DNA of 64,000 bases, from contig JACPNG010000009.1 in the NCBI GenBank assembly GCA_016185605.1, positions 53,838 to 117,837 of the forward strand. Direction: 5' to 3'. How positions within the stretch are numbered: the stretch's first letter is position 1; every line of letters begins with the position of its first letter. A model generated the notes under the pieces. That model worked only from the letters and a program-made list of their open reading frames with translations. It was not told the DNA's origin and made no database searches. The translations under genes were made by a program, and so were the position numbers. This document shows positions 1 through 64,000 of the stretch, one piece after another. This stretch comes from Candidatus Woesearchaeota archaeon. GTDB lineage: Archaea > Nanobdellota > Nanobdellia > SCGC-AAA011-G17 > JACPNG01.

Positions 1-493
1 TCTTATCAATCCTTTTGAAGTTGTCATTATCACTACATTTTTTTCAGCTTTTTTTATCATTGTTTCTAAGTGCATATATAAGTTATGCCTTCCTCTTATG
101 GCTCCGCTTAAGTCGCTTGCATCAATAAATTCAATTCCCTGCTTATGCAGTAAATCCAATTCCTTTAATACTGGAGTGCCTTTTAGCGAATCTAATTTTT
201 TTAATCCATCATCTGCACTGTTTCTGACTAATTTCTTAGCCCTCTCAACAACCTCTTTTGGCTCTACTGCTATATATTTAATTGGCTTTCCAAGCTTCAT
301 CACTACAAAACCTTTTTTTTCCAATGACTCAAGAACATCATAAGCCCTTGATCTTGGAACATTCCCTATATCAGAAAGCTCTCCTGCTGTAGAAACACCA
401 CGAGAAAGAAGCGCTGTCCAGATTCTAACCTCATATAAGTTAAGGTCAAAAGAGCGCCTTAAATTGCTTAAAAATTCCTCCTTAACAATCATG
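1..493 (-). CDS. TrmB-family HTH transcriptional regulator; the reading frame runs off the window edge at the protein's C-terminus
   Basis: Manual minus-strand translation from the ATG at 493 gives MIVKEEFLSNLRRSFDLNLYEVRIWTALLSRGVSTAGELSDIGNVPRSRAYDVLESLEKKGFVV..., a typical TrmB wHTH N-terminus. It is missing from the ORF track because it is truncated by the window edge. Confidence 0.7.
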
Positions 494-647
494 TAAAATC
501 ATCTCCTTCCTCTTTTTAAAATATTGATAAGAATAACCACTTAAGATAAGATGTGGCTATTCACTTCTATCAAATGATACTATCTAACATAAAAAGCTTT
601 TACTTATATTTAAAGATTATTATCATTAAGTTGTATTTGAAATTATT

Positions 648-2399
648 TTATTTCCTTTGTTTGTTATATTCTTTTTTTATATCTTCTAATGAATAGATAT
701 CTTTTATTGATTTGTCTGGTCTTAATTGGATTACTCTTGGAAATCTCAACGCATATCCGCTGGAATAAGTTGGGCTTTTCTGAATTTCTGAATAGCCTAC
801 TTCAATAATTACTTCTGGCTTGACAATAACATTCTTTCCTTTTTCCTCTTTTATTAATGGCCTTAATAATCTAGTCATCTGATCAAAAGATACTCCTTCT
901 TCAGATTTTTCTTTTAATCCTGTTGAGACTTTTCCAACCTCTAATAACTCATCATTATGATTGCAAGCTACTGTATAGCTAGTAAGCCACTTTGACCTCT
1001 TGCCTTCGCCCCATTCTGCCTTTACAATTACCAAGTCAAATGTATCTGCTTTTGGTTTTATTTTAACTCCATAACCAACCCTTGAGCCGGGCTTGTATAT
1101 TCCTTCCAAATTTTTAGCCATTACTCCTTCTTCTCCTTGTGCTAAAGATTCCCTGAAGAATTTTTCAGCCTCATTTTTATCTTCTGTAATAAGCTGGTTG
1201 GCCAGAACTAATTTTAATTTTTCTTGCTTTGTTATTTTCTCCAGGATTTTTCTTCTTTCCCTAAAAGTTTCATTCAATAGATTTGCTCCATTATAATAAA
1301 TTATATCAAATATATTTAATTCAACTGGGAATTTTTTTGACATCTCTTTTATGTCATATTTTCTTTTAATCCTTTGAGAGATGCTTTGAAACGGCAGATA
1401 TTTATTTGTTTTTGGATTATAGCCGACAGCCTCGGAATCTATGATAAAATTGTCTGCTTTAATGTATTTTTTAACATATTCGACAACCTCTGGAAACTGC
1501 CTTGTGACATCCTCTAATCTTCTTGTGAATAACTTTATATTTCCATTCTTATCCCTGCTGACTTGCAACCTTACACCATCATATTTATATTCAAATGCGC
1601 ATGGCTTTCCGACAATCTTAAAGGCATCTTCTATATTCTCTGCCTTCTGGTATAACATAACATTAATTGGGTTTCCAGGAGTTAATTTCTCTTTTGCCAG
1701 CTCATCAATTCCTTTGGATTTTATTATCAACGCCACCTTAGAATAATCATTTGTCAAGTCATAAGCCCTCTGGACTTTCTCAATATAAAAATTGTATTTT
1801 TCCCTGTCTACTATGAAATTATTTTCTTTTTCATCATAATCAAAATTTATTTCCTTGTCAAAGAACGCCCAGACAATAGCATCCCTAACTATTCCTTCTG
1901 CTATTCCTACCCTTAATATTCCAAGAACATTCTTGACAATAAATTTTGCCTCTATGGGCTTTGCTGAGGTAAGCAATTCAGAAACTAACTGGACTTTTTT
2001 GTTTACTGTTCCCTTGCCTTCCAATTCAGCAAGTTTTCTTAGATTTTCCATTACTTTTTTTACAGTTAGTGTATTTCTTGTTAATGTCCTTTGTTTGTTC
2101 TTTTCTATTAGTATAAACGCAACATTTCCAAGGTCTCCCTCTTTGCTCCATAATTTTTCCACTTCATTTGCTGAATCTCCTGTTACAGAACTTAAAACTT
2201 TTATAATTAATTTTGAACTCATTCCAATCTCTCTTTGATCCCATTGGGGAAATATTCTTCCCTGAACTAAGTATATAATATATTCTATGTCATCTTTTTG
2301 TGTTTTTTTAAGGAGATTAGACAGAATGTGAGTTTTTTCCAATCTCTTGGATGTCTTTTCCAATTTCTCAAATACCTCAACCAAATCAATATAATCCAT
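648..2399 (-). CDS. lig: ATP-dependent DNA ligase
   Basis: 583 aa. Adenylation motif I KYDGVR sits inside EYKYDGVRLQVS. Length and architecture match archaeal/eukaryotic ATP-dependent ligases. Confidence 0.92.
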   Translation of the reverse strand: MDYIDLVEVFEKLEKTSKRLEKTHILSNLLKKTQKDDIEYIIYLVQGRIFPQWDQREIGMSSKLIIKVLSSVTGDSANEVEKLWSKEGDLGNVAFILIEKNKQRTLTRNTLTVKKVMENLRKLAELEGKGTVNKKVQLVSELLTSAKPIEAKFIVKNVLGILRVGIAEGIVRDAIVWAFFDKEINFDYDEKENNFIVDREKYNFYIEKVQRAYDLTNDYSKVALIIKSKGIDELAKEKLTPGNPINVMLYQKAENIEDAFKIVGKPCAFEYKYDGVRLQVSRDKNGNIKLFTRRLEDVTRQFPEVVEYVKKYIKADNFIIDSEAVGYNPKTNKYLPFQSISQRIKRKYDIKEMSKKFPVELNIFDIIYYNGANLLNETFRERRKILEKITKQEKLKLVLANQLITEDKNEAEKFFRESLAQGEEGVMAKNLEGIYKPGSRVGYGVKIKPKADTFDLVIVKAEWGEGKRSKWLTSYTVACNHNDELLEVGKVSTGLKEKSEEGVSFDQMTRLLRPLIKEEKGKNVIVKPEVIIEVGYSEIQKSPTYSSGYALRFPRVIQLRPDKSIKDIYSLEDIKKEYNKQRK

Positions 2400-2471
2400 G
2401 ATATGATTGGTTATTGGAAATTTATAAAGATAATTAAGAAAATTTATATATAAACTAATTTTAGGAATAGG

Positions 2472-3116
2472 ATGGAATTAAAGGATGCAATAATAACAAG
2501 AAGAAGCTATACGAAATATTTAGACAAAAAAGTGGATCTTAAGCTAATAGCTGATATTCTAAATACAGCAATTTATGCCCCTTCTTCTGGGAACATGCAG
2601 AATTGGTATATTGTTTTGGTTGACGATGATGATAAAAGGGAAAAAATAGCAAATGCCTCTCTAAAACAACTCTGGATGCTCCAAGCCCCAATACATATTG
2701 TCATTTGCGACAAGAAGCAGGACATGAAGAGAATGTATGGAAAAAAAGCAGATGAATTTGGATTACAAAATTGTGCTGCATTGGCCCAGAATATTTTATT
2801 ATTAGCAACAGAGGCTGGATTAGCTTCATGCTGGGTTGGAAGCTTTGACAAAGAGGCTGTAAGCAGGGTTATCGGGGCATCCCCAAATGAAGAGCCTCAG
2901 ATAATAATCACTCTAGGCTATAGCAATGATAATCCTAAATCTACTAGGCATGAACTGGATAAGGTTTGCTGCTTTAATAATTGCGGGGCTAGAATAAAGG
3001 GTTTTGATTTGTTTCCATTGGAAAAATATACAACTAAAATGGAAAAAAAGATGAAAAAAGAGAGCAAAAGTTTATTTGAGAGGATAAAAAAATTATTCAG
3101 AAGAAGTGAAAATTAA
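2472..3116 (+). CDS. nitroreductase-family oxidoreductase
   Basis: 214 aa. The N-terminal ITRRSYTKY...SSGNMQNWYIVLVDD stretch is typical of the NADH nitroreductase/FMN reductase fold. The C-terminal Lys-rich tail is extra. Confidence 0.7.
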   Translation: MELKDAIITRRSYTKYLDKKVDLKLIADILNTAIYAPSSGNMQNWYIVLVDDDDKREKIANASLKQLWMLQAPIHIVICDKKQDMKRMYGKKADEFGLQNCAALAQNILLLATEAGLASCWVGSFDKEAVSRVIGASPNEEPQIIITLGYSNDNPKSTRHELDKVCCFNNCGARIKGFDLFPLEKYTTKMEKKMKKESKSLFERIKKLFRRSEN

Positions 3117-3196
3117 TATAATTATTTTTTCTTAGATTTTATTTTTCTATAAATTAATCTATAGATAAATTTTCAAAAAATAATAAAAAAGAAAAA

Positions 3197-3219
3197 AGCT
3201 GGTACATTGTACCAGCAAG
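3197..3219. terminator. perfect hairpin gctggtac-att-gtaccagc between convergent genes, with flanking A/T runs
   Basis: The 8-bp inverted repeat is seen directly at about 3198-3218, in the 140-nt gap between the nitroreductase stop and the ftsZ stop. Confidence 0.25.
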
Positions 3220-3257
3220 AGTAAAGAAGGGCTTCTCTTTGGGGGGTCTGCCCTTAA

Positions 3258-4328
3258 TTATCTAACTAAGTCAATTCCCAGTTCCCTGCTCAAGTGCATT
3301 GCTTGCGAACTTGGCTTTTTGTGGTCAACTCTTCCGAGTATATAGGGACTGTTGACTCCAGTTATGATTGTCATAACTCTGAACTTGCCTTTCATGTCTT
3401 CACTTATTCTGGCTCCCCAGATTACATTAGCATCTTCATCTAATGCTTCAGTTACCATCTCGCCAGCTTTAGCTACCTCATCTAAGGTTAAGTCTGATCC
3501 ACCAGAAACATGGATTAATGCTCCTGTTGCTCCCTCATAGCTAACATCCAACAAAGGATTTGTCAAGGCTCTTCTTACAGCCTCTTCTACCCTTCTTTCG
3601 CTGTTGGCTTCTCCAATTCCTATAACAGATACATCTCCATTGCTCATAATAGCTTTTACATCTGCATAGTCTAGGTTAACCAAGCTTGGAACAGCTATTG
3701 TTTCTACTATACCTTTAATCATTGTTGCTACTAATTCATTGGCTACTGCAAAAGCCTGTTCAATTGGCAAGTTTCCAGCTATCTGTACTAATCTATTATT
3801 GTCTATTACAATAACAGTGTCTGAGACATTTCTCAGCTGTTGCAATCCAAATTCAGCTTTATCTATTCTAGCTCTCTCAATATCAAAAGGCATTGTTACT
3901 GTGCCAATAACAATTGCACCCATCTCCTTAGCTAGTTGTGCAACTACTGGTGCTGATCCAGTTCCTGTTCCTCCACCCATTCCAGCACATACAAAAACCA
4001 TATCAGTATCTTTTAGGGCCTCTCTTATCTCATGAATTTGCTCCTTTGCAGCTTCTCTTCCTTTTTCAGGATATCCGCCGCATCCTAAACCTCTTGTCAA
4101 ATCCCTTCCAATAAGGACTTTTCTATCTGCATTTACAATATCTAGATGCTGCTTATCTGTATTCATAGCAACTACCTCTGCCCCTTGTATTCCTTTCTTA
4201 AATAGCCAGTTGGCCATATTAGTGCCACCGCCACCACATCCTACAACCTTTATATTTGCTTGTCCCATAACATATTCTGTTTTATTCTCTTTGCTTGCCT
4301 GGATTGCGTTTTGCACAATGAATTCCAT
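3258..4328 (-). CDS. ftsZ: cell division GTPase FtsZ
   Basis: 356 aa. Carries the tubulin/FtsZ signature GGGTGTGSAPVVA. An SD-like aagggggt lies 6 nt upstream of the ATG. Confidence 0.93.
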   Translation of the reverse strand: MEFIVQNAIQASKENKTEYVMGQANIKVVGCGGGGTNMANWLFKKGIQGAEVVAMNTDKQHLDIVNADRKVLIGRDLTRGLGCGGYPEKGREAAKEQIHEIREALKDTDMVFVCAGMGGGTGTGSAPVVAQLAKEMGAIVIGTVTMPFDIERARIDKAEFGLQQLRNVSDTVIVIDNNRLVQIAGNLPIEQAFAVANELVATMIKGIVETIAVPSLVNLDYADVKAIMSNGDVSVIGIGEANSERRVEEAVRRALTNPLLDVSYEGATGALIHVSGGSDLTLDEVAKAGEMVTEALDEDANVIWGARISEDMKGKFRVMTIITGVNSPYILGRVDHKKPSSQAMHLSRELGIDLVR

Positions 4329-4361
4329 TTTTTTACCCCCTTATTATATATTTTAGCACAA

Positions 4362-4376
4362 TAAACTTTATATATC
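4362..4376 (-). promoter_or_regulatory. candidate archaeal TATA box for ftsZ
   Basis: The minus strand reads atatataaag about 40 nt upstream of the ftsZ ATG, which would place the transcription start near the SD. Confidence 0.25.
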
Positions 4377-4656
4377 TAGTTTGATTTGTACCTTTTAGAA
4401 AAAGTTATTATTTGCCCAAATAATATACTCAGAATACATAAAACTAAATAGGTTTGATTAATACCTACAAACAATCAATGCCCAATGGTTTTAATGCCCA
4501 ATTAAAACCTTAATTTGATTTGTTGGTTTTCTTTTATATTATAATTTTAACAATATAATAAATTGATATATAAAGTTTTATCACTCTTAATATATATATT
4601 ATAGTATATAATCCTATTTTAGCAATATTTTAAAAATCCAAATAATTCTATATCTC

Positions 4657-4995
4657 ATGGAAAATTCAAAGAAAACCACCATAAGAATATGCACCAGGCC
4701 ATGCGATGTTCTACTGGCTAGATTAATTAGATTGAGGCATATATTCATAATTGACGAATACAATAATATATATGAATTTTCCAGAAATATAAAAGGAACA
4801 AAAGAACTGACTAAATGGTATCTAGAAAATAATCCCGATAAGATAAATGTAAAAAAAATCAACGTGAACAGAAAATTGTTTTACAGGGTAGTAAGAATAC
4901 AGAGAAGAATCATAAAAAGAAAGGAGTATGATATAATGAATTATAACTGCCATACCTATGTAAACTCAATATTAATTAATTTAAATAAGTTCTAA
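4657..4995 (+). CDS. hypothetical protein with a possible LRAT/NlpC-P60-like His...Cys motif (NYNCHTYV)
   Basis: 112-aa ORF in an AT-rich region. A His (RLRHIF) is followed about 70 aa later by YNCHTYV, loosely reminiscent of the LRAT NCEHF motif. This is weak. Confidence 0.3.
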   Translation: MENSKKTTIRICTRPCDVLLARLIRLRHIFIIDEYNNIYEFSRNIKGTKELTKWYLENNPDKINVKKINVNRKLFYRVVRIQRRIIKRKEYDIMNYNCHTYVNSILINLNKF

Positions 4996-5036
4996 ACAAT
5001 AATAAAATTTAAAATATAATCTTTCTTAGATTTTGC

Positions 5037-5462
5037 ATGGATTTAAATAGCTATGTTGATATTATAGTTATAGACTACAAAAAACTATTGATAAGATTTC
5101 TTATTTTTATCCATATACTTTTTTTTATCAGCTGGATAGGATTATTCTTCATTCCAAGATCTATATGGCCAGACAGGATATTCTATCATTTTTGGTATGT
5201 TGCTGGAGTTATTGGGCTAAATTTAGTCTGGGGCGGATTCTTAAGATTAAAACACAAGAATGGAAATCTATTTGTATGCCCGCTAACAACTATGACTCAA
5301 TATCTCAGGGGATACAATATTAGTGATAAGATGAATAATAAATATCTATTTGTAGGCGAGGTATTATCAAAGTTTAATATAAAATACTCGAAAAGCATTA
5401 TGGTAGTTGGCGGAACTTTGAGTTTGTTGATAATTAGCCTTCAATATTTTATGATTTACTGA
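5037..5462 (+). CDS. hypothetical small membrane protein (3-4 TM)
   Basis: 141 aa with hydrophobic helices. No recognisable motif. Confidence 0.4.
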   Translation: MDLNSYVDIIVIDYKKLLIRFLIFIHILFFISWIGLFFIPRSIWPDRIFYHFWYVAGVIGLNLVWGGFLRLKHKNGNLFVCPLTTMTQYLRGYNISDKMNNKYLFVGEVLSKFNIKYSKSIMVVGGTLSLLIISLQYFMIY

Positions 5463-5497
5463 ATAAGTTTTTATATTAGTGTTATTTAATCTTCTCT

Positions 5498-6778
5498 ATG
5501 AAAGTTGGCGATTTAATAAAAATTAAAACTTCTAATGCAGAATATGAGGGAGATCTAATGCCAAGCCTTAACAAAGATATTATAACCTTGAAATTAAAAA
5601 ACGGCTATAACATCGGAATAGAAAAAAGCAGAATAAAAAATATTAAGATTTTAAAGAAACACAAAGAACTAAAAATCCGAAAAGAAAAAGTAAAATTCAA
5701 TAAAAATCTTCCTACTATTTCTATAATACATACTGGAGGAACTATAGCTTCTGAAGTAGACTATAAAACTGGCGGTGTAGTAGCTAGATTTACTTCAGAA
5801 GAATTACTATCAATGTTTCCAGAGTTAAATGAGATTGCCAATATCAATAGTGTTTTCTTGTCAAACATGTTCTCAGAGGATATGAGATTCAAGCATTACT
5901 CATTAATAGCCAATGCTGTAGTCAAAGAGATAAAAAAAGGAGTCAAGGGGGTTATAATCGGTCATGGAACAGACACAATGCATTATACCTCTGCAGCATT
6001 ATCATTCATGCTTGAAAATTTACCTATTCCAGTTATTCTAGTTGGAGCGCAAAGATCTTCAGACAGACCAAGTTCAGACGCTGCTATAAATCTAATATGC
6101 GCAGCTGAATTTATTGCCAAAACTGATTTTACAGGAGTTGGAATATGCATGCACGAGTCGATTAACGATGACAACTGTATTATTCTACCGGCATGTAAAA
6201 CAAGAAAATTCCACACAAGCAGAAGAGATGCATTCAAGCCAGTTAATTCAAATATAATAGCAAGAATAAATTATAAAACAAAGTCAATGGAATTCTTGTA
6301 TAAATATGAAAAGAATAAAGGTCCTGTTAAATTATTAGATAAGATGGAAGAAAAAGTTGGTATAGTAAAAGTCCATCCAAATTTCATGCCAGAGCAGTTT
6401 GAATTTTTCAGAAAAAATAAATATAAAGGATTAATAATAGAAGGAACTGGATTGGGACAAGCTCCAGTTGGAACTCTTAATCCTCTATCAAAAATAAACT
6501 CTAAGAATTTGAAAGCCATTAAAGACTTGATTAAATCTGGCTGTGTTGTTGTGATGACTTCCCAATGCATCTTTGGAAGGGTGCAGATGCATGTTTACAG
6601 CAATGCAATTGATTTGGTTAATTCTGGAGTAATTCCTGGAGAAGATATGCTAAGTGAGGTTGCTTTCATTAAGCTTTCTTGGCTGTTGGGAAATTTTAGA
6701 AATAAAGCAAATGATTTAATTAGAGAAAATTTAAGAGGAGAGATTAACAACAGATTAATGCCATATCATTTCTTATGA
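5498..6778 (+). CDS. gatD: Glu-tRNA(Gln) amidotransferase subunit D (asparaginase-like)
   Basis: 426 aa. Asparaginase-type motifs HTGGTIAS and GHGTDTM are present. Archaeal GatD length. The N-terminal approximately 80 aa domain is typical of GatD. Confidence 0.88.
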   Translation: MKVGDLIKIKTSNAEYEGDLMPSLNKDIITLKLKNGYNIGIEKSRIKNIKILKKHKELKIRKEKVKFNKNLPTISIIHTGGTIASEVDYKTGGVVARFTSEELLSMFPELNEIANINSVFLSNMFSEDMRFKHYSLIANAVVKEIKKGVKGVIIGHGTDTMHYTSAALSFMLENLPIPVILVGAQRSSDRPSSDAAINLICAAEFIAKTDFTGVGICMHESINDDNCIILPACKTRKFHTSRRDAFKPVNSNIIARINYKTKSMEFLYKYEKNKGPVKLLDKMEEKVGIVKVHPNFMPEQFEFFRKNKYKGLIIEGTGLGQAPVGTLNPLSKINSKNLKAIKDLIKSGCVVVMTSQCIFGRVQMHVYSNAIDLVNSGVIPGEDMLSEVAFIKLSWLLGNFRNKANDLIRENLRGEINNRLMPYHFL

Positions 6779-6855
6779 ATGTTTGTTTAAGACATTGAAA
6801 AAAAATGGAAAGTATATATTCCTTTTAATGCAGCTGATTTAGAGAGGTATAAAGA

Positions 6856-7514
6856 ATGATTGATTTAAACAAGCAAAATGAATTGTTTAAAATATTTGGC
6901 GAGAAACTAAAGAAAAAAACAGAATGTTATGTTATTGGGGGCTCTGCTATGATCTATTATGGAATGAAAGATTCAACTAAATATATTGATCTTGTTTTTG
7001 AAAAAGAAAAAGACAGAGAATATATTGTGAAATTACTAAATGATCTGGGCTACAGAGAAAGAAAACAAGTGTTTTGTATTTCAAAAAGAAAAACACTCCA
7101 ATCCTTTTGCAAAGGGAAGATATAAGATTTGATCTGTTTTTTTATAAAATTATCAGCACAGTTCTTAGCGAAGGCATGAAAGACAGAATAAGATCTGTTT
7201 ATGAATATTCAAATTTTATTATTAAAGTTTTATCTCCAGAAGACTTAATTATTACAAAATGCGCAACTGAAAGGGCAGGTGATAGGGTTGATGCTGCTGA
7301 AATTATAAAGAAAACTGAAATTGACTGGAATATATTAATTAATGAAAGCATCTACCAATCAAAGGCAACACCATATTTATTTCCTGTATTTTTATTTGAT
7401 TTCTTATATGAATTAAAAGAAGATTTAAATGCTGATATCCCCAAAGAGGTTATAAATAAGATTAGAAAAATCGCAGAAGAGATGTTAGTTGAAAGAGTAA
7501 AGAAAAAGAAATAG
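6856..7514 (+). pseudogene. nucleotidyltransferase-fold protein (minimal NTase motif GGSA...DID) split by a 1-nt frameshift in an A5 run near 7083-7087
   Basis: ORF 6856-7125 (frame 1) and ORF 7074-7514 (frame 3) overlap by about 80 nt. Inserting one A in tcaaaaagaaaaacact joins them as ...RKQVFCISKRKNTPILLQREDIRFDLFF.... The N-terminal part has the G[GS]x(9-13)DxD-like NTase signature YVIGGSAMIYYGMKDSTKYIDLVF. Confidence 0.5.
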
Positions 7515-7640
7515 TGCACAGGATAAGAAAAGTCACTATGTTTAATACAGTTGTGTTGGAGAGATGAATAATTATATACTAAGAATAAATAGCTATTAAA
7601 TATAATAATCTTTATAAAATTAATACCTAATATAAATCAA

Positions 7641-8909
7641 ATGATGTTTAGAACAAAGTTAATACTAATATACTCTATTCTTTTTTTTGTCATAGGATCC
7701 ATTTTTGGTTATGGTTTAGCAAACTATTGGCCTTATATCAAATTAAGCAATACAACAAAAGCAGGAGACAATGAAATAGTTTTAGCCACCGGTCATTTTG
7801 TACAGGAAATAAATAAAGAAACAGGGAAAAAAGAGTATGTTGGCAAAGATGCGCAGATTATAATCATAGATGTTGCAAAGGGAACTAAAGAGATAATAAA
7901 CAATAATATTTCCAATGTAGAACATAAGGCAGCTATTGGAGATGTTGATAATGACGGGTTGAATGAGATTGTTGGAGGTGGTGGGGGCGGTGGAAACCCT
8001 GATTATAATGCAAGTCTAATTGTATATAGACTAATGAACAATAATTGGGTTGAAGAATTAATATGGATGCCTCAAGATGTAAGAGTAAGGGATGTTGAGA
8101 TAGGAGATGTTGATAATGATGATAAAAATGATATTGTTGCTATCACTCATGAAAAAGGTGTTATGGGAATACTTTCCTTTAAGAATAACGAATGGATTAA
8201 AAGGGAATTAATGGATAAATTTTCTGAGATAACTTATGTCCATGAGGTTGAGATAGGGGATGTTGATAACGATAGGTTGAATGAAATTTTCACTACTCCA
8301 ACTGATCCCAATGTTGAACTTGGTGAAAAACAACCAGGTATTATTTCTATGTTCAAATGGGATGGTCTTAAATTTAATAGATTCCAAGTAGATCATTTTG
8401 ATGATGCACATTCCAAAGAAATTGTTATTGGCGATGTTGATAATGACAACCAATTGGAGTTAATTGCAGCTGTTGATGGCCTTAATAATCCAAGAACATA
8501 TCTAAAAATTAAGAAATATGAATGGATTGATAATCAGTTAAAAGGAGAAATAATCTGGGAATTTGATAATGAACTTAAATCAAGAACAATGGCTGTTGGA
8601 GACATTGATAATAATGGAGAGAATGAACTACTAATAGGAACAAGCTCTTCAGGATTAGTATACTTATATTTTAAAGACAATAAATGGTTTAAGGGATTTA
8701 TAGATGAAGATTTACCAAATATACATTCTGTAGCTATCGGAGATGTAGACAAGGACGGATTGAATGAGGTAATCGGAGCTTCTGATGATTTAAGCATAGT
8801 AAACATGTATAAATTAAAGGATAATGAATGGAAAAAAACTAATCTTATACAACTTCCAGAAGATTATTGGATATGGGCTATAGACATAGGAAATGTAGAT
8901 AATGATTAG
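7641..8909 (+). CDS. membrane-anchored FG-GAP repeat protein (7-bladed beta-propeller)
   Basis: 422 aa. N-terminal TM/signal anchor. Seven repeats of the Ca-binding FG-GAP core [AE]IGDVDNDGLNE[IV], e.g. AIGDVDNDGLNEIVGG and EIGDVDNDDKNDIVAI. Confidence 0.8.
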   Translation: MMFRTKLILIYSILFFVIGSIFGYGLANYWPYIKLSNTTKAGDNEIVLATGHFVQEINKETGKKEYVGKDAQIIIIDVAKGTKEIINNNISNVEHKAAIGDVDNDGLNEIVGGGGGGGNPDYNASLIVYRLMNNNWVEELIWMPQDVRVRDVEIGDVDNDDKNDIVAITHEKGVMGILSFKNNEWIKRELMDKFSEITYVHEVEIGDVDNDRLNEIFTTPTDPNVELGEKQPGIISMFKWDGLKFNRFQVDHFDDAHSKEIVIGDVDNDNQLELIAAVDGLNNPRTYLKIKKYEWIDNQLKGEIIWEFDNELKSRTMAVGDIDNNGENELLIGTSSSGLVYLYFKDNKWFKGFIDEDLPNIHSVAIGDVDKDGLNEVIGASDDLSIVNMYKLKDNEWKKTNLIQLPEDYWIWAIDIGNVDND

Positions 8910-8954
8910 TTTTATTAATATATATAATTCTAATATATTCATTATAAAATAGTC

Positions 8955-8968
8955 TTATTTATATAAAG
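8955..8968 (+). promoter_or_regulatory. candidate TATA box (tttatataaag) about 25 nt upstream of the GT2 gene ATG; a leaderless transcript is likely
   Basis: The sequence cttatttatataaagtc is centred about 25 nt before the ATG at 8987. Confidence 0.3.
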
Positions 8969-8986
8969 TCTATAAGTATTAGATTT

Positions 8987-10105
8987 ATGCTAGTTTCTGT
9001 TGTATTACCGTGCAGAAATGAAGAAGAGACAATAGGAAGATGTATTAAAACAATTAAAGAAGTTTTTAAGAGGGATAAAATTGAGGGAGAGATTATTGTT
9101 TCTGATTCTTCTACAGATAAGAGTTATGAAATAGCAAAATCTCTTGGTGTTAGAGTCATTAAGCATAATAAGATTGGGTATGGTAATGCGTACATAGAAG
9201 CATTTAAACATACAAAAGGAAAGTATGTTGTAATGGGGGATTCTGATGAGACTTATAATTTTTATGATATTCCTAAATTTCTAAAAGAATTGAGAAATTA
9301 CGATTTAGTTATTGGAGATAGATTCAATGGATTGATTCATAAGAATGCCATGGACCCTTTACATAGATATTTGGGAAATCCATTGTTAGGATATACTTTA
9401 AGGCATTTTTTCAAAATAAATGTTCAAGATCCCCATTCTGGTTTTAGAGCGATAAAGAAAGAAAAACTAGATAGATTAAATCTAAAAGCTAATGGAATGG
9501 AGTTTGCATCAGAAATGATAATTAAAGCCCATAAAAATGGATTAAAGATTAAAGAAATTCCGATAAACTACTATCCAAGAAAAGGTCGTAGCAAATTAAA
9601 CCCTTTTAGGGATGGCTGGAGACATTTAAGATTGATGTTGTTGTACAGCCCAGATTATTTGTTTTTAGTTCCAGGATTATTATTATTTTTATTTGGTTCT
9701 ATATTTACCTCTGCTTTATTATTTGGACCCATAAATCTTTTTGGAATAATATTAGACATACACCCAATGATTTTAAGCAGTTTATTGACTATCTTAGGAT
9801 ACCAAATTATCTTATTGGGGTTGTATGCAAAAACATATGCTGTAATTCATCTAAAAGAAAAAGATGAATTAGTTAATCTAATTAATAAGTATATAAATCT
9901 AGAAAGAGGAAGTTTGGTTGGTTTATTGATCATATCGATTGGAGTTATTATGGGAATAAAAATATTCTATATTTGGAGCAGAACCAATTTTGGGGCTTTA
10001 GATCAAATAAGGCCCGCCATATTCATATTAACTTTAATTGTTATAGGAATACAAACAATATTCTCATCATTTTTATTAAGTATACTAGGATTAGAACAAG
10101 AATGA
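8987..10105 (+). CDS. GT2 polyprenol-phosphate glycosyltransferase (DPM1/AglD-like) with C-terminal TM segments
   Basis: 372 aa. N-terminal GT-A motifs VSVVLPCRNEEETIG and DSDETY (DxD). Four predicted C-terminal TM helices. Confidence 0.85.
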   Translation: MLVSVVLPCRNEEETIGRCIKTIKEVFKRDKIEGEIIVSDSSTDKSYEIAKSLGVRVIKHNKIGYGNAYIEAFKHTKGKYVVMGDSDETYNFYDIPKFLKELRNYDLVIGDRFNGLIHKNAMDPLHRYLGNPLLGYTLRHFFKINVQDPHSGFRAIKKEKLDRLNLKANGMEFASEMIIKAHKNGLKIKEIPINYYPRKGRSKLNPFRDGWRHLRLMLLYSPDYLFLVPGLLLFLFGSIFTSALLFGPINLFGIILDIHPMILSSLLTILGYQIILLGLYAKTYAVIHLKEKDELVNLINKYINLERGSLVGLLIISIGVIMGIKIFYIWSRTNFGALDQIRPAIFILTLIVIGIQTIFSSFLLSILGLEQE

Positions 10106-11172
10106 AAATAGCAATTGTTTATGATGCAATATATCCTTATGTAAAGGGTGGAGGGGAGAAAAGGATTTATGAGTTAAGCAAGATATTAAGTAAAAAACAT
10201 GAAATTCATTTATTTGGAATGAAGTATTGGAACGGCAATAATGTAATTAAGAGAGATAATGTTTATTTGCATGGTGTTTTTAACTCAATTAGCCTTTATA
10301 ATAAAAAGGGTAATAGGTCTTTATTACAACCTTTTCGCTTTAGCTTCTACTTATTTAAAGAATTGATGAAATACGATTTTGATCTAGTGGATTGTCAAAA
10401 TTTTCCATATATACCCTGTTTTATTTGTAAACTCTATTCAAAAATAAAAAATAAACCATTTATTATAACTTGGTTAGAAATTTGGAATGATAACTGGAAC
10501 AAGTATGGATTGTTTGGTTATATTGGAAAATTTATAGAAAGGATAAGCTTTAGGCTAACAAAAAATAATATAGTTTTATCTGATAATATGACAAAAATCA
10601 TAAAGGAATCTATAGTCATTCCTGCAGGAGTAGACCTAAAGAAAATAAATAAAATAAAGAAGAGAAAAGATAAATTTGATATTTTATTTGTAGGAAGATT
10701 AATCAAAGAAAAGAATGTTGATTTTATCATAAGATCTGTTGATAGAAATATTAAAGTAGGCATAATTGGGGATGGCCCAGAGAGAGAGAATTTGATTAAT
10801 CTTGTTAAAAAGCTTAATCTAAGAAATATAAAATTTTTCGGTTTTTTAGATGAAGATGAAGAAGTTTACTCTTATATGAAATCCTCTAAGATATTAGTTT
10901 TACCCTCAATAAGGGAAGGTTTTGGTATTGTTATTTTAGAAGCATTGGCTTGTGGCTGCAAAGTCATAGCAACAAACCATAAAAATAACAATGCCAAATA
11001 TTTGGCAGATAAAAACTTTATCTCTGAGACTAATATAAAAAGTTTAAGAAACAAGATTAAATATGGCTTAAAAAACAAGTACAACAATAATATTAATTTA
11101 GAAGATTTTGATATAAATAAGATATCAAAAGAATTAGAAAATTATTATCAAAGGTGTATAAATGAAATATAA
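10102..11172 (+). CDS. GT4 (group 1) glycosyltransferase
   Basis: The real start is MKIAIVYDAIYPYVKGGGEKR at 10102, overlapping the upstream stop by 4 nt; the track's earlier 9973 start is spurious. C-terminal GT4 motif REGFGIVILEALACGCKVIAT. Confidence 0.85.
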   Translation: MKIAIVYDAIYPYVKGGGEKRIYELSKILSKKHEIHLFGMKYWNGNNVIKRDNVYLHGVFNSISLYNKKGNRSLLQPFRFSFYLFKELMKYDFDLVDCQNFPYIPCFICKLYSKIKNKPFIITWLEIWNDNWNKYGLFGYIGKFIERISFRLTKNNIVLSDNMTKIIKESIVIPAGVDLKKINKIKKRKDKFDILFVGRLIKEKNVDFIIRSVDRNIKVGIIGDGPERENLINLVKKLNLRNIKFFGFLDEDEEVYSYMKSSKILVLPSIREGFGIVILEALACGCKVIATNHKNNNAKYLADKNFISETNIKSLRNKIKYGLKNKYNNNINLEDFDINKISKELENYYQRCINEI

Positions 11173-12610
11173 GCTGATTTTTATTGGTTTATTTATATTG
11201 ATATTAGCAATAAGTTACTATTGGTCTATTAAATCATGCTCTTATTGCTTTCAGAGTTATATCTCTCAAGAATATCTTTTTGAGGATAAAGATATTAATT
11301 TCAGTTCTGAATATATAGATAATACTATAAACATTGTTAAACATGGAACAAATAATATAATTGGCAGATTCGTAGGTAATATATTAATATTTGATTATCT
11401 AAATCTAGTATTTTGGATTTTTATAGCTACATTTACTACTTATTTGTTTTACAATAAAATATTCAATTTAGAAACTGGAACTTTTGCAGCCTTTATTTTT
11501 TTAACAAACCCAACATTAAATGTCATTGTTCACACAATAGTCTATTACTTTATTTCACTATTTTTAATCTATAAATTTTTAACAACTAAAAAGCTTTCAT
11601 TTTTATTTGGATTTTTATTAGTCTTATTAATATCATTTAACGTAGATGTTTCTCCCAGTTTTGTTATTTTAATTAGTTCTTTCTTTTTAGTATTATTTTA
11701 TTATATAATTAATTACATAAGTACTAGATATATCAGTAAAGAAGCTATATTATCTTTTTGTTTTTTTATCATAATTTTCATAATAATAATAACATTTGAG
11801 AGAAATTTTGTACTAGATTTATTAAGTAGGATCCCCTTAATTTTTGATAAATTGATTTTTTATCTCTCATCTTATCCAAAAACAGCATATTTCTATTTAT
11901 ATATTGTAAGCAGAGTTATTTTAATTGTCATACCTATATTTTATGTTTACAATATAATAAAAAATAAATTACAATTAACAAAAAAAGAAACTTTCATTTT
12001 TTCTTATTTTCTAACGGTCTTTCCATTACTAATCTTATTCATTTTATTTGATATCTCTGCAAGAATATTTGATTACTATGCTCCTTTATTAGCTGCAATT
12101 AGTTTCAGAGAGAGCAAAATATTTTTAAAAAAAGAGATAAGAGATAAAATAATAGTTTCAGTAGTAATATTTTTTACTTTGTTTTCTATATTCTTACATC
12201 ATATACCGCCTAGAAGCCTAGAAATATATGATAATGACTTATTGGATGGTTTAAACAATCTTCCCAAAGATTCGATTGTTTATACAGATGTATTTGTTGC
12301 CAATATTCTAATAACAAAATTAGATCATTTAAGTATAGTTGGTCCAGACTTTAATAAAGGGAATGAGTATAATAAAGTATACTATGAAAAGGACGTTAAT
12401 TATATAAAAAAACTATTTATCGATAAAAATGTTGAGTATTTTATAATCTCAAGACAATCATTAATTAGGGGATTAGATATATTAAATGCTCCGCATATAT
12501 TAAAACCGATAACCATTATAGAATATGATAACATGGAATTTTTAGATAAATATTATTCAAATGACGAGGTTTATATCTGGAGGATAGATGAAAATAGCAG
12601 TATTTCATGA
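11162..12610 (+). CDS. polytopic membrane protein (about 10 TM) with a soluble C-terminal domain; possible glycan polymerase or flippase-like
   Basis: 482 aa, Phe/Ile-rich helices, no catalytic motif recognised. Its position between GT genes suggests a role in glycan assembly. Confidence 0.55.
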
Positions 12611-13670
12611 CTATTTGGATTGTATAGGTGGAGGAGAGAAAGTAGCATTGATGATAGCTAGAATTCTAAAAGCCGATTTTATAACTACAGATGTTGATAA
12701 GGATGTTATTAATAAACTTGGATTCAATGATATTAAAATAATTTCTTTAGGCAATACAATTAAAATCCCCCCTTTAAAACAAATTTCAGCTTCTTATAAA
12801 TTTGCCAGAGCTGATTTTAGTAAAAAGTATGACTTATTTATTCTAAGTACGGGATGGAGTGTTTTTGCTGCCAAAAAACACAGACCTAATATTTATTATT
12901 GCCATAGCCCAGTCAGACCATTTTTTGATTTATATGAATTATTTAAGGAAAGAGAAAATTTAATTAAAAAACCAATATTCATTTTATGGGTTTATTTGCA
13001 TAGACATTTTCTTAAAAAGAGCATCATACATGTAAACAAATTTCTTTGCAATTCATTGAATACACAAAAAAGAATTAAAAAATACTATGGCAGAGAAGCG
13101 ATTATAGTTTACCCTTATGTTGATTGTTCTAAATATAAATATAAGAAGAATGGAGATTTTTGGTTGAGCGTCAATAGATTTTATCCTGAAAAAAGAATAG
13201 AACTACAAATTGAGGCATTTAGCAAGCTACCCAAAGAAAAATTAGTTATTGTTGGGGGATATGCTAGGGGAGATCATGCATTAAGATATATGAAAAAATT
13301 TAAGGATCTTCCAACTAATATAAGAATAATGGGTCAAATAAGTGAGAAAGAACTAATTAATCTATATGAAAATTGTAAAGCATATATAACAACAGCTTTA
13401 GATGAAGATTTTGGTATTACTCCATTGGAAGCCATGGCTGCCGGAAAACCAGTAGTTGCAGTAAATGAAGGAGGTTATAAAGAAACTGTTATTAATAATA
13501 AGACTGGAAAATTAGTTGATGCTAATATCAATGAAATAGTAAAAGCTATTAAAGAAATATCAAAAAATCCGAAAAAATATAGAAAAAATTGTGAGATACG
13601 GGCTAGAGAATTTGATCTGTTAATATTTAAACAAAAATTTGAAAAAACTATTTTAAATATTAAAAACTAA
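12588..13670 (+). CDS. GT4 (group 1) glycosyltransferase
   Basis: 360 aa. The N-terminus [19 protein letters not shown] parallels the 10102 paralog. Motif [19 protein letters not shown]. Confidence 0.85.
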
Positions 13671-14362
13671 AAATAATATTTTATTGTTTTACCTAGAATA
13701 TCTTTTAGATGAAAAAATCCTGTTTTGAATGTACTTACTTTTGAAGTTCCAGCTTTTCGTGCTTTATAATGTATAGGTATCTCTTTTATCCTTAATTTAT
13801 ATTTTCTGGCTGCAAATATCATATCTAACGCCGGCCATCCTCTTTCTGTTAATTTATCTTCTATAGTATTGCATTTAAATGCTCTTGTTCCACAGAAAAC
13901 GTCTGTAAAATATTTCCTAAGTATCATTGAAGTTAACAACGAAAATATTTTATTTCCGATCTTATTAAAAAATGGCATTGCTCCTTTTTCCATAGGATAA
14001 ATAAATCTAGATGTATTGACAAATTCTGCTTCATTATTAAATATTGGTGATACCACTATTTCTAATTCTGAAGGATCAACTGTGTAATCTGCGTCTAAGG
14101 TTACGATAACATTGCCTTTAGCTATTTCTAATCCTTTTAATATAGCTCCCCCTTGTCCAAGTTTATTATTGAAATGAAGGACTTTTAGATTTTTTATTTC
14201 CTTAGATAGTTCCATAGCTAGATTAGCAGTATTATCTATACCATCATCTATTACAATAATTTCTGTTTTCCATTTAAATTTTGGAAATTTTTTTATACAT
14301 GTTACTATATTTTCCTCTTCATTATATGCCGGAATTATTATGGATAATAAATTATGGTTCAT
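13667..14362 (-). CDS. GT2 glycosyltransferase (dolichyl-phosphate sugar synthase-like)
   Basis: 231 aa. Motifs [14 protein letters not shown] and LDADYTVDP. Confidence 0.85.
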
Positions 14363-14712
14363 TTGTATATATCTGGGTTTTTCAGATTAAACTCTTCTGA
14401 TAAGAGAACTATCAATTCTACATATGTCAGATATTTTAAGATATGAAATTCGTATGGTTCAATAATAAAGCAAGATCCTTTTTTAAATAAATAATTATAT
14501 TCTTTATTTGTTTTTAAGTTTTTTATATATAATTCTAATTTGCCTTTGACTATAAAATGAAGTTCTGAAGTATGTTTGTGATAATGATTGCCCCTTACAG
14601 AGCCTTTTTTAGTTATACTATAATTTAATTGTTTCCATGTGAAATTTTTTGCAATTTCTTTTAAAATTCCTCTTTTATCTAAAATTATTATTTTTTGTTT
14701 GATTATCTTCAT
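14359..14712 (-). CDS. cupin-fold sugar 3,4-ketoisomerase (FdtA/QdtA/WxcM-C-like)
   Basis: 117 aa. LDKRGILKEI...SVRGNHYHKHTSELHFIVKGKLELYI matches the FdtA pattern (DSRGSL...RGFHAHKKLEQ..., GS-rich). Overlaps the upstream GT2 by 4 nt. Confidence 0.6.
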   Translation of the reverse strand: MKIIKQKIIILDKRGILKEIAKNFTWKQLNYSITKKGSVRGNHYHKHTSELHFIVKGKLELYIKNLKTNKEYNYLFKKGSCFIIEPYEFHILKYLTYVELIVLLSEEFNLKNPDIYK

Positions 14713-14730
14713 TTTTTAAATTATATTTCA

Positions 14731-15582
14731 TTAAACTTTAGTATTATTTAAACTATTTTTATACATATCTTCTAAAGCTGTCTTCAAATTTGGCCAGTTT
14801 AAATTAAGTAAACCTCTTATTTTAGAGTTATCTAATGAAGAATCTATGGGACTTAAAAAAGATTTAGGCGCCATTTTCCCTACAATTAAATTTCTATCAT
14901 AGCCAAAGATTTTTGCAATAAGTTTAGAAAATTCAAATCTGCTTACCTTTTCATTACCACACACATGAAATAGTCCAGTAAGATTTAATCTTATCATGGC
15001 TTCAAGATAATTACAAAAATAAGGCAAGTATGTCGGTGTATTATAAATATTAGTAAATGCTTCTACTTTTTTTCCTTGAGATAATTGCGAAATTACATAA
15101 TTCATAAAGCCTTTTTCATTTGTATCAAATAAACCGCTAGTACGAATAATACAATGTTTTTTTAGATTAAATGATTTTTCTCCTTTTAGTTTTGTAATGC
15201 CATATATGGTTGATGGATTTGGTGTATCGGTCTCTTTAAAATTTCCTTTAAAACCATCAAAAACAAAATCTGAAGATATATAATATGTCAAAGCAGACGG
15301 AAAATATTTTGTAATAAGCTCTGATGAATGAAAATTAACTAATGATATTTCCGGATTTTCTTCGCAAAATTTCGCTTTTTTTCCTGCAGCATGTAAAATA
15401 TAGTCTGGATTACAACTTTTAGCAAATTTTGAAACTTGTTCTTCATCAGTTAAATCAATTATTAAATGACCCTTTATTTTATTCTTATATGATAATTTAA
15501 TAAGTTTATATTTAGATGAGAAGTGTTTTACTAAAACAGATCCTAGATATCCTGAGGCACCAGTTATTAACATTTTTTTCAT
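14731..15582 (-). CDS. NAD(P)-dependent sugar nucleotide reductase/epimerase (RmlD-like)
   Basis: 283 aa. Rossmann fold LITGASGYLGSVL. YISSDFVFDG resembles the RmlD STDYVFDG substrate-binding motif. Confidence 0.7.
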   Translation of the reverse strand: MKKMLITGASGYLGSVLVKHFSSKYKLIKLSYKNKIKGHLIIDLTDEEQVSKFAKSCNPDYILHAAGKKAKFCEENPEISLVNFHSSELITKYFPSALTYYISSDFVFDGFKGNFKETDTPNPSTIYGITKLKGEKSFNLKKHCIIRTSGLFDTNEKGFMNYVISQLSQGKKVEAFTNIYNTPTYLPYFCNYLEAMIRLNLTGLFHVCGNEKVSRFEFSKLIAKIFGYDRNLIVGKMAPKSFLSPIDSSLDNSKIRGLLNLNWPNLKTALEDMYKNSLNNTKV

Positions 15583-15583
15583 A

Positions 15584-17437
15584 TTAACTGCCTAAAACCA
15601 CATTACAGTAATCTTTTGATTCGTTAAAGTAATCAATTCTTTGATTTTTATATTCTAATAAGCCCTTACAACATAAAGATGAATATTCTTTATATTTTTT
15701 GCAATCCTTAATTCCAAATTTTATATCTCCTTTAATTTCTCCAATAACATATCCCAACCATATATAACAGTATTTATTATATTTTTTATCCAATTTTTCA
15801 CAAACTAATCCACCTTGTTCTGGATAATAGCCGTTATACCAACCAGTAAACCAACCAACACCACGATAACAATAAGGTCTATATTCTTCCTCAAGTGAAT
15901 TACAATCTTTGTCAATTAGAGATTTGTTATTTTCAAAACGGTATCTTATAGAAGTAACATAGCCAATGCCAAGATAACAATTATTTCTATGTGTTTCATT
16001 TATTTTACTACATGAATTTTTAAGAGTATTAAAATTGTAATATCCTATTGCATCAGTAACGCCAATACCAACCCAATTATAACAATCATCCCTATATTCT
16101 TCTTTTAGTTTACCACAACTCTCAAAAGCTTTGTCTGGCTGAAGTTTATTTTTCGCACCCAATACGAAACCCAAAACATTATAACATAAAGGTTTCGGAT
16201 TAGATTCTTTTTCAAAACTAAGATTAGATGAGATTAAACCAAAATTTGATATTAAGCCAATTATTATTAAAAAAGAAAATAAAAAAATAAATACCATTTT
16301 ATTTGATTTATATATTTCTAAAAGTGAGATGGCCATACAAATAAAGATAAATGGGAATAACGGCATTAAATATCTATATTGCCCTGAATAAATAGCACCA
16401 TCAAAACTAAAATTGCTCACTATATAAATTAGAAAAAAGAATATAACTACAAATAAAATAAATAACTGTTTTATATTATTAGATGGAATAATATCATAAT
16501 TAAATGGAATATTTATTAAATATCTATAATTCTTATATAGAAGATAAATAATTAAGAATAAGAATATAATATAATAAGAATAATTTAATATTTCTCTTTG
16601 AAATATTATCTCTCTGAAATTAAACGAGTTCGGAATGTCATACAATAAAAGATTTGTAAATTTATTAGTAATCTCCTGGACTTTATCTAAACTAAGATAA
16701 TTGCTATTAAATCCATATTTTATTTGATTTATGCCTATAAAATCATTTTGAATATTATAATAGAAAAATGGGGTTAAGCCTAAAATAAGAAAGAATATAA
16801 AAATAAAAAATTCTTTTTTTAAGAAAAACAATTGATCTTTAGTAAACCAGAGTAATAAACATGGAGGAAGAATAAATAAGAAAATATTTGAAAAGAATAT
16901 ACCAAATCCGCTAAAAGATCCAGCTAGAATAAGACTAATTTTCTTATCAGAATAAAAAAAATCTAGAAAGAAAAATAAAGATATAATTATAAATAAAGTT
17001 ATATGGATATGTCCGTGTCCTACTAAAAAACTTCTTACAGTATAAGAAGATGGGGAAAGGATAAATAAGATAGATGCATAAAAAGCAGCCTTATTATCAA
17101 AGAATTTCTCAACTAAAAGGTATATTGCTATTAACATACCCAAAGATAATATTATACCAACAAGAAGTAAAGAAAAAGTAGTTTTACCAAATATCAAAAA
17201 TAAAAACGCAGCTATAAATGGTGTAATTAATGTATTGCCATAATAAGCCTGATGTTGATAGTCTATGTATGGCTGTTTTAGTCCATCTCTTATCTCATTG
17301 GCTACAGTTCCTATATAACATACATCTATTGGATCCGCTAAGTCTATAGATGTGTAAGCTATTATTAATCTAGATAATAAAAAAACGATTATTAAAAAAA
17401 CTAAAGTTTTTTTATTTCTATTTATAGGAAATAACAT
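15584..17437 (-). CDS. polytopic membrane protein (GT-C-like N-terminal domain) with five C-terminal extracytoplasmic Cys-rich repeats
   Basis: 617 aa, about 12 TM helices. Then repeats of the form C-x8/9-C-[YW]-x-G-[VI]-G-[YW], e.g. ESCGKLKEEYRDDCYNWVGIGV, NSCSKINETHRNNCYLGIGYV, KDCNSLEEEYRPYCYRGVGWF, LVCEKLDKKYNKYCYIWLGYV. Confidence 0.6.
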   Translation of the reverse strand: MLFPINRNKKTLVFLIIVFLLSRLIIAYTSIDLADPIDVCYIGTVANEIRDGLKQPYIDYQHQAYYGNTLITPFIAAFLFLIFGKTTFSLLLVGIILSLGMLIAIYLLVEKFFDNKAAFYASILFILSPSSYTVRSFLVGHGHIHITLFIIISLFFFLDFFYSDKKISLILAGSFSGFGIFFSNIFLFILPPCLLLWFTKDQLFFLKKEFFIFIFFLILGLTPFFYYNIQNDFIGINQIKYGFNSNYLSLDKVQEITNKFTNLLLYDIPNSFNFREIIFQREILNYSYYIIFLFLIIYLLYKNYRYLINIPFNYDIIPSNNIKQLFILFVVIFFFLIYIVSNFSFDGAIYSGQYRYLMPLFPFIFICMAISLLEIYKSNKMVFIFLFSFLIIIGLISNFGLISSNLSFEKESNPKPLCYNVLGFVLGAKNKLQPDKAFESCGKLKEEYRDDCYNWVGIGVTDAIGYYNFNTLKNSCSKINETHRNNCYLGIGYVTSIRYRFENNKSLIDKDCNSLEEEYRPYCYRGVGWFTGWYNGYYPEQGGLVCEKLDKKYNKYCYIWLGYVIGEIKGDIKFGIKDCKKYKEYSSLCCKGLLEYKNQRIDYFNESKDYCNVVLGS

Positions 17438-17525
17438 TTAAAATCTATTATGAGAACATATTTAAATTTTTATATATTATGAAATTGATGTAATACAAAA
17501 TGACAAAAAATATTTTTTTCAGAAG

Positions 17526-18161
17526 ATGTTAATAAACGATTTAGGAATAATAATAAAAGAGTTATGGATAACTCATCCGACAGATCGATACTCCACTTTT
17601 CTAGCAAAATTTATTTCAAAATATAAATTTAAAAATGTTTTAGAGATAGGAACAGGAACCGGAATAGTGTCGATATGTTTGGCTAAAAATGGTAGTAAAG
17701 TCACAGCAACAGATATAGATAAGAAAATAATAGATTTAGCGCAAGAAAACGCCAAATTAAACAATGTTAAAATTAAGCTTATAGTATCAGATTTATACGA
17801 AAATGTTAAAGGAAGATATGATTGTATTGTATTTAGCATTCCTTATATTTTATCAAAAAAGAGATATAACTATATAAATTTTTTGTACGATAAATTTATG
17901 CCAGAAGTTATAGAATCCAGATTGACTTATATGATAGATAATAGTATTATTGGCAGATTAATTTCTAGAGACAGGTGGAATAAATTAAAATATCTTTTAA
18001 AATCTAGCAAAGATTACCTAAATAAAAATAGATTTATATATTTAGTAGTTTTTAAAAGTGATATTAAGATTATTAAAAGATTTGACAATATAGCTTATAG
18101 TATAATAGAGTTTCCATTTGTTACATCTCAATGTATAGTTAAAATATCATATAAAAATTAA
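17526..18161 (+). CDS. class I SAM-dependent methyltransferase (small MTS/HemK-like domain)
   Basis: 211 aa. SAM-binding motif VLEIGTGTGIVSICLA. A degenerate motif IV (FSIPY). Confidence 0.7.
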   Translation: MLINDLGIIIKELWITHPTDRYSTFLAKFISKYKFKNVLEIGTGTGIVSICLAKNGSKVTATDIDKKIIDLAQENAKLNNVKIKLIVSDLYENVKGRYDCIVFSIPYILSKKRYNYINFLYDKFMPEVIESRLTYMIDNSIIGRLISRDRWNKLKYLLKSSKDYLNKNRFIYLVVFKSDIKIIKRFDNIAYSIIEFPFVTSQCIVKISYKN

Positions 18162-18234
18162 ATTACTTATATATTTTGGTGTATAAATAATAAAAAACCT
18201 AAAAACATAAAAAGTAAATTTATTATAGGTTTTA

Positions 18235-20898
18235 ATGACTTTAAATAAATACTTTAAAAAGTATAAAGTTCCAATAATTATATTCTCTTTAATTGCTATA
18301 ATTTTTACTTTACCATTATTCCAAAAGTTTGAAAATATAGGAATTGTTGATTGGGATTTGTGGTTATTTTATAATGAAGCAGCTAGAAAAAGTATTTTAG
18401 AATATCATCAAATACCATTTTGGAATCCTTATTATTGTGGTGGAAATATATTATTGGCTCATCCGGAATTTCCATTATTCTCATTACAATTCCTATTTGT
18501 TTTAATATTTGGTACTATCCTTGGAATAAAATTGTCTATTCTTTTTTTCTTCTTTCTTGGACTAATCTCAATGTATATCTTAACCCAATATCTAAGATTT
18601 TCAAAATTAGCTTCTTATGCCTCTTCATTTATTTATATGTTAAGCGCACCTTTTTCTATAAGGATTGGTGCTGGACAATTTAGCTATTTAGCTATGGCTT
18701 TTTATCCATTGGCCTTTCTTTTTTTCATTAAAGGACTAAAGAATTTTAAATATATTCCCCTATCTGTAATATTTCTTGTTCTAGCCTTTTTCTCTGGAGC
18801 TATATATGAATTATCTTTTTTTATTCTTTTTTTAACTATTTACGCTATAATAAAAAGCATAACTGAAAGAAGAATAAAACCTTTAATAGTCTTAATTATT
18901 ATTATCTTATTTGCTTTTTTAGTTGCATCAATAAAATTAATTCCCCTCTTAGATTTTGTCATTGATAATCCAAGAACTACCGAATTTGCCCTCGGAGAAT
19001 CTACTAAATTAAATGAATTTTTTGACTATATTTTCAAATCTACAAGATTAAGCAAATATTATATCGGTGGCGGGACTCCAAATGATCCGATATGGTGGGA
19101 AGGGGACATAGCGATAGGTATACTTGGAATTTTATTAGTAATTATTGGTGGAATCTTTTCTCTTAAAAATAAAAAAGAATTTGCTATTACAACAATAATA
19201 TTTATTTTGATATTTCTTGGAAGTACTTTATCTATTAGTTTATGGAAAATATTACATTTTTTCCCACCATTTAATTCATTTTTTGTAATTGGAAGATTGG
19301 GCATGATATTAACTTTCTCATTTGCACTTCTCGCTGGATTTGGTTTTTCAGAATTACAAAAAAAGCTTGATAGGAGCAAATCTATATTCTATTTATTTAT
19401 CTTTCTAATTCTACTTCTATTAAGCTCTTTATTTTATATGAATTTAGGAATTATTAATGACTCTATTAGAATTCAGATACCAAAAATAGACAAAAGCGAT
19501 AACTTTTACCAAACAATTGATATAATAAAATATGATGGACCTCTATCTAGCAACCATTATCTTACAATTAAACAAAATAAAGGAGACCTAACATGCTTTG
19601 AGGAGATTAGATCTCTAACTTCTGTTTCTGCTATCCCAAAAGAATATAATGATTATAAAGGAGAAGCTTATCTAAACGAAGAAGGTAAAGCAGAAATAAC
19701 TTACTTCTCTCCCAATAGGATAATTATCAAAACCGAAAGCAATAAAGAAAATTTATTAATTTTAAATCAAAACTTTGAAAAAAATTGGAAAGTTAAATCT
19801 GGAGGTGTTGAAAACTATAATGGACTGTTATCCACAAAGATACCTAAAGGAAATTCAACTATAACATTCTACTATCTTCCACAAAGTTTTATTATTGGAT
19901 CAATTATGTCACTTATTTCTATTATCTTAATTTTTATTTTTACTAAAATGAATAATAAAAATGCAATTATGATTATTTCAATTATATTAGTGTTGTCCAT
20001 ATTGTTATATCTATATATCTCAAAAGAGAATATAGAAATTCCCAGCATTTATAATAAACTAAATGAAGATAAAGAGTATTATTCTATTATAGAAATACCG
20101 TTTACAAGTCCTTTATTCCATGCTATAAGGTATTATGATGTGCAACAAAATAAAGAAGTGATATGGCACCATCCAAGTCAAAAAATATCTTATAAAATTT
20201 ATTTGTTAAAAAAGATATTTTTTGCTGATGATAAAAACGATGAGAAAGTTGTGAGTGACATAATAATTCAAGATCCACAAAAAATCGGAATTTCAGTGCT
20301 TAATTATTATAATATTAAAAAAGTTTTATTGCATAAAAAATGGTATGGTTCACATTTAGATTGGAAGATATTCTCTACACCACCATCCCCTTATAATTAT
20401 AGCAATTACAAAGATTGGTACGGTAATGAACTTTATAACATAACTAAAAATTTCTTAGATAAGGAATTTATAAAAATTTATGAAGATGATGAAATTATCG
20501 CTTATGACGTTCCTAAAGAAAAAGAAAAACAACATTTTATTATAATTGATAAAGGATGGTATTGGCTGGAATTAGATGATAAAGGAAAAAAATTTGGTTG
20601 GATTGAAGATAAAGCTTCAATAAAGATAATGTCTTCCAAAAAAATGAGTGTAAATCTAAGCTTTGACACATTTAACTTTTATGAACCAAAAACATTGGAG
20701 ATTTATCAAAATAAAAAGTTTATAGAAGATTATAAGATAGTAGGAAATAGTAATATAAATGTTAGATTAATGTTAAATGAGGGAGAAAACTATATAGAAT
20801 TCAAGACTAGAGAAAAATGTAGAAAACCCTCAAAAGTATCTGAAAGTGAGGACAAAAGATGCTTGAGTTTGGCATTAATGGATCTAGGCTTGGAATAA
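18235..20898 (+). CDS. large polytopic membrane protein (887 aa) with extracytoplasmic C-terminal domains; a YfhO/GT-C-like glycan transferase is possible
   Basis: At least 12 TM helices in the N-terminal 400 aa, an extra TM around aa 560, then a soluble C-terminal region. It has WWEGD rather than the STT3 WWDYG motif, so it is not called AglB. Confidence 0.65.
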   Translation: MTLNKYFKKYKVPIIIFSLIAIIFTLPLFQKFENIGIVDWDLWLFYNEAARKSILEYHQIPFWNPYYCGGNILLAHPEFPLFSLQFLFVLIFGTILGIKLSILFFFFLGLISMYILTQYLRFSKLASYASSFIYMLSAPFSIRIGAGQFSYLAMAFYPLAFLFFIKGLKNFKYIPLSVIFLVLAFFSGAIYELSFFILFLTIYAIIKSITERRIKPLIVLIIIILFAFLVASIKLIPLLDFVIDNPRTTEFALGESTKLNEFFDYIFKSTRLSKYYIGGGTPNDPIWWEGDIAIGILGILLVIIGGIFSLKNKKEFAITTIIFILIFLGSTLSISLWKILHFFPPFNSFFVIGRLGMILTFSFALLAGFGFSELQKKLDRSKSIFYLFIFLILLLLSSLFYMNLGIINDSIRIQIPKIDKSDNFYQTIDIIKYDGPLSSNHYLTIKQNKGDLTCFEEIRSLTSVSAIPKEYNDYKGEAYLNEEGKAEITYFSPNRIIIKTESNKENLLILNQNFEKNWKVKSGGVENYNGLLSTKIPKGNSTITFYYLPQSFIIGSIMSLISIILIFIFTKMNNKNAIMIISIILVLSILLYLYISKENIEIPSIYNKLNEDKEYYSIIEIPFTSPLFHAIRYYDVQQNKEVIWHHPSQKISYKIYLLKKIFFADDKNDEKVVSDIIIQDPQKIGISVLNYYNIKKVLLHKKWYGSHLDWKIFSTPPSPYNYSNYKDWYGNELYNITKNFLDKEFIKIYEDDEIIAYDVPKEKEKQHFIIIDKGWYWLELDDKGKKFGWIEDKASIKIMSSKKMSVNLSFDTFNFYEPKTLEIYQNKKFIEDYKIVGNSNINVRLMLNEGENYIEFKTREKCRKPSKVSESEDKRCLSLALMDLGLE

Positions 20899-20977
20899 TT
20901 TGATGCCATAGATTTAAATATATCTTCCATTATAAAACTTAAAAGAATCGCATGATAGATGACGAAAGTGATAAAAA

Positions 20978-22105
20978 TTGAGGTTTAGAAAGATATTATT
21001 ATTAGTAATGACAATTTTTCTATTTTTTTTAATAGGCGAATTAATAACTAGAGCTTTTCTATACTTTGATAAAGAGAATTTAGAATATATACATATTGAA
21101 AAATATGATGAAATTAATAAATATCCAGACAAAGAAGTTTCTTTAATTGAAATTATAAAACTTAGCAAAAATAGAAAAATTATATATGAGCTAAGGCCTA
21201 ATGTTACTGGAGTTTATACTAAAAAAAATGTTAAAATAAACTCCAGAGGATTAAGAGACTACGAATACACTTTAGAAAAGCCAAGCAATACTTTCAGGAT
21301 TGTTGGAATTGGAGACTCTATAATGTTTGGATTAGGCATTGATTTAGAAGATACATTTCTAAAAGTTTTGGAAAGAAAGCTTAATGAAAATTCAAACTCT
21401 ATTAAGTATGAGGTAGTTAATTTTGCAGTTCCAGGTTATAACACAGTTATGGAGGTTGAGACATTGAAAGAAAAAGCTATAAAATATAATCCAGATTTAG
21501 TTATATTAAGTTTTAGTAGTAATGATATGCATCTTCCCAATTTTATAAAAAATAAAATAAAATTTAGATTGGATAAATCTTACTTTTACGATTTTATTCT
21601 TCAGAGAATATCACATTTAAGGCAAAAAGAAGATTTAAAAGCGAGACTTATTGGCTCCCCATTTAGAGTTGATGAAAATGGCTCTTTCTACGAATATGAA
21701 AGTGAACTTTTAAATGTTCCTCCAGAGTATAAAGATTTGGTTGGATGGGATAGCATAAAAAGAGCACTTAAAGATTTAAATGATTTTACATCTAAAAAAG
21801 ATATAAAAGTTATTGTTCTTTTAGATTACAGCGACAATGAAATTATTGAACCATATATAAGGAATAATGATTATTATGGCTATTCAGAAAAAGTAACGTA
21901 TAATCAAGAAGTTAAAAAACATGCAAAGGGGTATAAATTTTATTGGTTGGATCCTTTTTTTGGATTCTCCGAGTATATGAATAAAAATAATGCTACATTT
22001 TCTGATTTGATAGTATCAGAAATAGATCACCCGAATGAGAGATTTAATCAAATTATAGGAAACCAATTATTCAATTTTTTAGTAGAAAATAATCTTGTTG
22101 GTTAA
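20978..22105 (+). CDS. membrane-anchored SGNH/GDSL hydrolase (candidate glycan O-acyl esterase or transferase)
   Basis: 375 aa. N-terminal TM. Block I is IVGIGDSIMFGLG (GDS nucleophile). The C-terminus has the DHPNERFNQI His block. Confidence 0.75.
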   Translation: MRFRKILLLVMTIFLFFLIGELITRAFLYFDKENLEYIHIEKYDEINKYPDKEVSLIEIIKLSKNRKIIYELRPNVTGVYTKKNVKINSRGLRDYEYTLEKPSNTFRIVGIGDSIMFGLGIDLEDTFLKVLERKLNENSNSIKYEVVNFAVPGYNTVMEVETLKEKAIKYNPDLVILSFSSNDMHLPNFIKNKIKFRLDKSYFYDFILQRISHLRQKEDLKARLIGSPFRVDENGSFYEYESELLNVPPEYKDLVGWDSIKRALKDLNDFTSKKDIKVIVLLDYSDNEIIEPYIRNNDYYGYSEKVTYNQEVKKHAKGYKFYWLDPFFGFSEYMNKNNATFSDLIVSEIDHPNERFNQIIGNQLFNFLVENNLVG

Positions 22106-22190
22106 TATCATATATCGAAAGAAAAAATTTATTAGAAAGATATCAATGAATCAACATTAATTATTTAAACTATTGATATTAATTTAGTTT

Positions 22191-22952
22191 ATGTTCACCA
22201 AACAGGAGATTAATCTAATAAAAGAGTTAACACTAAATGAGCTTAAACTTAAATATAGAAATTCTTTTCTTGGTTTTTCATGGTCTTTTTTAAAGCCATT
22301 ATCTATGTTAATGATACTATACCTAGTTTTTAAGGTTTTTATTAAAATAGATGTCAATAATTATGCTTTGGTTTTGTTATTAGGAATATTAATATGGAAT
22401 TTCTTTGCAGAAAGTACATCTTTTGGTTTAAGTTCTATAAATTCAAAAGCCAGTATAGTTAAAAAGATTAATTTCAAATATGAGATATTGATTATAAGTA
22501 ACTGTTTAACTTCTTTTTTATCTTTTTTATTAAATTTTTTGGTCTTTATTATAATCCTACTATTTGCCAAAGGCATGCCATCATTATTAAGTATTTATAT
22601 TATAATTCCAATAATAGAGATATTCCTAATATCTTTAGGCTTATCTTTTATTCTGTCAATTCTTTTTATAAGATATAAAGACATAATACATATTTGGGAT
22701 ATTTTTTTACAAATAGGTTTTTGGATAAGTCCAATAGCCTATCCAATAGACCTTATTCCTTTAGAGTATAAAAAAGCTTATATGTTAAATCCATTAGCTA
22801 ATATTATAACTGCCTCAAGAGATGTAATATTAAATAATAGACCCCCTTCATTAAGTTTGATATTTACAAGTTTGATAACAACATTAGTCATTTTGGTATT
22901 TGGTTATTTGATTTATAGATATAATCATAAGAATATAGGGGAGTATTTATGA
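22191..22952 (+). CDS. ABC-2 type polysaccharide exporter permease (Wzm/TagG-like)
   Basis: 253 aa, 6 TM helices, ABC-2 family organisation. Overlaps the downstream ATPase by 4 nt. Confidence 0.8.
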   Translation: MFTKQEINLIKELTLNELKLKYRNSFLGFSWSFLKPLSMLMILYLVFKVFIKIDVNNYALVLLLGILIWNFFAESTSFGLSSINSKASIVKKINFKYEILIISNCLTSFLSFLLNFLVFIIILLFAKGMPSLLSIYIIIPIIEIFLISLGLSFILSILFIRYKDIIHIWDIFLQIGFWISPIAYPIDLIPLEYKKAYMLNPLANIITASRDVILNNRPPSLSLIFTSLITTLVILVFGYLIYRYNHKNIGEYL

Positions 22953-24187
22953 TAGAAGTAAAAAATTTGAGTAAATCATTTAGAATACAAAATGAAAAAA
23001 CGGATACTTTATTTGACGTAATAAAAAATATAAGAATGTCAAAAAACTATACCAATATCTGGGCTCTAAAAAATATAAACTTTAATGTGAAAAGGGGCGA
23101 ATTTATAGGAATAATAGGAGAGAATGGCTCTGGAAAAACAACTTTATTAAAAATAATAGCCAAAGTATTAAATCCTACAAAGGGTTATGTAAAAACAGAA
23201 GGCAGAATAGTACCGTTTTTAGAGCTTGGTCTAGGTTTCCATGATGAGTTAACCGGCAGAGAAAATGTTTACTTATATAGCCAAATAATGGGTTTAGACA
23301 AAAAAGAAGTAAACGAAAAAATAGAAGATATAATAAGATTCTCAGGAATAAAAAATTTCATTGATGCTAAATTAAATACTTATTCTTCTGGAATGAAAGT
23401 AAGATTAGCATTTTCTACAGCTATCCAAACTAATCCAGATATAATTTTAGTAGACGAGGTTTTAGCTGTAGGAGATATGAAATTCCAACAAAAATGTTTT
23501 GATATCTTCAGAAAATTTAAAGAAGATAAAAAAACTGTTTTATATGTGTCTCATGATATGAGTTCCATAAAAAAATTTTGTGATAGAGTTATACTATTAA
23601 ATAAAGGGAGACAAATAATAATAGATGAGCCAGAATATGTAACTGATAAATATTTCTATAGTATGATAAGAGATAATGAAAAAAATAGAATAGAATTTAG
23701 AACGGAAGCCAATAAGCCTGACTTTAGACGCATTGAAGATTTGAAAAAAACAGTTAATATTAGGTGGGGCACAAAAGAGATTGAGATTACTAAAGTAGAA
23801 CTATTTAATAAATTTAATAAAAAGAGCAATATGTTTGTTAGTGGCGATCCTTTAAAAATAAGGATACATTATAAAAAGAATGAAGAAATTAAAAACCCCG
23901 TATTTGGCATAGGAATTTTTTATGAAAACGGAAAACATTGCTTTGGCACAAATACACAAGTAGAAAAATATAAGATAAACAAAATTAATGAAAGAGGATA
24001 CATTGATTTTTTTATAAGAAAGATTATTATGTGGGAAGGAAATTTTTATTTGAATGTTATGGTACACGACGATAAACACTATCACTATGATTGGCATAAT
24101 AAAACATATATGTTTAAAGTAGTAAAACTTAATAATTATGATCAAGGTCTATTTAATTTAAATTGCAAATGGAAGATTTCAAAATAA
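22949..24187 (+). CDS. ABC exporter ATP-binding protein (Wzt/TagH-like) with a C-terminal glycan-binding extension
   Basis: 412 aa. Walker A GENGSGKTT. Signature YSSGMKVRLAF, the TagH/Wzt-type variant. A roughly 170-aa C-terminal extension follows, as in Wzt substrate-recognition domains. Confidence 0.88.
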   Translation: MIEVKNLSKSFRIQNEKTDTLFDVIKNIRMSKNYTNIWALKNINFNVKRGEFIGIIGENGSGKTTLLKIIAKVLNPTKGYVKTEGRIVPFLELGLGFHDELTGRENVYLYSQIMGLDKKEVNEKIEDIIRFSGIKNFIDAKLNTYSSGMKVRLAFSTAIQTNPDIILVDEVLAVGDMKFQQKCFDIFRKFKEDKKTVLYVSHDMSSIKKFCDRVILLNKGRQIIIDEPEYVTDKYFYSMIRDNEKNRIEFRTEANKPDFRRIEDLKKTVNIRWGTKEIEITKVELFNKFNKKSNMFVSGDPLKIRIHYKKNEEIKNPVFGIGIFYENGKHCFGTNTQVEKYKINKINERGYIDFFIRKIIMWEGNFYLNVMVHDDKHYHYDWHNKTYMFKVVKLNNYDQGLFNLNCKWKISK

Positions 24188-25122
24188 GAGGTCCATATTG
24201 GTTAGTCTATTTTCCAACAGACTCATGTAATTATAAGTGTAAACATTGCTATTTAGAAAATATTCCGGAAAAAGATGAAATGGATTATGAAGAAGTGATG
24301 AGGATATTTTCTAATTCTAGTCTATTAAAAAATACAAGAATTGGGATTTCTGGCGGAGAGCCATTTACAAAAAGGGACATAGTAGATATATTAACTGGCT
24401 TATCTAAAATGGGATATAAATTAGAGATTACAACAAACGGGGCATTTCCAGAAAAGATAGGGGATTTTCTGATGAATTCAAATACAACCAAAGTTGACAT
24501 TGCGATTTCTATAGATGGTTTAAAGGACATTAATGATGAGATAAGAACTAAAGGGGGATTTAATAAAGCAATTGAAAGTATTAAAATTATAAAAGATATT
24601 GGAGTAAATCTATTACAAGTCAATACAGTAATTCAAAAATTAAATATTAACCAGTTAGAAGAGATAAAACAATATTTTTCTTCATTTGTAGACCATCATT
24701 TCTTTATACCATTATTAAGTACAAGAAATAATAGAGTTGATTATACAGACAAAGAAATTGAAAAGATCTTAGAATATATGCATTATAAATTTGACATTAA
24801 ATATTTAATAACAAAGGGGGAATTTAGGATTAAAGATTGTCATTCAGGCCAAACAACTTGTTTTATAGATCCTACTGGAAAAGTGTTTACATGCATGACT
24901 GGGCAAAGATATTTTTTTCCAAGAAAAAATTATTTCATGGGAGATTTAAGAAAAATTAATTATAGTTTTGACGATTTATGGATATCTAAGCAGGCAGAAA
25001 TTGCCAGAAAAGATGTTAAAAAATGCGAGGGATGCTATAATGCCTGTGAAGTTCATAGAGAAAAATCCTGGCATGGATTAGATGATAATATAGATTGGGA
25101 GATTATTTCAAAAAAATGGTAG
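24163..25122 (+). CDS. radical SAM protein (SPASM/twitch-like C-terminus)
   Basis: 319 aa. CNYKCKHCY (CX3CX2C) near the N-terminus. C-terminal Cys cluster CEGCYNACEV. Confidence 0.8.
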   Translation: MQMEDFKIRGPYWLVYFPTDSCNYKCKHCYLENIPEKDEMDYEEVMRIFSNSSLLKNTRIGISGGEPFTKRDIVDILTGLSKMGYKLEITTNGAFPEKIGDFLMNSNTTKVDIAISIDGLKDINDEIRTKGGFNKAIESIKIIKDIGVNLLQVNTVIQKLNINQLEEIKQYFSSFVDHHFFIPLLSTRNNRVDYTDKEIEKILEYMHYKFDIKYLITKGEFRIKDCHSGQTTCFIDPTGKVFTCMTGQRYFFPRKNYFMGDLRKINYSFDDLWISKQAEIARKDVKKCEGCYNACEVHREKSWHGLDDNIDWEIISKKW

Positions 25123-25661
25123 ATTTATTTAAAGTAAATAACGTTAATATAAATTTTAAAGAAATAGAGTTAGAGATAAACAAAAGAGTAAATGAGGGGG
25201 GAAAAAGATTTGATGATTATGATAATGATATACAAGATTTTGAAATTGAAAAAATAGAAGTTTCTGATAATTTAGTTAACCATTGTAATATAAAAATTCC
25301 TAGAGAGATAACTTCCCATAGACCGGTTATAGGCAATACGCTAATAAAAATAAGGCAGATACTAGATGATGAGATAAGAAGGTCTTTAGATCCTATGGTA
25401 AATAGACAGATAGAAATCAATATGAATATAGTTAATAGGTTAAATAAAATAGAAAGAATAACAGAAGAGAATGAGATAAGAACTAAGGGATTAAATAAAA
25501 CACTAGATAGAGTAGAAAGAATAACAGAAGAGAATGAGATAAGAACTAAAAGGCTAGAAAAAGTATTTGATGAGATAATTAATCAAACAAACTCTAATAT
25601 AAAAGAGATTTTTAAACTAAATCGAAAGTTAAAGGAAAAAAAATGGAAATTAGCCAGATAA
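25095..25661 (+). CDS. hypothetical coiled-coil protein with an internal 20-aa tandem duplication
   Basis: 188 aa, charged and helical. Contains IERITEENEIRTKGLNKTLD / VERITEENEIRTKRLEKVFD. Confidence 0.5.
   Translation: MGDYFKKMVDLFKVNNVNINFKEIELEINKRVNEGGKRFDDYDNDIQDFEIEKIEVSDNLVNHCNIKIPREITSHRPVIGNTLIKIRQILDDEIRRSLDPMVNRQIEINMNIVNRLNKIERITEENEIRTKGLNKTLDRVERITEENEIRTKRLEKVFDEIINQTNSNIKEIFKLNRKLKEKKWKLAR
25451..25546 (+). repeat. two 36-nt exact copies (agaaagaataacagaagagaatgagataagaactaa) spaced 60 nt apart inside a coding sequence
   Basis: Seen directly at 25451-25486 and 25511-25546. Confidence 0.8.
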
Positions 25662-27706
25662 CAGCGTCTATAACTAGAGATGGAGATTCGATAAGCAATT
25701 ATTTATTAGAGATAAGAAATCTTTTAATTGAACAGGGATTTGAATCTTACATCTATGTTGAAAATAAAGACTTCTTCTCCTATTTTATAAAAGATTATAG
25801 GGATTGTAAACCAAAAAAAGACGATATAATAATATTACATGCCACGATTGGTAGTAATATAACAACTTTTTTCAAGAATTTAAGATGTAAAAAGATAATG
25901 ATATATCATAATCATACTCCGGCAGAGTTTTTTAGAGATATAAATAATGAAAACTTTAGATTGCTTAATAGTTATAATGAAGATCTTAAATCACTAATTA
26001 ATCATGTGGATTATGTTATAAGTGACTCTGAATTTAATAAACAAGATTTGGAGAAAATAGGCTTTAAAGACATAAAAGTCAGTCCAATATTCATTAATTT
26101 TAACAGATTCAATGATATGAATAATTATATTTTTAATAAGTTCAATGATAATTATATTAATATAATTCATGTTGGTAGGATAATACCCAATAAAAAAATA
26201 GAGGACATTATAAAGATATTTTATTATTATAAAAATTTTATAAATTCTAAATCTAGATTATTCTTAATTGGAAGTATTTCCAGTGATGCTAAAAGATACT
26301 ATAATGCATTAACAAAATATATAAATAAACTGAATTTAAAGGATGTTTATTTTTTAGGCAATATTAACAATAAAGATTTAACAGCGTACTACAAACTGTC
26401 AAATATATTTTTACATATGAGCGAACATGAGGGCATGGGTTTACCGTTAATAGAAGCGATGTATTTTAATATACCAATAATAGCTTTTAATTCCACCGCT
26501 ATACCCTATACATTAGGCGATTCAGGAATATTAATAAATTATAAATATCATAAAAAAATAGCTGAATTAGTTAATATTATATTAAATAATATGGGGCTTA
26601 AAGATAAGATAATAAAGATTCAAAGAGATAGATTAAAATTCTTTGATACTGAAAATTTAAAAGAACAATTTTTGCAACATATAATAAATGTAAAGAATTT
26701 AGATTTGCCTTATGATAATAATATAATAGATTATTCAGAAAATTCTAAAGATAATAAATTAAACATAGTTAATAAGTTTGGAGATATTATAAAAAACTTA
26801 AGAAAAAAAGATGAAAATAAAACAAATTATGATAGTTATAATTTTATATTTAATCATCCGGAGTCTATAACAGAAATAAAAATTCTTTATATACAACCTA
26901 AAGGCGTTGGCGATATTATAATGTCTACTCCAATATTAAGGGCTTTAAAAAAGAGATATCCTTATGCACTTATAGATTTTGTAGCTGATAAATACTGTAA
27001 AGATGTAATAATAAATAATCCAAATATTAGAAATGTTTATTCTTTTGATAAACTTCCTAATTTACAAGAATATATACTGGTGCTTAGGCCATATCTAAAA
27101 ACACAGTATATGTTAAATTGGCAAGATACTGGAATACATATAGTTGATTTATATGCTTCTTTATGTGGAGTTAAGTTAGATAGTTACAAAACTGAGATAT
27201 CTCCACTACAAGTAGATTTACAAGAATATGGTATAGATGAAAAAGAAGATTATATTTGTTTACATACACAAAGTTCACTAAAGTATAAAGATTGGTCTTA
27301 TTTTAAAGAGTTGATAAAGAAATTAAAAGATGAATTTAATATTGTAGTAATAGATGAACAACAACATAATTATAAATATACAATACAATTGCCACAAAAT
27401 ATAAAATTAAGAGAAAAAGCCTATATTATTAGTAAAAGCAAAATGTTAATAGGTATAGACTCTATGGGAATACATATGGCCTGTGCATTTGACATTCCGA
27501 CAATTGCTTTATATGGAAATACTCTTCCAGAATTATGTAAACCTTTATCTAATAAAAATCTTATAACAATAGAACCTAAAAAAAGATGTATAGAGGGTTG
27601 GCATCATTTTTGTAAAGAAGATAATTATTGCATAAATAGTATAAGTGTAGATAATGTATTAGAAAAAGTAGATTTTATTTTAAAAAAGAATCAATTAGTA
27701 GCGTAA
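25643..27706 (+). CDS. bifunctional glycosyltransferase: N-terminal GT4 domain fused to a C-terminal GT9 (heptosyltransferase-family) domain
   Basis: 687 aa. GT4 motif EGMGLPLIEAMYFNIPIIAF at about aa 260-280. GT9-like start IKILYIQPKGVGDIIMSTPILRALKKRYPYALIDFV at about aa 410, which matches the LSSLGD(V/I)...P...AL motif of WaaC/WaaF. Confidence 0.78.
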   Translation: MEISQITASITRDGDSISNYLLEIRNLLIEQGFESYIYVENKDFFSYFIKDYRDCKPKKDDIIILHATIGSNITTFFKNLRCKKIMIYHNHTPAEFFRDINNENFRLLNSYNEDLKSLINHVDYVISDSEFNKQDLEKIGFKDIKVSPIFINFNRFNDMNNYIFNKFNDNYINIIHVGRIIPNKKIEDIIKIFYYYKNFINSKSRLFLIGSISSDAKRYYNALTKYINKLNLKDVYFLGNINNKDLTAYYKLSNIFLHMSEHEGMGLPLIEAMYFNIPIIAFNSTAIPYTLGDSGILINYKYHKKIAELVNIILNNMGLKDKIIKIQRDRLKFFDTENLKEQFLQHIINVKNLDLPYDNNIIDYSENSKDNKLNIVNKFGDIIKNLRKKDENKTNYDSYNFIFNHPESITEIKILYIQPKGVGDIIMSTPILRALKKRYPYALIDFVADKYCKDVIINNPNIRNVYSFDKLPNLQEYILVLRPYLKTQYMLNWQDTGIHIVDLYASLCGVKLDSYKTEISPLQVDLQEYGIDEKEDYICLHTQSSLKYKDWSYFKELIKKLKDEFNIVVIDEQQHNYKYTIQLPQNIKLREKAYIISKSKMLIGIDSMGIHMACAFDIPTIALYGNTLPELCKPLSNKNLITIEPKKRCIEGWHHFCKEDNYCINSISVDNVLEKVDFILKKNQLVA

Positions 27707-28190
27707 CGCTCTAAGATCCTTTCAATTATTCTTGTAGTAGAAAATCCTTTTTCTACTTCGAATGTTTTATACTTGCCTCCTAATCCTTCTATAAGTTCTC
27801 TCTCATCTTTCATTCTTTTCTCATCATAAGTTCCGCCTTTTATATGTATATCTGGCTTTATTCTCCTTAAGTAATCAAGAGGGTCATCTCCATAAAAAAT
27901 TACAACATAATCAACATATCTTAAATAAGTTAGAACTTTAGCCTTCTCTTGTTGTTCAATAATAGGTCTTTTTTCTCCCCCTTATTTCGCCTAATAGAAT
28001 CATCACTATTAACTAAAACAATCAGAATATCTCCTTCACTTTTAGCCTTTGAAAGAAGATTTACATGTGCTGAGTGTAATATGTCAAAACTTCCGTTAGT
28101 AGTAACAACTATTTTTTGTTCTAATTTTAAATTTCTAGAAATTTGCTCCATTTCTTCAATTGTTTTAATTCTATCTTGTATAGCTTCCAT
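27692..28190 (-). pseudogene. HldE-domain-II/RibL-like cytidylyltransferase-fold nucleotidyltransferase with a 1-nt frameshift at an A6 run (about 27966-27972)
   Basis: The N-terminal part (86-aa ORF) has the HxGH motif [13 protein letters not shown]. Adding one A in gagaaaaaagacc restores ...[54 protein letters not shown]...STTRIIERILERYATN, which aligns with the E. coli HldE C-terminal domain. Confidence 0.6.
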
Positions 28191-28965
28191 ACTCTTTTCT
28201 TTCTATTACCTCATCTGTATAATAATCATTTAATTGAATATTCCAACTTACTTTTGATTCTATAAATGCAATATCACTAATCTTTAAAGGTTCTGAAAAT
28301 AAAATTCCATTTCTTATATCTTGGTTTACTTCTTTAAGAAATTCTATATAATTTTTGAAATTTTTATTTAATTCTATAAGATTATAGAATCTCATAAAAG
28401 TAGTGTGTATAGTTTTTGGAATATCCGGTTTTCCATCTCTTTTATCAAAATAAAAATTCTCATTTGAGAGTAGCCCTTGAGATATTTGACTACGTATATT
28501 AAAAATCTCCCCTTCATTATCTAATGGTTCATAAGTCATAATTCCCAGAGGAGATAGCACTCTTACTTTTAATGAGAATGAACTAAAATTAATTGATCTA
28601 AAAACTTCTAAATATTCTTTATAATATTGAAATTTATTCTTATCTGGTTTATAATAAAAACCATCTTTTAAACTACTATTTCTAATAATTACACATAAAG
28701 AGATATGTGTCTTATCATTTCCATAAATGAATTGGCTAGGTAGAATTTTTCTGAGTTCATAAATTAAAACATTAAAATCTTTTTGTAAACTATGTGTTCT
28801 AAATAATGGAATCCCAGCAACGATACTAATCCCAAACGGGGTTACTTTGTGATCTATAGATTTAGCAATATCTGGTGTAAATCTCCATAAGCGTCTCTCT
28901 TCCTCACTAATTCTTTTTCTATAATCAGATACTAAATTTGAATGTATTAATCTTTCCAAACTCAT
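28171..28965 (-). CDS. hypothetical protein with two H-phi-[ST]-phi motifs (2H phosphoesterase-like; low confidence)
   Basis: 264 aa. HISL at about aa 87 and HTTF at about aa 187, spaced about 100 aa apart as in LigT/CPDase 2H enzymes. Overlaps the upstream nucleotidyltransferase pseudogene by 20 nt, so it is probably in the same operon. Confidence 0.4.
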
Positions 28966-29038
28966 CTTAATTAAGGTATATATTTATCTATCATTAAATT
29001 TAAATAGTTAATAAGAAAAAATATTTAAAAGCTTATCG

Positions 29039-29449
29039 GTGGATTTTATGGAGGATATACTAAATAAGGTATTAAGTAATGATGAAATAGCTAAAAAATC
29101 TAGAGGATTAAAAAAACAAGGGAAAATCATAGTAATGGCTAATGGAAGTTTTGACCTTCTTCATATAGGTCATATAGATCTTTTAAGGCAAGCAAAAAGA
29201 AAAGGTGATATTCTTATTATTGCCATAAATAGTGATTTATCTATAAGAACTTATAAAGGGAATGATAGACCAATTATACCTGAAAAAGAGAGGGCACTTA
29301 TGCTAGCCTCTCTATTCTTTGTTGATCATGTTACTATATTTAATGAAAGTAAAGCATTAAATATTATAGAAAAGATTAAACCTGATATTTTAGTCAAGGG
29401 GATAAGGCCTGATCCAGAAAGATTAGAAGAAGAAAAAAGAATTAGTTAA
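29039..29449 (+). CDS. HldE-domain-II-like sugar-phosphate nucleotidyltransferase, copy 2; its C-terminal tail is cut off by a frame change at an A6 run
   Basis: 136 aa. MANGSFDLLHIGHIDLL (HxGH), INSDLSIRTYKGNDRPIIPEKER, DILVKGIRPDPE. Strongly similar to E. coli HldE-II (VNSDASTKRLKGDSRPV...LLVKGGDYKPEE). The missing conserved tail LFGGKIEYVKESISRSTSDIIEDIRG is encoded in the next frame right after the stop. Confidence 0.7.
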   Translation: MDFMEDILNKVLSNDEIAKKSRGLKKQGKIIVMANGSFDLLHIGHIDLLRQAKRKGDILIIAINSDLSIRTYKGNDRPIIPEKERALMLASLFFVDHVTIFNESKALNIIEKIKPDILVKGIRPDPERLEEEKRIS

Positions 29450-29960
29450 TTTATTTGGAGGCAAAATAGAATATGTCAAAGAATCTATTAGTAGATCTAC
29501 TAGTGATATAATCGAAGATATTAGGGGACAAAAATCTCGTTCTGAAGATGATAGGATTTATGATAAAATGCCAGAGGTGTCAATAAAAATATTAAGTAAT
29601 GATGAAATAGCTAAAAAATCTAGAGGATTAAAAAAACAAGGGAAAAAAGTTATAATGGTAAACGGCGTATTTGATATGCTCCATATAGGGCATATTGGTT
29701 TTTTGAGAAAAGCAAAAGAAAAAGGGGATGTTTTATTTGTGGCTGTTAATAGCAATCAATCTGTTAAATCTTACAAAGGGGAGAATAAACCAATTATACC
29801 TGAAAAAGAGAGGGTACTTATGCTAGCCTCTCTATTCTTTGTTGATCATGTTACTATATTTAATGAAAGTAAAGCATTAAATATTATAGAAAAGATTAAA
29901 CCTGATATTTTAGTCAAGGGGATAAGGCCTGATCCAGAAAGATTAGAAGAAGAAAATGTA
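29039..29960 (+). repeat. tandem segmental duplication of a nucleotidyltransferase gene (blocks about 29068-29125/29590-29647 and about 29271-29440/29801-29960 are near-identical)
   Basis: Direct comparison of the two gene copies shows long identical runs, including about 170 nt encoding PIIPEKER(A/V)LMLASLFFVDHVTIFNESKALNIIEKIKPDILVKGIRPDPERLEEE. Confidence 0.8.
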
Positions 29961-30032
29961 ACAACATCTAGTGGACAAATTATAGATAAAATAAGGGGTG
30001 TCAGTAGTGAGGGTATTAATAATAGTCAATGA
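29568..30032 (+). CDS. HldE-domain-II-like sugar-phosphate nucleotidyltransferase, copy 3 (recent tandem duplicate of copy 2)
   Basis: 154 aa. MVNGVFDMLHIGHIGFL. The stretch PIIPEKER...RLEEE is identical at nucleotide level to copy 2. Confidence 0.75.
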   Translation: MPEVSIKILSNDEIAKKSRGLKKQGKKVIMVNGVFDMLHIGHIGFLRKAKEKGDVLFVAVNSNQSVKSYKGENKPIIPEKERVLMLASLFFVDHVTIFNESKALNIIEKIKPDILVKGIRPDPERLEEENVTTSSGQIIDKIRGVSSEGINNSQ

Positions 30033-31410
30033 TTTTATCATAGAACCTTTAGGTTTAATGTCAATAATTGCAGTCCTTAAAAAGGAGAGTCATAAAGTTG
30101 AACTTCTAAAAATAAACTCCAGAAGAAAAGAATTTGGTTCTGCTAGAAATGATGAGGAGATATTTAATTTTTTGGAGAAATTTTCACCAGATTTGATATT
30201 GTATAGTACTACAACAGGCATGCATAAATTATATCTGAATATAAATAAAAAACTGAAAGAGAGATTTAATTTCATATCAGTTTTTGGCGGAATGCATGTT
30301 TCTTTCTTTCCAGACTTTATTAATGAAGAAAGTGTTGATATTATATGTATTGGTGAAGGAGAAGAAGCAATAAGTGAGTTAGTTAATAATCTGGAAAGTG
30401 GCGAAGAAATAATAAACATAAGAAATTTATGGATTAAAAAGGGCCATCAATTATATAAAAATAATTTAAGACCATTAATGGAAGATTTGGATAGTCTACC
30501 GTTTCCTGACAGAGAAATAGTCTATAGGTATGGACTCCATAAAAGAAATCCAATAAAAAACTTCATAACAACAAGGGGTTGCCCATATAAATGTTCTTAT
30601 TGTTTTAATGACGGCTTTTATAAGCTTTATAACCTAAATGGTAACAGAAGAGTTAGATCGAGAGGCGTAAATAATATAATAAGCGAAATTAATGAAGTAA
30701 AAAATAAATATAAATTAAAGTTAGTTTATTTTCAAGATGATATTATCACATTAAATGAGAACTTCAAAGAGTTAATGGAAGAATATAGAAGAGAAATTAA
30801 CATCCCTTTCCATGCACATATAAGACCAGATTTAGTTAATGATTATACAATTAAATTATTAAAAAAGGGTGGTTGTCTTAGTGTTACAATGTCTGCCGAA
30901 ACAGCCAATGACAATACAAGAAATAATATGATTAATAGAAACATGTCTAAACAGAGTATATATCTGGCTGCTAAGCTACTCCATAAATATGATATAAAAT
31001 TCAGAATAGAAAATATGTTGGGATTGCCTAATGAAACTTTAAAAGATGCATTTGATACATTAGAAATGAACATAAAATGTAAACCAACAATTGGTTGGGC
31101 ATCGATATTTCAACCATATCCTGGAACAGAATTATTTAATTATACTAGAGATAATAACTTGTTTAACGGGGAGGTTGATACTTTTAACAATTCTTTTTTT
31201 GATAACAGTGTTTTGGATATAAAAAACAAAAAAGAAGTAGAGAATCTTCAAAAACTATTTTCTATAACTGTCTCTTTTCCCTTCTTAAAGCCCATAACTA
31301 AACAGCTCATAAAACTGCCGAAAAACAATTTATTCAATTTTGTGCATGACGGATGGAAAAGTTACTGTTTTGATAATAAATTATATAAAGTAAATGGTTT
31401 TAAGAGTTAA
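29998..31410 (+). CDS. B12-binding-domain radical SAM protein (class B)
   Basis: 470 aa. The N-terminal Rossmann-like domain RVLIIVNDFIIEPLGLMSIIAVLKK is typical of the cobalamin-binding domain. CX3CX2C in TTRGCPYKCSYCFN. Confidence 0.8.
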   Translation: MSVVRVLIIVNDFIIEPLGLMSIIAVLKKESHKVELLKINSRRKEFGSARNDEEIFNFLEKFSPDLILYSTTTGMHKLYLNINKKLKERFNFISVFGGMHVSFFPDFINEESVDIICIGEGEEAISELVNNLESGEEIINIRNLWIKKGHQLYKNNLRPLMEDLDSLPFPDREIVYRYGLHKRNPIKNFITTRGCPYKCSYCFNDGFYKLYNLNGNRRVRSRGVNNIISEINEVKNKYKLKLVYFQDDIITLNENFKELMEEYRREINIPFHAHIRPDLVNDYTIKLLKKGGCLSVTMSAETANDNTRNNMINRNMSKQSIYLAAKLLHKYDIKFRIENMLGLPNETLKDAFDTLEMNIKCKPTIGWASIFQPYPGTELFNYTRDNNLFNGEVDTFNNSFFDNSVLDIKNKKEVENLQKLFSITVSFPFLKPITKQLIKLPKNNLFNFVHDGWKSYCFDNKLYKVNGFKS

Positions 31411-31413
31411 AAC

Positions 31414-32910
31414 ATGTATAATTATCTAAAAAACAAAATTTTCCCATCATTTCTATTTATATTAATCATAATCTCTCTTCTATTAGTTGGCAACTCATTA
31501 ACTGAATTTTTTACCAAAGGCGATTATGCTAAATTAGAAGAGGAAAAATATATCATATTAAATGAAGATTACAAGTGTATTGATTGTAATGTTATAATAA
31601 TTGGAATTGACACGCTAAGGGCGGATCATTTAGGCTATAATGGGTATTATAGAAATACTTCCCCGAATATAGATGAATTTTCTAATGAAGGTGTAGTTTT
31701 TAAAAATACGTTTTCTCAGGCACCCTCCACATTGCCTTCTTTTGCAACAATCTTTACTTCATTATATCCAATAATGCATAAAGCACAAATTGAAAATGGG
31801 CCTGTTGCGCTAAGTAATGAATCTAAAACTATAGCTGAAATATTAAAAGAAAACGGATATTATAATATAGCATACACTGGTGGCGGTCAAGTGGCTAAAG
31901 AATTTGGTTTAGGTCAAGGATTTAATATTTATGAAGGCAATGTATGTTATAATTATATAACTGCCCCATTAATTAAAAAAGGTGTAATTGCTGACCTTAA
32001 ATGTCTAGAAGATAGCATTGAAATCGTGATGCATAATATCAATTTAAATAAAGACAGAAAATTCTTTTTATTTTTCCATAATTATGTTACACATTATCCC
32101 CATGTTTTATCAACTAATAAATATTCTATATTTACAGATTACAATAATATAAGAGAAGAATATTCTAACATAATAACCGATCCTTTAGTAGTAAAGAATA
32201 AATTAGTGGAAGATATAAATAATGGCAAAATTAAGATGAATAATGAATTAAAAGATTATATTATTGGAAGATACGATGATACAATATATTACATGGATGA
32301 TTGGATAGGATATTTATTGGAAGAAATAAAAAAATCAGATATCATGGATAATACAATAATCATATTTCTAGGAGATCATGGCGAAGAATTTACAGAACAT
32401 GGGATGATTGGATTACATAGCCACACCCTTTATGATGAACTTTTGCATGTGCCTCTGATAATAAAATATCCAAAATCTAAACCAAAAGTTATAGATCAAC
32501 AAGTAAGATTAATTGATGTTATGCCAACAATACTAGATATATTAAATATAAGCATAAAAGAAGAATTACAGGGAGAGACACTAATACCCATAATTCAAGG
32601 TAAAGATAAGAAACTGCCAGTATTTAGCTCACTAGAGTATACGAGTGAAGGTCAACCATTAAAGATATCAATTAGAAAAGACAGCTTTAAACTGATCTAT
32701 GATCTAAAATATAAAAGAACAGAACTTTTTGATCTTTCTAAAGATAAAAATGAACTTAATAATGTAGCAAGTAAGCACAAAGCTAAAGCTAACGAGTTAA
32801 AAAAGGAATTATTGGAATGGTATGAAAACAACAAAAATTATAATATGGAGAAAGAAAAAATACATGACGCTACATTATTGGAATTGAAATCTTTAGGTTA
32901 TATAAATTAA
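31414..32910 (+). CDS. membrane-anchored sulfatase/alkaline-phosphatase-superfamily enzyme with Thr at the nucleophile position (a phosphotransferase such as LtaS/EptA is more likely than a sulfatase)
   Basis: 498 aa. N-terminal TM. Metal-binding start IIIGIDTLRADHLGYNGY. The nucleophile segment aligns as STLPSFATIFTSLYP against canonical C[ST]PSRxxxLTGR, with Thr in place of Cys/Ser and no Arg. Confidence 0.75.
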   Translation: MYNYLKNKIFPSFLFILIIISLLLVGNSLTEFFTKGDYAKLEEEKYIILNEDYKCIDCNVIIIGIDTLRADHLGYNGYYRNTSPNIDEFSNEGVVFKNTFSQAPSTLPSFATIFTSLYPIMHKAQIENGPVALSNESKTIAEILKENGYYNIAYTGGGQVAKEFGLGQGFNIYEGNVCYNYITAPLIKKGVIADLKCLEDSIEIVMHNINLNKDRKFFLFFHNYVTHYPHVLSTNKYSIFTDYNNIREEYSNIITDPLVVKNKLVEDINNGKIKMNNELKDYIIGRYDDTIYYMDDWIGYLLEEIKKSDIMDNTIIIFLGDHGEEFTEHGMIGLHSHTLYDELLHVPLIIKYPKSKPKVIDQQVRLIDVMPTILDILNISIKEELQGETLIPIIQGKDKKLPVFSSLEYTSEGQPLKISIRKDSFKLIYDLKYKRTELFDLSKDKNELNNVASKHKAKANELKKELLEWYENNKNYNMEKEKIHDATLLELKSLGYIN

Positions 32911-32997
32911 GATTTAGGAAAGGTTATTAATATAATGAATGATAGGCTATAATATTTTTTAAATTAAAATTTATTTTTAAAATATAAGAAGTGGTAA

Positions 32998-34362
32998 ATG
33001 GTCTCTATAATTGAAATTAAAAATAACTCAAGAAAAAGAAGAATTAAGATAATATTATTAATAATAGCTGTATTATTCTTTTTTAGTCCTTTTTTTATTA
33101 CATACTCAAATGAGATAAATAAACTTTTTTTTACTTTACCATATATACATCCTGGAGATGAACCACACTATTTAGCTATGACTAGTAGTATTATAAAGGA
33201 TTTTGATTTAGAAGTAAAAAATAATTATGAAAATGCTGTAGCTGGCAAAGGAGATACTGGTTTTAAATACAGATATGAAAGAATCAGTCGTCATGCAATT
33301 TTGGTAGATGGAAAAACCAATATTAGATATAATCTAGATGATATTTATAACCTAAGTGGTTCTGGATTCTCGCTAAACGGAGAATCCCCCACTATACGTG
33401 ATGATCTAGAAAATACTGATACTGCTAATTTAAAAGAACGACCTACACGTTATATAGGACTGCCTTTTTTTAGCTCTATTTTTTTATGGCCTTTTAGAAA
33501 TTCTTTAAATTTAGATTCTATTGCAATTTTATTGAGTGCTATTGTTTCTCTTATTGGCTTCTACTTTTTATATTTAGTATTAATTCATTTTAAAAATAAT
33601 GAAAATAAAGTGTTATTCATAACAATTATCTTTATTTTCACAACACAACTATGGTTTTACTCAAAAACATTTTATCCTGACCCCTATATAGCTTCTTTTT
33701 TAATTATTTCTTACTATTTTTTTATTGTTAAAAATAAAGTTGCTATCTCCGGCATTCTATTGGGCTTAGCATTCCTCATGAAATATAATATGATTATTTT
33801 CCCAGCTATATTTGCATTATACCTATTAAAAAATAAAAGGTTTAAAAAGTTTTTTCTTTTTAGTTTAACCATTGGGATTTTTGCATTTCTTCTTTTAATT
33901 TACAATTTTATAATGTGGGGGAATTTATTATTCTCTCATCTTCATTTTATGTACGGAAATATTATTTCTGGGATTTTAGGACTGCTCTTTTCATTAGATC
34001 ATGGTTTAATTATATTTACACCTCTCCTTATATTCTCATTTTTTGGCTTTTATCAATTCTATAAACAAAAAAAAGATGAAGCTATATTTACTTTCATACT
34101 TTTTTTTACATATCTATTGATAATGTCTGCATTTTTAGAATGGCATGGGGGCTTTTCTTATGCTACAAGACACTTAATTCCAATAATGCCTTTATTATCT
34201 ATCCCTCTTCTGTTTTGGTATGATTCAAATAGAAGTAAAAGCTTGAAAATGATATTTTTTATATTAGTTATTATATCTTTTATTTTTAGTTTATATTCAG
34301 TTTTTGCTGATCAAAGTTATGTTTTAGACAAACCGCCCTTATTTCCATATATAAAATTTTAG
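32998..34362 (+). CDS. GT-C-fold membrane glycosyltransferase (PMT/ArnT-like; DE motif GDEPHY in the first extracytoplasmic loop)
   Basis: 454 aa, about 11 TM helices. HPGDEPHYLAMT resembles the PMT DE(V)HF / ArnT DEARY loop-1 motif. Confidence 0.5.
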   Translation: MVSIIEIKNNSRKRRIKIILLIIAVLFFFSPFFITYSNEINKLFFTLPYIHPGDEPHYLAMTSSIIKDFDLEVKNNYENAVAGKGDTGFKYRYERISRHAILVDGKTNIRYNLDDIYNLSGSGFSLNGESPTIRDDLENTDTANLKERPTRYIGLPFFSSIFLWPFRNSLNLDSIAILLSAIVSLIGFYFLYLVLIHFKNNENKVLFITIIFIFTTQLWFYSKTFYPDPYIASFLIISYYFFIVKNKVAISGILLGLAFLMKYNMIIFPAIFALYLLKNKRFKKFFLFSLTIGIFAFLLLIYNFIMWGNLLFSHLHFMYGNIISGILGLLFSLDHGLIIFTPLLIFSFFGFYQFYKQKKDEAIFTFILFFTYLLIMSAFLEWHGGFSYATRHLIPIMPLLSIPLLFWYDSNRSKSLKMIFFILVIISFIFSLYSVFADQSYVLDKPPLFPYIKF

Positions 34363-34373
34363 CCACAAAACAT

Positions 34374-35063
34374 ATGAAATTATCAATAATTATACCAGTT
34401 TATAACGAGGAAAATACTATTGGTGAAATAATAAAGAGAGTAAAAGAAGTAAAATTTCCAATAAAGAGAGAAATTATTATTATTAATGATGGTAGTAATG
34501 ATAATACTTCTAATATACTTAAAAAAATTAGAGGAATAAATGTTATAGAATATAATAACAATATGGGAAAGGGCTTTGCTATAAAGCAGGGTATTAATAA
34601 TATTAGAGGAGATATAATAGTAATTCAAGATGCTGATCTAGAATATGATCCAAATGAAATACCCTCGTTATTAGAGCCGATAATAAAAAATGAAACGAAC
34701 ATAGTATATGGATCTAGAATGCTTAGAAAGAATAAGATATCATATTTTCATTTTTATTTAGGCAGTAAAATTTTGACATTCTTAACAAAATTATTATATG
34801 GTGTTTTAATAACTGATGTGGAAACTTGTTATAAATTATTTAAGGCGGATATAATTAAGAAAATAGATATAAAGGCCATGGGTTTTGATTTTGAATCAGA
34901 AGTAACTGCAAAACTATTAAATATGAAAGAAAAGATCATCGAACTGCCTATAAGCTATACCCCAAGAAGAATTAATGATGGGAAAAAAATAAGATTAAAA
35001 GATGGTGTGATTGCTTTGGGAGTGTTAATAAAATATAGAATAGATTACTATAACAAAAAATGA
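34374..35063 (+). CDS. GT2 glycosyltransferase (DPM1/GtrB-like polyprenol-phosphate sugar synthase)
   Basis: 229 aa. LSIIIPVYNEENTIGEII and DADLEYDP. Confidence 0.85.
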   Translation: MKLSIIIPVYNEENTIGEIIKRVKEVKFPIKREIIIINDGSNDNTSNILKKIRGINVIEYNNNMGKGFAIKQGINNIRGDIIVIQDADLEYDPNEIPSLLEPIIKNETNIVYGSRMLRKNKISYFHFYLGSKILTFLTKLLYGVLITDVETCYKLFKADIIKKIDIKAMGFDFESEVTAKLLNMKEKIIELPISYTPRRINDGKKIRLKDGVIALGVLIKYRIDYYNKK

Positions 35064-36430
35064 TAAAGAATTTAGATTCAATGAAAATTAGAATATGTTT
35101 AATTAATGTTACTAATAAAGATAAAATGGTTATGAATAAAGACCTTAATGGTGGATTCGGAACATGTGATGATTATGGGAATAGCATAACATCTAAAATA
35201 ATAAGGTTTATAAAAAGCAGAACAATAAAGCTCCCGATAATAAGTTACGCGTTTCTGCAGGCAATATTTAAACAACAAGGACATGAAGTTGAGTATTATG
35301 AAGATAACTTTCCGGATAAATCTAAAAATTTTGATTTGATTCTTATATATGGTACAATAGTTGATTTTAAAAATGAAAATATGGTGTGTATAAAACTAAA
35401 ACAAATGTTTCCTACTGCAAAGATTGGAATATTTGGACCTTTTCCATCAGTTATGCCAGAATTATTTAAAAGTGGGGATTTTGTTATAGTCGGAGAGGCA
35501 GAAGCATATTTTATGAATGATTTTAAACATTTAGATAATTTAAGAGGATATGTAAAAGTTTCATCTCAAACTAATATGGAATCCTTACCAAGTCCTTGTT
35601 ATGACGGCTTTCCGATAAATAAATATTCATATTATCCAGCCATTAGAAAAAAACCACTTCTTACTCTTCAAGCAAGTAAAGGATGTCCATATAGCTGCAG
35701 ATATTATTGTGTATATGGAAATTATCAAGGAGTTAAAATAAGACAAAGATCTCCAAGAAGAGTAGTGGAGGATATGATATATCTTAAGAAGAATTACAAT
35801 GTTAAAGGAATACAATTTAGAGATCCTACATTTGGGTTTAATAGAAATTTCATTCAGGAATTTTGCAATGAATTAAAGCATAAGAACTTAAATATAGACT
35901 GGGGGATGGAAACTAGATTGGACCTATTAAATAAAAATAATATTAAAATGATGTATGATGTCGGACTTAGAAATATAAATGTCGGGATAGAAACTATCAA
36001 TTTATATGTAGCTAAAAAAAACAGAAGAAAGTTGATAGAAACAAATCATCAAGAGGAGATAATAAAATATTGTAAGAGATTAGGTATAAATATATCAGCT
36101 TTTTTTATTATAGGATATGAAGGTGATACAAAGGAGACAATAGAAAACACAATCAAATATGCAATAAAAATCAATGCTCCATTGGCTAGATTCTCAGTAG
36201 CTACGCCATATCCTAGCACTGAATATTATGAACTTCTTGAAAAAGAAGGAAGATTATTAATAAAAGACTTTGAAAGATATAATCAGTTTACATTAGTGTA
36301 TAAGCATAAAAACTTAAATGAAGACGAAATTAGAAATTTATTAGAAAAATCCTATAGGGATTATTATTTTAGAATGTCTTACATTTTATCTCTAATAATG
36401 CGGAAAGTAAGGATGGCATCGGTTTTTTAA
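35060..36430 (+). CDS. B12-binding-domain radical SAM protein with a non-canonical CX3CX3C cluster motif
   Basis: 456 aa. Reads QASKGCPYSCRYYCVYG, i.e. gga tgt cca tat agc tgc aga tat tat tgt, in place of the usual CX3CX2C. Confidence 0.72.
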   Translation: MIKNLDSMKIRICLINVTNKDKMVMNKDLNGGFGTCDDYGNSITSKIIRFIKSRTIKLPIISYAFLQAIFKQQGHEVEYYEDNFPDKSKNFDLILIYGTIVDFKNENMVCIKLKQMFPTAKIGIFGPFPSVMPELFKSGDFVIVGEAEAYFMNDFKHLDNLRGYVKVSSQTNMESLPSPCYDGFPINKYSYYPAIRKKPLLTLQASKGCPYSCRYYCVYGNYQGVKIRQRSPRRVVEDMIYLKKNYNVKGIQFRDPTFGFNRNFIQEFCNELKHKNLNIDWGMETRLDLLNKNNIKMMYDVGLRNINVGIETINLYVAKKNRRKLIETNHQEEIIKYCKRLGINISAFFIIGYEGDTKETIENTIKYAIKINAPLARFSVATPYPSTEYYELLEKEGRLLIKDFERYNQFTLVYKHKNLNEDEIRNLLEKSYRDYYFRMSYILSLIMRKVRMASVF

Positions 36431-36480
36431 TTTTATATAACAATTATATTTAAATATATTTAATCACTCCAATTCGAGAT

Positions 36481-37482
36481 ATGATTAACATAAAAGAGTT
36501 TATATCCATAATAATTCCAGCTTATAATTCAAAAGACACAATAGAAAAATGTCTTACTTTTATATTCAAATCTAAATATAAGAATTTCGAAGTTATTGTC
36601 GTAGATGATTGCTCAACCGATAATTTATATTTAACAGCTAAAAAATTCCCATGTAAACTAATAAGATTAAAAGAAAGATTTGGACCTGCCAAAGCCAGAA
36701 ATGTCGGAGCTAGTAAGGCTAAAGGCAACATTTTAGTTTTTCTTGACTCAGATTGTATTGTCGGTGAAAATTGGTTAAATAGTATAGTTAGAAATTTCAA
36801 AGAATACAACATTGGAGCTACTGCAGCCCAATATAATGATTCAATAAGTAAAAGTTTTATAGCTAAATTTGCTTTTTATGAACTTCTCTTTAGAGAAAGA
36901 AAATTTGATAAATTCGTAAATACAATTCCTTCCTGTAATTTTGCTTGTAAAAAAGAAATTTTCGAAGAAATTAATGGGTTCTCTGAAGATTTTAGGGGTG
37001 CATCAGAAGATTTAGAGTTTTCTTATAGATTAGGAAAAATAACTAAAATATTATGGGATCCTTCTATAAGCGTAACTCATCATTCCAGAAATAAAATGAA
37101 TGAATATATCAAACAACAGTTTATTAGTAGTAGAGATGATGTTCCATTATTTATAAGACAACCAAACTTATTATTAGAAGACACATTTGAAGATAAAACT
37201 AACTATTTAGAAGTAATATCCCTGGGATTATTTCTTACATTTGTATTCTTATCTTTTTTTATGTTGATAAACCAGTATATCATATTAATGCCATTAATTT
37301 TTACATTCATATTAAATATAAATTTTATGAATTTTATAAGAATTAAAGAAAATATTATTTTTTCCATTAAATCTATATTTTTAGTCTATCTAAGAGACTT
37401 CGTATGGTTTATGGGGGCTTTAGTTGGTCTATTTAATGGAATGAGGGAATTGTTTAGTATAAAAAATGTTAAAGTACACTAA
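36481..37482 (+). CDS. GT2 glycosyltransferase with a C-terminal membrane segment
   Basis: 333 aa. [36 protein letters not shown] helices at the C-terminus. Confidence 0.8.
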   Translation: MINIKEFISIIIPAYNSKDTIEKCLTFIFKSKYKNFEVIVVDDCSTDNLYLTAKKFPCKLIRLKERFGPAKARNVGASKAKGNILVFLDSDCIVGENWLNSIVRNFKEYNIGATAAQYNDSISKSFIAKFAFYELLFRERKFDKFVNTIPSCNFACKKEIFEEINGFSEDFRGASEDLEFSYRLGKITKILWDPSISVTHHSRNKMNEYIKQQFISSRDDVPLFIRQPNLLLEDTFEDKTNYLEVISLGLFLTFVFLSFFMLINQYIILMPLIFTFILNINFMNFIRIKENIIFSIKSIFLVYLRDFVWFMGALVGLFNGMRELFSIKNVKVH

Positions 37483-38533
37483 GAGCTTAATATTTAAAAA
37501 TAATGAATGTCCTATATATTTAACATACTTTGTAACATCTAAATGTAATTTAAAATGCCAACATTGTTTCTATTGGGATTCCCTAAACAAAATAAACAAC
37601 GAGCTAAGTCTTGAAGAGATAGAAAGATTTTCTAAGAGCATTAAAAATTTATTGGTTTTATCCCTAACTGGTGGAGAACCATTTTTAAGAAGTGATTTAG
37701 ATAGAATAGTTAAGATATTATATAACAATTCTAAACCTAAGATAATTTCAATAGTTAGTAATGGGTATTTTACGGAAAGATGTTTAGAGATCACTAAAAG
37801 TATATTAGACAACTGTAGGAATATTTCACTTATAATAGAACTATCAATAGATGGTCTTGAGGAAAATCATAATCTAATAAGAATGAATAATGACTCATTT
37901 AAAAATGTTTTACAGACATTTTATAAACTTAAAAAACTGAAGAGAAAACACCCAAATCTTAATATTGGCATAATCACTACATTTAATAGTTTTAATCAGT
38001 ATAGAATGTTAGAGATAATGGGTTTTGTAAAAAAAGAGTTAAATCCTGATTCTTTTACATTATCTTTAACTAGAGGCAATCCGAAAAACATAGAAAGTAA
38101 GAGAATAGATATAGAACAATATAAGAAAGTAACAAGAATAAAGAATAAAATATTTAAAAATGGCTATAATAATTTTTACTTATCGAGTTTAAGGAATGCT
38201 AATGAAAAAGTTATAGAAGATGTCGTATATAACACTATAAAATATAACAAATTTCAAACAGAATGTTATGCTTCTTCTTTAAACGCAGTCATGTCTCCAG
38301 AAGGAGATATTTTAGGATGTGAAACTTTAAATAATAAAATAGGAAATATAAGAGATTTTGATTACGATTTCAAAAAACTATGGGCTATTGAGAAAAGAAT
38401 AAACATGTCTAAATCAATAATAAATAATAAATGCTTCTGTACTCATGAGTGCAATATTTCTGTTAATACCTTATTTAATATAAAACATTATCCAAAATTA
38501 ACCTTAAAATTAGTTGATGGTATAATAAAATGA
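37466..38533 (+). CDS. radical SAM protein with a SPASM-like C-terminal Cys cluster (anSME-like N-terminus)
   Basis: 355 aa. YLTYFVTSKCNLKCQHCFYW resembles the N-terminus of anaerobic sulfatase maturase and related SPASM enzymes. C-terminal cluster CFCTHECNISV. Confidence 0.75.
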   Translation: MLKYTKSLIFKNNECPIYLTYFVTSKCNLKCQHCFYWDSLNKINNELSLEEIERFSKSIKNLLVLSLTGGEPFLRSDLDRIVKILYNNSKPKIISIVSNGYFTERCLEITKSILDNCRNISLIIELSIDGLEENHNLIRMNNDSFKNVLQTFYKLKKLKRKHPNLNIGIITTFNSFNQYRMLEIMGFVKKELNPDSFTLSLTRGNPKNIESKRIDIEQYKKVTRIKNKIFKNGYNNFYLSSLRNANEKVIEDVVYNTIKYNKFQTECYASSLNAVMSPEGDILGCETLNNKIGNIRDFDYDFKKLWAIEKRINMSKSIINNKCFCTHECNISVNTLFNIKHYPKLTLKLVDGIIK

Positions 38534-39879
38534 AGATTTTAGTTATAGATGCAAGTTTTATAACATTAAATAATAAGTTTAAGTATGGAGATATAGTTCC
38601 ACAATTGCAGATTGGATATATCATATCTATACTAGAAGAGAATAATTATGAGAATTATTTCTTAGACTGTAAATTAATAAATGATATGGATAACTCGTTA
38701 GAAGATTACTCCAATATAGCCCCCAATATTGTTATAATATCATTTAATACATATGACTATAAATTTGCATTTAAATTAGCCAATTTCTTTAAGGACAATA
38801 ATATCATAATTGCAATAGGTCCACATCCTTCTGTATCGCCTAGCACTGTAGTTTATGAAAATTCTCCATTTGATTTTGTTTTAAGAGGAGAATGTGAGTA
38901 TGATATAATAAATTTAATAAAAAACTTAGATAATATGGAAGAATTAAAAAAGATAAAAAGTTTATATTTTAATGATAAGAAAGACTCAGAAATCTCCCTT
39001 ATAAATCAATTTGATGAATTACCATATCCAAAATACCATTCATATGACGGACAGTATTATCAGATATTACCAGTTCCATTTTTTAAAAAAGCAAAATGGG
39101 GATTTTTAAGCTCTAGTAGGGGGTGCCCTAATTTATGTACATTTTGTTCTCCTGTTCACAGGACATCTTATGGTTATAAATATAGAATTAGATCGAGTAG
39201 GGGGGTAGTAGATGAAATGGAATATTTAGTCTCAATAGGAAAAAATGTCATTGAAATTGTTGATGATAATTTCACAGTATCAAAGAAACAAGTATTTGAG
39301 ATATGTGATGAAATAAAAAAAAGAAACTTAAAAATCAAATGGACTGTTCAAGCAAAAGCAGATACACTTAATAGAGATATAATTTTTAAGATGAAAGATG
39401 CCGGATGTTTTTGTATAAGAATGGGTATAGAAACTGGATCAAATAAGTTGATTAATAATATAAAAAAATATAACGGAGACTGGAAAAATCTCGTTATTGA
39501 TGTTTTCAAGTGGGGGAAAGAAGCTAATATTATTATGAATTCTTATGTCATACTCGGCTTACCAAATGAAACCAAGGAAGATAGAGAAGAAACTGTAAAT
39601 TTACTTAAGGAAGCTAAGCCAGATTTCGTACAAGTTCATTACTTTAAACCATATCCGGGATCTAGTTTATATGAAAATATTAGTAATAAGGAGGATTTTA
39701 ATGAGTATTTATATCATTATAATTGTAGTTCTGAAGAATTCGAAGAAATAAAAAATAAGATACATAAGATAGTCTACTTTAATCCTAGATCAATAACTAA
39801 GCATCTATCTTTATTCAGTGGTTTCTATATTAAAAATCCTAAGATTTTATTAAGATTAATAAACTTCCTATTTAATTAA
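38530..39879 (+). CDS. B12-binding-domain radical SAM protein (class B)
   Basis: 449 aa. Rossmann-like N-terminus. SSSRGCPNLCTFCS carries CX3CX2C. Confidence 0.8.
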   Translation: MKILVIDASFITLNNKFKYGDIVPQLQIGYIISILEENNYENYFLDCKLINDMDNSLEDYSNIAPNIVIISFNTYDYKFAFKLANFFKDNNIIIAIGPHPSVSPSTVVYENSPFDFVLRGECEYDIINLIKNLDNMEELKKIKSLYFNDKKDSEISLINQFDELPYPKYHSYDGQYYQILPVPFFKKAKWGFLSSSRGCPNLCTFCSPVHRTSYGYKYRIRSSRGVVDEMEYLVSIGKNVIEIVDDNFTVSKKQVFEICDEIKKRNLKIKWTVQAKADTLNRDIIFKMKDAGCFCIRMGIETGSNKLINNIKKYNGDWKNLVIDVFKWGKEANIIMNSYVILGLPNETKEDREETVNLLKEAKPDFVQVHYFKPYPGSSLYENISNKEDFNEYLYHYNCSSEEFEEIKNKIHKIVYFNPRSITKHLSLFSGFYIKNPKILLRLINFLFN

Positions 39880-39880
39880 A

Positions 39881-41032
39881 ATGTTTAGAATTATCCCTAG
39901 GCAGAGTGTATCTCATTTAAAGGGACAGTTAAAGATAATGCTAAAAGAAAAAATTTCTGTGGAAAGATTTGAGAACAAATTAGCAAGTTATATTAATATA
40001 AACAATGTTGTGGCTGTTGGATCTGCTACACTGGCTTTTTATCTAATTTTAAAAAACATAAAGAAAACAAATAAGGATGAAGTTATACTATCCAGATATA
40101 ATTACTATGATTTGGCAAATGTTATTGATTATTGTGGAATGAAACCGGTTTTCATAGAAGTAGATGAGAGTTTACAGATGAATATTAGTGAAATTAAAAA
40201 TAAAATATCAAAAAATACTAGAGCTATATTAGTTACTCATTTATTCGGATTTCATTCCGATATTAAAAGTATTTTAAAAACAGCCAAAAAAAACAATATT
40301 TATGTAGTAGAAGACGGCACTCATGCCTTGGGCTCTAGTATAAATAATAAGAAAATTGGTTCTTTCGGTGATTTTGGCATGTTCAGTTTTAATAGATGGA
40401 AAATTATGGATTGTTTTGGTGGTGGGGTTATAGTATCTAATAATGATGCAATTATGAAGAATATAAGAAATGAAATCAGTAAGTACAAATATCCTAATAA
40501 AAATGAGATTCTTAGAAGAATTATTTTCAATTATGTATCTTGGATTTTAACTTTTAAATTAATCTTTAGTCTATTTATATTTCCTATTGTGTATCTTTTC
40601 AATTTGTTTAATAAAGATACTTTATTTGATTTAACTAAAGATGATTTATCAATTAAATTTTCTAATAATAAAAAGTTAAGATTCTCAGAATTACAAGCCA
40701 CTATTGGTTATAAAATGATTGATAATTTAGATTTTATAAATAAAGAAAGGGAAAATAAATACAGGAAACTAATCGCTGAAATCAAAAATAGAAATGTTAA
40801 GACTATTGAGATTAATGGTTTACAACCGATATTCTTTCCTATTATTGTAAAAAACAAGAAATTTGCTTACGATTATTTATTGAAAAACGGCATAGATACA
40901 ATAAGTAAATATTATGGATATAATTTAGATAAAAATAAAAATGTAGAGGATAACTTAATATTAATACCTGTTCATATAAATGTGAATAACTCTGATATTG
41001 ATTATATAGCTGATTGTATAAATAAAATTTAG
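39881..41032 (+). CDS. DegT/DnrJ/EryC1/StrS-family PLP-dependent sugar aminotransferase (or dehydratase)
   Basis: 383 aa. VEDGTHALGS parallels EDCAQAHG. FSFNRWKIMD is the SFxxxK PLP-lysine motif. Confidence 0.8.
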   Translation: MFRIIPRQSVSHLKGQLKIMLKEKISVERFENKLASYININNVVAVGSATLAFYLILKNIKKTNKDEVILSRYNYYDLANVIDYCGMKPVFIEVDESLQMNISEIKNKISKNTRAILVTHLFGFHSDIKSILKTAKKNNIYVVEDGTHALGSSINNKKIGSFGDFGMFSFNRWKIMDCFGGGVIVSNNDAIMKNIRNEISKYKYPNKNEILRRIIFNYVSWILTFKLIFSLFIFPIVYLFNLFNKDTLFDLTKDDLSIKFSNNKKLRFSELQATIGYKMIDNLDFINKERENKYRKLIAEIKNRNVKTIEINGLQPIFFPIIVKNKKFAYDYLLKNGIDTISKYYGYNLDKNKNVEDNLILIPVHINVNNSDIDYIADCINKI

Positions 41033-41148
41033 AATAGGGTATATATGAAAGGTGATATAGAACTACTCTGTCCAAATATCATTAGAATACTAACTAATAA
41101 AAGCATAATCAGTATAGGAAGTAACCACCATTTTTTATTCTCTTTCAT
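41029..41148 (-). CDS. conserved small membrane protein (39 aa: MKENKKWWLLPILIMLLLVSILMIFGQSSSISPFIYTLF)
   Basis: Found by manual minus-strand translation; it is absent from the ORF track. To my recollection, a KKWWL...PFIYTLF-type small protein is a recurrent neighbour of NodU/CmcH carbamoyltransferase genes. Confidence 0.45.
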   Translation of the reverse strand: MKENKKWWLLPILIMLLLVSILMIFGQSSSISPFIYTLF

Positions 41149-41205
41149 AAAACCCCATGAGTCTCTTAAAAGATAAAATCTAGTCATATCATTCTAATAA
41201 ATCAA

Positions 41206-42882
41206 TCATTTATTAATCTTTTCAATCAAAAAATTATCCATAACCAAAACATCTATTCCTGTATTAATAAAACAATTGTATGCATTTTTTGGACTACAAA
41301 CAATAGGTTCTCCTCTAACATTAAATGAGGTATTAATTAATATTGGAATTTTACTTATTTTTTTAAATTCTTTTATCAAATTATAAAATTTAGGATTATA
41401 TCTCTCTTCAATGGTTTGTAGTCTAGCTGTATTATCAAAATGAGTTACAGCTGGGATTTTTTTACTTTTAACATCACAAACTAAGGTCATAAATGGGTCA
41501 TATTGCTTAATATTAAAATAATGATGGACCTCTTCTTTTAGAGCAGTAGGAGCAAAAGGTCTAAAATCTTCCCTATGTTTAACCTTATTATTTAATCTAT
41601 ATTTCATGTCTTTATTGGTCGGATTTGCTAATATGCTTCTATTTCCTAACGCTCTTGGACCAAACTCCATTCTTCCTTGAAACCACCCAATTATTCTATT
41701 GTTGTTTATTAGCCTAGCAACTCTTTTTAGTAGTTCTTTTTCTTCTAGTTCTTCAAATTTTATATTATTATTTATTAAGAAATCCCTTATCTCTGTATTA
41801 GAAAAACTAGGACCTAAATAAACATGTTCTATGGTCTTTCTTTTGTTTTTTAGTATAACATTATAAATATAATAAGCAACGCCTAAAGCTCCCCCGGAGT
41901 CTCCAGCAGCTGGTTGTATAAATATTTCTTTAAACTTAGTTCTTTTTAATATTTCAGTGTTAGCAACACAATTTAATGCTATACCGCCACCAATACAAAG
42001 TTTATCTAATTTAGTTTGTTCATAAACATAATCTGATATCTTAATTATAATATCTTCTAATAATTTTTGAAGGGATGCTGCTAAGTCTTTATGTTTTTGT
42101 TCTATTTTTGATTCTGGAATCCTAGATTTCCAAAATTCTTTTTCCAATTTCTCGTTAAACATCTTCAATTTATAAGAATAAGCAAAATAATCCCGATTAA
42201 GTCTATAACTGCCATCTTCATTTATATCTATTAATTTCTTTAATCTATTATAATATATCGGCTTGCCATAAGAAGCTAATCCCATTATCTTATATTCATC
42301 ATTATTAACTTTAAAACCTAAAAAAGATGTAATTGTAGAATAAAACAATCCTAAAGAATCTGGAAAATTAATTTCTTTCAATAATTTAATTTCATTATTT
42401 TTGCCATAACCATAACTTGTAGTTGTCCATTCACCAACTGCATCTAATGTTAAAATTGCCGCTTCTTTAAATGGAGATACTAAAAAAGTGGATGCTGCAT
42501 GACTCATATGATGTTTTATAAAGATAATTTTCCCATTATACTTTAGTTTCTTTCTTATTAAAGTAGGAATTCTTAATTTTTCAGTTAACCAAGAAGGCAT
42601 GGCTTTGCAAAAGCTCCAATATGATTTTGGAAATGTATCAATATAAGTTGAAATTAATCTATCAAACTTTAATATCGGCTTTTCATAAAATCCAATGTAT
42701 TCTATATCATTTATGTCAATTTTTGCCTCTTCTAAACAATATTTTATTGAATTAATTGGAAAAGAGTTATCATGCTTTTTTCTAGTAAATCTCTCTTCTT
42801 CTACTGCAGCTATTATATCATTATTTTTGATCAAGCATGCAGCTGCATCATGATAAAAACAAGATATTCCCAGTATATACAT
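41206..42882 (-). CDS. NodU/CmcH-family carbamoyltransferase
   Basis: 558 aa. MYILGISCFYHDAAACLIKNNDIIAAVEEERFTRKKHD matches the family's N-terminal consensus. Confidence 0.9.
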   Translation of the reverse strand: MYILGISCFYHDAAACLIKNNDIIAAVEEERFTRKKHDNSFPINSIKYCLEEAKIDINDIEYIGFYEKPILKFDRLISTYIDTFPKSYWSFCKAMPSWLTEKLRIPTLIRKKLKYNGKIIFIKHHMSHAASTFLVSPFKEAAILTLDAVGEWTTTSYGYGKNNEIKLLKEINFPDSLGLFYSTITSFLGFKVNNDEYKIMGLASYGKPIYYNRLKKLIDINEDGSYRLNRDYFAYSYKLKMFNEKLEKEFWKSRIPESKIEQKHKDLAASLQKLLEDIIIKISDYVYEQTKLDKLCIGGGIALNCVANTEILKRTKFKEIFIQPAAGDSGGALGVAYYIYNVILKNKRKTIEHVYLGPSFSNTEIRDFLINNNIKFEELEEKELLKRVARLINNNRIIGWFQGRMEFGPRALGNRSILANPTNKDMKYRLNNKVKHREDFRPFAPTALKEEVHHYFNIKQYDPFMTLVCDVKSKKIPAVTHFDNTARLQTIEERYNPKFYNLIKEFKKISKIPILINTSFNVRGEPIVCSPKNAYNCFINTGIDVLVMDNFLIEKINK

Positions 42883-42883
42883 T

Positions 42884-43111
42884 TTAAAACATTTTATAAT
42901 GACTTTTATTTTCCCTGTATTCTCTCCAATAAGTACATTTATTGTTTGAATCTAGAAATTTTTTATTAGATATTTTAGCAAATAAACTTACTATTCCTAT
43001 GCCTATAAAATAAACAAAAGTCAATAGTATTATATTTATAATAAACTGGATAAATAAACTTATTCTCTTAAATAAATCTAATAAACTTTTGAAAATATTT
43101 CTCATCATCAT
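42884..43111 (-). CDS. small single-TM protein directly upstream of the carbamoyltransferase (possible SxtJ-like partner)
   Basis: 75 aa with one hydrophobic helix FIINIILLTFVYFIGIGIVSLFA. There is a 1-nt gap to the carbamoyltransferase start. Confidence 0.4.
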   Translation of the reverse strand: MMMRNIFKSLLDLFKRISLFIQFIINIILLTFVYFIGIGIVSLFAKISNKKFLDSNNKCTYWREYRENKSHYKMF

Positions 43112-43113
43112 TT

Positions 43114-44538
43114 CTAAGGTAGCTTATAAATATAAGTTTTATCATTATATACTTTGGTATAACCACAATCTAATTTCGTTTGAGATAATATAAAATCTAT
43201 ATCATATCTTTTAATTATATTTGTCTTTTCATCACAGTCTACTTCATAAAATCTTCTAACCATATCTATATTTCCACTCAATAAATTACCTTTTGTATGT
43301 GCAATAACAAGATTCTTGCTTATTGGATAAATAGCACTAGATTGAGGTAATGGTGACATAATTACCTTACTCTTAAATTGTGATAATAATTTTATCGCTT
43401 CATAATCTTTATCTTCAACAACATGATATAAACCAGAATCCTTATCTAAGTTGTAGTAATTAAAAAATGTGAAATAAAAAACAATTAATAGTATGATTGG
43501 AATTAACCAAACTAATTTACCTTTTAAAACACCCAATAGGGAGTATAAACCAATAGAAGATAAAGGAACTAACCCAATCATAGCATAATAAAGTACTCTC
43601 TGATAAGGGAATAAAATACTAAATCCAAAATTATGAAATAAAAATATTAAAGATAAAGTAATAAATGAGATTATAAGAAAAATTCTTGAGTTTTTATTCT
43701 TAATACTTGGATAGATTCCGATAAATGCTAATAATGTTGGAATTATTCCATAGAATGACGGTAAAAAATATTGTTTTTCAACATATCCCCAACCTTCTTC
43801 TATTATTAGCCAATCTAATAAAAGATTAAAGATTTCCGAATTTTCCCTAATTAGGATAAATAATAATATAATGATTGATGTTGGAATTATCATCAAAAAT
43901 ATGGATAATGGTCTAAAATTTTCAATCTCTTTATGATGTAATAATAAATAGATAAAACTAACAATTAATAATAAAATTAATGATATTGCATGTACAAATA
44001 AAAGTAGAATCAACGGGATAACGCTATAAAAAAAATATTTTATTTTATTCTCCTCAAAGTATTTTAAGAAAAATAAAAAATAAAGGAATATAATGGGAAT
44101 TGCTAAGGTTAATGGCAGAAAGAACCATAACCCCTGTATGTTTATATTACTTTTTAAAGATGAAAAAAATAATATTGAAAATAATCCAATATAGAAATTA
44201 CTTGTTATTTGATGAACTAATAAAAATAAGATAAAAGCTGCAAGAGTTGCAAAAATAGCCGGAAGAAATTTATAACCCATAATTGGATCAATAAATCTGA
44301 ATAAAAAAGACAAAAATACAGTAAATCCCGGCTCAAGGTTTGGCTGAAATGGTTTATCTACTAAATTCGGGTTTCTTTGCAATTCTTTTGTTTCTGAAAA
44401 ATAAACAGCTTTAGAAATATGTTGCCATTCATCCACATGTAAAGGATATTTATAATCAGAATGCGGGCTATAAACCAAGATAAAAATTAATATTAAAGCT
44501 ATTATTAATAAAGTATATTCATATTTCTTAAATTTCAT
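43114..44538 (-). CDS. polytopic membrane protein (possible GT-C-like; VDEWQH in the first loop)
   Basis: 474 aa, about 12 TM helices. DEWQH loosely resembles GT-C DE-type motifs. It is first in the minus-strand operon with the carbamoyltransferase. Confidence 0.55.
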   Translation of the reverse strand: MKFKKYEYTLLIIALILIFILVYSPHSDYKYPLHVDEWQHISKAVYFSETKELQRNPNLVDKPFQPNLEPGFTVFLSFLFRFIDPIMGYKFLPAIFATLAAFILFLLVHQITSNFYIGLFSILFFSSLKSNINIQGLWFFLPLTLAIPIIFLYFLFFLKYFEENKIKYFFYSVIPLILLLFVHAISLILLLIVSFIYLLLHHKEIENFRPLSIFLMIIPTSIIILLFILIRENSEIFNLLLDWLIIEEGWGYVEKQYFLPSFYGIIPTLLAFIGIYPSIKNKNSRIFLIISFITLSLIFLFHNFGFSILFPYQRVLYYAMIGLVPLSSIGLYSLLGVLKGKLVWLIPIILLIVFYFTFFNYYNLDKDSGLYHVVEDKDYEAIKLLSQFKSKVIMSPLPQSSAIYPISKNLVIAHTKGNLLSGNIDMVRRFYEVDCDEKTNIIKRYDIDFILSQTKLDCGYTKVYNDKTYIYKLP

Positions 44539-44541
44539 ATT

Positions 44542-45252
44542 TTAATCTTCTTCTAAGCTCTTTAGTTTATTAATTAAGACTCCAAGTTCGTTTATGGTTT
44601 TTTTAATAAAATTGTTTAATTCAGTTTCTTTTAAATTTTTAAATTTTAAATCAACATTTCTAAATGCCAATTTAAATATTTTCTTGATATCTTCTTGTTG
44701 AATAGTTTGTATTACTTCTTCAATAAGCTGAATTACATTCTCTTTTTTTTTAAAAAGCGCTATATCTACTTTTCTTATTAAATATGATATATCATATAAA
44801 TCCTTGAATTCTTTTCTATTAACAAACGTTAGTGCTTTAGTGATAAAAATTCTTTCTGTAGGATAAAGATTAAGTTGCCCAACTTTAATTAAATTTTTGG
44901 GTAACTCTACAAAATCAATATCTATCTTACTATAAATTATTTTATGTGTTTTCAATTCTAATTTTATATGGTATCTATTAGTAGATGCAAAAGCAGATTT
45001 TGTTATCTTAAAATCTTTTACTATTTGTTTCCGTTTTAATCGTTCTAAGATTGCAGTAAGGTAATTTTGTATTTCCTTATACTTTTTAATTAGATGTTTA
45101 TCTGCATCAAAATCAAGATCTTCTGATTCTCTATGACTATTTAGATAATAGATTGATAATGCTGTTCCGCCTTTTAATACTAAATCAAATGGATTATCTT
45201 TTTCTACTTCCAGAAGAAATTCTCTTATTATATTTAATATTCTAGACGCCAT
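44542..45252 (-). CDS. AbiEii/DUF1814-like nucleotidyltransferase (type IV toxin-antitoxin toxin-like)
   Basis: 236 aa. LVLKGGTALSIYYLNSHRESEDLDFDAD matches the AbiEii NTase signature (hGGTAL...RxSxDLDh). Confidence 0.65.
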   Translation of the reverse strand: MASRILNIIREFLLEVEKDNPFDLVLKGGTALSIYYLNSHRESEDLDFDADKHLIKKYKEIQNYLTAILERLKRKQIVKDFKITKSAFASTNRYHIKLELKTHKIIYSKIDIDFVELPKNLIKVGQLNLYPTERIFITKALTFVNRKEFKDLYDISYLIRKVDIALFKKKENVIQLIEEVIQTIQQEDIKKIFKLAFRNVDLKFKNLKETELNNFIKKTINELGVLINKLKSLEED

Positions 45253-45844
45253 ATTTTGAATAATCTATTTTTTGTTTTGGTAAGATATTTTTAAACTTAT
45301 CAATATTTTTTACAAACATATTTTTGTATCTTGCAAGCATCTGTATCCATACATTTTCTGTGTATTTATTCTTAGTAAAGGCTATATCTTTAATGATCTG
45401 CTCATTGGTTGCATATTTTAAGCCTGATTCTTTATCTATGACTATTTTACTGCTCTTTATTGACTTTATTCTTATGAACTTAATGGTTTTGTCATTTAAA
45501 GTAACAGTCCCTTCTACTTTTGTGTTTATTATTTCAACTATCTTAGGCTTAAAATACCAACCATATCCATTATGTTTTAAGGCTTCTAAACCAGTTATAT
45601 AATAAGAGCCAATTATGTCTAGCAATATCAAATAGTTATCTTTTAGTTGTTCTATGCTCATAAAACTTTGTAGTAATGTAATTTTCTTCTTCATTTTCCC
45701 CCTTAGATATCTCTTTTCATTTTCTGTTAATTTTTTGCCATTGTCAAGCTTTTTGATTACATTAAATTGTACAGGTTTAAATAGAGTTGGAACTATCAAA
45801 TCTTCTTCTTCTACTATCCAATGTATTATTCTTTGGTTTATCAT
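45242..45844 (-). CDS. putative cognate AbiEi-like antitoxin/regulator (200 aa), overlapping the toxin start by 11 nt
   Basis: Its position and 11-nt overlap with the AbiEii-like gene fit a bicistronic toxin-antitoxin layout. No strong motif is recognised in the sequence itself. Confidence 0.35.
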   Translation of the reverse strand: MINQRIIHWIVEEEDLIVPTLFKPVQFNVIKKLDNGKKLTENEKRYLRGKMKKKITLLQSFMSIEQLKDNYLILLDIIGSYYITGLEALKHNGYGWYFKPKIVEIINTKVEGTVTLNDKTIKFIRIKSIKSSKIVIDKESGLKYATNEQIIKDIAFTKNKYTENVWIQMLARYKNMFVKNIDKFKNILPKQKIDYSKYGV

Positions 45845-46033
45845 AGGATATAAAAATATCCTTATATATTTAAATGTTTCTAGGGAAGATTAATCAAAAG
45901 TTATAAGTTTTGGTCATATTACATATAAATCAAGTATAAATTACATTTATTATAAGTATTATAACTCAATATAGTCACCTTTATAAACAATTTATACATA
46001 CATAATGAGTATAATTTATATTAATACTTAAGA

Positions 46034-46579
46034 ATGAGAAAAAAAGAGACAAAACATAATAGCTCTTATTATTCAGATTTACAAAAAGATAGAAATCTAG
46101 AGATTCTTAAATTAGCCATAAACGAGTTAAAGGAGAAGTATAATTTAAATTATAGTGAGATTCTTAGTTTAATTAAGGAAGAGCCTAAAGAATTAGAAAT
46201 TCCAATTTCTGCATTCTCTAATAAAAAATTAAGCACTTTAGAAATTATATGCAAATATCTAAAGGAAATCAGAAATCTCAAATATCATGATATTGCTATT
46301 TTAATAAGAAGAGATGACAGGACTATATGGACTACTTATCAAAACTCCCTTAAGAAATTTTCAGATCCTTTAGTAATAGAAAAATCTGAAATTTTTATTC
46401 CCGTCTCAGTTTTTGCTAATAGAAATTTCTCTTCATTAGAGGCTTTAATTGTTTTCCTAAAAGAAGTTTCCAAATTACGATATAATGAGATTGCCAAATT
46501 GCTGAAGAAAGATCAACGTAATATCTGGACCGTTTACAACAGAGCAATCAAAAAAAGAGGTGTAAATGAGAAAGGTTGA
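46034..46579 (+). CDS. DNA-binding protein with two tandem sigma-70 region-4-like (LuxR/ECF-r4-type) HTH domains
   Basis: 181 aa. Repeat 1 is IPISAFSNKKLSTLEIICKYLKEIRNLKYHDIAILIRRDDRTIWTTYQNSLKK. Repeat 2 is IPVSVFANRNFSSLEALIVFLKEVSKLRYNEIAKLLKKDQRNIWTVYNRAIKK. The pattern L..LE....FL.E...L.Y.EIA.LL.K...NIWT.Y.RAIKK parallels sigma r4 (e.g. RpoE LSYEEIAAIMDCPVGTVRSRIFRAREAI). The 3' end overlaps the next gene by 14 nt. Confidence 0.6.
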   Translation: MRKKETKHNSSYYSDLQKDRNLEILKLAINELKEKYNLNYSEILSLIKEEPKELEIPISAFSNKKLSTLEIICKYLKEIRNLKYHDIAILIRRDDRTIWTTYQNSLKKFSDPLVIEKSEIFIPVSVFANRNFSSLEALIVFLKEVSKLRYNEIAKLLKKDQRNIWTVYNRAIKKRGVNEKG

Positions 46580-49550
46580 GCTAGAAATAACTAGCTACAG
46601 AAAGAGAATAGAGAATCTAAATAGTAAGATTCAGCTATCTCAATCTAAGAAGAGAGAGATTATTGAATATGTAAAGAGATTGACATTGCTACATCATAAA
46701 TCTAAGATTAGCAATGAGCAGTATAACATAGAGCTATACAGATTCTTAAAAGGAAGTTCTTATGACGAATGGATTAGATATTATGATTCTTATATTAATG
46801 AATGCCATAAAGAAATATCTAATTATAGTAGAGAGATTAATAGATACAAGACAAAAGAGATAATATCAAATAAAGTCATTAATACAGTTTCAAGCCCGTA
46901 CTTCATAATTTTTGCTTTATTAACTATAACATTTGGATTCTTCTTGTTTACAGGAACAACTCCATTTGAACCAACTGGACTAGTCATAGGAAATGTGACA
47001 TTTAATCAAACAAATATTGAATATTTAATCGGAAATAATTTGTCAGATGTAAATGTTACATTAGAATTGAAGAGGAATGATTTAATTCCAGCTGGGTCTA
47101 ATGTAACTGTTATGATTATAAATGAAAATTCATTAATATTAAACATTTCATCAATGAACCTAACAGACTTTATATTGAATTCAACTATTCCATTATGTAC
47201 AAATGGAACTATAGATGTATTGAATGATGTAGATAATGTATATAATTGGGAGGGTGAAACTGCCTATGGTTATGCCCACAATGATACACAATCTGGAGAT
47301 CTAAGTTTCTCATTATGTAATGATGGAGACCCTAATTCCAATATCTATGATGTAAATTTAAGAGAGTTCTTTGAAGGAGGAGATCCAACAGTTCCAAGTG
47401 AGATTGGAATTTATAATATATCTATGAATATCACAAATCAGAGTGATCCCGGAGAAGAACAGGTTGTATTTACAACACAATTATTTGTAGTTGGAAATCC
47501 AGCACCAATATTTGATGAAGTAAGCAACTTTACATTGAATGAAGACTTTGCAACAGCGATAGAATTAAACTTAAGCGATAATGTAACTGATGCAATAGAA
47601 TTAGATAGAGATATAAATTATACTATAACATTAACAGATTCTAGTGTTATAACAGCAGAGTTTGATCTTATTAATGGAACTGGGAATCTAACATTTAGAA
47701 GTGTTGCTAATGTTACAGGAGAAACAAATGTAAATGTAACTGTATATGATTTGAATGGAACTGGGGTAACAAATAGTACCCTATTTACAGTAACAATTAA
47801 TGCAGTAAATGATCCTCCTGGATTAGCTACTATAGCTGACTTTAGTTTGAATGAGGACTTTACAATATTTGAATTGAATATTAGTGAGAATCTAACTGAT
47901 ATAGATGATCCACATAGAGATATTAATTATACTTCAACAAGTTCAGATACGTCTGTAATAACAGTACAAATTGAGAATGGAACTGGAAACTTGACATTCT
48001 TCTCTGTAGCTAATGCTACCGGAAGTTCAACAATCAATATAACAGCATATGATAATAATGGTAGTGTTACAGATGGATTAAATGACAGTAAAGAATTTGT
48101 TATAACAGTAAATGCTGTAAATGACAATCCTTTATTCAATGATATAGGAAACTTCTCAATAACAGAAGACTCTCAACTGCAAGAACTAAACATTTCATTA
48201 AATATTTCAGATGTTGATGATCCTCACAGGGATTTGAATTACACAATATTTGAGAATAATTCTTTATTCTCTATATTGGCAGTAGAGAACGGAACAGGAA
48301 ACTTCACTTATCAACCATCTGGAAATGTAACAGGAACAACTACAATTAATATAACAGTAATAGATTCAAATGGAACTGGATTAATAGAATCAGATACATT
48401 TGACTTGACAATAAATGCCGTTAATGACAAGCCATTATTTGATGCTATAGCAGACATTGACTTGGATGCAAACTTCGCAACATTTGAAATTAATCTAAGC
48501 GATAATGTAACTGATGTGGAAGATCCAGACTCGCAGCTTAATTATACTATTGAAAATAATAATTCAGCCGCATTAACAACAGAATTTGATTTGATTAATG
48601 GAACTGGGAATTTGACAATAAGAGCAGTTCAAGATGTACAAAATACTAATGCAACCATTAACATAACATTATATGACCAAAATGGAGAAGCAGGATATGA
48701 AATAGAAAGCGATGAATTTATTATAACAATAGGGTCAATAACGAATGTGGCTCCAGAAATAACATTCTTATCTGAAAACGTCAATTCAACATTCGATCCA
48801 TTAGAAGGAGACATTAGAAATATAGAGTTTAGTGTTATAATAAATGATTCTGATGGAGATGCTGACATAGGAAATGTTACAGCTAACTTTACGCAAGGGA
48901 CTATTCTAAGAGAGAATATAACAATGTGTGTTCCAGAAGAGACAGGAACAGACACATTTAGCGTCAATTTCTCATGCACTATAGGATTGCAATACTTTGA
49001 CCTTAATGGAGATTATATAATAAACATAGAAGCGAATGATTCACAGGGAGTGACTGCTATTAACAATACTATTACATTGACATATAATCTATTGACTGCA
49101 ATGAATTTAAGTGTAAATGCATTGACATTATCAACTGCAAATCCAGACGACCAAAATATAACAAACAGCACAGACACTAGTTTCTTGAACATAACAAATA
49201 CAGGAAACCAGCCTGGATTGAATATTAGTGTAAATGCATCTGATCTAGGAAATGAAACTACAATATTTACAATACCAGCAGAGAACTTTACATTTGGAAA
49301 TATTAGCATAGATTATACTGGGAGTTCATTCGCTGAATGTATGGATTCTACAATAGATGATCCATTGAATCAAACAACAAATCTTGTAAATGCCACTCTA
49401 ACTTCAGTTAATGGAATAATAGAAAGAGGGGCTGGAGAAACTAGTTCATTATACTTATGCCTAAGGCATGTTCCAGCTGGAATTCCAGGAGTAGCATATA
49501 GCACCTCATTGGGCGGGTCTTGGAGCATACAAGTAGCTCTTGAACCATAA
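46566..49550 (+). CDS. giant type-II membrane surface adhesin: cytoplasmic N-terminal helical domain, one TM, four cadherin-like repeats (...NAVNDxP), and a C-terminal domain shared with the 49659 ORF
   Basis: 994 aa. N-terminal 110 aa charged coiled-coil. TM segment YFIIFALLTITFGFFLF. About four 105-aa repeats each end in INAVNDPP, VNAVNDNP, INAVNDKP or a final GSITNVAP. Extreme N-x-S/T density. Confidence 0.8.
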   Translation: MRKVELEITSYRKRIENLNSKIQLSQSKKREIIEYVKRLTLLHHKSKISNEQYNIELYRFLKGSSYDEWIRYYDSYINECHKEISNYSREINRYKTKEIISNKVINTVSSPYFIIFALLTITFGFFLFTGTTPFEPTGLVIGNVTFNQTNIEYLIGNNLSDVNVTLELKRNDLIPAGSNVTVMIINENSLILNISSMNLTDFILNSTIPLCTNGTIDVLNDVDNVYNWEGETAYGYAHNDTQSGDLSFSLCNDGDPNSNIYDVNLREFFEGGDPTVPSEIGIYNISMNITNQSDPGEEQVVFTTQLFVVGNPAPIFDEVSNFTLNEDFATAIELNLSDNVTDAIELDRDINYTITLTDSSVITAEFDLINGTGNLTFRSVANVTGETNVNVTVYDLNGTGVTNSTLFTVTINAVNDPPGLATIADFSLNEDFTIFELNISENLTDIDDPHRDINYTSTSSDTSVITVQIENGTGNLTFFSVANATGSSTINITAYDNNGSVTDGLNDSKEFVITVNAVNDNPLFNDIGNFSITEDSQLQELNISLNISDVDDPHRDLNYTIFENNSLFSILAVENGTGNFTYQPSGNVTGTTTINITVIDSNGTGLIESDTFDLTINAVNDKPLFDAIADIDLDANFATFEINLSDNVTDVEDPDSQLNYTIENNNSAALTTEFDLINGTGNLTIRAVQDVQNTNATINITLYDQNGEAGYEIESDEFIITIGSITNVAPEITFLSENVNSTFDPLEGDIRNIEFSVIINDSDGDADIGNVTANFTQGTILRENITMCVPEETGTDTFSVNFSCTIGLQYFDLNGDYIINIEANDSQGVTAINNTITLTYNLLTAMNLSVNALTLSTANPDDQNITNSTDTSFLNITNTGNQPGLNISVNASDLGNETTIFTIPAENFTFGNISIDYTGSSFAECMDSTIDDPLNQTTNLVNATLTSVNGIIERGAGETSSLYLCLRHVPAGIPGVAYSTSLGGSWSIQVALEP

Positions 49551-49630
49551 ATAATTAAATAAAATAGAGAATAAACGATAATAAAGTTTATATATAAATA
49601 ATCAATTATAAATGGGATAAAATACAATAA

Positions 49631-49641
49631 GTTTATATATT
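49631..49641 (+). promoter_or_regulatory. candidate TATA box (gtttatatatt) about 23 nt upstream of the ATG at 49659
   Basis: aagtttatatattaaaaag sits directly upstream of the start codon. Leaderless spacing. Confidence 0.3.
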
Positions 49642-49658
49642 AAAAAGAGATAGCAAAA

Positions 49659-50633
49659 ATGATGAATATACAAAAAGGGGATTTTCTATTTATATTTATC
49701 ATAATGGGTGTTTTAATTTTCCTTCCTTTAGCATCTGCTGGATTCTCAGATTGGTTTTCAGGATTAATGGACATAACTGGCTGGCCTGTTGGAGATGTGA
49801 CAACTGTTTCAATAGCATTATCCAATGCTGCTCCAAATGTTAGCGAGGTATCTGCAAATGTAAATTCCTCATTTGATCCTATTGAGGGCGGTTTAAGAGA
49901 GGTTGAATTTACAGTTATAGTGAATGACACAAATGGGGATGCTGATATACAAAATGCTTCAGCCAACTTTACCCAAGGAACTACAGAAAGAGTTAATGGT
50001 ACTTGTGAAAGAGGAGATGTTGGAACAGATAGCGCCAGCGCTAATTTTTCATGTACTATTTCTCTGCAATATTTTAATCCTAATGGAGATTATATAATAA
50101 GGGTTGAGGCAAATGATTCATCTGGACTAGGAGATATAAATAATACTTTAACATTAACATATAATCTATTAACAGCAATGAACTTGTCAGTAAATGCATT
50201 GACATTGGCAGCAGCAGATCCTGACGAATATAATATTACAAATAATTCAGCCACTGACTTCTTGAATATTGAAAATACAGGAAATCAGGCTGGATTGAAT
50301 TTAAGCGTGAATGCATCTGATTTAGGAACAACAAATGCCCAAGCAGGTGCAAATGATTTTATTCCAGCTGAGAACTTTACATTTGCTAACATAAGCATTG
50401 ATTATGACGGGGTGTCAAAAGCAGAATGCATGGATTCTACTTTAGATGGAAATCAAACTACTAATTTGGTTAATGCTACTCTAACAGCTGTTACTGGAAT
50501 AATTGATAGGGGAGCAGCCCAATCAAGTTCATTATATCTATGTTTAGTTCATGTTCCAGCTGGTATTGGGGCATATACTTATGACACAACAAGAGGAGGA
50601 TCATGGAGTGTATTGGTAGCTTCTGAGCCATAA
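49659..50633 (+). CDS. secreted or anchored surface protein, standalone paralog of the C-terminal approximately 290 aa of the 994-aa adhesin
   Basis: 324 aa. N-terminal signal/TM. ...NFTQGT...NFSCTI(S/G)LQYF(N/D)(P/L)NGDYII...EANDS... and LTLTYNLLTAMNLSVNALTL are shared almost verbatim with adhesin residues about 700-994. Confidence 0.75.
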   Translation: MMNIQKGDFLFIFIIMGVLIFLPLASAGFSDWFSGLMDITGWPVGDVTTVSIALSNAAPNVSEVSANVNSSFDPIEGGLREVEFTVIVNDTNGDADIQNASANFTQGTTERVNGTCERGDVGTDSASANFSCTISLQYFNPNGDYIIRVEANDSSGLGDINNTLTLTYNLLTAMNLSVNALTLAAADPDEYNITNNSATDFLNIENTGNQAGLNLSVNASDLGTTNAQAGANDFIPAENFTFANISIDYDGVSKAECMDSTLDGNQTTNLVNATLTAVTGIIDRGAAQSSSLYLCLVHVPAGIGAYTYDTTRGGSWSVLVASEP

Positions 50634-50640
50634 ATAAATA

Positions 50641-51252
50641 ATGGAGAATAAAATGAAGATAATAAAAAAACTGAATATTTTTGTTTTAATAGCTGTATTA
50701 TTGAGCATTAATGTAATTGCATTTGGGGTTTCAACCTCTTATTGGCCTGGGAAGCCATTAGTTTTGGAGCCAGGAGAATCAATGGATGTTTATTTCACAT
50801 TGCAAAATGGAGCTGGCGCTACAGAAGATGTAATAGCAAATGTTGATTTAACTAATGGAAAAGACATTACTCAAATAATAGATGGAAGCAATAGTTATTT
50901 AGTAAAAGCTGGAGGAGAATCTAGAGTAAATTTAAGGGTTCAGATTCCAGATAATGCTAATGTAGGAGATACATATACTGTTGGAATATCAGTTACAGCC
51001 CTGCCAAGCGGAAGGGGGGGTCCAGTTACAATTGGAAGTTCTGTAGATGCCACATTCCCTGTATTGATACAACCTCATGAGCCAGTTCCAACAGCTCCTA
51101 CTGGAGAGGCTGTCAAAGGAATTAAGGGAAGCTATAATATTTATTCTGTTGTGGGATTATTATTGATAATAGCAATAGTAATATTTATATTCTACGAACT
51201 CCATAATAAAAAAAGTGGAACAGAAAAAGGAAAAGGCAAAAAAAGAGATTAA
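50641..51252 (+). CDS. small cell-surface protein with an N-terminal signal/anchor and a C-terminal TM plus basic tail
   Basis: 203 aa. N-terminal IFVLIAVLLSINVIAFG. C-terminal VVGLLLIIAIVIFIFYELHNKKSGTEKGKGKKRD. Confidence 0.6.
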   Translation: MENKMKIIKKLNIFVLIAVLLSINVIAFGVSTSYWPGKPLVLEPGESMDVYFTLQNGAGATEDVIANVDLTNGKDITQIIDGSNSYLVKAGGESRVNLRVQIPDNANVGDTYTVGISVTALPSGRGGPVTIGSSVDATFPVLIQPHEPVPTAPTGEAVKGIKGSYNIYSVVGLLLIIAIVIFIFYELHNKKSGTEKGKGKKRD

Positions 51253-54097
51253 AGAAGTTTTAGTTATAATAATAGTTGTATTGCTATTTTTTCTTTTTAT
51301 AACAAATTACGCAAAGATATTTGAGATAAGTTCAGCTACTATAATTGATGCTGCCACAATATTTGAGATTTTTGCTGTTTCAGACACAACAACTATAGCA
51401 ATTAGTATTCAAACTCCTGTTCCTAATATTACCACTACTCCTATAACTACTGCAACAGAAGATGTATTATATGAATATGATGTTAATGCAACAGGCCATA
51501 ATTTAATCTTCTCAGTAAACAGCAGCGGGCTTTTCACAATTAATTCTGAAAGTGGATTAATTTCATTTACCCCAAGAAATGGACAAAACGGAACACACTC
51601 TATAAATATAAGCGCTTTTGATAATAACAGAAGTATTGACAGCCAAAATTATAGTCTAGTAATAAGTTCAGTAAATGACGCTCCTATTCTAAATACTGTT
51701 GGAGATTTAACTGGCGAAACAGGAAGCTCAAATACATACACAGTAACAGCAACAGACGAGGAGAATGATACATTAACATTCAGCATTCCTAGCAAGGATA
51801 ATGACTTATCTATGACTATAAACAGCAATACTGGGGTTATAACAATCCCTTCTGGCAACACTGCTGGAAATTACTCTGCAACAATAAGGGTTAGCGATGG
51901 CAATAGCAACGATGATGAAGATATAATGGTTAATATAGTAACAACAAATACAGCTCCGGAAATATTGGCTTTCGCTAACAGCATCTCAAATAATTTAGTT
52001 CCAATAATAAGGGAAGATCAAAATATCTCATACAATATAACATATAATGATGATAATGGTAATAACACAGTAAGCATAATATGGAAGCAAAAAAATGGAA
52101 GTTTGAGTTTTGATGATATAAGCAATGGGGAAAATTTTACTTTCTTTGGTGCTGTGGGAAGCACAGAAGGAACCTATCAAATAAAAGCAACTATTTCAGA
52201 CGGATTAACAAGCGTAGATTCAAATATCTCAAATTTAACAGTCACAAAAGTCAAAGATAGCGATGGAGATGGGGTTTTTGACTATACGGATAATTGCAAG
52301 TTTATAAAAAATGCCAACCAGGCAGACAGTAATAGTAACGGCATTGGTGATGTATGCGAGGATGATTTGGACGGAGACGGAGTAGATGATAGTGATGATT
52401 TCATAGATGGTTTTGCCAGTTCAATAAATGCAGTAGACAGCAGCGGAAGCAATATTACAGTAAACTTCACAATCAATAATGATGATAATATTAACCAAAG
52501 TTTTAATGGAGTAAAAACAGTGGCTATAACCTCAACAACTATCGATTCATCTACTGGAAGCACAATTATCGAGCCAATTGTTGAATTTGACCATAATTTT
52601 AACAGCGCAAATAAGCTTGATCTTTCTAATATGAGCATTAAAGAAGAGACAAAAGTCATTAATGGAGAATCCTCTTCTGTTGTTGTTGTTTCTGGGATAT
52701 CTCTTGGGAGCGGAAACACAAAAACAGCATATTTAGAAGTACTATTAGATGGAAATGGTGTTTGCATAAGGGATGAAGAGATTACAAATATAGATGAATT
52801 AAGCACAGACTGCAGCAAGGCTAATGAGAAAAGCATTGGATGTGATGGTAGCACTCAAAACGGATTTACATGCGAGAAAAATACTACATTCAATAAGTAT
52901 AAGATTACTGGATTAAGTTTCAGCGGCATTGGCGAAGAGGAATGCACTGAATCTTGGAGTTGTACCTCATATTCAGCTTGTTCTAATGGACAGCAAACAA
53001 GAACTTGTACAGATTCAAACAATTGCGGCACAACAAATAATAAGCCAGCTGAAAGCCAGTCTTGTGGTGGTAGTGGTGAATCACAAGCTGGCGGAGGAGG
53101 CGGAGGTGGAGGAACTACAGGAAGGGCAGTTGAAAGTAAGATAAAAGAAGGTGTAAGAGTCTTATTAATAGACAATAAACTAATTAATGTCCAGGTTAAA
53201 AAAGGAGACTCATTCAAAAAAACAATAAAGATAAAGAATATAGCAAGTTCTTCTGTAGAGGTTAATCTAGAGCAACAAGATGAATTAAAGGGAATAATAT
53301 CATTCCCAGAGCCAAGGTTTACTCTGGCTTCATTAGAGGAAAGAGAAATAGAAATCCTATTTAATTCCGGAGCTGGAATAGTTCCTGGGGTTTATGTTGG
53401 TGAAATATATGCTGTTTATCAAGATATAAGGGAAAAAATACAGGCTGTAATCGAAATTGAATCTTTAAGGACATTATTTGATGTTACTCTGGATATTCCA
53501 TTAGACTATAAAAAAGTGCTGCCTGGAAAAGAGTTTAGATTGCAAGCTACAATATTTGATTTATCTGGATTGAGATCAGATGTCAATGTTGAGTTTTTCA
53601 TTAGAAACTCAAAAGGCAATACAATATTAAGAGAAAGCCAGATTGTTAGGGTGCAAAATCAAGCTACATTTACCAAGAGCTTTTTGATTCCAGAGGATAT
53701 TCCATTGGGAGAATATATTGTGGGGGCAATTGTCAAGTATAAAGACTCAGTTGGAACTTCCACAAAAAGATTTGATGTAGTTGGTGAAAAAGGATTAATA
53801 GAAATAAGCATACCAAATACTGTTTATTATATTGGTTCTGGGATATTGATGATTTTAATAGCATTATTTGGATTGTATTTATTGCAACAAAGAAGACTAA
53901 AAAGTATAGAAAAATCCCAATCTATTAGGTTGAAGGAATTAGAAAAGAAAACTCCAGAGACTGAAATGGAAAAGACAGATCATAATAAGAAATTAGAAAA
54001 TGAATTAAGCTTGTTGGAAAAGAGCTATAAAGCAGGCTATATCACTAAATCAATATATGAGAAAAGCAAATCCAAGATTGAGAAATTAATGAAATAA
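51215..54097 (+). CDS. large surface protein: N-terminal TM, cadherin-like domain (SVNDAPILNTVGD), thrombospondin type-3-like Ca-binding repeats, Cys-rich module, Gly8 linker, a second TM and a cytoplasmic coiled-coil tail
   Basis: 960 aa. The TSP3-like segment DSDGDGVFDYTDNCKFIKNANQADSNSNGIGDVCEDDLDGDGVDDSDD fits DxDxDGxxDxxDNCPxxxNxxQxDxDxDGxGDxC. Also SQAGGGGGGGGTTGR. C-terminal TM GSGILMILIALFGLYLL followed by a Lys/Glu-rich tail. Confidence 0.8.
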   Translation: MEQKKEKAKKEIKEVLVIIIVVLLFFLFITNYAKIFEISSATIIDAATIFEIFAVSDTTTIAISIQTPVPNITTTPITTATEDVLYEYDVNATGHNLIFSVNSSGLFTINSESGLISFTPRNGQNGTHSINISAFDNNRSIDSQNYSLVISSVNDAPILNTVGDLTGETGSSNTYTVTATDEENDTLTFSIPSKDNDLSMTINSNTGVITIPSGNTAGNYSATIRVSDGNSNDDEDIMVNIVTTNTAPEILAFANSISNNLVPIIREDQNISYNITYNDDNGNNTVSIIWKQKNGSLSFDDISNGENFTFFGAVGSTEGTYQIKATISDGLTSVDSNISNLTVTKVKDSDGDGVFDYTDNCKFIKNANQADSNSNGIGDVCEDDLDGDGVDDSDDFIDGFASSINAVDSSGSNITVNFTINNDDNINQSFNGVKTVAITSTTIDSSTGSTIIEPIVEFDHNFNSANKLDLSNMSIKEETKVINGESSSVVVVSGISLGSGNTKTAYLEVLLDGNGVCIRDEEITNIDELSTDCSKANEKSIGCDGSTQNGFTCEKNTTFNKYKITGLSFSGIGEEECTESWSCTSYSACSNGQQTRTCTDSNNCGTTNNKPAESQSCGGSGESQAGGGGGGGGTTGRAVESKIKEGVRVLLIDNKLINVQVKKGDSFKKTIKIKNIASSSVEVNLEQQDELKGIISFPEPRFTLASLEEREIEILFNSGAGIVPGVYVGEIYAVYQDIREKIQAVIEIESLRTLFDVTLDIPLDYKKVLPGKEFRLQATIFDLSGLRSDVNVEFFIRNSKGNTILRESQIVRVQNQATFTKSFLIPEDIPLGEYIVGAIVKYKDSVGTSTKRFDVVGEKGLIEISIPNTVYYIGSGILMILIALFGLYLLQQRRLKSIEKSQSIRLKELEKKTPETEMEKTDHNKKLENELSLLEKSYKAGYITKSIYEKSKSKIEKLMK

Positions 54098-54107
54098 TTA
54101 TATATAT

Positions 54108-54128
54108 TTATTGTTAACCTATTGTTAA
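54108..54128 (+). promoter_or_regulatory. direct repeat TATTGTTAA-N3-TATTGTTAA immediately upstream of a TATA-like box and the wHTH gene (candidate operator)
   Basis: ttattgttaacctattgttaataatatatataaataat precedes the ATG at 54163 by about 25-55 nt. The two 9-mers are 12 nt apart centre to centre, about one helical turn. Confidence 0.3.
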
Positions 54129-54162
54129 TAATATATATAAATAATAAGAAATTAAAGAATAT

Positions 54163-54441
54163 ATGGATTGGGAATTATTATCTTTTATCAAGAGATCTGT
54201 TCAAAGAACTAGAATATTAGAAGCTATAGACCAGCCAATTACCCCTTCTGAATTAGCTAAAAAAACTAATTTGGCTCCTTCCCATATAAGCAGAACAATA
54301 AAAGAATTCTCTGAAAAAGGGTTATTGGAATGTAAAACCCCCAATCATAATCACGGCAGGATATATTTTCTGACAGATAAAGGCAAAGAAATTACTGAGA
54401 TAATTAAAGGTGGGGAGTTAGCTGATGAATATTCTAAATAG
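54163..54441 (+). CDS. small winged-helix transcriptional regulator (ArsR/MarR-like)
   Basis: 92 aa. PITPSELAKKTNLAPSHISRTIKEFSEKGLLEC is a typical wHTH recognition helix plus wing. Confidence 0.7.
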   Translation: MDWELLSFIKRSVQRTRILEAIDQPITPSELAKKTNLAPSHISRTIKEFSEKGLLECKTPNHNHGRIYFLTDKGKEITEIIKGGELADEYSK

Positions 54442-54486
54442 ATATAATGTATATTTATTATAAATATATTGTTAATTAAATGTAAA

Positions 54487-54580
54487 ATTAGAATCACGGC
54501 AGGATTTATTTTCTGACAGATAAAGGCAAAGAGATTATTAGCTGTTATAATGGGGGAGAAATAGCAGAGAAATATTCTTA
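54487..54580 (+). pseudogene. degenerate duplicate of the 3' end of the wHTH gene
   Basis: gaatcacggcaggatttattttctgacagataaaggcaaagagatt matches 54352-54400 (cacggcaggatatattttctgacagataaaggcaaagaaatt) with 2-3 mismatches. It then reads ...GGEIAEKYS* against the gene's ...GGELADEYSK*. Confidence 0.5.
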
Positions 54581-54682
54581 GATCCTTAATATAGAAATAT
54601 ACTTTAAAACTAAATCTAAAATTTGGTATAGATATAAATTTAAAATAAGAAATAATTTAAATTAAATCTTACTAATTTCTAT

Positions 54683-56635
54683 ATGAATAAATTAGCTAAA
54701 GAAAAAAGTAGTTATCTAAGAAACGCTTCTAAAGATCCTATTAATTGGTATGCATGGAATGAAGAGGTTTTTAGAGAAGCTAAAAAACAAGATAAGCCTA
54801 TCTTATTAAGTATAGGTGGGGTTTGGTGCCATTGGTGCCATGTAATGAAGCATGAGAGTTTTGAAGACAAAGAAATAGCTGAAATAATAAATAAAGAATT
54901 CATAGCTATAAAAGTTGATAGGGATGAAAAGCCTGATATAGATAAAATGTATCAGACATTTGTAAGTAATTTAACAGGACAAGGAGGATGGCCATTAACT
55001 GTTTTTCTAACTCCAGATAAAAAGCCTTTTTTTGGCGGAACCTATTTTCCTAAAGAGCCAAAATATGGAATGCCTAGTTTTAAATTATTATTAATTCAAA
55101 TATCTGAATCCTATAAAAAAGACAAAGCTAATTTAAATAAAAATGCTGAAAATGTTGTTAAAGCAATAAATGAATCCTTAAAATTTCAGCCTATAAAAGA
55201 AGATTTAAACTTAGAAATAATAGAAAATGCCTTAATTAATATAAAAAACAACTTTGATCCAGTAAATGGTGGATTTGGTTTTAGACCAAAATTCTTTAGC
55301 ATAGAGATTCTAGATTTATTATTTAGTTTATACTATGAATCAAAAGATAAAGAAATATGGAATATTATAGACTTAAGCCTTAGAAAAATGGCTCGGGGAG
55401 GAATTTATGATCAATTACAAGGAGGATTTCATAGATATTCTACAGATGAATCTTGGTTAATATCTCATTTTGAAAAGATGCTTTATGATAATGCTCCTTT
55501 ATTAAGTTTATATATTAAAGCATATCAAATCTCAAAGGATGAATTTTTTAAAAAAATAGCATTAGAATTAATTAATTTTTTAATAAAAGAAATGTATGAT
55601 AAAGGATTTTATACTAGTATAGATGCAGATACGGATAATGAAGAAGGTAAATATTATACTTGGACTAAACAAGAAATTGATAAAATACTAGGAGAAGATT
55701 CCAAAATGTTTTGTTTATATTATGGAATAGAGGATTATGGAAATTTTGAGCATGGAAAAAATGTTCTTTATGTTAAAAACGAAATAGAAGATATAGCTGA
55801 TGTACTAAAAATAGATGTTGATAAAGTAAAAGATGTATTAAAAAAGGCAAAAGAGAAAATACTTGAAGAAAGGCAAAAGAGAAAGAAGCCATTTGTTGAT
55901 AAAAATAAATTCACAAACTGGAATTGCATGGCTGCTTCTTCTTTTATTTTAGCCTATAATGTTTTTCAAGATAAAAGGTATTTAGACATAGCTATTACAA
56001 TAGTAAATGAAGTGTTAAAAAACTATAGAGATAAACTATATCATTATTATGATGTAGAAGGAACTTTAGATGACTATGTTTTTATGATAAGGGCTTTAAT
56101 TGACTTACATCAAACTACTTTTGATAAAAAATATTTAGATAAAGCAATTGAAATTAACAATAAATTAATAGATTTATTTTGGGGGGATGGTTTTTATTAT
56201 ACAGAAAAGGAAAAAGAAGTTTTATTTAATGAAAAGCCTTTTGTTGATTTAAGTGCTCCAGCTGGAAATTCTATAGCTATTGAAAATCTACTAAGACTAT
56301 ATTACTTAACAGAGAATAATAAATATAAGGAAAAAGCTGAAATAACATTAAAAATATTTTATGATAAAATACAAAAAGAACTTATGTATTCAGCTAGTTA
56401 TTTAAATTCCTTAATTTTCTTTATTAAAGGGCCCATTGAAATTGTTGTTTTTGGAGACTTTATTAATGAAATAAATAAAAGATTTATTCCTAGAAAAATA
56501 ATTTATAAAGAAGGAATGAAACTAAGAATATTAAAAGGTAAAAATAAGATTGGAGAAAAAACAATTTATATATGCAATAATAATACTTGTTCTAGTCCAA
56601 TTACAAAAGAAGAAGAGCTAGATAAATATGTCTAG
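54683..56635 (+). CDS. thioredoxin-domain protein of the DUF255/YyaL family (thioredoxin N-terminal domain plus six-hairpin glycosidase-like domain)
   Basis: 650 aa. PILLSIGGVWCHWCHVMKHESF carries the family's CHWCHVM motif. Confidence 0.88.
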   Translation: MNKLAKEKSSYLRNASKDPINWYAWNEEVFREAKKQDKPILLSIGGVWCHWCHVMKHESFEDKEIAEIINKEFIAIKVDRDEKPDIDKMYQTFVSNLTGQGGWPLTVFLTPDKKPFFGGTYFPKEPKYGMPSFKLLLIQISESYKKDKANLNKNAENVVKAINESLKFQPIKEDLNLEIIENALINIKNNFDPVNGGFGFRPKFFSIEILDLLFSLYYESKDKEIWNIIDLSLRKMARGGIYDQLQGGFHRYSTDESWLISHFEKMLYDNAPLLSLYIKAYQISKDEFFKKIALELINFLIKEMYDKGFYTSIDADTDNEEGKYYTWTKQEIDKILGEDSKMFCLYYGIEDYGNFEHGKNVLYVKNEIEDIADVLKIDVDKVKDVLKKAKEKILEERQKRKKPFVDKNKFTNWNCMAASSFILAYNVFQDKRYLDIAITIVNEVLKNYRDKLYHYYDVEGTLDDYVFMIRALIDLHQTTFDKKYLDKAIEINNKLIDLFWGDGFYYTEKEKEVLFNEKPFVDLSAPAGNSIAIENLLRLYYLTENNKYKEKAEITLKIFYDKIQKELMYSASYLNSLIFFIKGPIEIVVFGDFINEINKRFIPRKIIYKEGMKLRILKGKNKIGEKTIYICNNNTCSSPITKEEELDKYV

Positions 56636-57263
56636 AATAATAAAAATAATTTCATTATTAAAGAAAGAATATCCTAATTCTAAAACTTCCCTTAGCTTTA
56701 GAAGTCCTTTAGAATCACTAGTTGCGACTATTCTTAGCACACAATGCACAGATAAAAGGGTTAATATTGTAACCAAAGATTTATTCAATAAATATAGAAC
56801 AGCTGAGGATTATGCCAATTCTAGATTAGAAGAGCTACAAAATGACATTAAATCCATTAATTTTTACAGGAATAAAGCTAAAGCACTAAAGGAAACTGGA
56901 AGAATTCTTACAATGGAGTTTAATGGAAAGGTTCCAAATAAGATGGATGATCTGCTAAAACTAAGAGGGGTATCAAGAAAAACAGCCAATGCTGTTCTGG
57001 GAAATGTTTTTGGAATATATGAAGGATATGTTGTTGATACCCATAACATAAGATTATCTAATAGATTGGGATTGACAAAAAATAAGGATCCTAAAAAAAT
57101 AGAACAAGATTTAATGAAAATAGTTCCAAAAAATGAATGGTTAAATCTAAGCCATTTGTTTATTGACCACGGAAGAAAGGTTTGCAAAGCCCCTACACCA
57201 ATTTGCAGCCAGTGTGTTCTTAACAGATTGTGCCCTAAAATAGGAGTAACGAAGAAGAAATAA
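56628..57263 (+). CDS. nth: endonuclease III (HhH-GPD DNA glycosylase with a 4Fe-4S cluster)
   Basis: 211 aa. HhH LKLRGVSRKTANAVL. Catalytic D in VVDTH. C-terminal CX6CX2CX5C (CKAPTPICSQCVLNRLC). Confidence 0.9.
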   Translation: MSRIIKIISLLKKEYPNSKTSLSFRSPLESLVATILSTQCTDKRVNIVTKDLFNKYRTAEDYANSRLEELQNDIKSINFYRNKAKALKETGRILTMEFNGKVPNKMDDLLKLRGVSRKTANAVLGNVFGIYEGYVVDTHNIRLSNRLGLTKNKDPKKIEQDLMKIVPKNEWLNLSHLFIDHGRKVCKAPTPICSQCVLNRLCPKIGVTKKK

Positions 57264-57309
57264 TTACAATTACAAAATATCATTAAATAGCAATATTTAA
57301 ATATATGTA

Positions 57310-58179
57310 ATGGTAATAATATTTATGAGAATAATCAAAAGAAAGAAAGGGAAAAAAGAATATTTCTATCTGCAACATTCTTTTAGAAAGAATAAAGAGG
57401 TTATAACAAGAGAAATCTACCTTGGAAAAGCCATTCCAAAAGATATTGAAGGATTAAAAGAAAAGCTAGCAGAGGAAGAGAAAAACTCCATTTATGAAAA
57501 ACTTGAAAAAATAAAAAAAGATTTTCAAAGAGAATGGTCAAGATATCCGGAAAGCATAAAAGAAAAGGAAAAAGAAGAAATAGCAATTGCATTTACATAT
57601 AATACAAATGCCATAGAGGGCTCTAAAATAACATTGGAAGAAACTAGGGGCATAATAAAAGATAATATATCTCCATCTAAATCATTGAGGGATGTAAAAG
57701 AAACAGAAGCGCATTATAATTTATTTTTAAAGATGTTAAGCAAGAAGAATAAAATAACCAATAAACTAATTTTAGAATGGCATAAAGAATTATTCAAAGA
57801 AACCAAAGAAGAAATAGCCGGAAAATACAGGGATTATCTAGTAAGGGTTGGGGATTATACAGCCCCTAATTGGCAGGATGTAAGAAAGCTTATGAGAAAG
57901 TTTGTTAATTTAGTCAATAACTCTAAAATTAACCCTGTTGAATTGGCAGGAAGGGCTCACTATATATTTGAGTCTATACATCCGTTTGGTGATGGAAATG
58001 GTAGAATTGGAAGATTAGTCATGAATCATATTTTGTGGCATAGTGGATATCCTATGTTGATTATAGAACGTAGAAAAAGAAGCCCTTACTATAAGGCATT
58101 TAAAAGAGGAGAAGAAGGATTTGTTAATTATTTTATAAGAAGATATTTGTCTGCCCATAAGAATAGATTAAAAAATTAA
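57310..58179 (+). CDS. fic: Fic-family protein (class II, with an intramolecular inhibitory helix)
   Basis: 289 aa. Fic motif HPFGDGNGRIGR. An upstream TNAIEG fits the [ST]xxxE[GN] inhibitory motif. Confidence 0.85.
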   Translation: MVIIFMRIIKRKKGKKEYFYLQHSFRKNKEVITREIYLGKAIPKDIEGLKEKLAEEEKNSIYEKLEKIKKDFQREWSRYPESIKEKEKEEIAIAFTYNTNAIEGSKITLEETRGIIKDNISPSKSLRDVKETEAHYNLFLKMLSKKNKITNKLILEWHKELFKETKEEIAGKYRDYLVRVGDYTAPNWQDVRKLMRKFVNLVNNSKINPVELAGRAHYIFESIHPFGDGNGRIGRLVMNHILWHSGYPMLIIERRKRSPYYKAFKRGEEGFVNYFIRRYLSAHKNRLKN

Positions 58180-58943
58180 GCTTCTGCTTCAGAAGCTGAT
58201 TCACTGCTGCCCCACTTTTCATAGCCATGCTCTTCCAGTTCATGCACTAATTCTTTCCCTCCAGACTGGACAATTTTTCCGTCTACTAATACATAAACTC
58301 TGTCCGGAATAACATAATCTAATATCCTCTGATAGTGAGTTATTATTAGAATAGACATATCTTTTGTTTTTATTGCATTAACTCCATTAGCAACAACCTT
58401 TAAAGAATCTATATCTAACCCGCTGTCTGTTTCATCTAAAATAGCCATCTTAGGTTCTAAAACGGCAAATTGTAAAATCTCTGCTCTTTTCTTTTCTCCT
58501 CCTGAGAATCCCTCATTAAGATAACGATTCATAAATGATTTATCCATTTTTAACAGTTCTAATTTTTCAATCAATAATTTTCTAAAGTCCATAACGCTAA
58601 TTGGAGCTTCTCTTTTTGAATTTAGAGCAGTCCTCAAAAAATTAGAAACAGAAACCCCTGGAATCTCCTGAGGATACTGAAATGATAGGAATAATCCTTT
58701 TTTAGCTCTCTCATTAGGCTCCATCTCTGTAATATCTTCCCCATTATAAATTATTTTTCCTTTTGTTATTTCATACTTTGGATGCCCCATTAACACATAA
58801 GATAATGTTGATTTTCCAGAGCCATTCGGACCCATGAAAGCGACTATCTCCCCATCTTTAACTTCTAGATTAACTCCTTTAAGTATTTCTTTCCCCTCTA
58901 CATTAACGTGTAAATCCTTAACTTCTAGCATTTTGACCCCCAT
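58176..58943 (-). CDS. sufC: Fe-S cluster assembly ATPase SufC
   Basis: 255 aa. Walker A GPNGSGKST. Nearly collinear with E. coli SufC (MLEVKDLHV...FSGGEKKR...THYQRILDY). Confidence 0.9.
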   Translation of the reverse strand: MGVKMLEVKDLHVNVEGKEILKGVNLEVKDGEIVAFMGPNGSGKSTLSYVLMGHPKYEITKGKIIYNGEDITEMEPNERAKKGLFLSFQYPQEIPGVSVSNFLRTALNSKREAPISVMDFRKLLIEKLELLKMDKSFMNRYLNEGFSGGEKKRAEILQFAVLEPKMAILDETDSGLDIDSLKVVANGVNAIKTKDMSILIITHYQRILDYVIPDRVYVLVDGKIVQSGGKELVHELEEHGYEKWGSSESASEAEA

Positions 58944-59319
58944 TAAAAGAATTTATCCCATTTCTTAATGAAACTAACGGACAAGTAATACATTTCATCC
59001 TTGCCGGTCCAACTTCAATTCCAACTAATTTCATCATATCTTCCCTTGTCAAATTATTTAATTCATCCAAGGACTTATTTTTTATATTATCTGTCAGCAA
59101 AGAGGCTGAAGCAACACATATAGCGCATCCTTTGCCTATGAATTTTACATCCTCTATCTTATTGCTATTAACCTTGGCTTGAATTTCTACCTCATCCCCG
59201 CAGCTTGGATTAAAGCATCTTTCTTTGAAATCAGCATTCTCCAAGATGCCAAAATTTAACGGATTTTTATACAAATCCAATATGTGCTCCATATACATCC
59301 CTTCATTTAAACTATTCAT
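58918..59319 (-). CDS. sufU: SUF-system Fe-S scaffold/sulfur acceptor SufU (IscU/NifU-like)
   Basis: 133 aa with three conserved Cys: NPSCGD, GKGCAIC, MKCITC. Confidence 0.8.
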   Translation of the reverse strand: MNSLNEGMYMEHILDLYKNPLNFGILENADFKERCFNPSCGDEVEIQAKVNSNKIEDVKFIGKGCAICVASASLLTDNIKNKSLDELNNLTREDMMKLVGIEVGPARMKCITCPLVSLRNGINSFNGGQNARS

Positions 59320-60542
59320 TTGAATACTCCCTTGACTTTTTCCAATGTTTCAGCTAAATAATCAATCTCTTCCTTTGTATTGTAAAAATAAAAGCTTGCC
59401 CTTGTTGATCCAGTCAATCCCATTAATTTCATGGTCGGCATTACACAATGATGGCCCCCTCTAACAGCAATCCCATAATCATCCAATAACGAAGTAGTGT
59501 CATGAGGATGAATATTAATTAAATTAAACGAGATTAAAGAACCTCTTTTTTCAGGATTTAATGGGCCGTAAATCTCAAGATTTTTTATTTCTGATAATCT
59601 CTTTAATGCATATCCTGTTAATTCATTGGAATAATTTTTTATGTTTTCCATTCCTATTTTATTTAAGTAATCAATACTAGCTCCAAAACCAATTGCACCA
59701 GCAACATTGGGGGTTCCAGCCTCGAACTTCCATGGCAATTCATTGAATTTAGTATCATCAAATCTTACTTCCAAGATCATATCTCCCCCATAGTTAAACG
59801 GCTCCATCTCTTCTAATAATTCCTTTTTTCCATACAACGCTCCAATCCCCATTGGACCCAGCATCTTATGGGATGAAAATGCCAAAAAATCACAATCAAT
59901 ATTCTTGACATCTATTGGCATATGGGGAACAGACTGCGCTCCATCCAGAACAAATAACGAATTATTTTCATGCGCTATTTTTCCAATTTCTTTAACTGGG
60001 TTTATTGTTCCCAGAAAATTTGAGGTGTGAACGCAAGAAACTATTTTTGTTTTTTTACTTAGTTTAATATCATCTAAATCTAAAGTTCCGTCATTTTTTA
60101 TTTTTATATAATTAAGCTTAAATCCAAAGCTCTTTGCTATTTGCTGCCATGGAACCAAATTAGAATGATGCTCCATCTGGGTTATTAAGATTTCATCTCC
60201 TTTTTTCAGCTTAGATGATAGTGAATATGCCAATAAGTTTATTGATTCTGTTGTTCCTTTTGTGAATATTAACTCCTGAAAATCAGCATTGATGAAATCA
60301 GCAACCTTCTCATGGGATTCCTCAAATTTTACTGTTGCCTCTTCGCTTAGCTTATGCAATCCCCTATGGACATTTGAATTATAATTTGTGTAATAATCTG
60401 TTATTGCATCTATTACTTGCATAGGCTTCTGGGTTGTTGCGGAATTATCCAGGTAAACTAATTGCTTATTATTTATCTTTCTGGACAAAATCGGAAAATC
60501 TTCTCTTAATCTCTCAATTTTATTTTTTGTTATATTTATCAT
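59316..60542 (-). CDS. sufS: cysteine desulfurase SufS (class II)
   Basis: 408 aa. PLP-Lys SSHKMLGP. Active-site RGGHHCVMP. Confidence 0.9.
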   Translation of the reverse strand: MINITKNKIERLREDFPILSRKINNKQLVYLDNSATTQKPMQVIDAITDYYTNYNSNVHRGLHKLSEEATVKFEESHEKVADFINADFQELIFTKGTTESINLLAYSLSSKLKKGDEILITQMEHHSNLVPWQQIAKSFGFKLNYIKIKNDGTLDLDDIKLSKKTKIVSCVHTSNFLGTINPVKEIGKIAHENNSLFVLDGAQSVPHMPIDVKNIDCDFLAFSSHKMLGPMGIGALYGKKELLEEMEPFNYGGDMILEVRFDDTKFNELPWKFEAGTPNVAGAIGFGASIDYLNKIGMENIKNYSNELTGYALKRLSEIKNLEIYGPLNPEKRGSLISFNLINIHPHDTTSLLDDYGIAVRGGHHCVMPTMKLMGLTGSTRASFYFYNTKEEIDYLAETLEKVKGVFK

Positions 60543-61729
60543 ATTGGCTTTGCTCCTATTAAATTCCTTAATTCATTTCTTATATTTTCATTTCCTATTT
60601 TGCAGATAAAAGAGTCAAAAAATCCATCTACAATTAATCTTTTGGCATCTTTCTCTTCCAAGCCACGAGACTTTAAATAAAATAATTTCTCATTATCTAT
60701 CTGAGAAACTGTTGCTCCATGGGTGCATCTTACATTGTGATTGTTAATTTCTAAATTCGGAATAGGATCAACTTCAGCTTCTTTGCTCAATAATAATGTG
60801 TCTTCCTTTTGATATCCGTTTGAGCCATTGGCATTTGACTCTATTCTTACCAAGCCGCGGCATATTGCCTTTGATTTATTGTTTAACGCTCCCTTTGTCA
60901 GCATATCACTTGTTGTGTTGGGAGCATTATGGATTGTATTAAAACAAAGGTCGAAATTCTGCTTATTGGCTCCGAAAAATAAGCTATAGTTATTTGACAC
61001 AGATCCTTGGCCGTTTAATAAGCTTGTGACATCTGACAATGTAAATGAGCTTCCAAGATAACAGTCTATCCAGTCAAAATTGCAGTCTCTTGACACATTT
61101 GATTTTCTTGTAACTAGATTAACTGTTTCTTCGCTCAGATTTTGTATTGTTGAAAAATTAACCTTGGAATTGTCATCGACAAATATCTCTATTATTTCAG
61201 AGTAGAATAATTTTCCCTTATTATTCTTAGTCTGGATTATATTGGCTTTGACATTCTTTTCAGCTACAATTAAAACAGTGTCAAATTGCGTGTTTGTTTC
61301 CAGATTAAGATTTAAATGAACAGAATCATTAATTTCAATGTTTTTCGGAATATAAACAAAAATTCCCCTTCCGAAAATAGCCTTGTGCAATAATGTGAAT
61401 TTATTATTTTTTATTGAGGTCATGAAATATTTTTTTATTAAACTGCTATAATTATTATTTTGCAACGCCTCCTGAAAGGGCAATACAATTATATTGTCAT
61501 TTTCCAGTTTAACTGAATTTGTTACTTGATTTAGGGCATTAACATCATTGAAATTTATCCTGCTTGTGTCTGTAACAACAGACATGCTGTATTTTAATTC
61601 AGGCATTTTTGTTTTGTTAAACTCATCTAATGCTTTTAATCTAATGTCAAGAAGCCATCTAGGTTCATTCAAGTTTCTAGATAAATCTCTTACAATCTCT
61701 TCCTTGATTATTTGCGTCATAAATCTCAC
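60539..61729 (-). CDS. sufD: Fe-S cluster assembly protein SufD
   Basis: 396 aa, SufBD-family beta-helix. Lies between sufB and sufS. Confidence 0.82.
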   Translation of the reverse strand: MRFMTQIIKEEIVRDLSRNLNEPRWLLDIRLKALDEFNKTKMPELKYSMSVVTDTSRINFNDVNALNQVTNSVKLENDNIIVLPFQEALQNNNYSSLIKKYFMTSIKNNKFTLLHKAIFGRGIFVYIPKNIEINDSVHLNLNLETNTQFDTVLIVAEKNVKANIIQTKNNKGKLFYSEIIEIFVDDNSKVNFSTIQNLSEETVNLVTRKSNVSRDCNFDWIDCYLGSSFTLSDVTSLLNGQGSVSNNYSLFFGANKQNFDLCFNTIHNAPNTTSDMLTKGALNNKSKAICRGLVRIESNANGSNGYQKEDTLLLSKEAEVDPIPNLEINNHNVRCTHGATVSQIDNEKLFYLKSRGLEEKDAKRLIVDGFFDSFICKIGNENIRNELRNLIGAKPI

Positions 61730-61754
61730 TAATCCTTACCACCATCTTTATAAT

Positions 61755-63173
61755 TTAACCCAAAGAACCTTCCAATTCCAATTCAATTAATCTGTTAAAC
61801 TCAATAGCATATTCTAATGGCAGTTGTTTTGATACTGGTTCCATAAATCCCCTAACAATCATCTTTGTTGCTTCCTCTTCAGATAATCCTCTACTCATTA
61901 GATAGAATATCTGATCCTGGCCTATTTTTCCAACTGTAGCTTCATGAGCAATGTCAACATTCTCATTTTCTTTTACTTCCATTGTCGGAAATGTATTTGA
62001 TTTTGATTTATTGTCCATCATTAATGCATCACATTGGACTTTTGATTTTACATTCTTTGCTCCCTTTACAACTTTCAATAATCCTCTATAAGATGTTACT
62101 CCGCCATCTTTGGATATTGATTTTGAAACTACTGTAGAGCTTGTATTAGATGCTAAATGAATGACTTTCATTCCAGTATCTTGGTTTTGGCCTTCTCCTG
62201 CATAAGCTATTCCAATGGCTTCGCATCTTGCTCCTTGTTCCATTAAAACACTGCTCGGATAGAGCATTGTTACATGAGACCCAGTATTTCCGTTTATCCA
62301 TTCTATTGTTCCATTTCCATAAACAATAGCTCTTTTTGTATTTAAGTTAAAAGTCTGTTTGCTCCATGATTCCATTGAGGTGTATCTTGCTCTGGCATTT
62401 TTTTTAACATATATTTCAACGCAACCAGCATGTAAATTAAACGCATCTCTATATAATGGATTGCTGCAACCTTCGATATATTGAACTTCAGCTCCCTCAT
62501 CAACAATGATTAATGTATGTTCAAACTGGCCCCCTTTCTTAGCATTCATCCTAAAGTAAGCTTGTAATGGAACATTAACTTTTACATTCTTTGGAACATA
62601 AATGAATGTTCCTCCAGACCATACAGCAGCATGAAGCATAGCAAATTTATGATCATTTATCGGAACACACCTTGTCATAAAATATTCTTTTACTAAATCT
62701 GGATATTTCTTTAGAGCTTCATCCATGTCCTCAAATATAACTCCTTTCTTAGCCCACTCCTCTTTTAAGTTATGATAAGCTGTTATGCTTTCATATTGAG
62801 AACCAGCTCCTGCTAAAGAATTCTTTTCAGCCTCTGGAATTCCCAATCTTTCAAATGTTCTTCTTATATCTTCAGGAACATCCTCCCATTTGGTAGCATG
62901 GGATTTTTCATCTGGATTAATATAATAAGTTATCTCATCTAAATTTAAAGAGGATAAATCGGGACCCCAGCCTGGCATTTTTGTTTCTGAAAAGAATTTT
63001 AATCCTTGTAACCTTTTTTTTAGCATCCACTCCGGCTCATTCTTTGAAGATGAGATTTTTTTTACAACTTCTTCGTTAATTCCCGGCAGAGTTTTATCTA
63101 CAAACCTTTCTTCATTAGCATGATCAAATATTTCTCTTGTAATCTCAATTGCTTCTGCCATTTCCACCACCAC
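61755..63173 (-). CDS. sufB: Fe-S cluster assembly protein SufB
   Basis: 472 aa. Conserved SufB core. Confidence 0.92.
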   Translation of the reverse strand: MVVEMAEAIEITREIFDHANEERFVDKTLPGINEEVVKKISSSKNEPEWMLKKRLQGLKFFSETKMPGWGPDLSSLNLDEITYYINPDEKSHATKWEDVPEDIRRTFERLGIPEAEKNSLAGAGSQYESITAYHNLKEEWAKKGVIFEDMDEALKKYPDLVKEYFMTRCVPINDHKFAMLHAAVWSGGTFIYVPKNVKVNVPLQAYFRMNAKKGGQFEHTLIIVDEGAEVQYIEGCSNPLYRDAFNLHAGCVEIYVKKNARARYTSMESWSKQTFNLNTKRAIVYGNGTIEWINGNTGSHVTMLYPSSVLMEQGARCEAIGIAYAGEGQNQDTGMKVIHLASNTSSTVVSKSISKDGGVTSYRGLLKVVKGAKNVKSKVQCDALMMDNKSKSNTFPTMEVKENENVDIAHEATVGKIGQDQIFYLMSRGLSEEEATKMIVRGFMEPVSKQLPLEYAIEFNRLIELELEGSLG

Positions 63174-63185
63174 CTCACAAAAAAA

Positions 63186-63746
63186 TTAACTAAATGAACT
63201 TCCACACCCGCATGTTGATTTTGCATTAGGATTAGTTATCTTAAATCCAGATTCATGCAATCCATCCAGGTAATCTATATTTAATCCACTTAACATCTCC
63301 AAATGTTCATTGTCAACAAACACCTTTAATCCGTCATATTCTATTACCTTGTCATTTTCCCTTTGCTCGTCAAAAGTTAGGTCATATGAAAATCCAGAGC
63401 AGCCTCCAGAAACTATTCCTACTCTTAATCCTTGTTCCTTTGTCCCTTCTTGTGATATTAATTCCTTTACTTTCTTAACAGCTTTTTCAGTCAATTTTAT
63501 GTCTTCTACTTCATTAATAGATTCATTTAAAGCAGCTTCATTTACCCTTTCAAGCATCTCCTCAAATACCTCTTTAGGCATTCCATGTCCCATAGAACCT
63601 TGCTCTATTGTTTCCATTGTGTTTACATGACAGCCAACGCAATGCAGTCCATACTCTGTCAATGTTCCTATGACTTGAGGATATTTTTCTACAATTTCTC
63701 CTACAGTCATATCCTTTGTAATAACATATTGTTTTGTTTCTTGCAT
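63186..63746 (-). CDS. DUF1858-IscA/SufA fusion protein (A-type Fe-S carrier)
   Basis: 186 aa. N-terminal DUF1858-like region (HCVGCH). C-terminal HesB/IscA signature GCSGFSY...CGCGSSFS. Confidence 0.75.
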   Translation of the reverse strand: MQETKQYVITKDMTVGEIVEKYPQVIGTLTEYGLHCVGCHVNTMETIEQGSMGHGMPKEVFEEMLERVNEAALNESINEVEDIKLTEKAVKKVKELISQEGTKEQGLRVGIVSGGCSGFSYDLTFDEQRENDKVIEYDGLKVFVDNEHLEMLSGLNIDYLDGLHESGFKITNPNAKSTCGCGSSFS

Positions 63747-63755
63747 TTTTACCCC

Positions 63756-64000
63756 CTAACTCATTAATTTTGGATCGCAAGCCTCGCATAAATCGCAATT
63801 TTCAGGAAGCTTGACGAATTTCCTATGAATATCGCATATTAACTGCTCCTTTCTTATTAATAGTATAATATTCTGGACTTCTCTTATTAAATCATTTTGG
63901 TTCTTTATTTTTTTGGAAGATTCTTTTACTGCTGATTCGATTTTTTTATTGAATTCTATTGTATTAGCCCTTTTATTATTAATATACTGGGAGACTGTTG
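63756..64000 (-). CDS. partial CDS (C-terminus only, N-terminus lost at the window edge): protein ending in a C-x3-H...C-x2-C-x2-C zinc-ribbon-like motif; possible regulator upstream of the suf operon
   Basis: Manual minus-strand translation gives ...NQNDLIREVQNIILLIRKEQLICDIHRKFVKLPENCDLCEACDPKLMS*. The track's 63574-63798 minus-strand ORF is in a different frame and is likely spurious. Confidence 0.4.
   Translation of the reverse strand, partial: TVSQYINNKRANTIEFNKKIESAVKESSKKIKNQNDLIREVQNIILLIRKEQLICDIHRKFVKLPENCDLCEACDPKLMS

Follow-up and report, generated by a model that had tools for sequence, protein, structure and literature searches.

Positions 8987-44538 of the window (the whole stretch analysed, 64,000 nucleotides of a MAG from an uncultured Woesearchaeota (DPANN) archaeon) hold 30 tightly packed ORFs and one broken gene in about 35 kb; genes are named here by their first coordinate. 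The source agrees with a 100% identical Woesearchaeota protein at NCBI and an HYX17 locus tag. Families were assigned with Pfam and NCBIfam profiles and their cut-offs, alongside PDB comparison, AF2 models, hhalign and tblastn. At least 27 of the 30 consecutive ORFs carried glycan-assembly, sugar-tailoring or radical-SAM domains (Pfam, NCBIfam), and the GC content was 25.9% inside the locus, compared with flanks of 31.6% and 31.0%. This density, the GC contrast and the synteny of large parts of the locus elsewhere indicate clustering beyond chance. The locus is a surface-glycan gene cluster that builds, exports and decorates a glycan, and is unusual in combining five radical-SAM enzymes with an oligosaccharyltransferase-like membrane protein. 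The original prediction of such an island was essentially correct in its inventory and gene coordinates, its count of about 35 genes being too high.

Features of the glycan locus and the neighbouring surface-protein genes (bit scores are Pfam unless stated)
Feature	Position	Strand	Evidence
AglJ-like GT2, 4-5 C-terminal TM helices, polyprenyl-phosphate hexose synthase type	8987..10105	+	GT2 92.8 bits; NCBIfam AglJ 163 (cut-off 325)
GT4 glycosyltransferase	9973..11172	+	Glycos_transf_1 118 bits
9-TM membrane protein	11162..12610	+	hhalign vs 43114 family: probability 89.9%, E 1.7e-6
GT4 glycosyltransferase	12588..13670	+	Glycos_transf_1 124.8 bits
Short soluble GT2, polyprenyl-phosphate sugar synthase-like (AglJ/ArnC-like)	13667..14362	-	GT2 97 bits; NCBIfam AglJ 102.6, ArnC 66.6 (both below cut-off)
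Cupin, CapF/WbjC C-terminal-domain type, sugar 3-epimerase-like	14359..14712	-	PF14667 53 bits
RmlD-like SDR 4-ketoreductase	14731..15582	-	RmlD_sub_bind 142 bits; TIGR01214 139.8 (cut-off 224)
GT-C, PMT_2 family, 10 TM	15584..17437	-	PMT_2 35.7 bits (cut-off 26.1)
SAM methyltransferase, HemK2/MTS-type fold (core)	17526..18161	+	MTS 54.7 bits; HemK_rel_arch 83 (cut-off 87)
887-aa YfhO-like polytopic GT-C, 11 TM helices (core)	18235..20898	+	YfhO 26.2 bits (misses cut-off 28.5)
Membrane-anchored SGNH/GDSL esterase or acyltransferase	20978..22105	+	Lipase_GDSL_2 47 bits; N-terminal TM helix
Wzm ABC-2 permease (core)	22191..22952	+	ABC2_membrane 54 bits
Wzt ATPase, C-terminal glycan-binding domain (core)	22949..24187	+	ABC_tran 84 + Wzt_C 105.5 bits
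SPASM/twitch-type radical SAM, C-terminal Cys cluster (core)	24163..25122	+	Radical_SAM 66.9 + SPASM 26.4 bits
188-aa coiled-coil protein, translationally coupled to GT4-GT9 gene (core)	25095..25661	+	orthologs
Bifunctional GT4-GT9 (core)	25643..27706	+	Glycos_transf_1 86 + Glyco_transf_9 44.4 bits
Nucleotidyltransferase third copy, frameshifted	27691-28190	-	fragments of 86 and 40 aa
264-aa protein of unknown function	28171..28965	-	no Pfam/NCBIfam match
Nucleotidyltransferase copy 1, C-terminally truncated	29039..29449	+	CTP_transf_like 65.6 bits; rfaE_dom_II 132 (cut-off 181.5)
Nucleotidyltransferase copy 2, 16-aa internal deletion	29568..30032	+	profile matches, tblastn
B12-binding-domain radical SAM (B12a)	29998..31410	+	B12-binding 62 + Radical_SAM 76 bits
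Membrane-anchored alkaline-phosphatase/sulfatase-superfamily enzyme	31414..32910	+	Sulfatase 171 bits; N-terminal TM helix
GT-C, PMT_2 family	32998..34362	+	PMT_2 27.5 bits (cut-off 26.1)
Short GT2, polyprenyl-phosphate sugar synthase-like	34374..35063	+	GT2 118.9 bits; NCBIfam AglJ 125, ArnC 72 (both below cut-off)
B12-like radical SAM (B12b), most AprD4-like	35060..36430	+	Radical_SAM 57.7 bits
GT2, two C-terminal TM helices (MftF-like)	36481..37482	+	GT2 113 bits; MftF 116 (cut-off 280)
Radical SAM, SPASM/twitch-like (rSAM355)	37466..38533	+	Radical_SAM 61.8 bits
B12-like radical SAM (B12c), paired with DegT	38530..39879	+	Radical_SAM 71 bits
DegT/PLP sugar aminotransferase	39881..41032	+	DegT 177 bits
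NodU/CmcH-type O-carbamoyltransferase (accessory)	41206..42882	-	Carbam_trans_N 314 + Carbam_trans_C 241 bits
DUF6541-type GT-C, oligosaccharyltransferase-like fold (core)	43114..44538	-	AF2 model
HTH protein and 994-aa type-II-anchored, sequon-dense surface protein, divergently transcribed, outside the reported span	46034..49550	+	

Pfam bore out the predicted GT2 enzymes 8987, 13667 and 34374, a further GT2 and the GT4-GT9 fusion, and confirmed GT4 genes at 9973 and 12588 besides that fusion. The best NCBIfam matches of the first three were AglJ, dolichyl-phosphate hexose transferase or ArnC, below the cut-off of 325 bits. The fusion protein scored 76 bits with heptosyltransferase II in NCBIfam (cut-off 134.6), has orthologs at 61-63% identity and is a candidate chain builder. 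The coiled-coil protein 25095 matched no Pfam or NCBIfam family; it has 159-aa orthologs in L002, L088 and L089 and contains a 21-aa tandem duplication (63-nt repeat at 25441-25566). The Wzm/Wzt exporter was found as predicted, with Wzm orthologs in L002, L087 and L088 and TagH/Wzt matches for Wzt in NCBIfam, and no ORF of at least 100 aa matched a Wzx/Wzy-type family (Pfam, NCBIfam). L002 lacks the Wzt_C domain present here, so that recognising a cap does not belong to the core.

Among the predicted GT-C-like proteins, 15584 (50% homolog in L088) and 32998 (49.6 bits with the NCBIfam LA_3751/2 family) belonged to PMT_2. No Pfam family matched 43114; its AF2 model (pLDDT 93.7) was an unambiguous GT-C with a fold closest to STT3/PglB/AglB and an invariant H-x-D-E following TM1. 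STT3 itself had no match anywhere in the window. Two candidates had been missed: the YfhO-like 18235, whose 34% homolog in L086, another Woesearchaeote, carries PF09586, and 11162, which matched nothing in Pfam or NCBIfam and is probably a GT-C distantly related to 43114. In agreement with the proposed coupling of Dol-P-sugar synthases to GT-Cs, GT2 genes adjoin GT-C genes within the same operons (13667 with 15584; 34374 with 32998), and the L002 ortholog of 8987 (56% identity) lies 2.6 kb from that of 43114 with only B12c and DegT in between. To our knowledge, the chemistry of this oligosaccharyltransferase-like protein has been described by nobody; 43114 is the top candidate for final transfer to the acceptor.

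Comparison with two other Woesearchaeota (L002 and L088) revealed a conserved core and swappable accessory modules; for these, as for the gene families and domain content, the evidence is sequence, predicted structure or synteny. The core comprises the methyltransferase, YfhO-like GT-C, Wzm, Wzt, SPASM-type radical SAM, coiled-coil protein, GT4-GT9, an HldE-II-like nucleotidyltransferase, a DegT-family aminotransferase gene and the DUF6541 GT-C. Core genes common to L002 and L088 showed 36-71% amino-acid identity, and accessory genes differed. Of the three genomes, this window and L002 also had in common the AglJ-like GT2 with TM helices and the B12-like radical SAM/DegT pair; in L088 an SDR is paired instead with a distantly related DegT (32% identity over 169 aa). 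The B12c-DegT pair was kept in L002 (67%/56%) and L003-5 (40%/33%). Modules of radical SAM and GT2, some with DegT and GT-C, recurred in MAGs of other archaea and of bacteria. The GT2-rSAM-rSAM trio opened by 36481 (GT2-rSAM355-B12) was also found in L020 and L026, with a Thaumarchaeota and a bacterial MAG among its carriers, and a Pol-P-type GT2 lay at most 5 kb away in 18 of 57 distant B12-radical SAM loci.

The radical-SAM load had been considered unusual, which the cores found in five genes support. The proposed division into three B12 and two SPASM-type enzymes was upheld in part: only 29998 (62 bits) passed the Pfam B12-binding cut-off of 32 bits (35060, 22.6; 38530, 21.3), and 37466 had no significant Pfam SPASM match. 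The core enzyme 24163 was 66-79% conserved, with invariant C22/C26/C29 and C226/C244/C288/C291/C295, its best fold match being BlsE (7vob, TM 0.73). Full-length matches of 37466 to NirJ2/AhbD-type models all fell below cut-off; its orthologs in L020, L026 and L078 scored 169-272 bits. AprD4 was the nearest solved relative of B12a (best PDB match, E 1.9e-14; no NCBIfam cut-off reached), B12b (6fd2, E 7e-28; HpnJ 169.6 bits, cut-off 577.6) and B12c, in which C199/C203/C206 were invariant. AprD4 is a non-methylating dehydratase, and the C-methylated glycan of the original prediction can at most be inferred; B12a possibly performs C-methylation.

For four of the five radical-SAM enzymes, the nearest relatives of characterised function (AprD4, HpnJ and BlsE) modify sugars, as described for HpnJ (PMC13459092), none of the four passing a family cut-off. 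HpnJ-like and 'lipid B12 rSAM' matches suggest that lipids may also be substrates; these sugar-modifying relatives and the position of the enzymes within glycan modules favour sugars. By analogy, we infer that all five would act on sugars, nucleotide- or lipid-linked. No radical SAM, GT2 or DegT of the locus reached an NCBIfam equivalog cut-off, so that substrate assignments are all by analogy. For the conserved B12c-DegT pair, the most likely scheme would be a radical step, either dehydration or oxidation, that yields a keto-sugar for subsequent transamination, resembling AprD4/AprD3, BtrN with its aminotransferase, and DesI/DesII.

Pfam confirmed the RmlD-like 14731, DegT 39881, carbamoyltransferase 41206 (53% ortholog in L088, missing from L002), SGNH enzyme 20978 (58% ortholog in L088) and methyltransferase 17526 (syntenic in L002 and L088). 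The Thr-type sulfatase-superfamily protein 31414 was likewise confirmed by PDB alignment: Thr106 occupies the formylglycine position and Phe replaces Arg (T106-L-P-S-F aligned to S-x-P-x-R of a solved sulfatase). Gene content supports the predicted tailoring with carbamoyl and amino groups and, probably, with a phospho-substituent. The proposed FdtA-like ketoisomerase proved to be a CapF/WbjC-type cupin, aligning with NF047837 positions 256-364 of 372; its FdtA score (24.3 bits, cut-off 23) was far under that for PF14667. The 3-amino-3,6-dideoxyhexose route was not borne out either: RmlA, RmlB and a 4,6-dehydratase are absent from the window, the cupin lies 25 kb from DegT in another operon, and DegT best matched the C4-aminotransferases LegC/PseC/ArnB/DesI in NCBIfam, none above cut-off.

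Three HldE-domain-II-like nucleotidyltransferase copies near the GT9 fusion, two of them broken, had been overlooked. Copy 2 is orthologous to the core gene that relatives carry downstream of GT4-GT9, and the end of copy 1 lies in another frame. The third gave tblastn matches in two frames, is broken identically in the independent Logan contig L001, and may be a pseudogene or an assembly error. Compared with their orthologs, all three are altered (frameshift, truncation, 16-aa deletion), so the supply of activated sugar for GT9 may be defective in this genome. The suggestion of heptose was strengthened but is unproven: GT9 adjoins an HldE-II-like nucleotidyltransferase in three genomes, and in a Pacearchaeota relative DUF6541, radical SAM, Wzt and Wzm are combined with a GmhA/HddA/HddC/GmhB-type set (a full GDP-heptose gene set), whereas gmhA, gmhB and a sugar kinase are absent from the window.

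The adjacent surface protein is sequon-dense, as predicted, with 70 NxS/T sequons against 23.2 expected (z 11.3), 69 of them in the ectodomain. In L086 a homologous surface-protein/HTH pair adjoins the 43114 homolog in the same divergent arrangement, which makes a link between the glycan locus and the surface proteins plausible.

In the pathway that we propose, soluble GT4, GT2 and GT4-GT9 enzymes would assemble a chain on the cytoplasmic side, with dolichyl phosphate as its carrier; a sugar activated by the adjacent nucleotidyltransferase, possibly heptose, would serve the GT9 half. An initiating phosphoglycosyltransferase (WecA/AglH or PglC type) and a GtrA/ArnEF-type flippase are absent from the window. 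Tailoring may involve the SDR and cupin (6-deoxy- or epimerised sugar), DegT (amino sugar), the O-carbamoyltransferase (carbamoyl), the SGNH enzyme (acyl group), the Thr-nucleophile AP-superfamily ectoenzyme (phospho-substituent) and the five radical-SAM enzymes. The chain would be exported by Wzm/Wzt, its terminal cap being recognised by the Wzt C-terminal domain. The three AglJ/ArnC-like GT2s would put single tailored sugars on dolichyl phosphate and, after flipping, four or five GT-Cs (15584, 18235, 32998, 43114 and probably 11162) would transfer either these sugars or the complete chain to the exported glycan or to its acceptor. Final transfer may be carried out by 43114, possibly to the neighbouring surface protein. 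The locus resembles ABC-transporter-dependent polysaccharide pathways, extracytoplasmic decoration being the addition here. Collectively, the data presented lead us to favour, with moderate confidence, a modular Woesearchaeota locus for an ABC-transporter-dependent glycan that is tailored by radical sugar chemistry and receives its extracellular decoration from dolichyl-phosphate-sugar/GT-C pairs.

In the island (window positions 8987-44538), a frameshifted gene and 30 ORFs of 100 aa or more are organized in six tight operon-like blocks. Its GC content is 25.9%, compared with 31.6% in the left flank and 31.0% in the right flank. Neither tRNA genes nor direct repeats were found at its borders, and an integrative-island signature was therefore rejected. 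Genes in the left flank gave the window its archaeal character, and the 38530 product (38530-39879) matches a protein of a Candidatus Woesearchaeota MAG with 100% identity; a scan for sigma-70 promoters and terminators, bacterial-type signals that are not meaningful for an archaeon, returned chance-level results. Pfam and NCBIfam profile searches bore out nearly every family named in the original prediction. The three polytopic glycosyltransferases of the GT-C fold that it listed (15584, 32998 and 43114) stood, and the set has to be enlarged with the YfhO-like protein 18235, whose own score was sub-threshold and whose 34%-identity homolog carries PF09586. By hhalign (probability 89.9%), 11162 is probably a further addition, distantly related to the 43114 family.

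Genes and features of the island and its flanks (single numbers are gene starts in the window)
Position	Feature	Detail
0.6-6.8 kb	ATP-dependent DNA ligase, FtsZ, GatD	
7074-7514	DUF6036 nucleotidyltransferase	close to island border
7641-8909	FG-GAP repeat surface protein	six repeats, spacing ~160 nt
8987	GT2	AglJ 163 bits; 4-5 C-terminal TM helices
9973	GT4	
11162	probable GT-C	
12588	GT4	
13667	GT2	AglJ 103 bits
14359	CapF/WbjC C-terminal-type cupin	
14731	RmlD-like SDR	
15584	GT-C	PMT_2 above cut-off
17526-18161	methyltransferase	MTS/HemK2-type
18235	YfhO-like GT-C	887 aa
20978	SGNH protein	membrane-anchored
22191	Wzm	PF01061 54 bits
22949	Wzt	PF00005 84 bits; PF14524 (Wzt_C) 105.5 bits
24163	core SPASM-type radical SAM	
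25095-25661	coiled-coil protein	
25643	GT4-GT9 fusion	
27691-30032	three HldE-domain-II-like nucleotidyltransferases	
29998	B12-type radical SAM	
31414	sulfatase-superfamily protein	membrane-anchored
32998	GT-C	PMT_2 above cut-off
34374	GT2	AglJ 125 bits
35060	B12-like radical SAM	
36481	fourth GT2	
37466	radical SAM	
38530	B12-like radical SAM	paired with DegT
39881	DegT aminotransferase	
41206	carbamoyltransferase	NodU/CmcH
43114	DUF6541-type GT-C	474 aa; HYX17_01965
44542-45844	AbiEii toxin and upstream ORF	
46566-49550	surface protein	994 aa, type-II-anchored
49659-50633	surface protein	324 aa
58176-63746 (-)	SUF-type Fe-S operon, complete	SufC-like ATPase, NifU-like, SufS, SufD, SufB, SufA-like

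The DUF6036 nucleotidyltransferase gene lay near the left border of the island. The FG-GAP protein, encoded directly upstream of the island, showed no sequon enrichment (3 observed, 2.8 expected). At the right border, the AbiEii toxin gene and its upstream ORF, a possible AbiEi antitoxin without a family match, separated the DUF6541 GT-C gene from a divergent operon encoding an HTH protein and surface proteins. The SUF operon, probably housekeeping, was found 14 kb downstream of the island, whose enzymes include at least five needing [4Fe-4S].

Wzm and Wzt both scored above Pfam cut-offs. The GT2 enzymes 8987, 13667 and 34374 resembled AglJ, ArnC and dolichyl-phosphate-hexose synthases; AglJ was the best NCBIfam model for each, none reaching its cut-off of 325 bits. 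The GT4-GT9 fusion gene was also matched on a short contig of SRA run SRR12113424. Among window ORFs of at least 100 aa, no match to PF00953 or PF02397 indicated a WecA/AglH- or PglC-type initiator, which could lie elsewhere in the genome. No GtrA/ArnEF-type small flippase was found among island ORFs of at least 100 aa, and profile searches of the island returned no WbdD-type kinase. The candidates for a chain terminator or ruler are the conserved methyltransferase 17526 and the conserved coiled-coil protein 25095, neither homologous to WbdD. The coiled-coil gene, located between the SPASM radical SAM (rSAM) and GT4-GT9 genes, carries a 63-nt (21-aa) tandem duplication at 25441-25566, which the 159-aa orthologs lack. 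Such length variation of a coiled coil next to a polymerase-like glycosyltransferase recalls the WbdD molecular ruler.

The system type is a known one, ABC-transporter-dependent glycan assembly with decoration by GT-Cs using polyprenyl-phosphate (Pol-P) sugars. ABC-dependent O-polysaccharide assembly in E. coli O8/O9a and Klebsiella relies on Wzm/Wzt with a carbohydrate-binding Wzt C-domain, on multidomain WbdA-type glycosyltransferases and on WbdD, a terminator with a coiled-coil ruler; Wzm/Wzt has the same role in making the S-layer glycans of Geobacillus and Aneurinibacillus. The island resembles these pathways in having Wzm, a Wzt with a Wzt_C domain, a bifunctional soluble glycosyltransferase and no Wzx/Wzy, and in the methyltransferase and separate coiled-coil protein that accompany the polymerase-like enzyme; a further likeness to Aneurinibacillus is the GDP-heptose gene set of a related locus (L087). 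Unlike them, it belongs to an archaeal (DPANN) host, lacks a WbdD kinase, has no WecA-type initiator, WaaL or WsaB-type ligase in the window, and contains five rSAMs and four to five GT-Cs, which those systems do not have.

The predicted decoration follows the arrangement of ArnB-ArnC-ArnT (Ara4N on lipid A), GtrA/B/V, CsbB-GtcA-YfhO, Haloferax AglD/AglS and mycobacterial DPA/Emb-Aft, in that a DPM1/AglJ/ArnC-like GT2 and a GT-C are neighbours within one operon in three cases. A DegT aminotransferase in an island module parallels ArnB, and an SDR step adjoining a Pol-P synthase parallels DprE2. In contrast to these systems, the island is devoid of the small flippase, and an rSAM stands where the ArnA-type NAD chemistry of the Arn pathway would provide the keto-sugar. 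The operons suggest three self-contained decoration modules: a GT-C, a reductase, a cupin epimerase and a Pol-P synthase (15584, 14731, 14359 and 13667); an rSAM, an alkaline phosphatase (AP)-superfamily ectoenzyme, a GT-C, a Pol-P synthase and a second rSAM (29998-36430); and a GT2, two rSAMs and DegT (36481-41032).

The original prediction had combined an FdtA-like ketoisomerase at 14359 with the DegT and RmlD-like enzymes into a 3-amino-3,6-dideoxyhexose route, which was not upheld. The cupin scored 53 bits with PF14667 and 24 bits with FdtA, RmlA and RmlB are absent from the window, and the cupin and DegT genes are 25 kb apart in different operons. The nearest NCBIfam models of DegT were the C4-aminotransferases LegC, PseC, ArnB and DesI, all below cut-off, and the dTDP-3-amino-3,6-dideoxyhexose pathways of the FdtA/FdtB and QdtA/QdtB type were rejected. 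The assignment of 31414 as a Thr-type enzyme was correct: in an alignment with solved sulfatases, Thr106 takes the place of formylglycine, in a T106-L-P-S-F110 motif that differs from the C/S-x-P-x-R of formylglycine S1 sulfatases in this first residue and in having Phe for Arg. Because genes 41206, 20978 and 31414 are present, the glycan may carry carbamoyl, acyl and phospho substituents. The core methyltransferase 17526 has a HemK2/MTQ2-like N-methyltransferase fold, with SIPY instead of the family NPPY; speculatively, it could methylate the nitrogen of an amine (an amino sugar) and not an oxygen.

The suggestion that the glycan contains heptose gained some support. The GT9 domain of 25643 was recovered (PF01075, 44.4 bits for a cut-off of 22), with heptosyltransferase equivalog models below cut-off, but GmhA, a heptose kinase and GmhB were not found in the window. 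Heptose supply is represented there only by the three HldE-domain-II-like nucleotidyltransferase copies, overlooked originally (rfaE_dom_II 132 bits, cut-off 181.5). Every copy is atypical: the minus-strand copy is frameshifted, another is truncated and the third has a 16-aa deletion relative to orthologs. Their score of 43 bits against the TagD-type glycerol-3-P cytidylyltransferase model made a CDP-glycerol/teichoic-acid reading less likely. The three paralogs flank a 264-aa gene without an assigned family. Tandem copies 1 (the truncated one) and 2 (the one short by 16 aa) are 84% identical at the DNA level, and an independent assembly of run SRR12113424 (Logan) shows the same frameshift in the inverted copy. 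The stretch looks like a recombination scar where an inserted module joins the conserved core.

All five rSAM proteins were confirmed. Among the three described as B12-dependent, only 29998 passed the Pfam cut-off for cobalamin binding (PF02310, 62 bits for a cut-off of 32.1), whereas 35060 (22.6 bits) and 38530 (21.3 bits) have a class-B-like architecture with sub-threshold B12 domains. PF04055, containing the CxxxCxxC core, was above cut-off in all three, and C199, C203 and C206 are invariant in the 38530 family. Likewise, 24163 has the expected SPASM domain but 37466 has no significant Pfam SPASM match and gave weak, generic rSAM matches (SkfB, viperin). No rSAM reached an NCBIfam equivalog cut-off (HpnJ, AprD4, BchE, PhpK), and the likenesses that follow are therefore resemblances only. 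HpnJ was the best NCBIfam model for 35060 and 38530 (160-170 bits, best 169.6, against a cut-off of 577.6), and the AprD4 model gave 119 bits against 500. AprD4 (6fd2) was the top solved-structure match of all three B12-like proteins, with E values of 7e-28 for 35060, 1.9e-14 for 29998 and 7.4e-14 for 38530. In 24163, the CxxxCxxC and C-terminal Cys residues are all invariant, and its AF2 model (pLDDT 81) was closest to BlsE (TM 0.73), with MoaA, SkfB, SuiB, anSME, PqqE and DesII at 0.56-0.63. AprD4 is the diol-dehydratase of apramycin C3'-deoxygenation and not a methylase; BlsE is a cytosylglucuronate decarboxylase. By sequence and predicted fold, four of the five rSAMs thus have sugar-acting enzymes as their closest characterised relatives, a matter of resemblance and not of membership.

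The pairing of an rSAM with DegT is shared with the aminoglycoside and nucleoside antibiotic pathways (AprD4/AprD3, BtrN and its aminotransferase, DesI/DesII, GenK, BlsE). Unlike these pathways, the island is an archaeal cell-surface glycan locus and not a secondary-metabolite cluster, and identities are low. By analogy with the pathway logic of AprD4/AprD3, BtrN and its aminotransferase, and DesI/DesII, we favour a scheme in which the conserved pair of 38530 and DegT would convert a sugar to a keto-sugar by a radical step, followed by transamination.

A profile search of genome contigs with the 38530 family found relatives of 25-32% identity only, the source genome and close orthologs not being among them; close synteny was therefore taken from metagenome contigs. 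One such contig (L002) holds a compact version of the cluster with shared genes 36-69% identical, in the order methyltransferase, YfhO-like, Wzm, Wzt without Wzt_C, SPASM rSAM, coiled-coil protein, GT4-GT9, nucleotidyltransferase, AglJ-like GT2 with TM helices, 38530 homolog, DegT and 43114 homolog. A Woesearchaeota locus (L088, GCA_016203115) has the same core with SGNH, Wzt_C, carbamoyltransferase, deacetylase and SDR genes and without the AglJ-like GT2; its DegT-family gene (32% identity to 39881 over 169 aa) is paired with an SDR, not an rSAM. Since this comparison shows the core kept while other genes differ, we consider window stretches 28171-38530, 41206-42882 and 9973-17437, judged by sequence, to be accessory modules around a conserved core, swapped among close relatives as in O-antigen loci.

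Other loci carried parts of this set. In L086 (Woesearchaeota GCA_002762985), the 43114 homolog is divergently oriented beside homologs of the HTH protein (46% identity) and of the large surface protein (27%), followed by DegT, SDR, methyltransferase, B12 rSAM, deacetylase, YfhO and GT2 genes; there, the DUF6541 homolog and the surface-protein operon are directly adjacent, without the AbiEii insertion. L087 (Pacearchaeota) joins DUF6541, rSAM, Wzt and Wzm genes to GT2, GT17 and a SIS/GHMP-kinase/NTP-transferase/HAD set, which is the GDP-heptose pathway gene complement. In L003-L005, with bacterial-type neighbours (L25, Pth), an LPG_synthase_TM gene and a gene without an assigned function precede 38530-like (40%) and DegT (33%) genes, a GT2, an rSAM, a PMT_2 gene and further GT2/PMT_2 pairs. 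Across 57 distant B12-rSAM loci of at least 8 kb from species-representative genomes, a second B12 rSAM was present in 28, a Pol-P-type GT2 within 5 kb in 18 and DegT in 5. The contiguous trio of 36481-like GT2, 37466-like rSAM and B12 rSAM was also found in a Thaumarchaeota MAG and a bacterial MAG, and the GT2-rSAM pair in an Omnitrophota MAG. Clusters with three to five B12-like rSAM genes interleaved with AglJ-like GT2 genes occur in uncultured bacteria and archaea (L074, L011, L020, L026), some with an AP-superfamily gene or DegT, and further loci such as L014 combine carbamoyltransferase genes with B12-like rSAMs and GT2s. High densities of rSAM and GT2 genes are thus a recurrent, uncharacterised and widespread theme in uncultured lineages, and this genome is not a one-off.

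About 525 of 1.84 billion cluster representatives (50% identity) fall in the 43114 family at E<=1e-30. Those with a name are mostly from DPANN archaea (Woese-, Pace-, Nano- and Altiarchaeota), with one from a CPR bacterium, and some are annotated DUF6541. An invariant P-x-H-x-D-E motif directly follows TM1, and the predicted model has a GT-C fold; as in STT3/AglB/PglB, an acidic motif is located in the first external loop. Comparison with solved GT-Cs gave 24.0 for STT3B, 20.8 for PglB, 20.6 for A. fulgidus AglB, 19.0 for both Pmt4 and ALG12, and 18.3 for ArnT; in the model, the fold and C-terminal domain appear nearest to protein oligosaccharyltransferases (OSTs). However, the protein is short for this group (474 aa), its C-terminal domain has no WWDYG motif and it has no Pfam STT3 match; from the latter two features, we describe 43114, from its predicted structure, as an OST-like GT-C and not as a member of the STT3 family. 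A relationship between the 43114 family and 32998 was rejected, hhalign showing only the common post-TM1 acidic motif.

The adjacent surface protein 46566 contains 70 NxS/T sequons, compared with 23.2 after shuffling (z 11.3), and 69 of them are in the ectodomain (48 NxT and 21 NxS). A single TM helix separates the ectodomain from an N-terminal segment of ~103 aa, which is probably cytoplasmic and by eye coiled-coil-like. The next product, 49659, has 18 sequons where 5.9 were expected (z 5.7) and shares the last ~60 aa of 46566. At the level of sequence, this enrichment speaks for N-glycosylation in the organism, and both products are plausible acceptors in the light of it and of the divergent arrangement conserved in L086.

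From the observed gene families, synteny and GT-C fold, we infer a pathway in which the GT4, GT2 and GT4-GT9 enzymes would build a chain on dolichyl phosphate in the cytoplasm. The AglJ-like enzyme is a possible primer, since the window has no WecA- or PglC-type gene. The adjacent HldE-II-like nucleotidyltransferase would supply the GT9 half and Wzm/Wzt would export the chain, after which the GT-Cs would add tailored sugars outside the cell from Dol-P-sugar donors and the OST-like DUF6541 GT-C would make the final transfer. A bolder form of this proposal makes 43114, a minimal WWDYG-less STT3/AglB relative, the oligosaccharyltransferase of an unrecognised ABC-transporter-driven protein glycosylation system whose amino-deoxy sugars come from AprD4/BlsE-like rSAMs and DegT instead of NAD-dependent 4,6-dehydratases; we consider it decidedly unlikely as a whole. 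We are as sceptical of its details, namely that the Wzm/Wzt-exported chain is delivered to the sequon-dense surface protein encoded divergently alongside and, with the same low confidence, that the rSAM and DegT toolkit is common to DPANN, Thaumarchaeota and several bacterial MAG lineages.

What the glycan is attached to separates two other readings. In a specific version of the original prediction, the adjacent surface proteins would carry the product as an N-glycan attached by AglB (or as an O-glycan), containing 3-amino-3,6-dideoxyhexose, C-methyl sugars and heptose, with Dol-P-sugar/GT-C pairs acting as Haloferax AglD/AglS. The strongly sequon-enriched ectodomains, the AglJ-like GT2s, the GT9 domain with its HldE-II-like gene and the conserved neighbourhood with the surface-protein operon agree with it, but profile searches found no STT3/AglB match in any window ORF, the cupin, RmlA/RmlB and DegT results speak against the proposed sugar, and the nearest solved rSAM relative is a dehydratase and not a methylase. 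To our knowledge, Wzm/Wzt is not the export route in the archaeal N-glycosylation systems studied so far. We regard this version as a serious but doubtful possibility. The product might instead not be protein-linked, but a lipid-anchored lipoglycan, teichoic-acid-like polymer or capsule coating the cell, exported by Wzm/Wzt and decorated outside by GT-Cs, SGNH and AP-superfamily enzymes, similarly to LTA/WTA glycosylation by CsbB/YfhO or to mycobacterial LAM. This is consistent with the YfhO-like GT-C and CsbB/AglJ-like GT2 with TM helices, the teichoic-acid exporters TagH as best NCBIfam matches of Wzt, the LtaS/EptA-related ectoenzyme with a Thr nucleophile, and a window without a recognisable ligase or AglB. 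It is unlikely in view of the OST-like fold and C-terminal domain of 43114, the conserved link with a sequon-dense surface-protein operon, and nucleotidyltransferases closer to heptose-1-P adenylyltransferases than to glycerol-3-P cytidylyltransferases.

The remaining readings concern the rSAMs. HpnJ and calditol synthase (Cds) have been proposed to carry out ring contraction of lipid-linked hexoses (PMC13459092), and the right arm (29998-39879) could similarly remodel membrane or carrier lipids rather than glycans, by ring contraction of a glycolipid head group or by methylation/cyclisation of host-derived isoprenoid chains. The likeness to the HpnI-HpnJ-HpnK(-HpnL) hopanoid head-group and Sulfolobus Cds pathways extends to a GT2 adjoining an rSAM and to the HpnL-like LPG_synthase_TM gene that opens the L003 module; best NCBIfam matches also include 'lipid biosynthesis B12-binding/radical SAM protein', HpnR and Tes, all below cut-off, and bacterial MAGs contain trios of B12 rSAM, GT2 and carbamoyltransferase. 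We nevertheless find this very unlikely: scores are 3-4 times under the family cut-offs, the window has no hopanoid, tetraether or other lipid-synthesis gene, the genes stand among DegT, GT-C and AP-superfamily genes, to which they are translationally coupled, in a locus with Wzm/Wzt, and the nearest solved structures, AprD4 and BlsE, use free or nucleoside-linked sugars. Finally, 24163 and 37466 might mature proteins or peptides, as an anSME acting on 31414 or as RiPP enzymes, and the region would then be a mosaic of genes with unrelated functions, as the SPASM domain, the NCBIfam matches to many peptide maturases and anSME (42.9 bits) and the nearby sulfatase-family gene would allow. The anSME assignment was rejected, since the Thr-x-Pro-x-Phe of 31414, lacking both the Cys/Ser and the Arg, leaves no formylglycine to make. 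Furthermore, 24163 is fixed between Wzt and GT4-GT9 in three genomes, its fold fits BlsE better than anSME (TM 0.57-0.60), and no conserved short precursor-like ORF lies beside 24163 or 37466, making this reading extremely improbable.

Against the known system type, the new features of the island are the radical-SAM tailoring set and the OST-like GT-C. A literature search, with most subscription journals outside its coverage, found nothing on rSAM enzymes in Wzm/Wzt-type glycan loci or Wzt-dependent O-antigen loci, nothing on DPANN glycan loci (including DPANN combined with radical SAM and glycosyltransferase), and no mention of 'DUF6541' or of polysaccharide loci with AprD4 homologs. The genomes of DPANN archaea are tiny and these organisms rely on host-cell contact, yet ~35 kb are devoted here to one surface glycan. 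If our model is right, the small OST-like GT-C family DUF6541 would be a concrete candidate for the missing transfer step, and rSAMs related to antibiotic-pathway tailoring enzymes (AprD4, BlsE) or hopanoid head-group chemistry (HpnJ) would serve primary cell-envelope glycan synthesis in many uncultured anaerobes. The cell-cell interface of these episymbionts would then be a variable, heavily tailored glycan.

Follow-up and report, generated by a model that had tools for sequence, protein, structure and literature searches.

WbdA-type multi-domain glycosyltransferases belong to ABC-transporter-dependent polysaccharide pathways, and the characterised members of glycosyltransferase family GT9 (CAZy), which includes WaaF and WaaC (PF01075), mostly use ADP-heptose. 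As for the activation of the sugar, a docking study of BpHldC predicted heptose-1-phosphate or ATP binding by the KGG, EXTP and (F/L)xxGxSTT motifs, and beta-glucose-1-phosphate is accepted by this enzyme as a surrogate substrate (PMC7993394). In 2024, NDP-heptose enzymes of archaea were described (Tang et al.; PMC11573728, PMC11461863); according to the summaries of this work, ADP-heptose synthesis was shown for archaeal enzymes (PMC11573728), and these summaries name Methanococcus maripaludis without mention of DPANN archaea, GT9 partners or a GT4-GT9 fusion. Literature searches combining ADP-heptose or heptosyltransferase with DPANN or archaea gave nothing on GT9 partners or on such a fusion.

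The DNA analysed here, hereafter the window, is a stretch of 64 kb from a Woesearchaeote, a tiny symbiotic archaeon. Its domain architecture, the family assignments, the gene order in relatives and the lesions in three gene copies were directly established. We consider it fairly probable that the region holds a DPANN-typical glycan module in rearranged form, consisting of an HldC/HldE-II-type nucleotidyltransferase and a GT9 glycosyltransferase, the latter fused to a GT4 domain and the copies of the former damaged.

The GT4-GT9 fusion and its operon

The operon of the fusion is headed by two export genes, the ABC-2 permease Wzm (22191-22952, + strand; PF01061, 54 bits) and the ABC ATPase Wzt (22949-24187, +; PF00005, 84 bits), which bears the C-terminal glycan-binding domain Wzt_C (PF14524, 105.5 bits); this gene order is kept in the related loci L011 and L013. 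They are followed by a radical SAM/SPASM enzyme of 319 aa (24163-25122, +; PF04055, 66.9 bits; PF13186, 26.4 bits), whose ORF overlaps the ORFs on both sides and whose counterpart lies directly upstream also in L011, L012 and L013. The next gene (25095-25661, +) encodes a coiled-coil-looking protein of 188 aa with an internal repeat, for which the Pfam search gave no match above noise. The stop of this gene and the start of the fusion overlap, and at the corresponding place L011, L013 and L098 have ORFs of 153-159 aa.

The fusion itself is a single intact ORF of 687 aa (25643-27706, +). Its N-terminal half is a GT4 glycosyltransferase (PF00534, 86.3 bits, residues 166-328) with a domain span of residues ~55-330 (nt ~25805-26632). 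A low-complexity linker leads to a compact GT9 domain at residues ~412-687 (nt 26876-27703), with a PF01075 score of 44.4 bits at residues 505-659 against a gathering score of 22. The first-pass annotation of this DNA had pointed to a GT9 N-terminal motif in the C-terminal half and had proposed an HMM threshold as a check, and both points were borne out: the segment IKILYIQPKGVGDIIMSTPILRALKKRYPYALIDFV at residues ~412-448 aligns to the N-terminus of E. coli WaaF (PDB 1psw, E=2e-13; tblastn), and the Pfam threshold was exceeded. In the alignment with WaaC, the equivalents of D13, K192, D261 and H266 are all kept, within an N-terminal G-x-G-D, a K-x-W and a D-S/T-x-G-x-H motif. The heptosyltransferase II model TIGR02195 gave 76 bits, and the domain stays below every heptosyltransferase equivalog cut-off (I, II and III). 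Unlike WaaF and WaaC, the domain is fused behind a GT4, measures ~276 aa instead of the usual 298-372 with its acceptor-side domain shortened, and is encoded within a Wzm/Wzt operon in an archaeon without lipid A. The same GT4-GT9 architecture was found in seven protein clusters with 59-100% identity.

Similar to the WbdA-type enzymes, the fusion combines two GT-B glycosyltransferase domains in one polypeptide and is encoded together with Wzm and a Wzt bearing a glycan-binding domain; its second domain, however, is a GT9 rather than a GT4 or GT2. Because the closest relatives of its GT4 half are multi-GT proteins of 700-1100 aa, and because Wzt bears Wzt_C, the fusion is a putative chain-building (polymerase-like) enzyme.

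Three damaged nucleotidyltransferase copies

Three CTP_transf_like genes adjoin the fusion according to the Pfam search, namely copy A (27691-28190, - strand), copy B (29039-29567, +) and copy C (29568-30032, +; 154 aa). Their best NCBIfam model is TIGR02199 (rfaE_dom_II), with 160.8, 150.2 and 132.5 bits, respectively, the scores of A and B being those of the frame-repaired proteins. The equivalog cut-off, 181.5 bits, is reached by none of the three and likewise not by the intact DPANN relatives (150-171 bits), which share 39-47% identity with E. coli HldE-II. HldC is also their best solved-structure match (5x9q, 84-91 bits), followed by ECT (63-72 bits), the RibL-like 3glv (48-54 bits) and TagD (36-39 bits).

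The common fold and the HxGH motif, together with weak matches to FAD synthetase and pantetheine-phosphate adenylyltransferase models, might suggest a housekeeping RibL-type FAD synthetase or TagD-type glycerol-3-phosphate cytidylyltransferase unrelated to the GT9. This identity is extremely improbable, since HldC and TIGR02199 score higher and the coupling to a GT9 gene is conserved. The TagD model gave 39-50 bits against a cut-off of 165.4 and against 132-161 bits for TIGR02199, and the FAD synthetase and CoaD models gave 20-36 bits. Thus the question raised in the first-pass annotation, HldE-II or RibL/TagD, is answered in favour of HldE-II/HldC. The alignment with HldE-II proposed there also holds, but the motif list offered for it was a composite across frames and copies, and the "three paralogs" are three damaged genes from two different subfamilies.

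Copy A belongs to type 1, while B and C belong to type 2 together with the proteins of L011, L013 and L098 and the protein P0164. Repaired copy A shares 59-66% identity with intact DPANN proteins of 159-171 aa and keeps the HxGH-type, NSD, KG and KGG motifs as well as a near-consensus xxxGFSTT. As in the stand-alone archaeal heptose nucleotidyltransferases described in the summaries of Tang et al. (PMC11573728, PMC11461863), where (F/L)XXGXSTT is a hallmark, the type-1 DPANN proteins carry LEEGFSTT; type 2 is without this hallmark, and the window copies, unlike those enzymes, are damaged. Among 1.84 billion representative proteins, type 2 makes up one 50%-identity cluster, and its KGI is invariant, whereas the 108 other homologs, most of them intact proteins of ~150-185 aa, all have KGG (VKGIRPD in place of KGGDY in B and C). 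In addition, EXTP is changed to ESKA and (F/L)xxGxSTT to (N/H)xxTxSTG. Because these are the three motifs predicted to bind heptose-1-phosphate or ATP, the substrate of type 2 may differ from heptose-1-phosphate. Copy B is 81% identical to the L098 gene and, judged by sequence, is the ortholog of the nucleotidyltransferase gene found 3' of the fusion in relatives.

None of the three copies is intact. The zero frame of copy A is an 86-aa ORF (27930-28190, -) ending at 27930, and the C-terminal 91 residues, including IKGGTYD and GGKY...GFSTTRIIERI, are encoded in the -1 frame as far as 27691. At the site of the lesion (27969-27974), copy A has an A6 run and the homolog of L004 an A4 run, so a -1 frameshift is needed. 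In copy B, the zero-frame ORF (29039-29449, 136 aa) stops at EEEKRIS*, and the segment GGKIEYVKESISRSTSDIIEDI lies in the +1 frame, which is open into copy C without a stop. Here the lesion is an extra A at 29433-29438 (A6 against A5 in L013), requiring a +1 shift. Copy C has lost 16 conserved codons by a 48-nt in-frame deletion at ~29956, which removed the LGGK..E.. strand; the NSD of the family is changed to NSN, and its ancestral stop is gone, so that it overlaps the next gene (29998-31410). Alignment with homologs showed that its GG...STT segment is absent altogether, and the TIGR02199 match, full length in the other copies, covers model positions 5-124 of 144 in copy C. These lesions would abolish the activity, and in the population sequenced, the module appears to be in decay or turned off.

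It is also conceivable, though unlikely, that A and B are alive by ribosomal or transcriptional slippage or by phase variation of surface glycan genes, or that their lesions are errors of the assembly consensus. Each carries one lesion within an A6 run, every conserved motif including the catalytic ones is kept, and the shifted frames are stop-free for ~90 and ~42 codons at 28% GC; Pfam matches revealed no other window gene with one family split across two frames. Sulfolobus fucA, an archaeal glycosidase gene, uses programmed -1 frameshifting on an A-rich heptamer, which also favours living copies. However, an independent Logan assembly of SRR12113424 shows the same frameshift in A (L001, 100% identity over 501 nt), and a single slippage mechanism fails to cover both the -1 of A and the +1 of B. 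At neither site do the letters form a canonical, correctly phased X XXY YYZ heptamer. A run of six is short for a phase-variable tract, the window has 305 A/T runs of at least 6, and the proteins of relatives are encoded in one frame. Slippage cannot reverse the deletion, the NSD to NSN change and the stop loss of copy C either.

Copies B and C share an identical stretch of ~60 nt and a second stretch of ~170 nt with 167 of 169 positions identical. Two strain variants could therefore have been stitched together by the assembler via these repeats, the real genome having one type-2 gene; the L001 contig ends at window position ~29099, inside the first shared stretch, and no other contig on record carries the B or C product. 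Such an artefact is nevertheless very doubtful. About 130 nt of unique sequence (29440-29570) link the C-terminal coding part of B to the start of C, a junction that repeat collapse does not yield, and an identity of only ~66% between the shared stretches, with separate lesions in each copy, argues for old paralogs with gene-conversion patches. We favour a real tandem, in which the resident type-2 gene would have been duplicated into B and C and parts of both homogenised by gene conversion.

Upstream of copy A and overlapping its start lies a gene for a 264-aa 2H-phosphoesterase-like protein (28171-28965, -; HYX17_01900 at NCBI). This protein has no Pfam or NCBIfam match. Two HxS/T motifs (H87, H187) are invariant across 6 homologs, and the top Foldseek matches of its AlphaFold model (pLDDT 67, pTM 0.70) are all 2H enzymes, namely AKAP18, Usb1, CPDase and LigT. 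In L017, a homolog is located directly 5' of the GT9 gene. Because the fusion ends in KKNQLVA, while its relatives end in a conserved KCK(I/V)-(S/Y), and because the 3' end of copy A overlaps that of the fusion by 16 nt on the opposite strand, an inverted insertion at the fusion's 3' end probably brought in a fragment of a second type of module, comprising the 2H-phosphoesterase-like gene and type-1 copy A.

The HldC-like and GT9 module in DPANN archaea

Three close relatives (L011/L012, L013 and L098) have a single intact nucleotidyltransferase gene of 160-164 aa behind the fusion, truncated in L098 where the contig ends. The fusion's stop and the start of this gene overlap, which shows a functional link between the GT9 and HldC-like genes. 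In the window, the inverted insertion and the tandem duplication would have disrupted this arrangement. Of 14 distinct archaeal (DPANN) loci with an HldC-like gene, 10 have a GT9 gene within 10 kb of it, as against 9 of 72 bacterial ones. The Micrarchaeota locus L030 carries GmhA, GmhB, HldC, a kinase, HldD-like and WaaF-like genes, and the Nanoarchaeota-type loci L020 and L017 combine GT9 with NUDIX, a PfkB-cupin fusion, a HAD phosphatase and HldC. HldC-like plus GT9 is a recurrent DPANN module, and the view of the first-pass annotation that this pairing is unexpected in an archaeon does not hold, all the more as some Micrarchaeota and Nanoarchaeota loci add GmhA, a kinase and GmhB. The window region is probably a rearranged, decaying variant of this known kind of module.

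In the module, the nucleotidyltransferase would make an NDP-sugar, most probably NDP-heptose from heptose-1-phosphate and ATP or another NTP, which the GT9 would take up. The fusion of GT9 behind GT4 in this Woesearchaeota clade, where the operon order is wzm, wzt, radical SAM, small protein, GT4-GT9 and nucleotidyltransferase, would create a two-site enzyme which, in the cytoplasm, extends a lipid-linked glycan by two sugars. Export of this glycan by Wzm/Wzt and further processing by GT-C enzymes would follow. In the window, the fusion is intact, but the sugar-activating step would be broken. An intact fusion beside a dead donor pathway is odd, unless a further copy exists elsewhere in the genome.

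Heptose is the likely sugar at the window locus. We rate it as likely, short of proof, because B and C represent a rare subfamily with altered substrate motifs and because the search for GmhA, a heptose kinase and GmhB, suggested in the first-pass annotation, found none in the 64-kb window and none within 10 kb of any fusion-type locus; the window genes differ from HldE-II/HldC in being stand-alone archaeal genes with no kinase domain nearby. Alternatively, the substrate of the type-2 enzymes is not heptose-1-phosphate but, for example, a different sugar-1-phosphate or a phospho-alcohol, activated perhaps by CTP or UTP, and the GT9 transfers that group, the heptose signature being a family resemblance only. 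The narrow cluster and changed motifs of type 2, the missing genes near every fusion-type locus, scores below all equivalog cut-offs and the glucose surrogate of BpHldC give this alternative some weight, but we regard it as rather unlikely. The best solved structure for type 2 is still HldC (90.7 bits; ECT 71.5, TagD 36-38), its fit to TIGR02199 spans positions 4-143 of 144, its partner is a member of the mostly ADP-heptose-using GT9 family, and a heptose kinase and phosphatase accompany the related type-1 module.

Immediately 3' of copy C lies a B12-binding radical SAM enzyme of 470 aa (29998-31410, +; PF02310, 62.1 bits; PF04055, 75.9 bits), and the HldC-like genes of L004, L005, L007, L009 and L011 also adjoin such genes. 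It is followed by a sulfatase/LtaS-type phosphotransferase-like protein (31414-32910, +; PF00884, 171 bits) and a PMT_2 GT-C membrane glycosyltransferase (32998-34362, +; PF13231, 27.5 bits), which probably serve downstream, extracytoplasmic steps. PMT_2 genes are also present in the modules of L004, L005 and L007.

The GT4-GT9 fusion protein

Both halves of the 687-aa ORF at 25643-27706 (plus strand) were matched to their glycosyltransferase families in Pfam. The GT4 half scored 86.3 bits with PF00534 (Glycos_transf_1, residues 166-328) against a gathering score of 26.4. The GT9-like domain claimed by the first-pass annotation passed its HMM threshold as well, with 44.4 bits for PF01075 (residues 505-659) against a gathering score of 22. 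The N-terminal part of the GT9 half aligned with residues 2-53 of WaaF, and E. coli WaaF (1psw, E=2e-13) was the closest solved structure for the C-terminal half of the fusion. The window protein was aligned with WaaC and WaaF, with four relatives carrying the fusion and with four DPANN proteins in which GT9 stands alone. In the fusion and in both sets of four, the positions equivalent to WaaC D13, K192, D261 and H266 were kept, which we take from the WaaC literature to be catalytic or donor-site positions; the equivalent of E222 was not conserved. The above-threshold matches, the WaaF structure match and the conserved WaaC positions show the GT4-GT9 fusion to be real. An NCBI protein from a 118.9-kb contig of a Candidatus Woesearchaeota archaeon is 100% identical to it.

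The GT9 part is compact (about 276 aa). Its best NCBIfam match was heptosyltransferase II (TIGR02195) at 76.1 bits, below the equivalog cut-off of 134.6, and it also stayed below the cut-offs of the further heptosyltransferase models TIGR02201 (70.6 vs 170.2) and TIGR02193 (58.8 vs 185.3). That ADP-heptose would be the donor of this half is indirectly supported by the coupling of its gene to HldC-like genes. The GT4 half resembles multi-GT proteins of 700-1100 aa, and the C-terminal residues of the window protein are unlike the conserved end of its relatives.

On a Pacearchaeote contig (L009:10808-12893), separate GT4 and GT9 genes follow each other in this order with a 23-nt overlap, and an HldC-like gene and a GDSL gene lie beside the pair. 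It is possibly the unfused counterpart of the Woesearchaeota fusion, the GT4 parts being only about 21% identical.

Nucleotidyltransferase copies and rearrangement of the locus

Copies A (27691-28190, minus strand), B (29039-29567, plus strand) and C (29568-30032, plus strand) all matched PF01467. TIGR02199 (rfaE_dom_II) was the top NCBIfam model for each, far over the TagD, FAD synthetase and CoaD models. The scores of 160.8 bits for A and 150.2 bits for B (both with the frameshift undone) and 132.5 bits for C lay under the equivalog cut-off of 181.5, and so did those of intact DPANN relatives (150-171 bits). HldC (5x9q) was the best solved-structure match of both subfamilies described below, with 84-91 bits vs 48-54 bits for the RibL-like Thermoplasma protein 3glv, which was used for want of a RibL profile. 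TagD/TarD structures in the PDB gave 36-39 bits with the HldC-like copies, and the TagD model TIGR01518 gave 49.6, 42.7 and 39.3 bits for A, B and C against an equivalog cut-off of 165.4. The earlier family assignments (GT4, GT9 and HldE-II-like) hold. As for the proposed grouping of the copies, the scores speak against TagD and HldE-II is the best model, and the neighbour-joining tree resolves two subfamilies only.

The description of A, B and C as three paralogs has to be given up, as two of them are frameshifted, one carries a deletion, and they fall into two subfamilies. Most of the 108 homologs retrieved are proteins of about 150-185 aa, and six-frame translation gave no uninterrupted ORF of this size spanning the whole domain for A, B or C. 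Copy A is called as 86 aa, and its C-terminal 91 residues run on in the -1 frame to 27691 on the minus strand. The lesion is an A6 run at 27969-27974, where the homologous codons of the type-1 locus L004 read GAG-AAA-AGA-CC with an A4 run, and the sequence of A, lesion included, is repeated in an independent Logan assembly (run SRR12113424). In copy B the zero frame ends at 29449, and the C-terminal 40 residues lie in the +1 frame, which reads into C. Here the lesion is one extra A (A6 at 29433-29438 vs A5 in the fusion-bearing relative L013), and an 81% identical ortholog in another such relative, L098, has EEEKELIS in frame. For copy C the ORF is open (154 aa) and lacks 48 nt (16 codons) for the LGGK..E.. 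strand, which the other homologs in the alignment keep. The stop codon of C is lost as well, and the copy spans only positions 5-124 of the 144 of TIGR02199. When the window was scanned for further split genes, only ordinary operon overlaps came up.

The signature motifs of HldC/HldE-II, according to PMC7993394 and PMC11461863, are an HxGH-type motif, NSD, KG, KGG and (F/L)XXGXSTT. Copy A has HSAH, NSD, KG, KGG and VEKGFSTT, with only the last two depending on repair of the frameshift, and copy B has HIGH, NSD, KG, KGI and ISRSTS. In C, HIGH, KG and KGI are present, NSN stands in place of NSD, and the last motif is degenerate. Because A and B each carry a single lesion and keep every motif, their inactivation would be recent. 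To judge from these reading frames, the donor step in the sequenced population looks inactive or switched off, and slippage or phase variation of A and B is possible. The locus is thus mostly a cautionary case, in which apparent paralogs are damaged copies.

Type 1, which includes A, is DPANN-wide and carries the motifs KGG(S/T)(W/Y/F) and LEEGFSTT; A itself is 59-66% identical to proteins of Nano-, Pace- and Woesearchaeota. At 50% identity, type 2, which holds B and C, forms one cluster in a set of 1.84 billion representative proteins. Bootstrap support in the neighbour-joining tree was 100% for type 2 and 70% for type 1 including A; the tree backs these two subfamilies only, its deep nodes being unsupported and the partial 3glv sequence misplaced.

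In L011/L012, L013 and L098, the three closest fusion relatives, wzm and wzt come first, followed by a radical-SAM/SPASM gene and a gene for 153-159 aa; the GT4-GT9 fusion is next, and its stop is overlapped by the start of a single intact type-2 gene. Compared with them, an inverted segment with a 2H-phosphoesterase-like gene followed by A now abuts the fusion in the window, and the type-2 gene is doubled. B and C are identical over about 60 nt (29075-29130 vs 29596-29650) and nearly so over about 170 nt of their 3' part (167/169 positions, 29270-29437 vs 29790-29957), whereas the roughly 130 nt between these stretches show only about 66% identity. This mosaic pattern indicates that B and C are probably tandem paralogs with gene conversion between them. 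Exact-product look-ups for B and C found no independent assembly of the tandem on record. A module that is common among DPANN archaea is present here in a rearranged and partly decayed variant. The analysis shows that DPANN glycan islands are under active reshuffling, through inversion and duplication as well as through gene conversion and homopolymer frameshifts.

Run SRR12113424 holds two fusion-bearing Woesearchaeota, namely the window strain with its damaged copies (contig L001) and the L011/L012 strain, whose single type-2 gene is intact.

Identity of the activated sugar

The first-pass annotation had regarded the pairing of GT9 with HldE-II as unexpected in archaea, a view that does not survive comparison. 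At 10 of 14 distinct archaeal loci the HldC-like gene has a GT9 gene within 10 kb, vs 9 of 72 bacterial loci. The analysis shows that a bacterial-type sugar-nucleotide and GT9 module is a regular component of DPANN glycan islands, and that GT9 has been welded to GT4 in one Woesearchaeota clade. PMC11573728 and PMC11461863 describe ADP-heptose made by archaeal enzymes, heptose enzymology having been extended to archaea in 2024. Our literature search found nothing specific on GT9 or heptose in DPANN.

Several relatives carry pathway genes for heptose. On a Micrarchaeota contig (JBFYLP010000006.1, L030:8861-16076) the canonical ADP-heptose cluster is complete, although the host is an archaeon: within 7 kb lie the genes for GmhA, GmhB and HldC, for a kinase and an HldD-like epimerase, and for a WaaF-like GT9. 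GmhA and a kinase also lie beside type-1 relatives in L033 and L035, and the operon shared by L020 and L017 encodes GT9, NUDIX, a PfkB kinase-cupin, a HAD phosphatase and HldC. In addition, E. coli HldE-II is 39-47% identical to intact DPANN proteins. Partners were thus found beside these type-1 relatives. In the part of the genome that the proposed search covered, the 64-kb window, tblastn with E. coli and archaeal queries found no GmhA, GmhB or kinase, and none of GmhA, heptose-7-P kinase and GmhB was found within 10 kb in the fusion-type loci L011, L013 and L098. Type 2 moreover departs at three motifs (KGI, ESKA and TxSTG) predicted to contact heptose-1-P or ATP, as deduced for HldC in a docking study (PMC7993394). 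Weighing the pathway genes and the similarity against the absent partners, the scores below cut-off and the altered type-2 motifs, heptose is therefore the likely sugar of type 1 on these genomic grounds, a rating that we do not extend to type 2.

Another reading, which we consider improbable, is that the type-2 enzymes, with KGI/ESKA/TxSTG and no kinase, isomerase or phosphatase nearby, would form with the short GT9 a donor-transferase pair whose NDP-sugar is not the classical ADP-heptose, giving a new GT9 donor specificity in archaea; the A-run frameshifts in two otherwise perfect copies would at the same time be a reversible surface-glycan switch in an episymbiotic archaeon.

NDP-heptoses are potent innate-immune agonists in vertebrates. 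If heptose were confirmed, they would have a widespread environmental source in DPANN archaea and the GT9 family would gain non-LPS acceptors; if the type-2 substrate differs, the known chemistry of the nucleotidyltransferase and GT9 families would be widened. Of most interest are the type-2 subfamily, whose substrate motifs are altered, the fusion of GT4 with GT9 and the source of the sugar-1-phosphate.

Other neighbours of the HldC-like genes were also recorded. The heptose-type PfkB kinase of L020:8154-9458 (Nanoarchaeota NZCA01000003.1) and L017:6854-7945 bears a C-terminal cupin with Cupin_2 and Lyx_isomer matches. No SIS-type GmhA was found in this kinase-cupin locus, and the fused cupin could be a non-SIS sugar-phosphate isomerase in place of GmhA. 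A 307-326-aa protein with a GASxxxHEHxH motif (DUF4922, 28.2 bits against a gathering score of 23.6) is divergently paired with the type-1 gene in L004:8986-9909, L005:3630-4610 and L007:9003-9926. A PDB sequence search with it gave chance matches only. A B12-binding radical SAM enzyme of 600-660 aa stands beside it in type-1 DPANN modules, and no kinase or phosphatase was found within 10 kb in L004, L005 and L007. The DUF4922-like protein and the radical SAM enzyme may provide an alternative sugar-1-phosphate route or a nucleotide exchange step. The stand-alone DPANN GT9 genes of L004, L005, L007, L017 and L020 have recurrent neighbours, namely a QueC-like PP-loop enzyme that scores 130 bits with TIGR00364 (under the cut-off of this model), a 63-aa ORF, a GT2 of about 300 aa and a nucleoside 2-deoxyribosyltransferase-like protein, with a NUDIX hydrolase in L017 and L020. 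This set of neighbours has a leaning towards nucleotide metabolism.

The surrounding glycan island

To our knowledge, the surface glycans of DPANN archaea, which live attached to host cells, are almost unstudied. The window has a GC content of 25-35% and contains the archaeal housekeeping genes for ATP-dependent DNA ligase, FtsZ and GatD. Within the glycan island (about 10000-46000) GC is 24-29%, vs 33-35% in the housekeeping flanks on the DNA ligase/FtsZ side and the Suf operon side, and this low value is consistent with an exchangeable island. The operon of the fusion includes an ABC exporter, the ATPase of which has a Wzt_C domain, followed downstream by GT-C and sulfatase-type membrane enzymes. 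In the scheme that we propose, the nucleotidyltransferase would make an NDP-sugar donor, in the cytoplasm the fusion would extend a lipid-linked chain by two sugars, and Wzm/Wzt would then export the glycan product.

Upstream of A lies a 264-aa gene (28171-28965, minus strand) whose product had no family match in Pfam, also at E<=5, or in NCBIfam. H87-I-S and H187-T-T are invariant in six homologs. Its structure model is moderate (pLDDT 67), and the 30 best Foldseek matches of the model were nearly all 2H enzymes (probability up to 1.0, TM 0.42-0.57). With its duplicated alpha/beta lobe fold bearing two HxT/S motifs, it is a predicted member of the 2H phosphoesterase superfamily. A homolog lies directly before GT9 in L017. 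We also considered the 264-aa gene as a counterpart of the 307-326-aa HxHxH protein beside type-1 genes and rejected this, as there was no similarity and the motifs differ. For the 188-aa protein before the fusion (25095-25661, plus strand), Pfam at E<=5 gave nothing usable.

Five radical SAM enzymes are encoded in the island (24163-25122, 29998-31410, 35060-36430, 37466-38533 and 38530-39879). One is of the SPASM type, one is B12-binding, and three stand in a row by GT2 genes, a DegT aminotransferase and a carbamoyltransferase. Such a load of radical chemistry is unusually heavy for a surface-glycan locus of a reduced genome. At the island edge lies a gene for an AbiEii-type nucleotidyltransferase toxin (44542-45844, minus strand; PF08843, 79 bits) with a 200-aa partner upstream.

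Follow-up and report, generated by a model that had tools for sequence, protein, structure and literature searches.

The described family closest to the nucleotidyltransferase genes studied here is HldC / RfaE domain II (D-glycero-beta-D-manno-heptose-1-phosphate adenylyltransferase; TIGR02199; PDB 5x9q), which is the best family match of all three copies at this locus. The copies resemble it in that (i) repaired copies matched TIGR02199 across the whole model; (ii) PDB 5x9q is the top solved-structure match (88 bits); (iii) HxGH and C-terminal S-T-T/S motifs are present; and (iv) a GT9 (heptosyltransferase-family) gene adjoins them. By contrast, they score 140–156 bits, under the curated cut-off of 181.5 bits, their host is an archaeon, and no GmhA, heptose kinase or GmhB gene was found in the window (i.e. 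the whole 64-kb stretch of DNA that was analysed).

Two cytidylyltransferase folds per chain are known from ethanolamine-phosphate cytidylyltransferase (ECT/Pcyt2; human, PDB 3elb) and from uncharacterised prokaryotic tandem proteins (e.g. P0001, P0002 and P0241). Copies 2 and 3 together resemble both: 3elb is matched in two stretches, one by each half, and P0001 can be aligned over the full length with 30% identity. Unlike these proteins, they have a canonical HIGH motif in both domains and identical blocks of 57 nt and ~170 nt; in most metagenomic two-domain relatives the first domain is degenerate. A third point of comparison is homopolymer phase variation, as in Listeria inlA (A7/A6) and the poly-G glycan genes of Campylobacter, which the locus recalls in its frameshifts at short A-runs of surface-glycan genes and in a possible A5/A6 difference between assemblies.

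A surface-glycan island in a DPANN archaeon

The window encodes GatD, an ATP-dependent DNA ligase and FtsZ, and the best relatives of its GatD (84–87% identity) come from Woesearchaeota and Nanoarchaeia MAGs. The host is a Woesearchaeota-like DPANN archaeon, and the locus, which lies within a low-GC surface-glycan island, contains RfaE-domain-II-like sugar-phosphate nucleotidyltransferase genes of two kinds. The other genes considered are:

6856..7514, plus strand: DUF6036 nucleotidyltransferase-like gene, split into 89-aa and 146-aa ORFs and unrelated to the paralogues
25643..27706, plus strand: fused GT4–GT9 glycosyltransferase, 687 aa (Pfam Glycos_transf_1, Glyco_transf_9), convergent with copy 1
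28171..28965, minus strand: orphan gene, 264 aa, upstream of copy 1 with a 20-nt overlap
29998..31410, plus strand: B12-binding radical SAM gene, overlapping the end of copy 3

The GT4–GT9 gene shares 60% identity with a 643-aa gene of the syntenic relative L089, and the B12-binding radical SAM gene lies next to these transferases elsewhere too, synteny being conserved in L002, L005 and L089. Between these two genes the collinear L089 has a single intact gene, whose 164-aa product is like copy 2 at its N-terminus and like copy 3 at its C-terminus. The orphan gene, which has no Pfam or NCBIfam matches and no relatives in genome or metagenome scans, forms with copy 1 an inverted two-gene cassette that is missing from L089.

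Window sequences were compared with Logan contigs (k=31), from which 31-mers seen once are dropped and in which each 31-mer is distinct per accession. The sequence-only reading had listed a third A-run frameshift at 7083-7087. The split DUF6036 gene is confirmed, with A5 runs at 7083-7087 and 7089-7093, and recurs in Logan contig L087 (89-aa and 135-aa ORFs). The window has 305 A/T runs of at least 6 nt and ~3 broken genes among ~55; because only ~3 of these runs coincide with a broken gene, homopolymer error is not general.

The frameshift in copy 1

Copy 1 comprises the following features:

28190..27691, minus strand: whole copy 1, split into two frames
27930..28190, minus strand: N-terminal ORF, 86 aa, with an HSAH motif, ending prematurely after the A-run
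27969..27974, minus strand: A6 run (T6 on the plus strand), the frameshift site
27691..27968, minus strand: C-terminal two-thirds, open in the −1 frame for 93 codons

The break occurs at gagAAAAAAgacc, as first reported, although its T6 run had been placed at 27966-27972. One added A does restore an HldE-II-like protein (166 aa, matching TIGR02199 rfaE_dom_II 4-143/144), but with one Lys more than in every ortholog. Homologs of copy 1 (n=108) are full-length, ~160 aa and up to 66% identical, and all those aligned read KGxxRP. Ortholog DNA at this site is GAG/GAT AAA AGA CCT, i.e. A4 against A6 in copy 1, and the lesion is therefore +2 nt. Logan contig L001 (SRR12113424) is 100% identical to window positions 25520-29099 (0 mismatches), A6 run included, and the 86-aa ORF is called identically on it; since L001 is an independent k=31 contig, the break is real.

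Repaired copy 1 retains all family-invariant residues and has no other lesions. Recent pseudogenisation, one of the explanations first offered, fits a frameshift that is repeated in an independent contig, in a gene with no further lesions and with intact orthologs. Copy 1 is a real, recent pseudogene whose A4 run has grown to A6, probably by ordinary replication slippage. It represents the DPANN-type enzyme, within the inserted, inverted cassette, and its loss may have been tolerated because the second enzyme type made it redundant.

Copies 2 and 3 as one tandem-domain gene

The features of copies 2 and 3 are:

29048..29449 (alternative start 29039), plus strand: copy 2 or domain 1, HIGH motif, cut after residue 133 in the window version
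29433..29438, plus strand: A6 run of copy 2; A5 restores the frame at the exact family length
29439..29567, plus strand: domain 1 tail ELVNLFGGKIEYVKESISRSTSDIIEDIRG and 13-aa linker, open in the +1 frame only
29568..30032, plus strand: copy 3 or domain 2, ORF intact in the window, without 16 conserved residues
29070..29126, identical to 29590-29646, plus strand: identical block 1, 57 nt
29269..29436, corresponding to 29789-29956, plus strand: identical block 2, 26 + 141 nt around one mismatch at 29295
29956..29957, plus strand: junction of a 48-nt deletion

Copy 2 ends in ...EEEKRIS* after its A6 run, at the stop originally described, but the run is at 29433-29438 and not at 29431-29436. Two predictions of the sequence-only reading hold: deleting one A appends the conserved tail, yielding EEEKELVNLFGGKIEYVKESISRSTSDIIEDIRG, and the frame then stays open through the linker and copy 3 up to 30032 (594 nt, against about 600 nt predicted). 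An A5 run sets the repeat period to 519 nt (173 codons), which is in frame and leaves a single 343-aa ORF. The proposed didomain protein is supported by this in-frame period, by tandem-domain relatives in databases (P0001 and P0002 were found by database search, and two matched stretches occur in at least 20 of the top 150 cluster representatives) and by a same-strain contig that restores domain 2. Copies 2 and 3 are two domains of one native 343-aa tandem-domain RfaE-domain-II-like nucleotidyltransferase, not separate genes. The fusion is lineage-specific, the nearest relative (61% identity) being single-domain. The protein may fold as an intramolecular pseudo-dimer, as dimeric HldC/GCT and two-domain ECT suggest by analogy.

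Contrary to the sequence-only reading, the first 170 nt of copy 3 are not identical to copy 2: 57 nt are identical, the next 143 nt share 66% identity and the following 168 nt differ at one position. In the diverged centre, dN is 0.30, dS 1.68 and dN/dS 0.18; the two domains are 54% identical there, and so no closer to each other than either is to the L089 gene (62–65%). The domains are old paralogs under purifying selection, with two blocks made identical by recent gene conversion.

A different origin, in which a single gene was never truly duplicated and the assembler joined two of its strain alleles as copies 2 and 3, would agree with the single gene of L089, with the strain variation present (7 SNPs, L087) and with the resemblance of identical blocks around a diverged centre to an assembly-graph bubble. 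However, a unique stretch of ~150 nt, which allelic bubbles cannot make, links the copy 2 tail to a different N-terminus (MPEVSIK), the period is exactly in frame given A5, and the divergence of the centres far exceeds the strain-level variation elsewhere, ~3 differences per 10,000 bases. Logan contigs also break at both repeats, as expected of two copies in one graph; L001 stops 30 nt into identical block 1. We therefore consider joined alleles highly improbable and treat the copies as one tandem-domain gene.

Two lesions at a repeat boundary

Missed by the first reading, copy 3 lacks 48 nt (16 conserved residues, GG strand included) relative to the same-strain Logan contig L086. L086 matches window positions 29957-42910 with 0 mismatches; left of 29957 it carries A5 and the 48 extra nt, which code for KELVSIHGWKIQQIIH, and reads ...GAAAA[AGAATTAGTGAGTATTCATGGTTGGAAAATACAACAGATCATACATAA]TGTAAC... 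where the window's junction is GAAGAAGAAAATGTAACAAC. Restored with this segment, domain 2 matches rfaE_dom_II 5-143/144, and the exact repeat of block 2 is lengthened to 150 nt.

A search for a Logan fragment spanning the copy 2 tail found none, and A5 in copy 2 is our inference from a contig end, the first 31-mer of L086, and not a direct reading. L001 ends with one unique base plus 30 shared bases, and L086 starts with 30 shared bases plus one unique base. The shared 30-mer at the L086 start, which is absent from the window, is copy 2 with A5. Because L086 starts exactly 30 nt before the branch, A5 ...GAATTAGT is required in the reads; the A5 allele of copy 2 would give 31-mers of the form A5 ...GAATTAGTT. 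Homopolymer assembly error or heterogeneity, as first suggested, thus gains indirect support for copy 2 from the L086 start. The claim of two independent frameshifts in paralogues goes too far: the one in copy 1 is real, and that in copy 2 falls on a repeat boundary and disagrees with another assembly.

Two changes disrupt the frame in the window, A5→A6 in domain 1 and the 48-nt deletion in domain 2; each falls on the homologous A5 run that closes a ~150-nt exact repeat. The deletion is missing from the independent k-mer assembly of the same strain (L086), and the A5→A6 change is probably likewise missing. Misassembly is the most likely source of the two lesions: they would be assembly or polishing errors at the repeat boundary and, if real, at most a minority or defective allele. 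Against this, a pure de Bruijn assembler is unable to invent A6 or deletion-junction k-mers.

The main rival is that the window is right for its own strain, in which a defective two-domain allele (A6 plus 48-nt deletion) is present beside the intact one or in its place. The 7 SNPs between L087 and the window attest to strain microdiversity, so the window is a slightly different haplotype or consensus and both lesions could be real alleles. Graph-based assemblers emit only read-supported k-mers, the two further frameshifts in the window (copy 1 and the DUF6036 gene) are real, and a second lesion is neutral once the first has inactivated the gene; Minia may also pop a 48-nt bubble, which would make a deletion allele compatible with L086. 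Nevertheless, two lesions at homologous A-runs 520 nt apart are what one expects of a repeat boundary and are improbable as independent mutations. Apart from them the flanks agree fully across 16.5 kb, and the deletion microhomology is just 2 nt. A real defective allele is accordingly a tentative alternative to misassembly.

Alternatively, the A-runs might act as contingency tracts prone to reversible slippage, between A5 and A6 in the two-domain gene and between A6 and A7 in copy 1. Glycan decoration would then be switched on or off and the two domains joined or separated. DPANN genomes are AT-rich with reduced repair, and A6 in the window against inferred A5 in Logan affects a coding A-run of a surface-glycan gene. 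In Listeria inlA, A6→A7 slippage occurs at ~5.5e-7, ~1,000 times the point-mutation rate (PMC2831843). However, the copy 1 tract has the same length in both assemblies and, against the family, its lesion amounts to +2 nt, the tracts are unconserved (in orthologs the copy 1 site is A4 and the copy 2 site is GAAGAAGCTAAA, which has no run), A6 runs are commonplace (196 A6/T6 in 64 kb), and the copy 2 A6 is linked to the irreversible 48-nt deletion. The phase-variable loci initially envisaged are hence unlikely and weakly supported.

Finally, programmed ribosomal frameshifting (−1 in copy 1, +1 in copy 2) or transcriptional slippage could yield full-length proteins from broken genes. Downstream of each site a conserved frame remains open (for 93 codons in copy 1 and for 198 from copy 2 into copy 3), the shifts fall on AAA AAA lysine codons, and −1 frameshifting at A-AAA-AAT in Sulfolobus fucA1 is an archaeal precedent. 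By contrast, (i) stable downstream structure is absent at both sites (z-scores +1.5 and +0.4); (ii) G AAA AAA in copy 1 is no canonical X XXY YYZ heptamer; (iii) the next zero-frame codon in copy 2 is AGA, usually a common Arg codon in AT-rich genomes, where no ribosomal pause is expected; (iv) efficient transcriptional slippage needs a run longer than A6; and (v) orthologs are uninterrupted single ORFs and an intact allele exists (L086). Recoding is very unlikely, and programmed frameshifting, with nothing in its support, is rejected.

On balance we favour, with modest confidence, a recent real pseudogene (copy 1) beside one tandem-domain gene (copies 2 and 3) whose lesions in the window are most likely assembly or polishing errors, i.e. 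probably for the most part ordinary gene decay plus a repeat-boundary assembly problem. Should the window alleles prove real alongside a dead copy 1, none of the three transferase copies would remain, with the GT9 gene still intact; the strain would then have lost a nucleotide-sugar step, which would be ordinary variation by loss of function within a hypervariable glycan island.

Inactivation of copy 1 and of the DUF6036 gene

Our results suggest that the transferase locus consists of one ordinary recent pseudogene (copy 1) and one two-domain gene (copies 2 and 3), in which the breaks seen in the window probably do not reflect the true genotype. The features concerned are as follows.

Features of the transferase copies (window coordinates)
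28190..27930, minus strand: N-terminal open reading frame of copy 1, 86 aa, which stops soon after gagAAAAAAgac
27969-27974, minus strand (T6 on the plus strand): A6 run of copy 1, the frameshift site
29048..29449, plus strand: copy 2, which ends EEEKRIS* after an A6 run at 29433-29438

The remainder of copy 1 is open in the -1 frame down to 27691. One A added to the A6 form (AATAAGGGGGAGAAAAAAGACCTATTATTG) gives a 166-aa product with the junction peptide GEKKRPII, in which positions 4-143 of the 144 in the rfaE_dom_II model (TIGR02199) are matched. The copy 1 homologs (n = 108), named in their sources as Nanoarchaeota, Pacearchaeota and Woesearchaeota proteins, are full-length (about 160 aa) and at most 66% identical to it. 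All aligned orthologs contain KGxxRP, and the repaired product is one residue longer. At this site the ortholog DNA (n = 2) reads GAG/GAT AAA AGA CCT, i.e. A4, and the lesion is therefore a gain of 2 nt; alternatively, it could be an in-frame gain of 3 nt followed by a loss of one.

The copy 1 frameshift must be present in the reads, because Logan contig L001 (run SRR12113424, same strain) is identical to window positions 25520-29099 with 0 mismatches and has the same split. All invariant residues of copy 1 are kept and no other defect is visible, which indicates a recent inactivation; copy 1 is an ordinary recent pseudogene. In relatives, the copy 1-type transferase adjoins a GT9 gene and a B12-binding radical SAM gene lies nearby. 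We also observed an imperfect 27-nt inverted repeat (27660-27755, 70% complementary) across the convergent ends of copy 1 and the GT4-GT9 gene, which may be a shared terminator or a cassette-insertion scar.

A third frameshift, noticed in the sequence-only reading at 7083-7087, proved to be genuine. It splits a DUF6036 nucleotidyltransferase-like gene (6856-7514) into open reading frames of 89 and 146 aa, and since L087, another Logan contig, carries the same split, the break is real; we place the indel among several short runs at 7062-7108. In the closest MAGs, a search of the GatD neighbourhood for a DUF6036 ortholog found that synteny stops at GatD. The window and L087 also differ by seven SNPs (8447, 8451, 8468, 8804, 8819, 8885 and 10480), six of which lie in an FG-GAP repeat surface protein gene (7641-8909); these suggest either that strains coexist or that the consensus differs.

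Copies 2 and 3 in the window and in an independent assembly

As written in the window, a stop at 29447-29449 separates the two domains, so that they do not form one open reading frame. As the sequence-only reading had proposed, shortening the copy 2 run to A5 (GAAGAAGAAAAAGAATTAGTTAATTTATTTGG, against GAAGAAGAAAAAAGAATTAGTTAATTTATTTGG for the A6 form) restores the tail EEEKELVNLFGGK..., and the frame continues through a linker into copy 3 (29568..30032, plus strand). The restored copy 2 has the exact family length, and the linker, whose peptide includes ...DIIEDIRGQKSRSEDDRIYDKMPEVSIK..., comprises 13 residues. That reading had also taken the first 170 nt of copy 3 to be identical to copy 2, which is incorrect: the two copies form a mosaic of 57 identical nt, 143 nt at 66% identity and 168 nt with one mismatch. 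The frame of copy 3 is open, but 16 conserved residues (KELV..GGK..) are missing from it and the match to the profile ends at 124 of 144; the full form of copy 3 is GAAGAAGAAAAAGAATTAGTGAGTATTCATGG and the deletion-junction form is GATTAGAAGAAGAAAATGTAACAACATCTAGTGG. Only 13 of 49 genes have a Shine-Dalgarno motif, a survey that has no bearing on a separate start for copy 3.

Logan contigs derive from a k = 31 graph in which singleton k-mers are dropped and each 31-mer occurs in one contig only (PMC12424806). L086, from the same run as L001 (SRR12113424), matches window positions 29957-42910 with 0 mismatches, and its left end is GAAGAAGAAAAAGAATTAGTGAGTATTCATGGTTGGAAAATACAACAGATCATACATAATGTAACA, i.e. 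an A5 run followed by 48 nt absent from the window. These 48 nt encode KELVSIHGWKIQQIIH, with which domain 2 matches positions 5-143 of 144 in the family model. L001 terminates in a single base of its own and 30 bases that belong to the shared block 1 (the 57 identical nt), and L086 starts with 30 bases plus the first unique base; that 30-mer corresponds to copy 2 with A5 and occurs nowhere in the window. The simplest reading of the L086 start is that the reads hold ...GAAAAAGAATTAGT followed by both G (copy 3) and T (copy 2), which would give copy 2 an A5 run. The tract lengths are thus A6 for copy 1 in both the window and L001, and for copy 2 A6 in the window versus the A5 deduced from L086. 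A homolog search for a Logan fragment over the copy 2 tail and linker found none, and an exact-pattern search of JGI metagenomes for A4-A7 variants gave zero matches.

With A5, the window and L086 together reconstruct a single 343-aa open reading frame with two full rfaE_dom_II matches (284.5 bits), in which both domains carry HIGH and the repeat period is 519 nt (173 codons).

Both window lesions map to the homologous A5 run, 9 nt away from where a 150-nt exact repeat ends, and the remaining compared sequence is identical except for the seven SNPs within 8447-10480. It is unlikely that two mutations arose independently at homologous positions, and errors at a repeat boundary are plausible, especially where a long-read assembly is polished with short reads. 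We therefore lean towards an assembly artefact at the repeat boundary as the source of the breaks in copies 2 and 3. The other explanation to be weighed is a real defective allele of the two-domain gene: the SNPs show that the consensus of the window differs slightly, and an assembler based purely on k-mers is unable to invent junctions. Given the improbable coincidence of positions, we regard such an allele as a possible but less likely source, and minor rivals share what probability remains. An exact block of 141 nt equals the maximum k of MEGAHIT; we deem this a coincidence, since a graph with k = 141 would be interrupted at that point in any case. Both the artefact and the defective-allele readings include an intact two-domain allele, and what the window shows as breaks is probably not the true genotype of the organism. 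The sequence-only reading is partly confirmed: of the frameshifts it lists, those of copy 1 and the DUF6036 gene recur in L001 and L087, respectively, and that of copy 2 is probably artefactual. Annotation as a pseudogene or contingency locus is probably wrong for two of the three apparent lesions of the paralog family, which lie at repeat-boundary sites and are contradicted by the independent assembly.

Ribosomal recoding and phase variation

The sites have neither the motif and structure nor the conservation of a programmed ribosomal frameshift: (i) the canonical slippery heptamer is absent, copy 1 reading G AAA AAA; (ii) RNA folds downstream of the copy 1 and copy 2 sites show no advantage over shuffled sequence (z = +1.5 and +0.4); and (iii) the frameshifts are not conserved, the orthologs being single uninterrupted open reading frames.

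The tracts are also neither unusually long nor maintained, as those of a phase-variable locus would be. The window contains 196 A6/T6 runs and 305 A/T runs of at least 6 nt, with only about three broken genes, and in orthologs the copy 1 and copy 2 sites carry A4 or no run at all. In the inlA gene of Listeria, the A6 to A7 change arises at about 5.5e-7 (PMC2831843). Such fast mutation of short A runs means that slippage explains the origin of the mutations, not a regulatory role. We thus consider it very improbable that A5/A6 is a real, reversible population polymorphism in which the A runs act as on/off switches for nucleotide-sugar supply, coupling and uncoupling the two catalytic domains. 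If true, episymbiotic DPANN archaea would here provide their first example of a cell surface that varies in phase through homopolymers.

Family, origin and genomic setting of the transferases

The transferases belong to the cytidylyltransferase-like superfamily, with 63-72 bits against PF01467 (cut-off 21) and 52-65 bits against TIGR00125 (cut-off 27.7). The HxGH nucleotide-binding motif is present as HIGH in copies 2 and 3 and as HSAH in copy 1, like its DPANN orthologs. Repaired copy 1, copy 2 and restored copy 3 cover TIGR02199 over its full length (4/5-143 of 144) with 155.8, 150.2 and 140.5 bits, all below the curated equivalog cut-off of 181.5. No SIS, PfkB or GmhB-type HAD domain, as expected of the heptose pathway partners (GmhA isomerase, HldA/HldE-I kinase and GmhB phosphatase), occurs among the window genes and the L086 gene table. 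Neither the scores nor the partner genes would support naming these proteins HldC or RfaE domain II equivalogs.

A cytidylyltransferase-like gene, a GT9 glycosyltransferase gene and a B12-binding radical SAM gene co-occur in the window (25643-31410) and in contigs of relatives (L002, 1610-6452; L005, 4973-9452; L089, 6085-9897). This set may be a conserved, uncharacterised glycan module or pathway in several Woesearchaeota/Nanoarchaeota relatives. L002 and L005, with a copy 1-type transferase, also have a DUF4922-like gene in the module.

The two domains are 54% identical in their diverged centres (dN 0.30, dS 1.68, ratio 0.18), and each is 62-65% identical to the nearest relative, i.e. they are no closer to each other. 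This identifies them as old paralogs subject to purifying selection, and the identical blocks stem from recent gene conversion. The nearest relative, P0229, is a single-domain protein of 164 aa (61% identity), copy 2-like at its N-terminus and copy 3-like at its C-terminus. Its locus, found in sister runs, is collinear with window positions 18235-31410 (protein identity 49-72%) and has one transferase gene between the GT4-GT9 and B12-binding radical SAM genes, without copy 1 and without the 264-aa gene adjoining it. The window lineage has therefore acquired both a second domain and an inverted cassette made up of this orphan gene and copy 1. Cytidylyltransferases with two domains are already known: P0001 shows an end-to-end alignment (30% identity), two matched stretches are present in at least 20 of the top 150 cluster representatives, and human ECT (3elb) is matched twice. 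What we describe here is a lineage-specific tandem-domain nucleotidyltransferase, partly homogenised by gene conversion.

The orphan 264-aa gene (28171-28965, minus strand) is translationally coupled to copy 1. Genome-contig and metagenome-contig scans gave zero relatives, its product has no Pfam or NCBIfam match, even in a relaxed Pfam scan, and its AlphaFold model (pLDDT 39.5) is unusable. The DUF4922-like neighbour in relatives was rejected as a homolog. By eye, HxT/S-like motifs (THISL and IHTTF) may resemble those of 2H phosphoesterases.

Among the window genes are those for GatD, FtsZ and an ATP-dependent DNA ligase of three domains, and this GatD is 84-87% identical to those of Woesearchaeota/Nanoarchaeia MAGs. 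Scans of the window for tRNA and Rfam families gave zero matches, exact look-ups of the copy 3, GatD and Wzt products returned no record, and a literature search on SRR12113424 returned nothing. All three copies lie inside a low-GC glycan island (about 10-46 kb of the window; 24-27% GC versus 33-35% in the flanks) with many glycosyltransferases, a Wzm/Wzt-type ABC exporter, sugar-modifying enzymes, six radical SAM genes, a sulfatase-family protein and a carbamoyltransferase. At the island edge lies an AbiEii-type nucleotidyltransferase toxin gene (236 aa; 44542-45844, minus strand), and an overlapping upstream gene of 200 aa may encode its antitoxin. Flanking the island (46566-54097, plus strand) are two very large predicted surface proteins (994 and 960 aa) with cadherin-like and Big_9/He_PIG Ig-like domains and a thrombospondin type 3 repeat, which are candidate host-contact proteins.

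Copy 1 is a freshly inactivated and presumably redundant second transferase in a hypervariable glycan island, and the surface chemistry encoded by this island presumably mediates host and virus contact in this Woesearchaeota-like archaeon.
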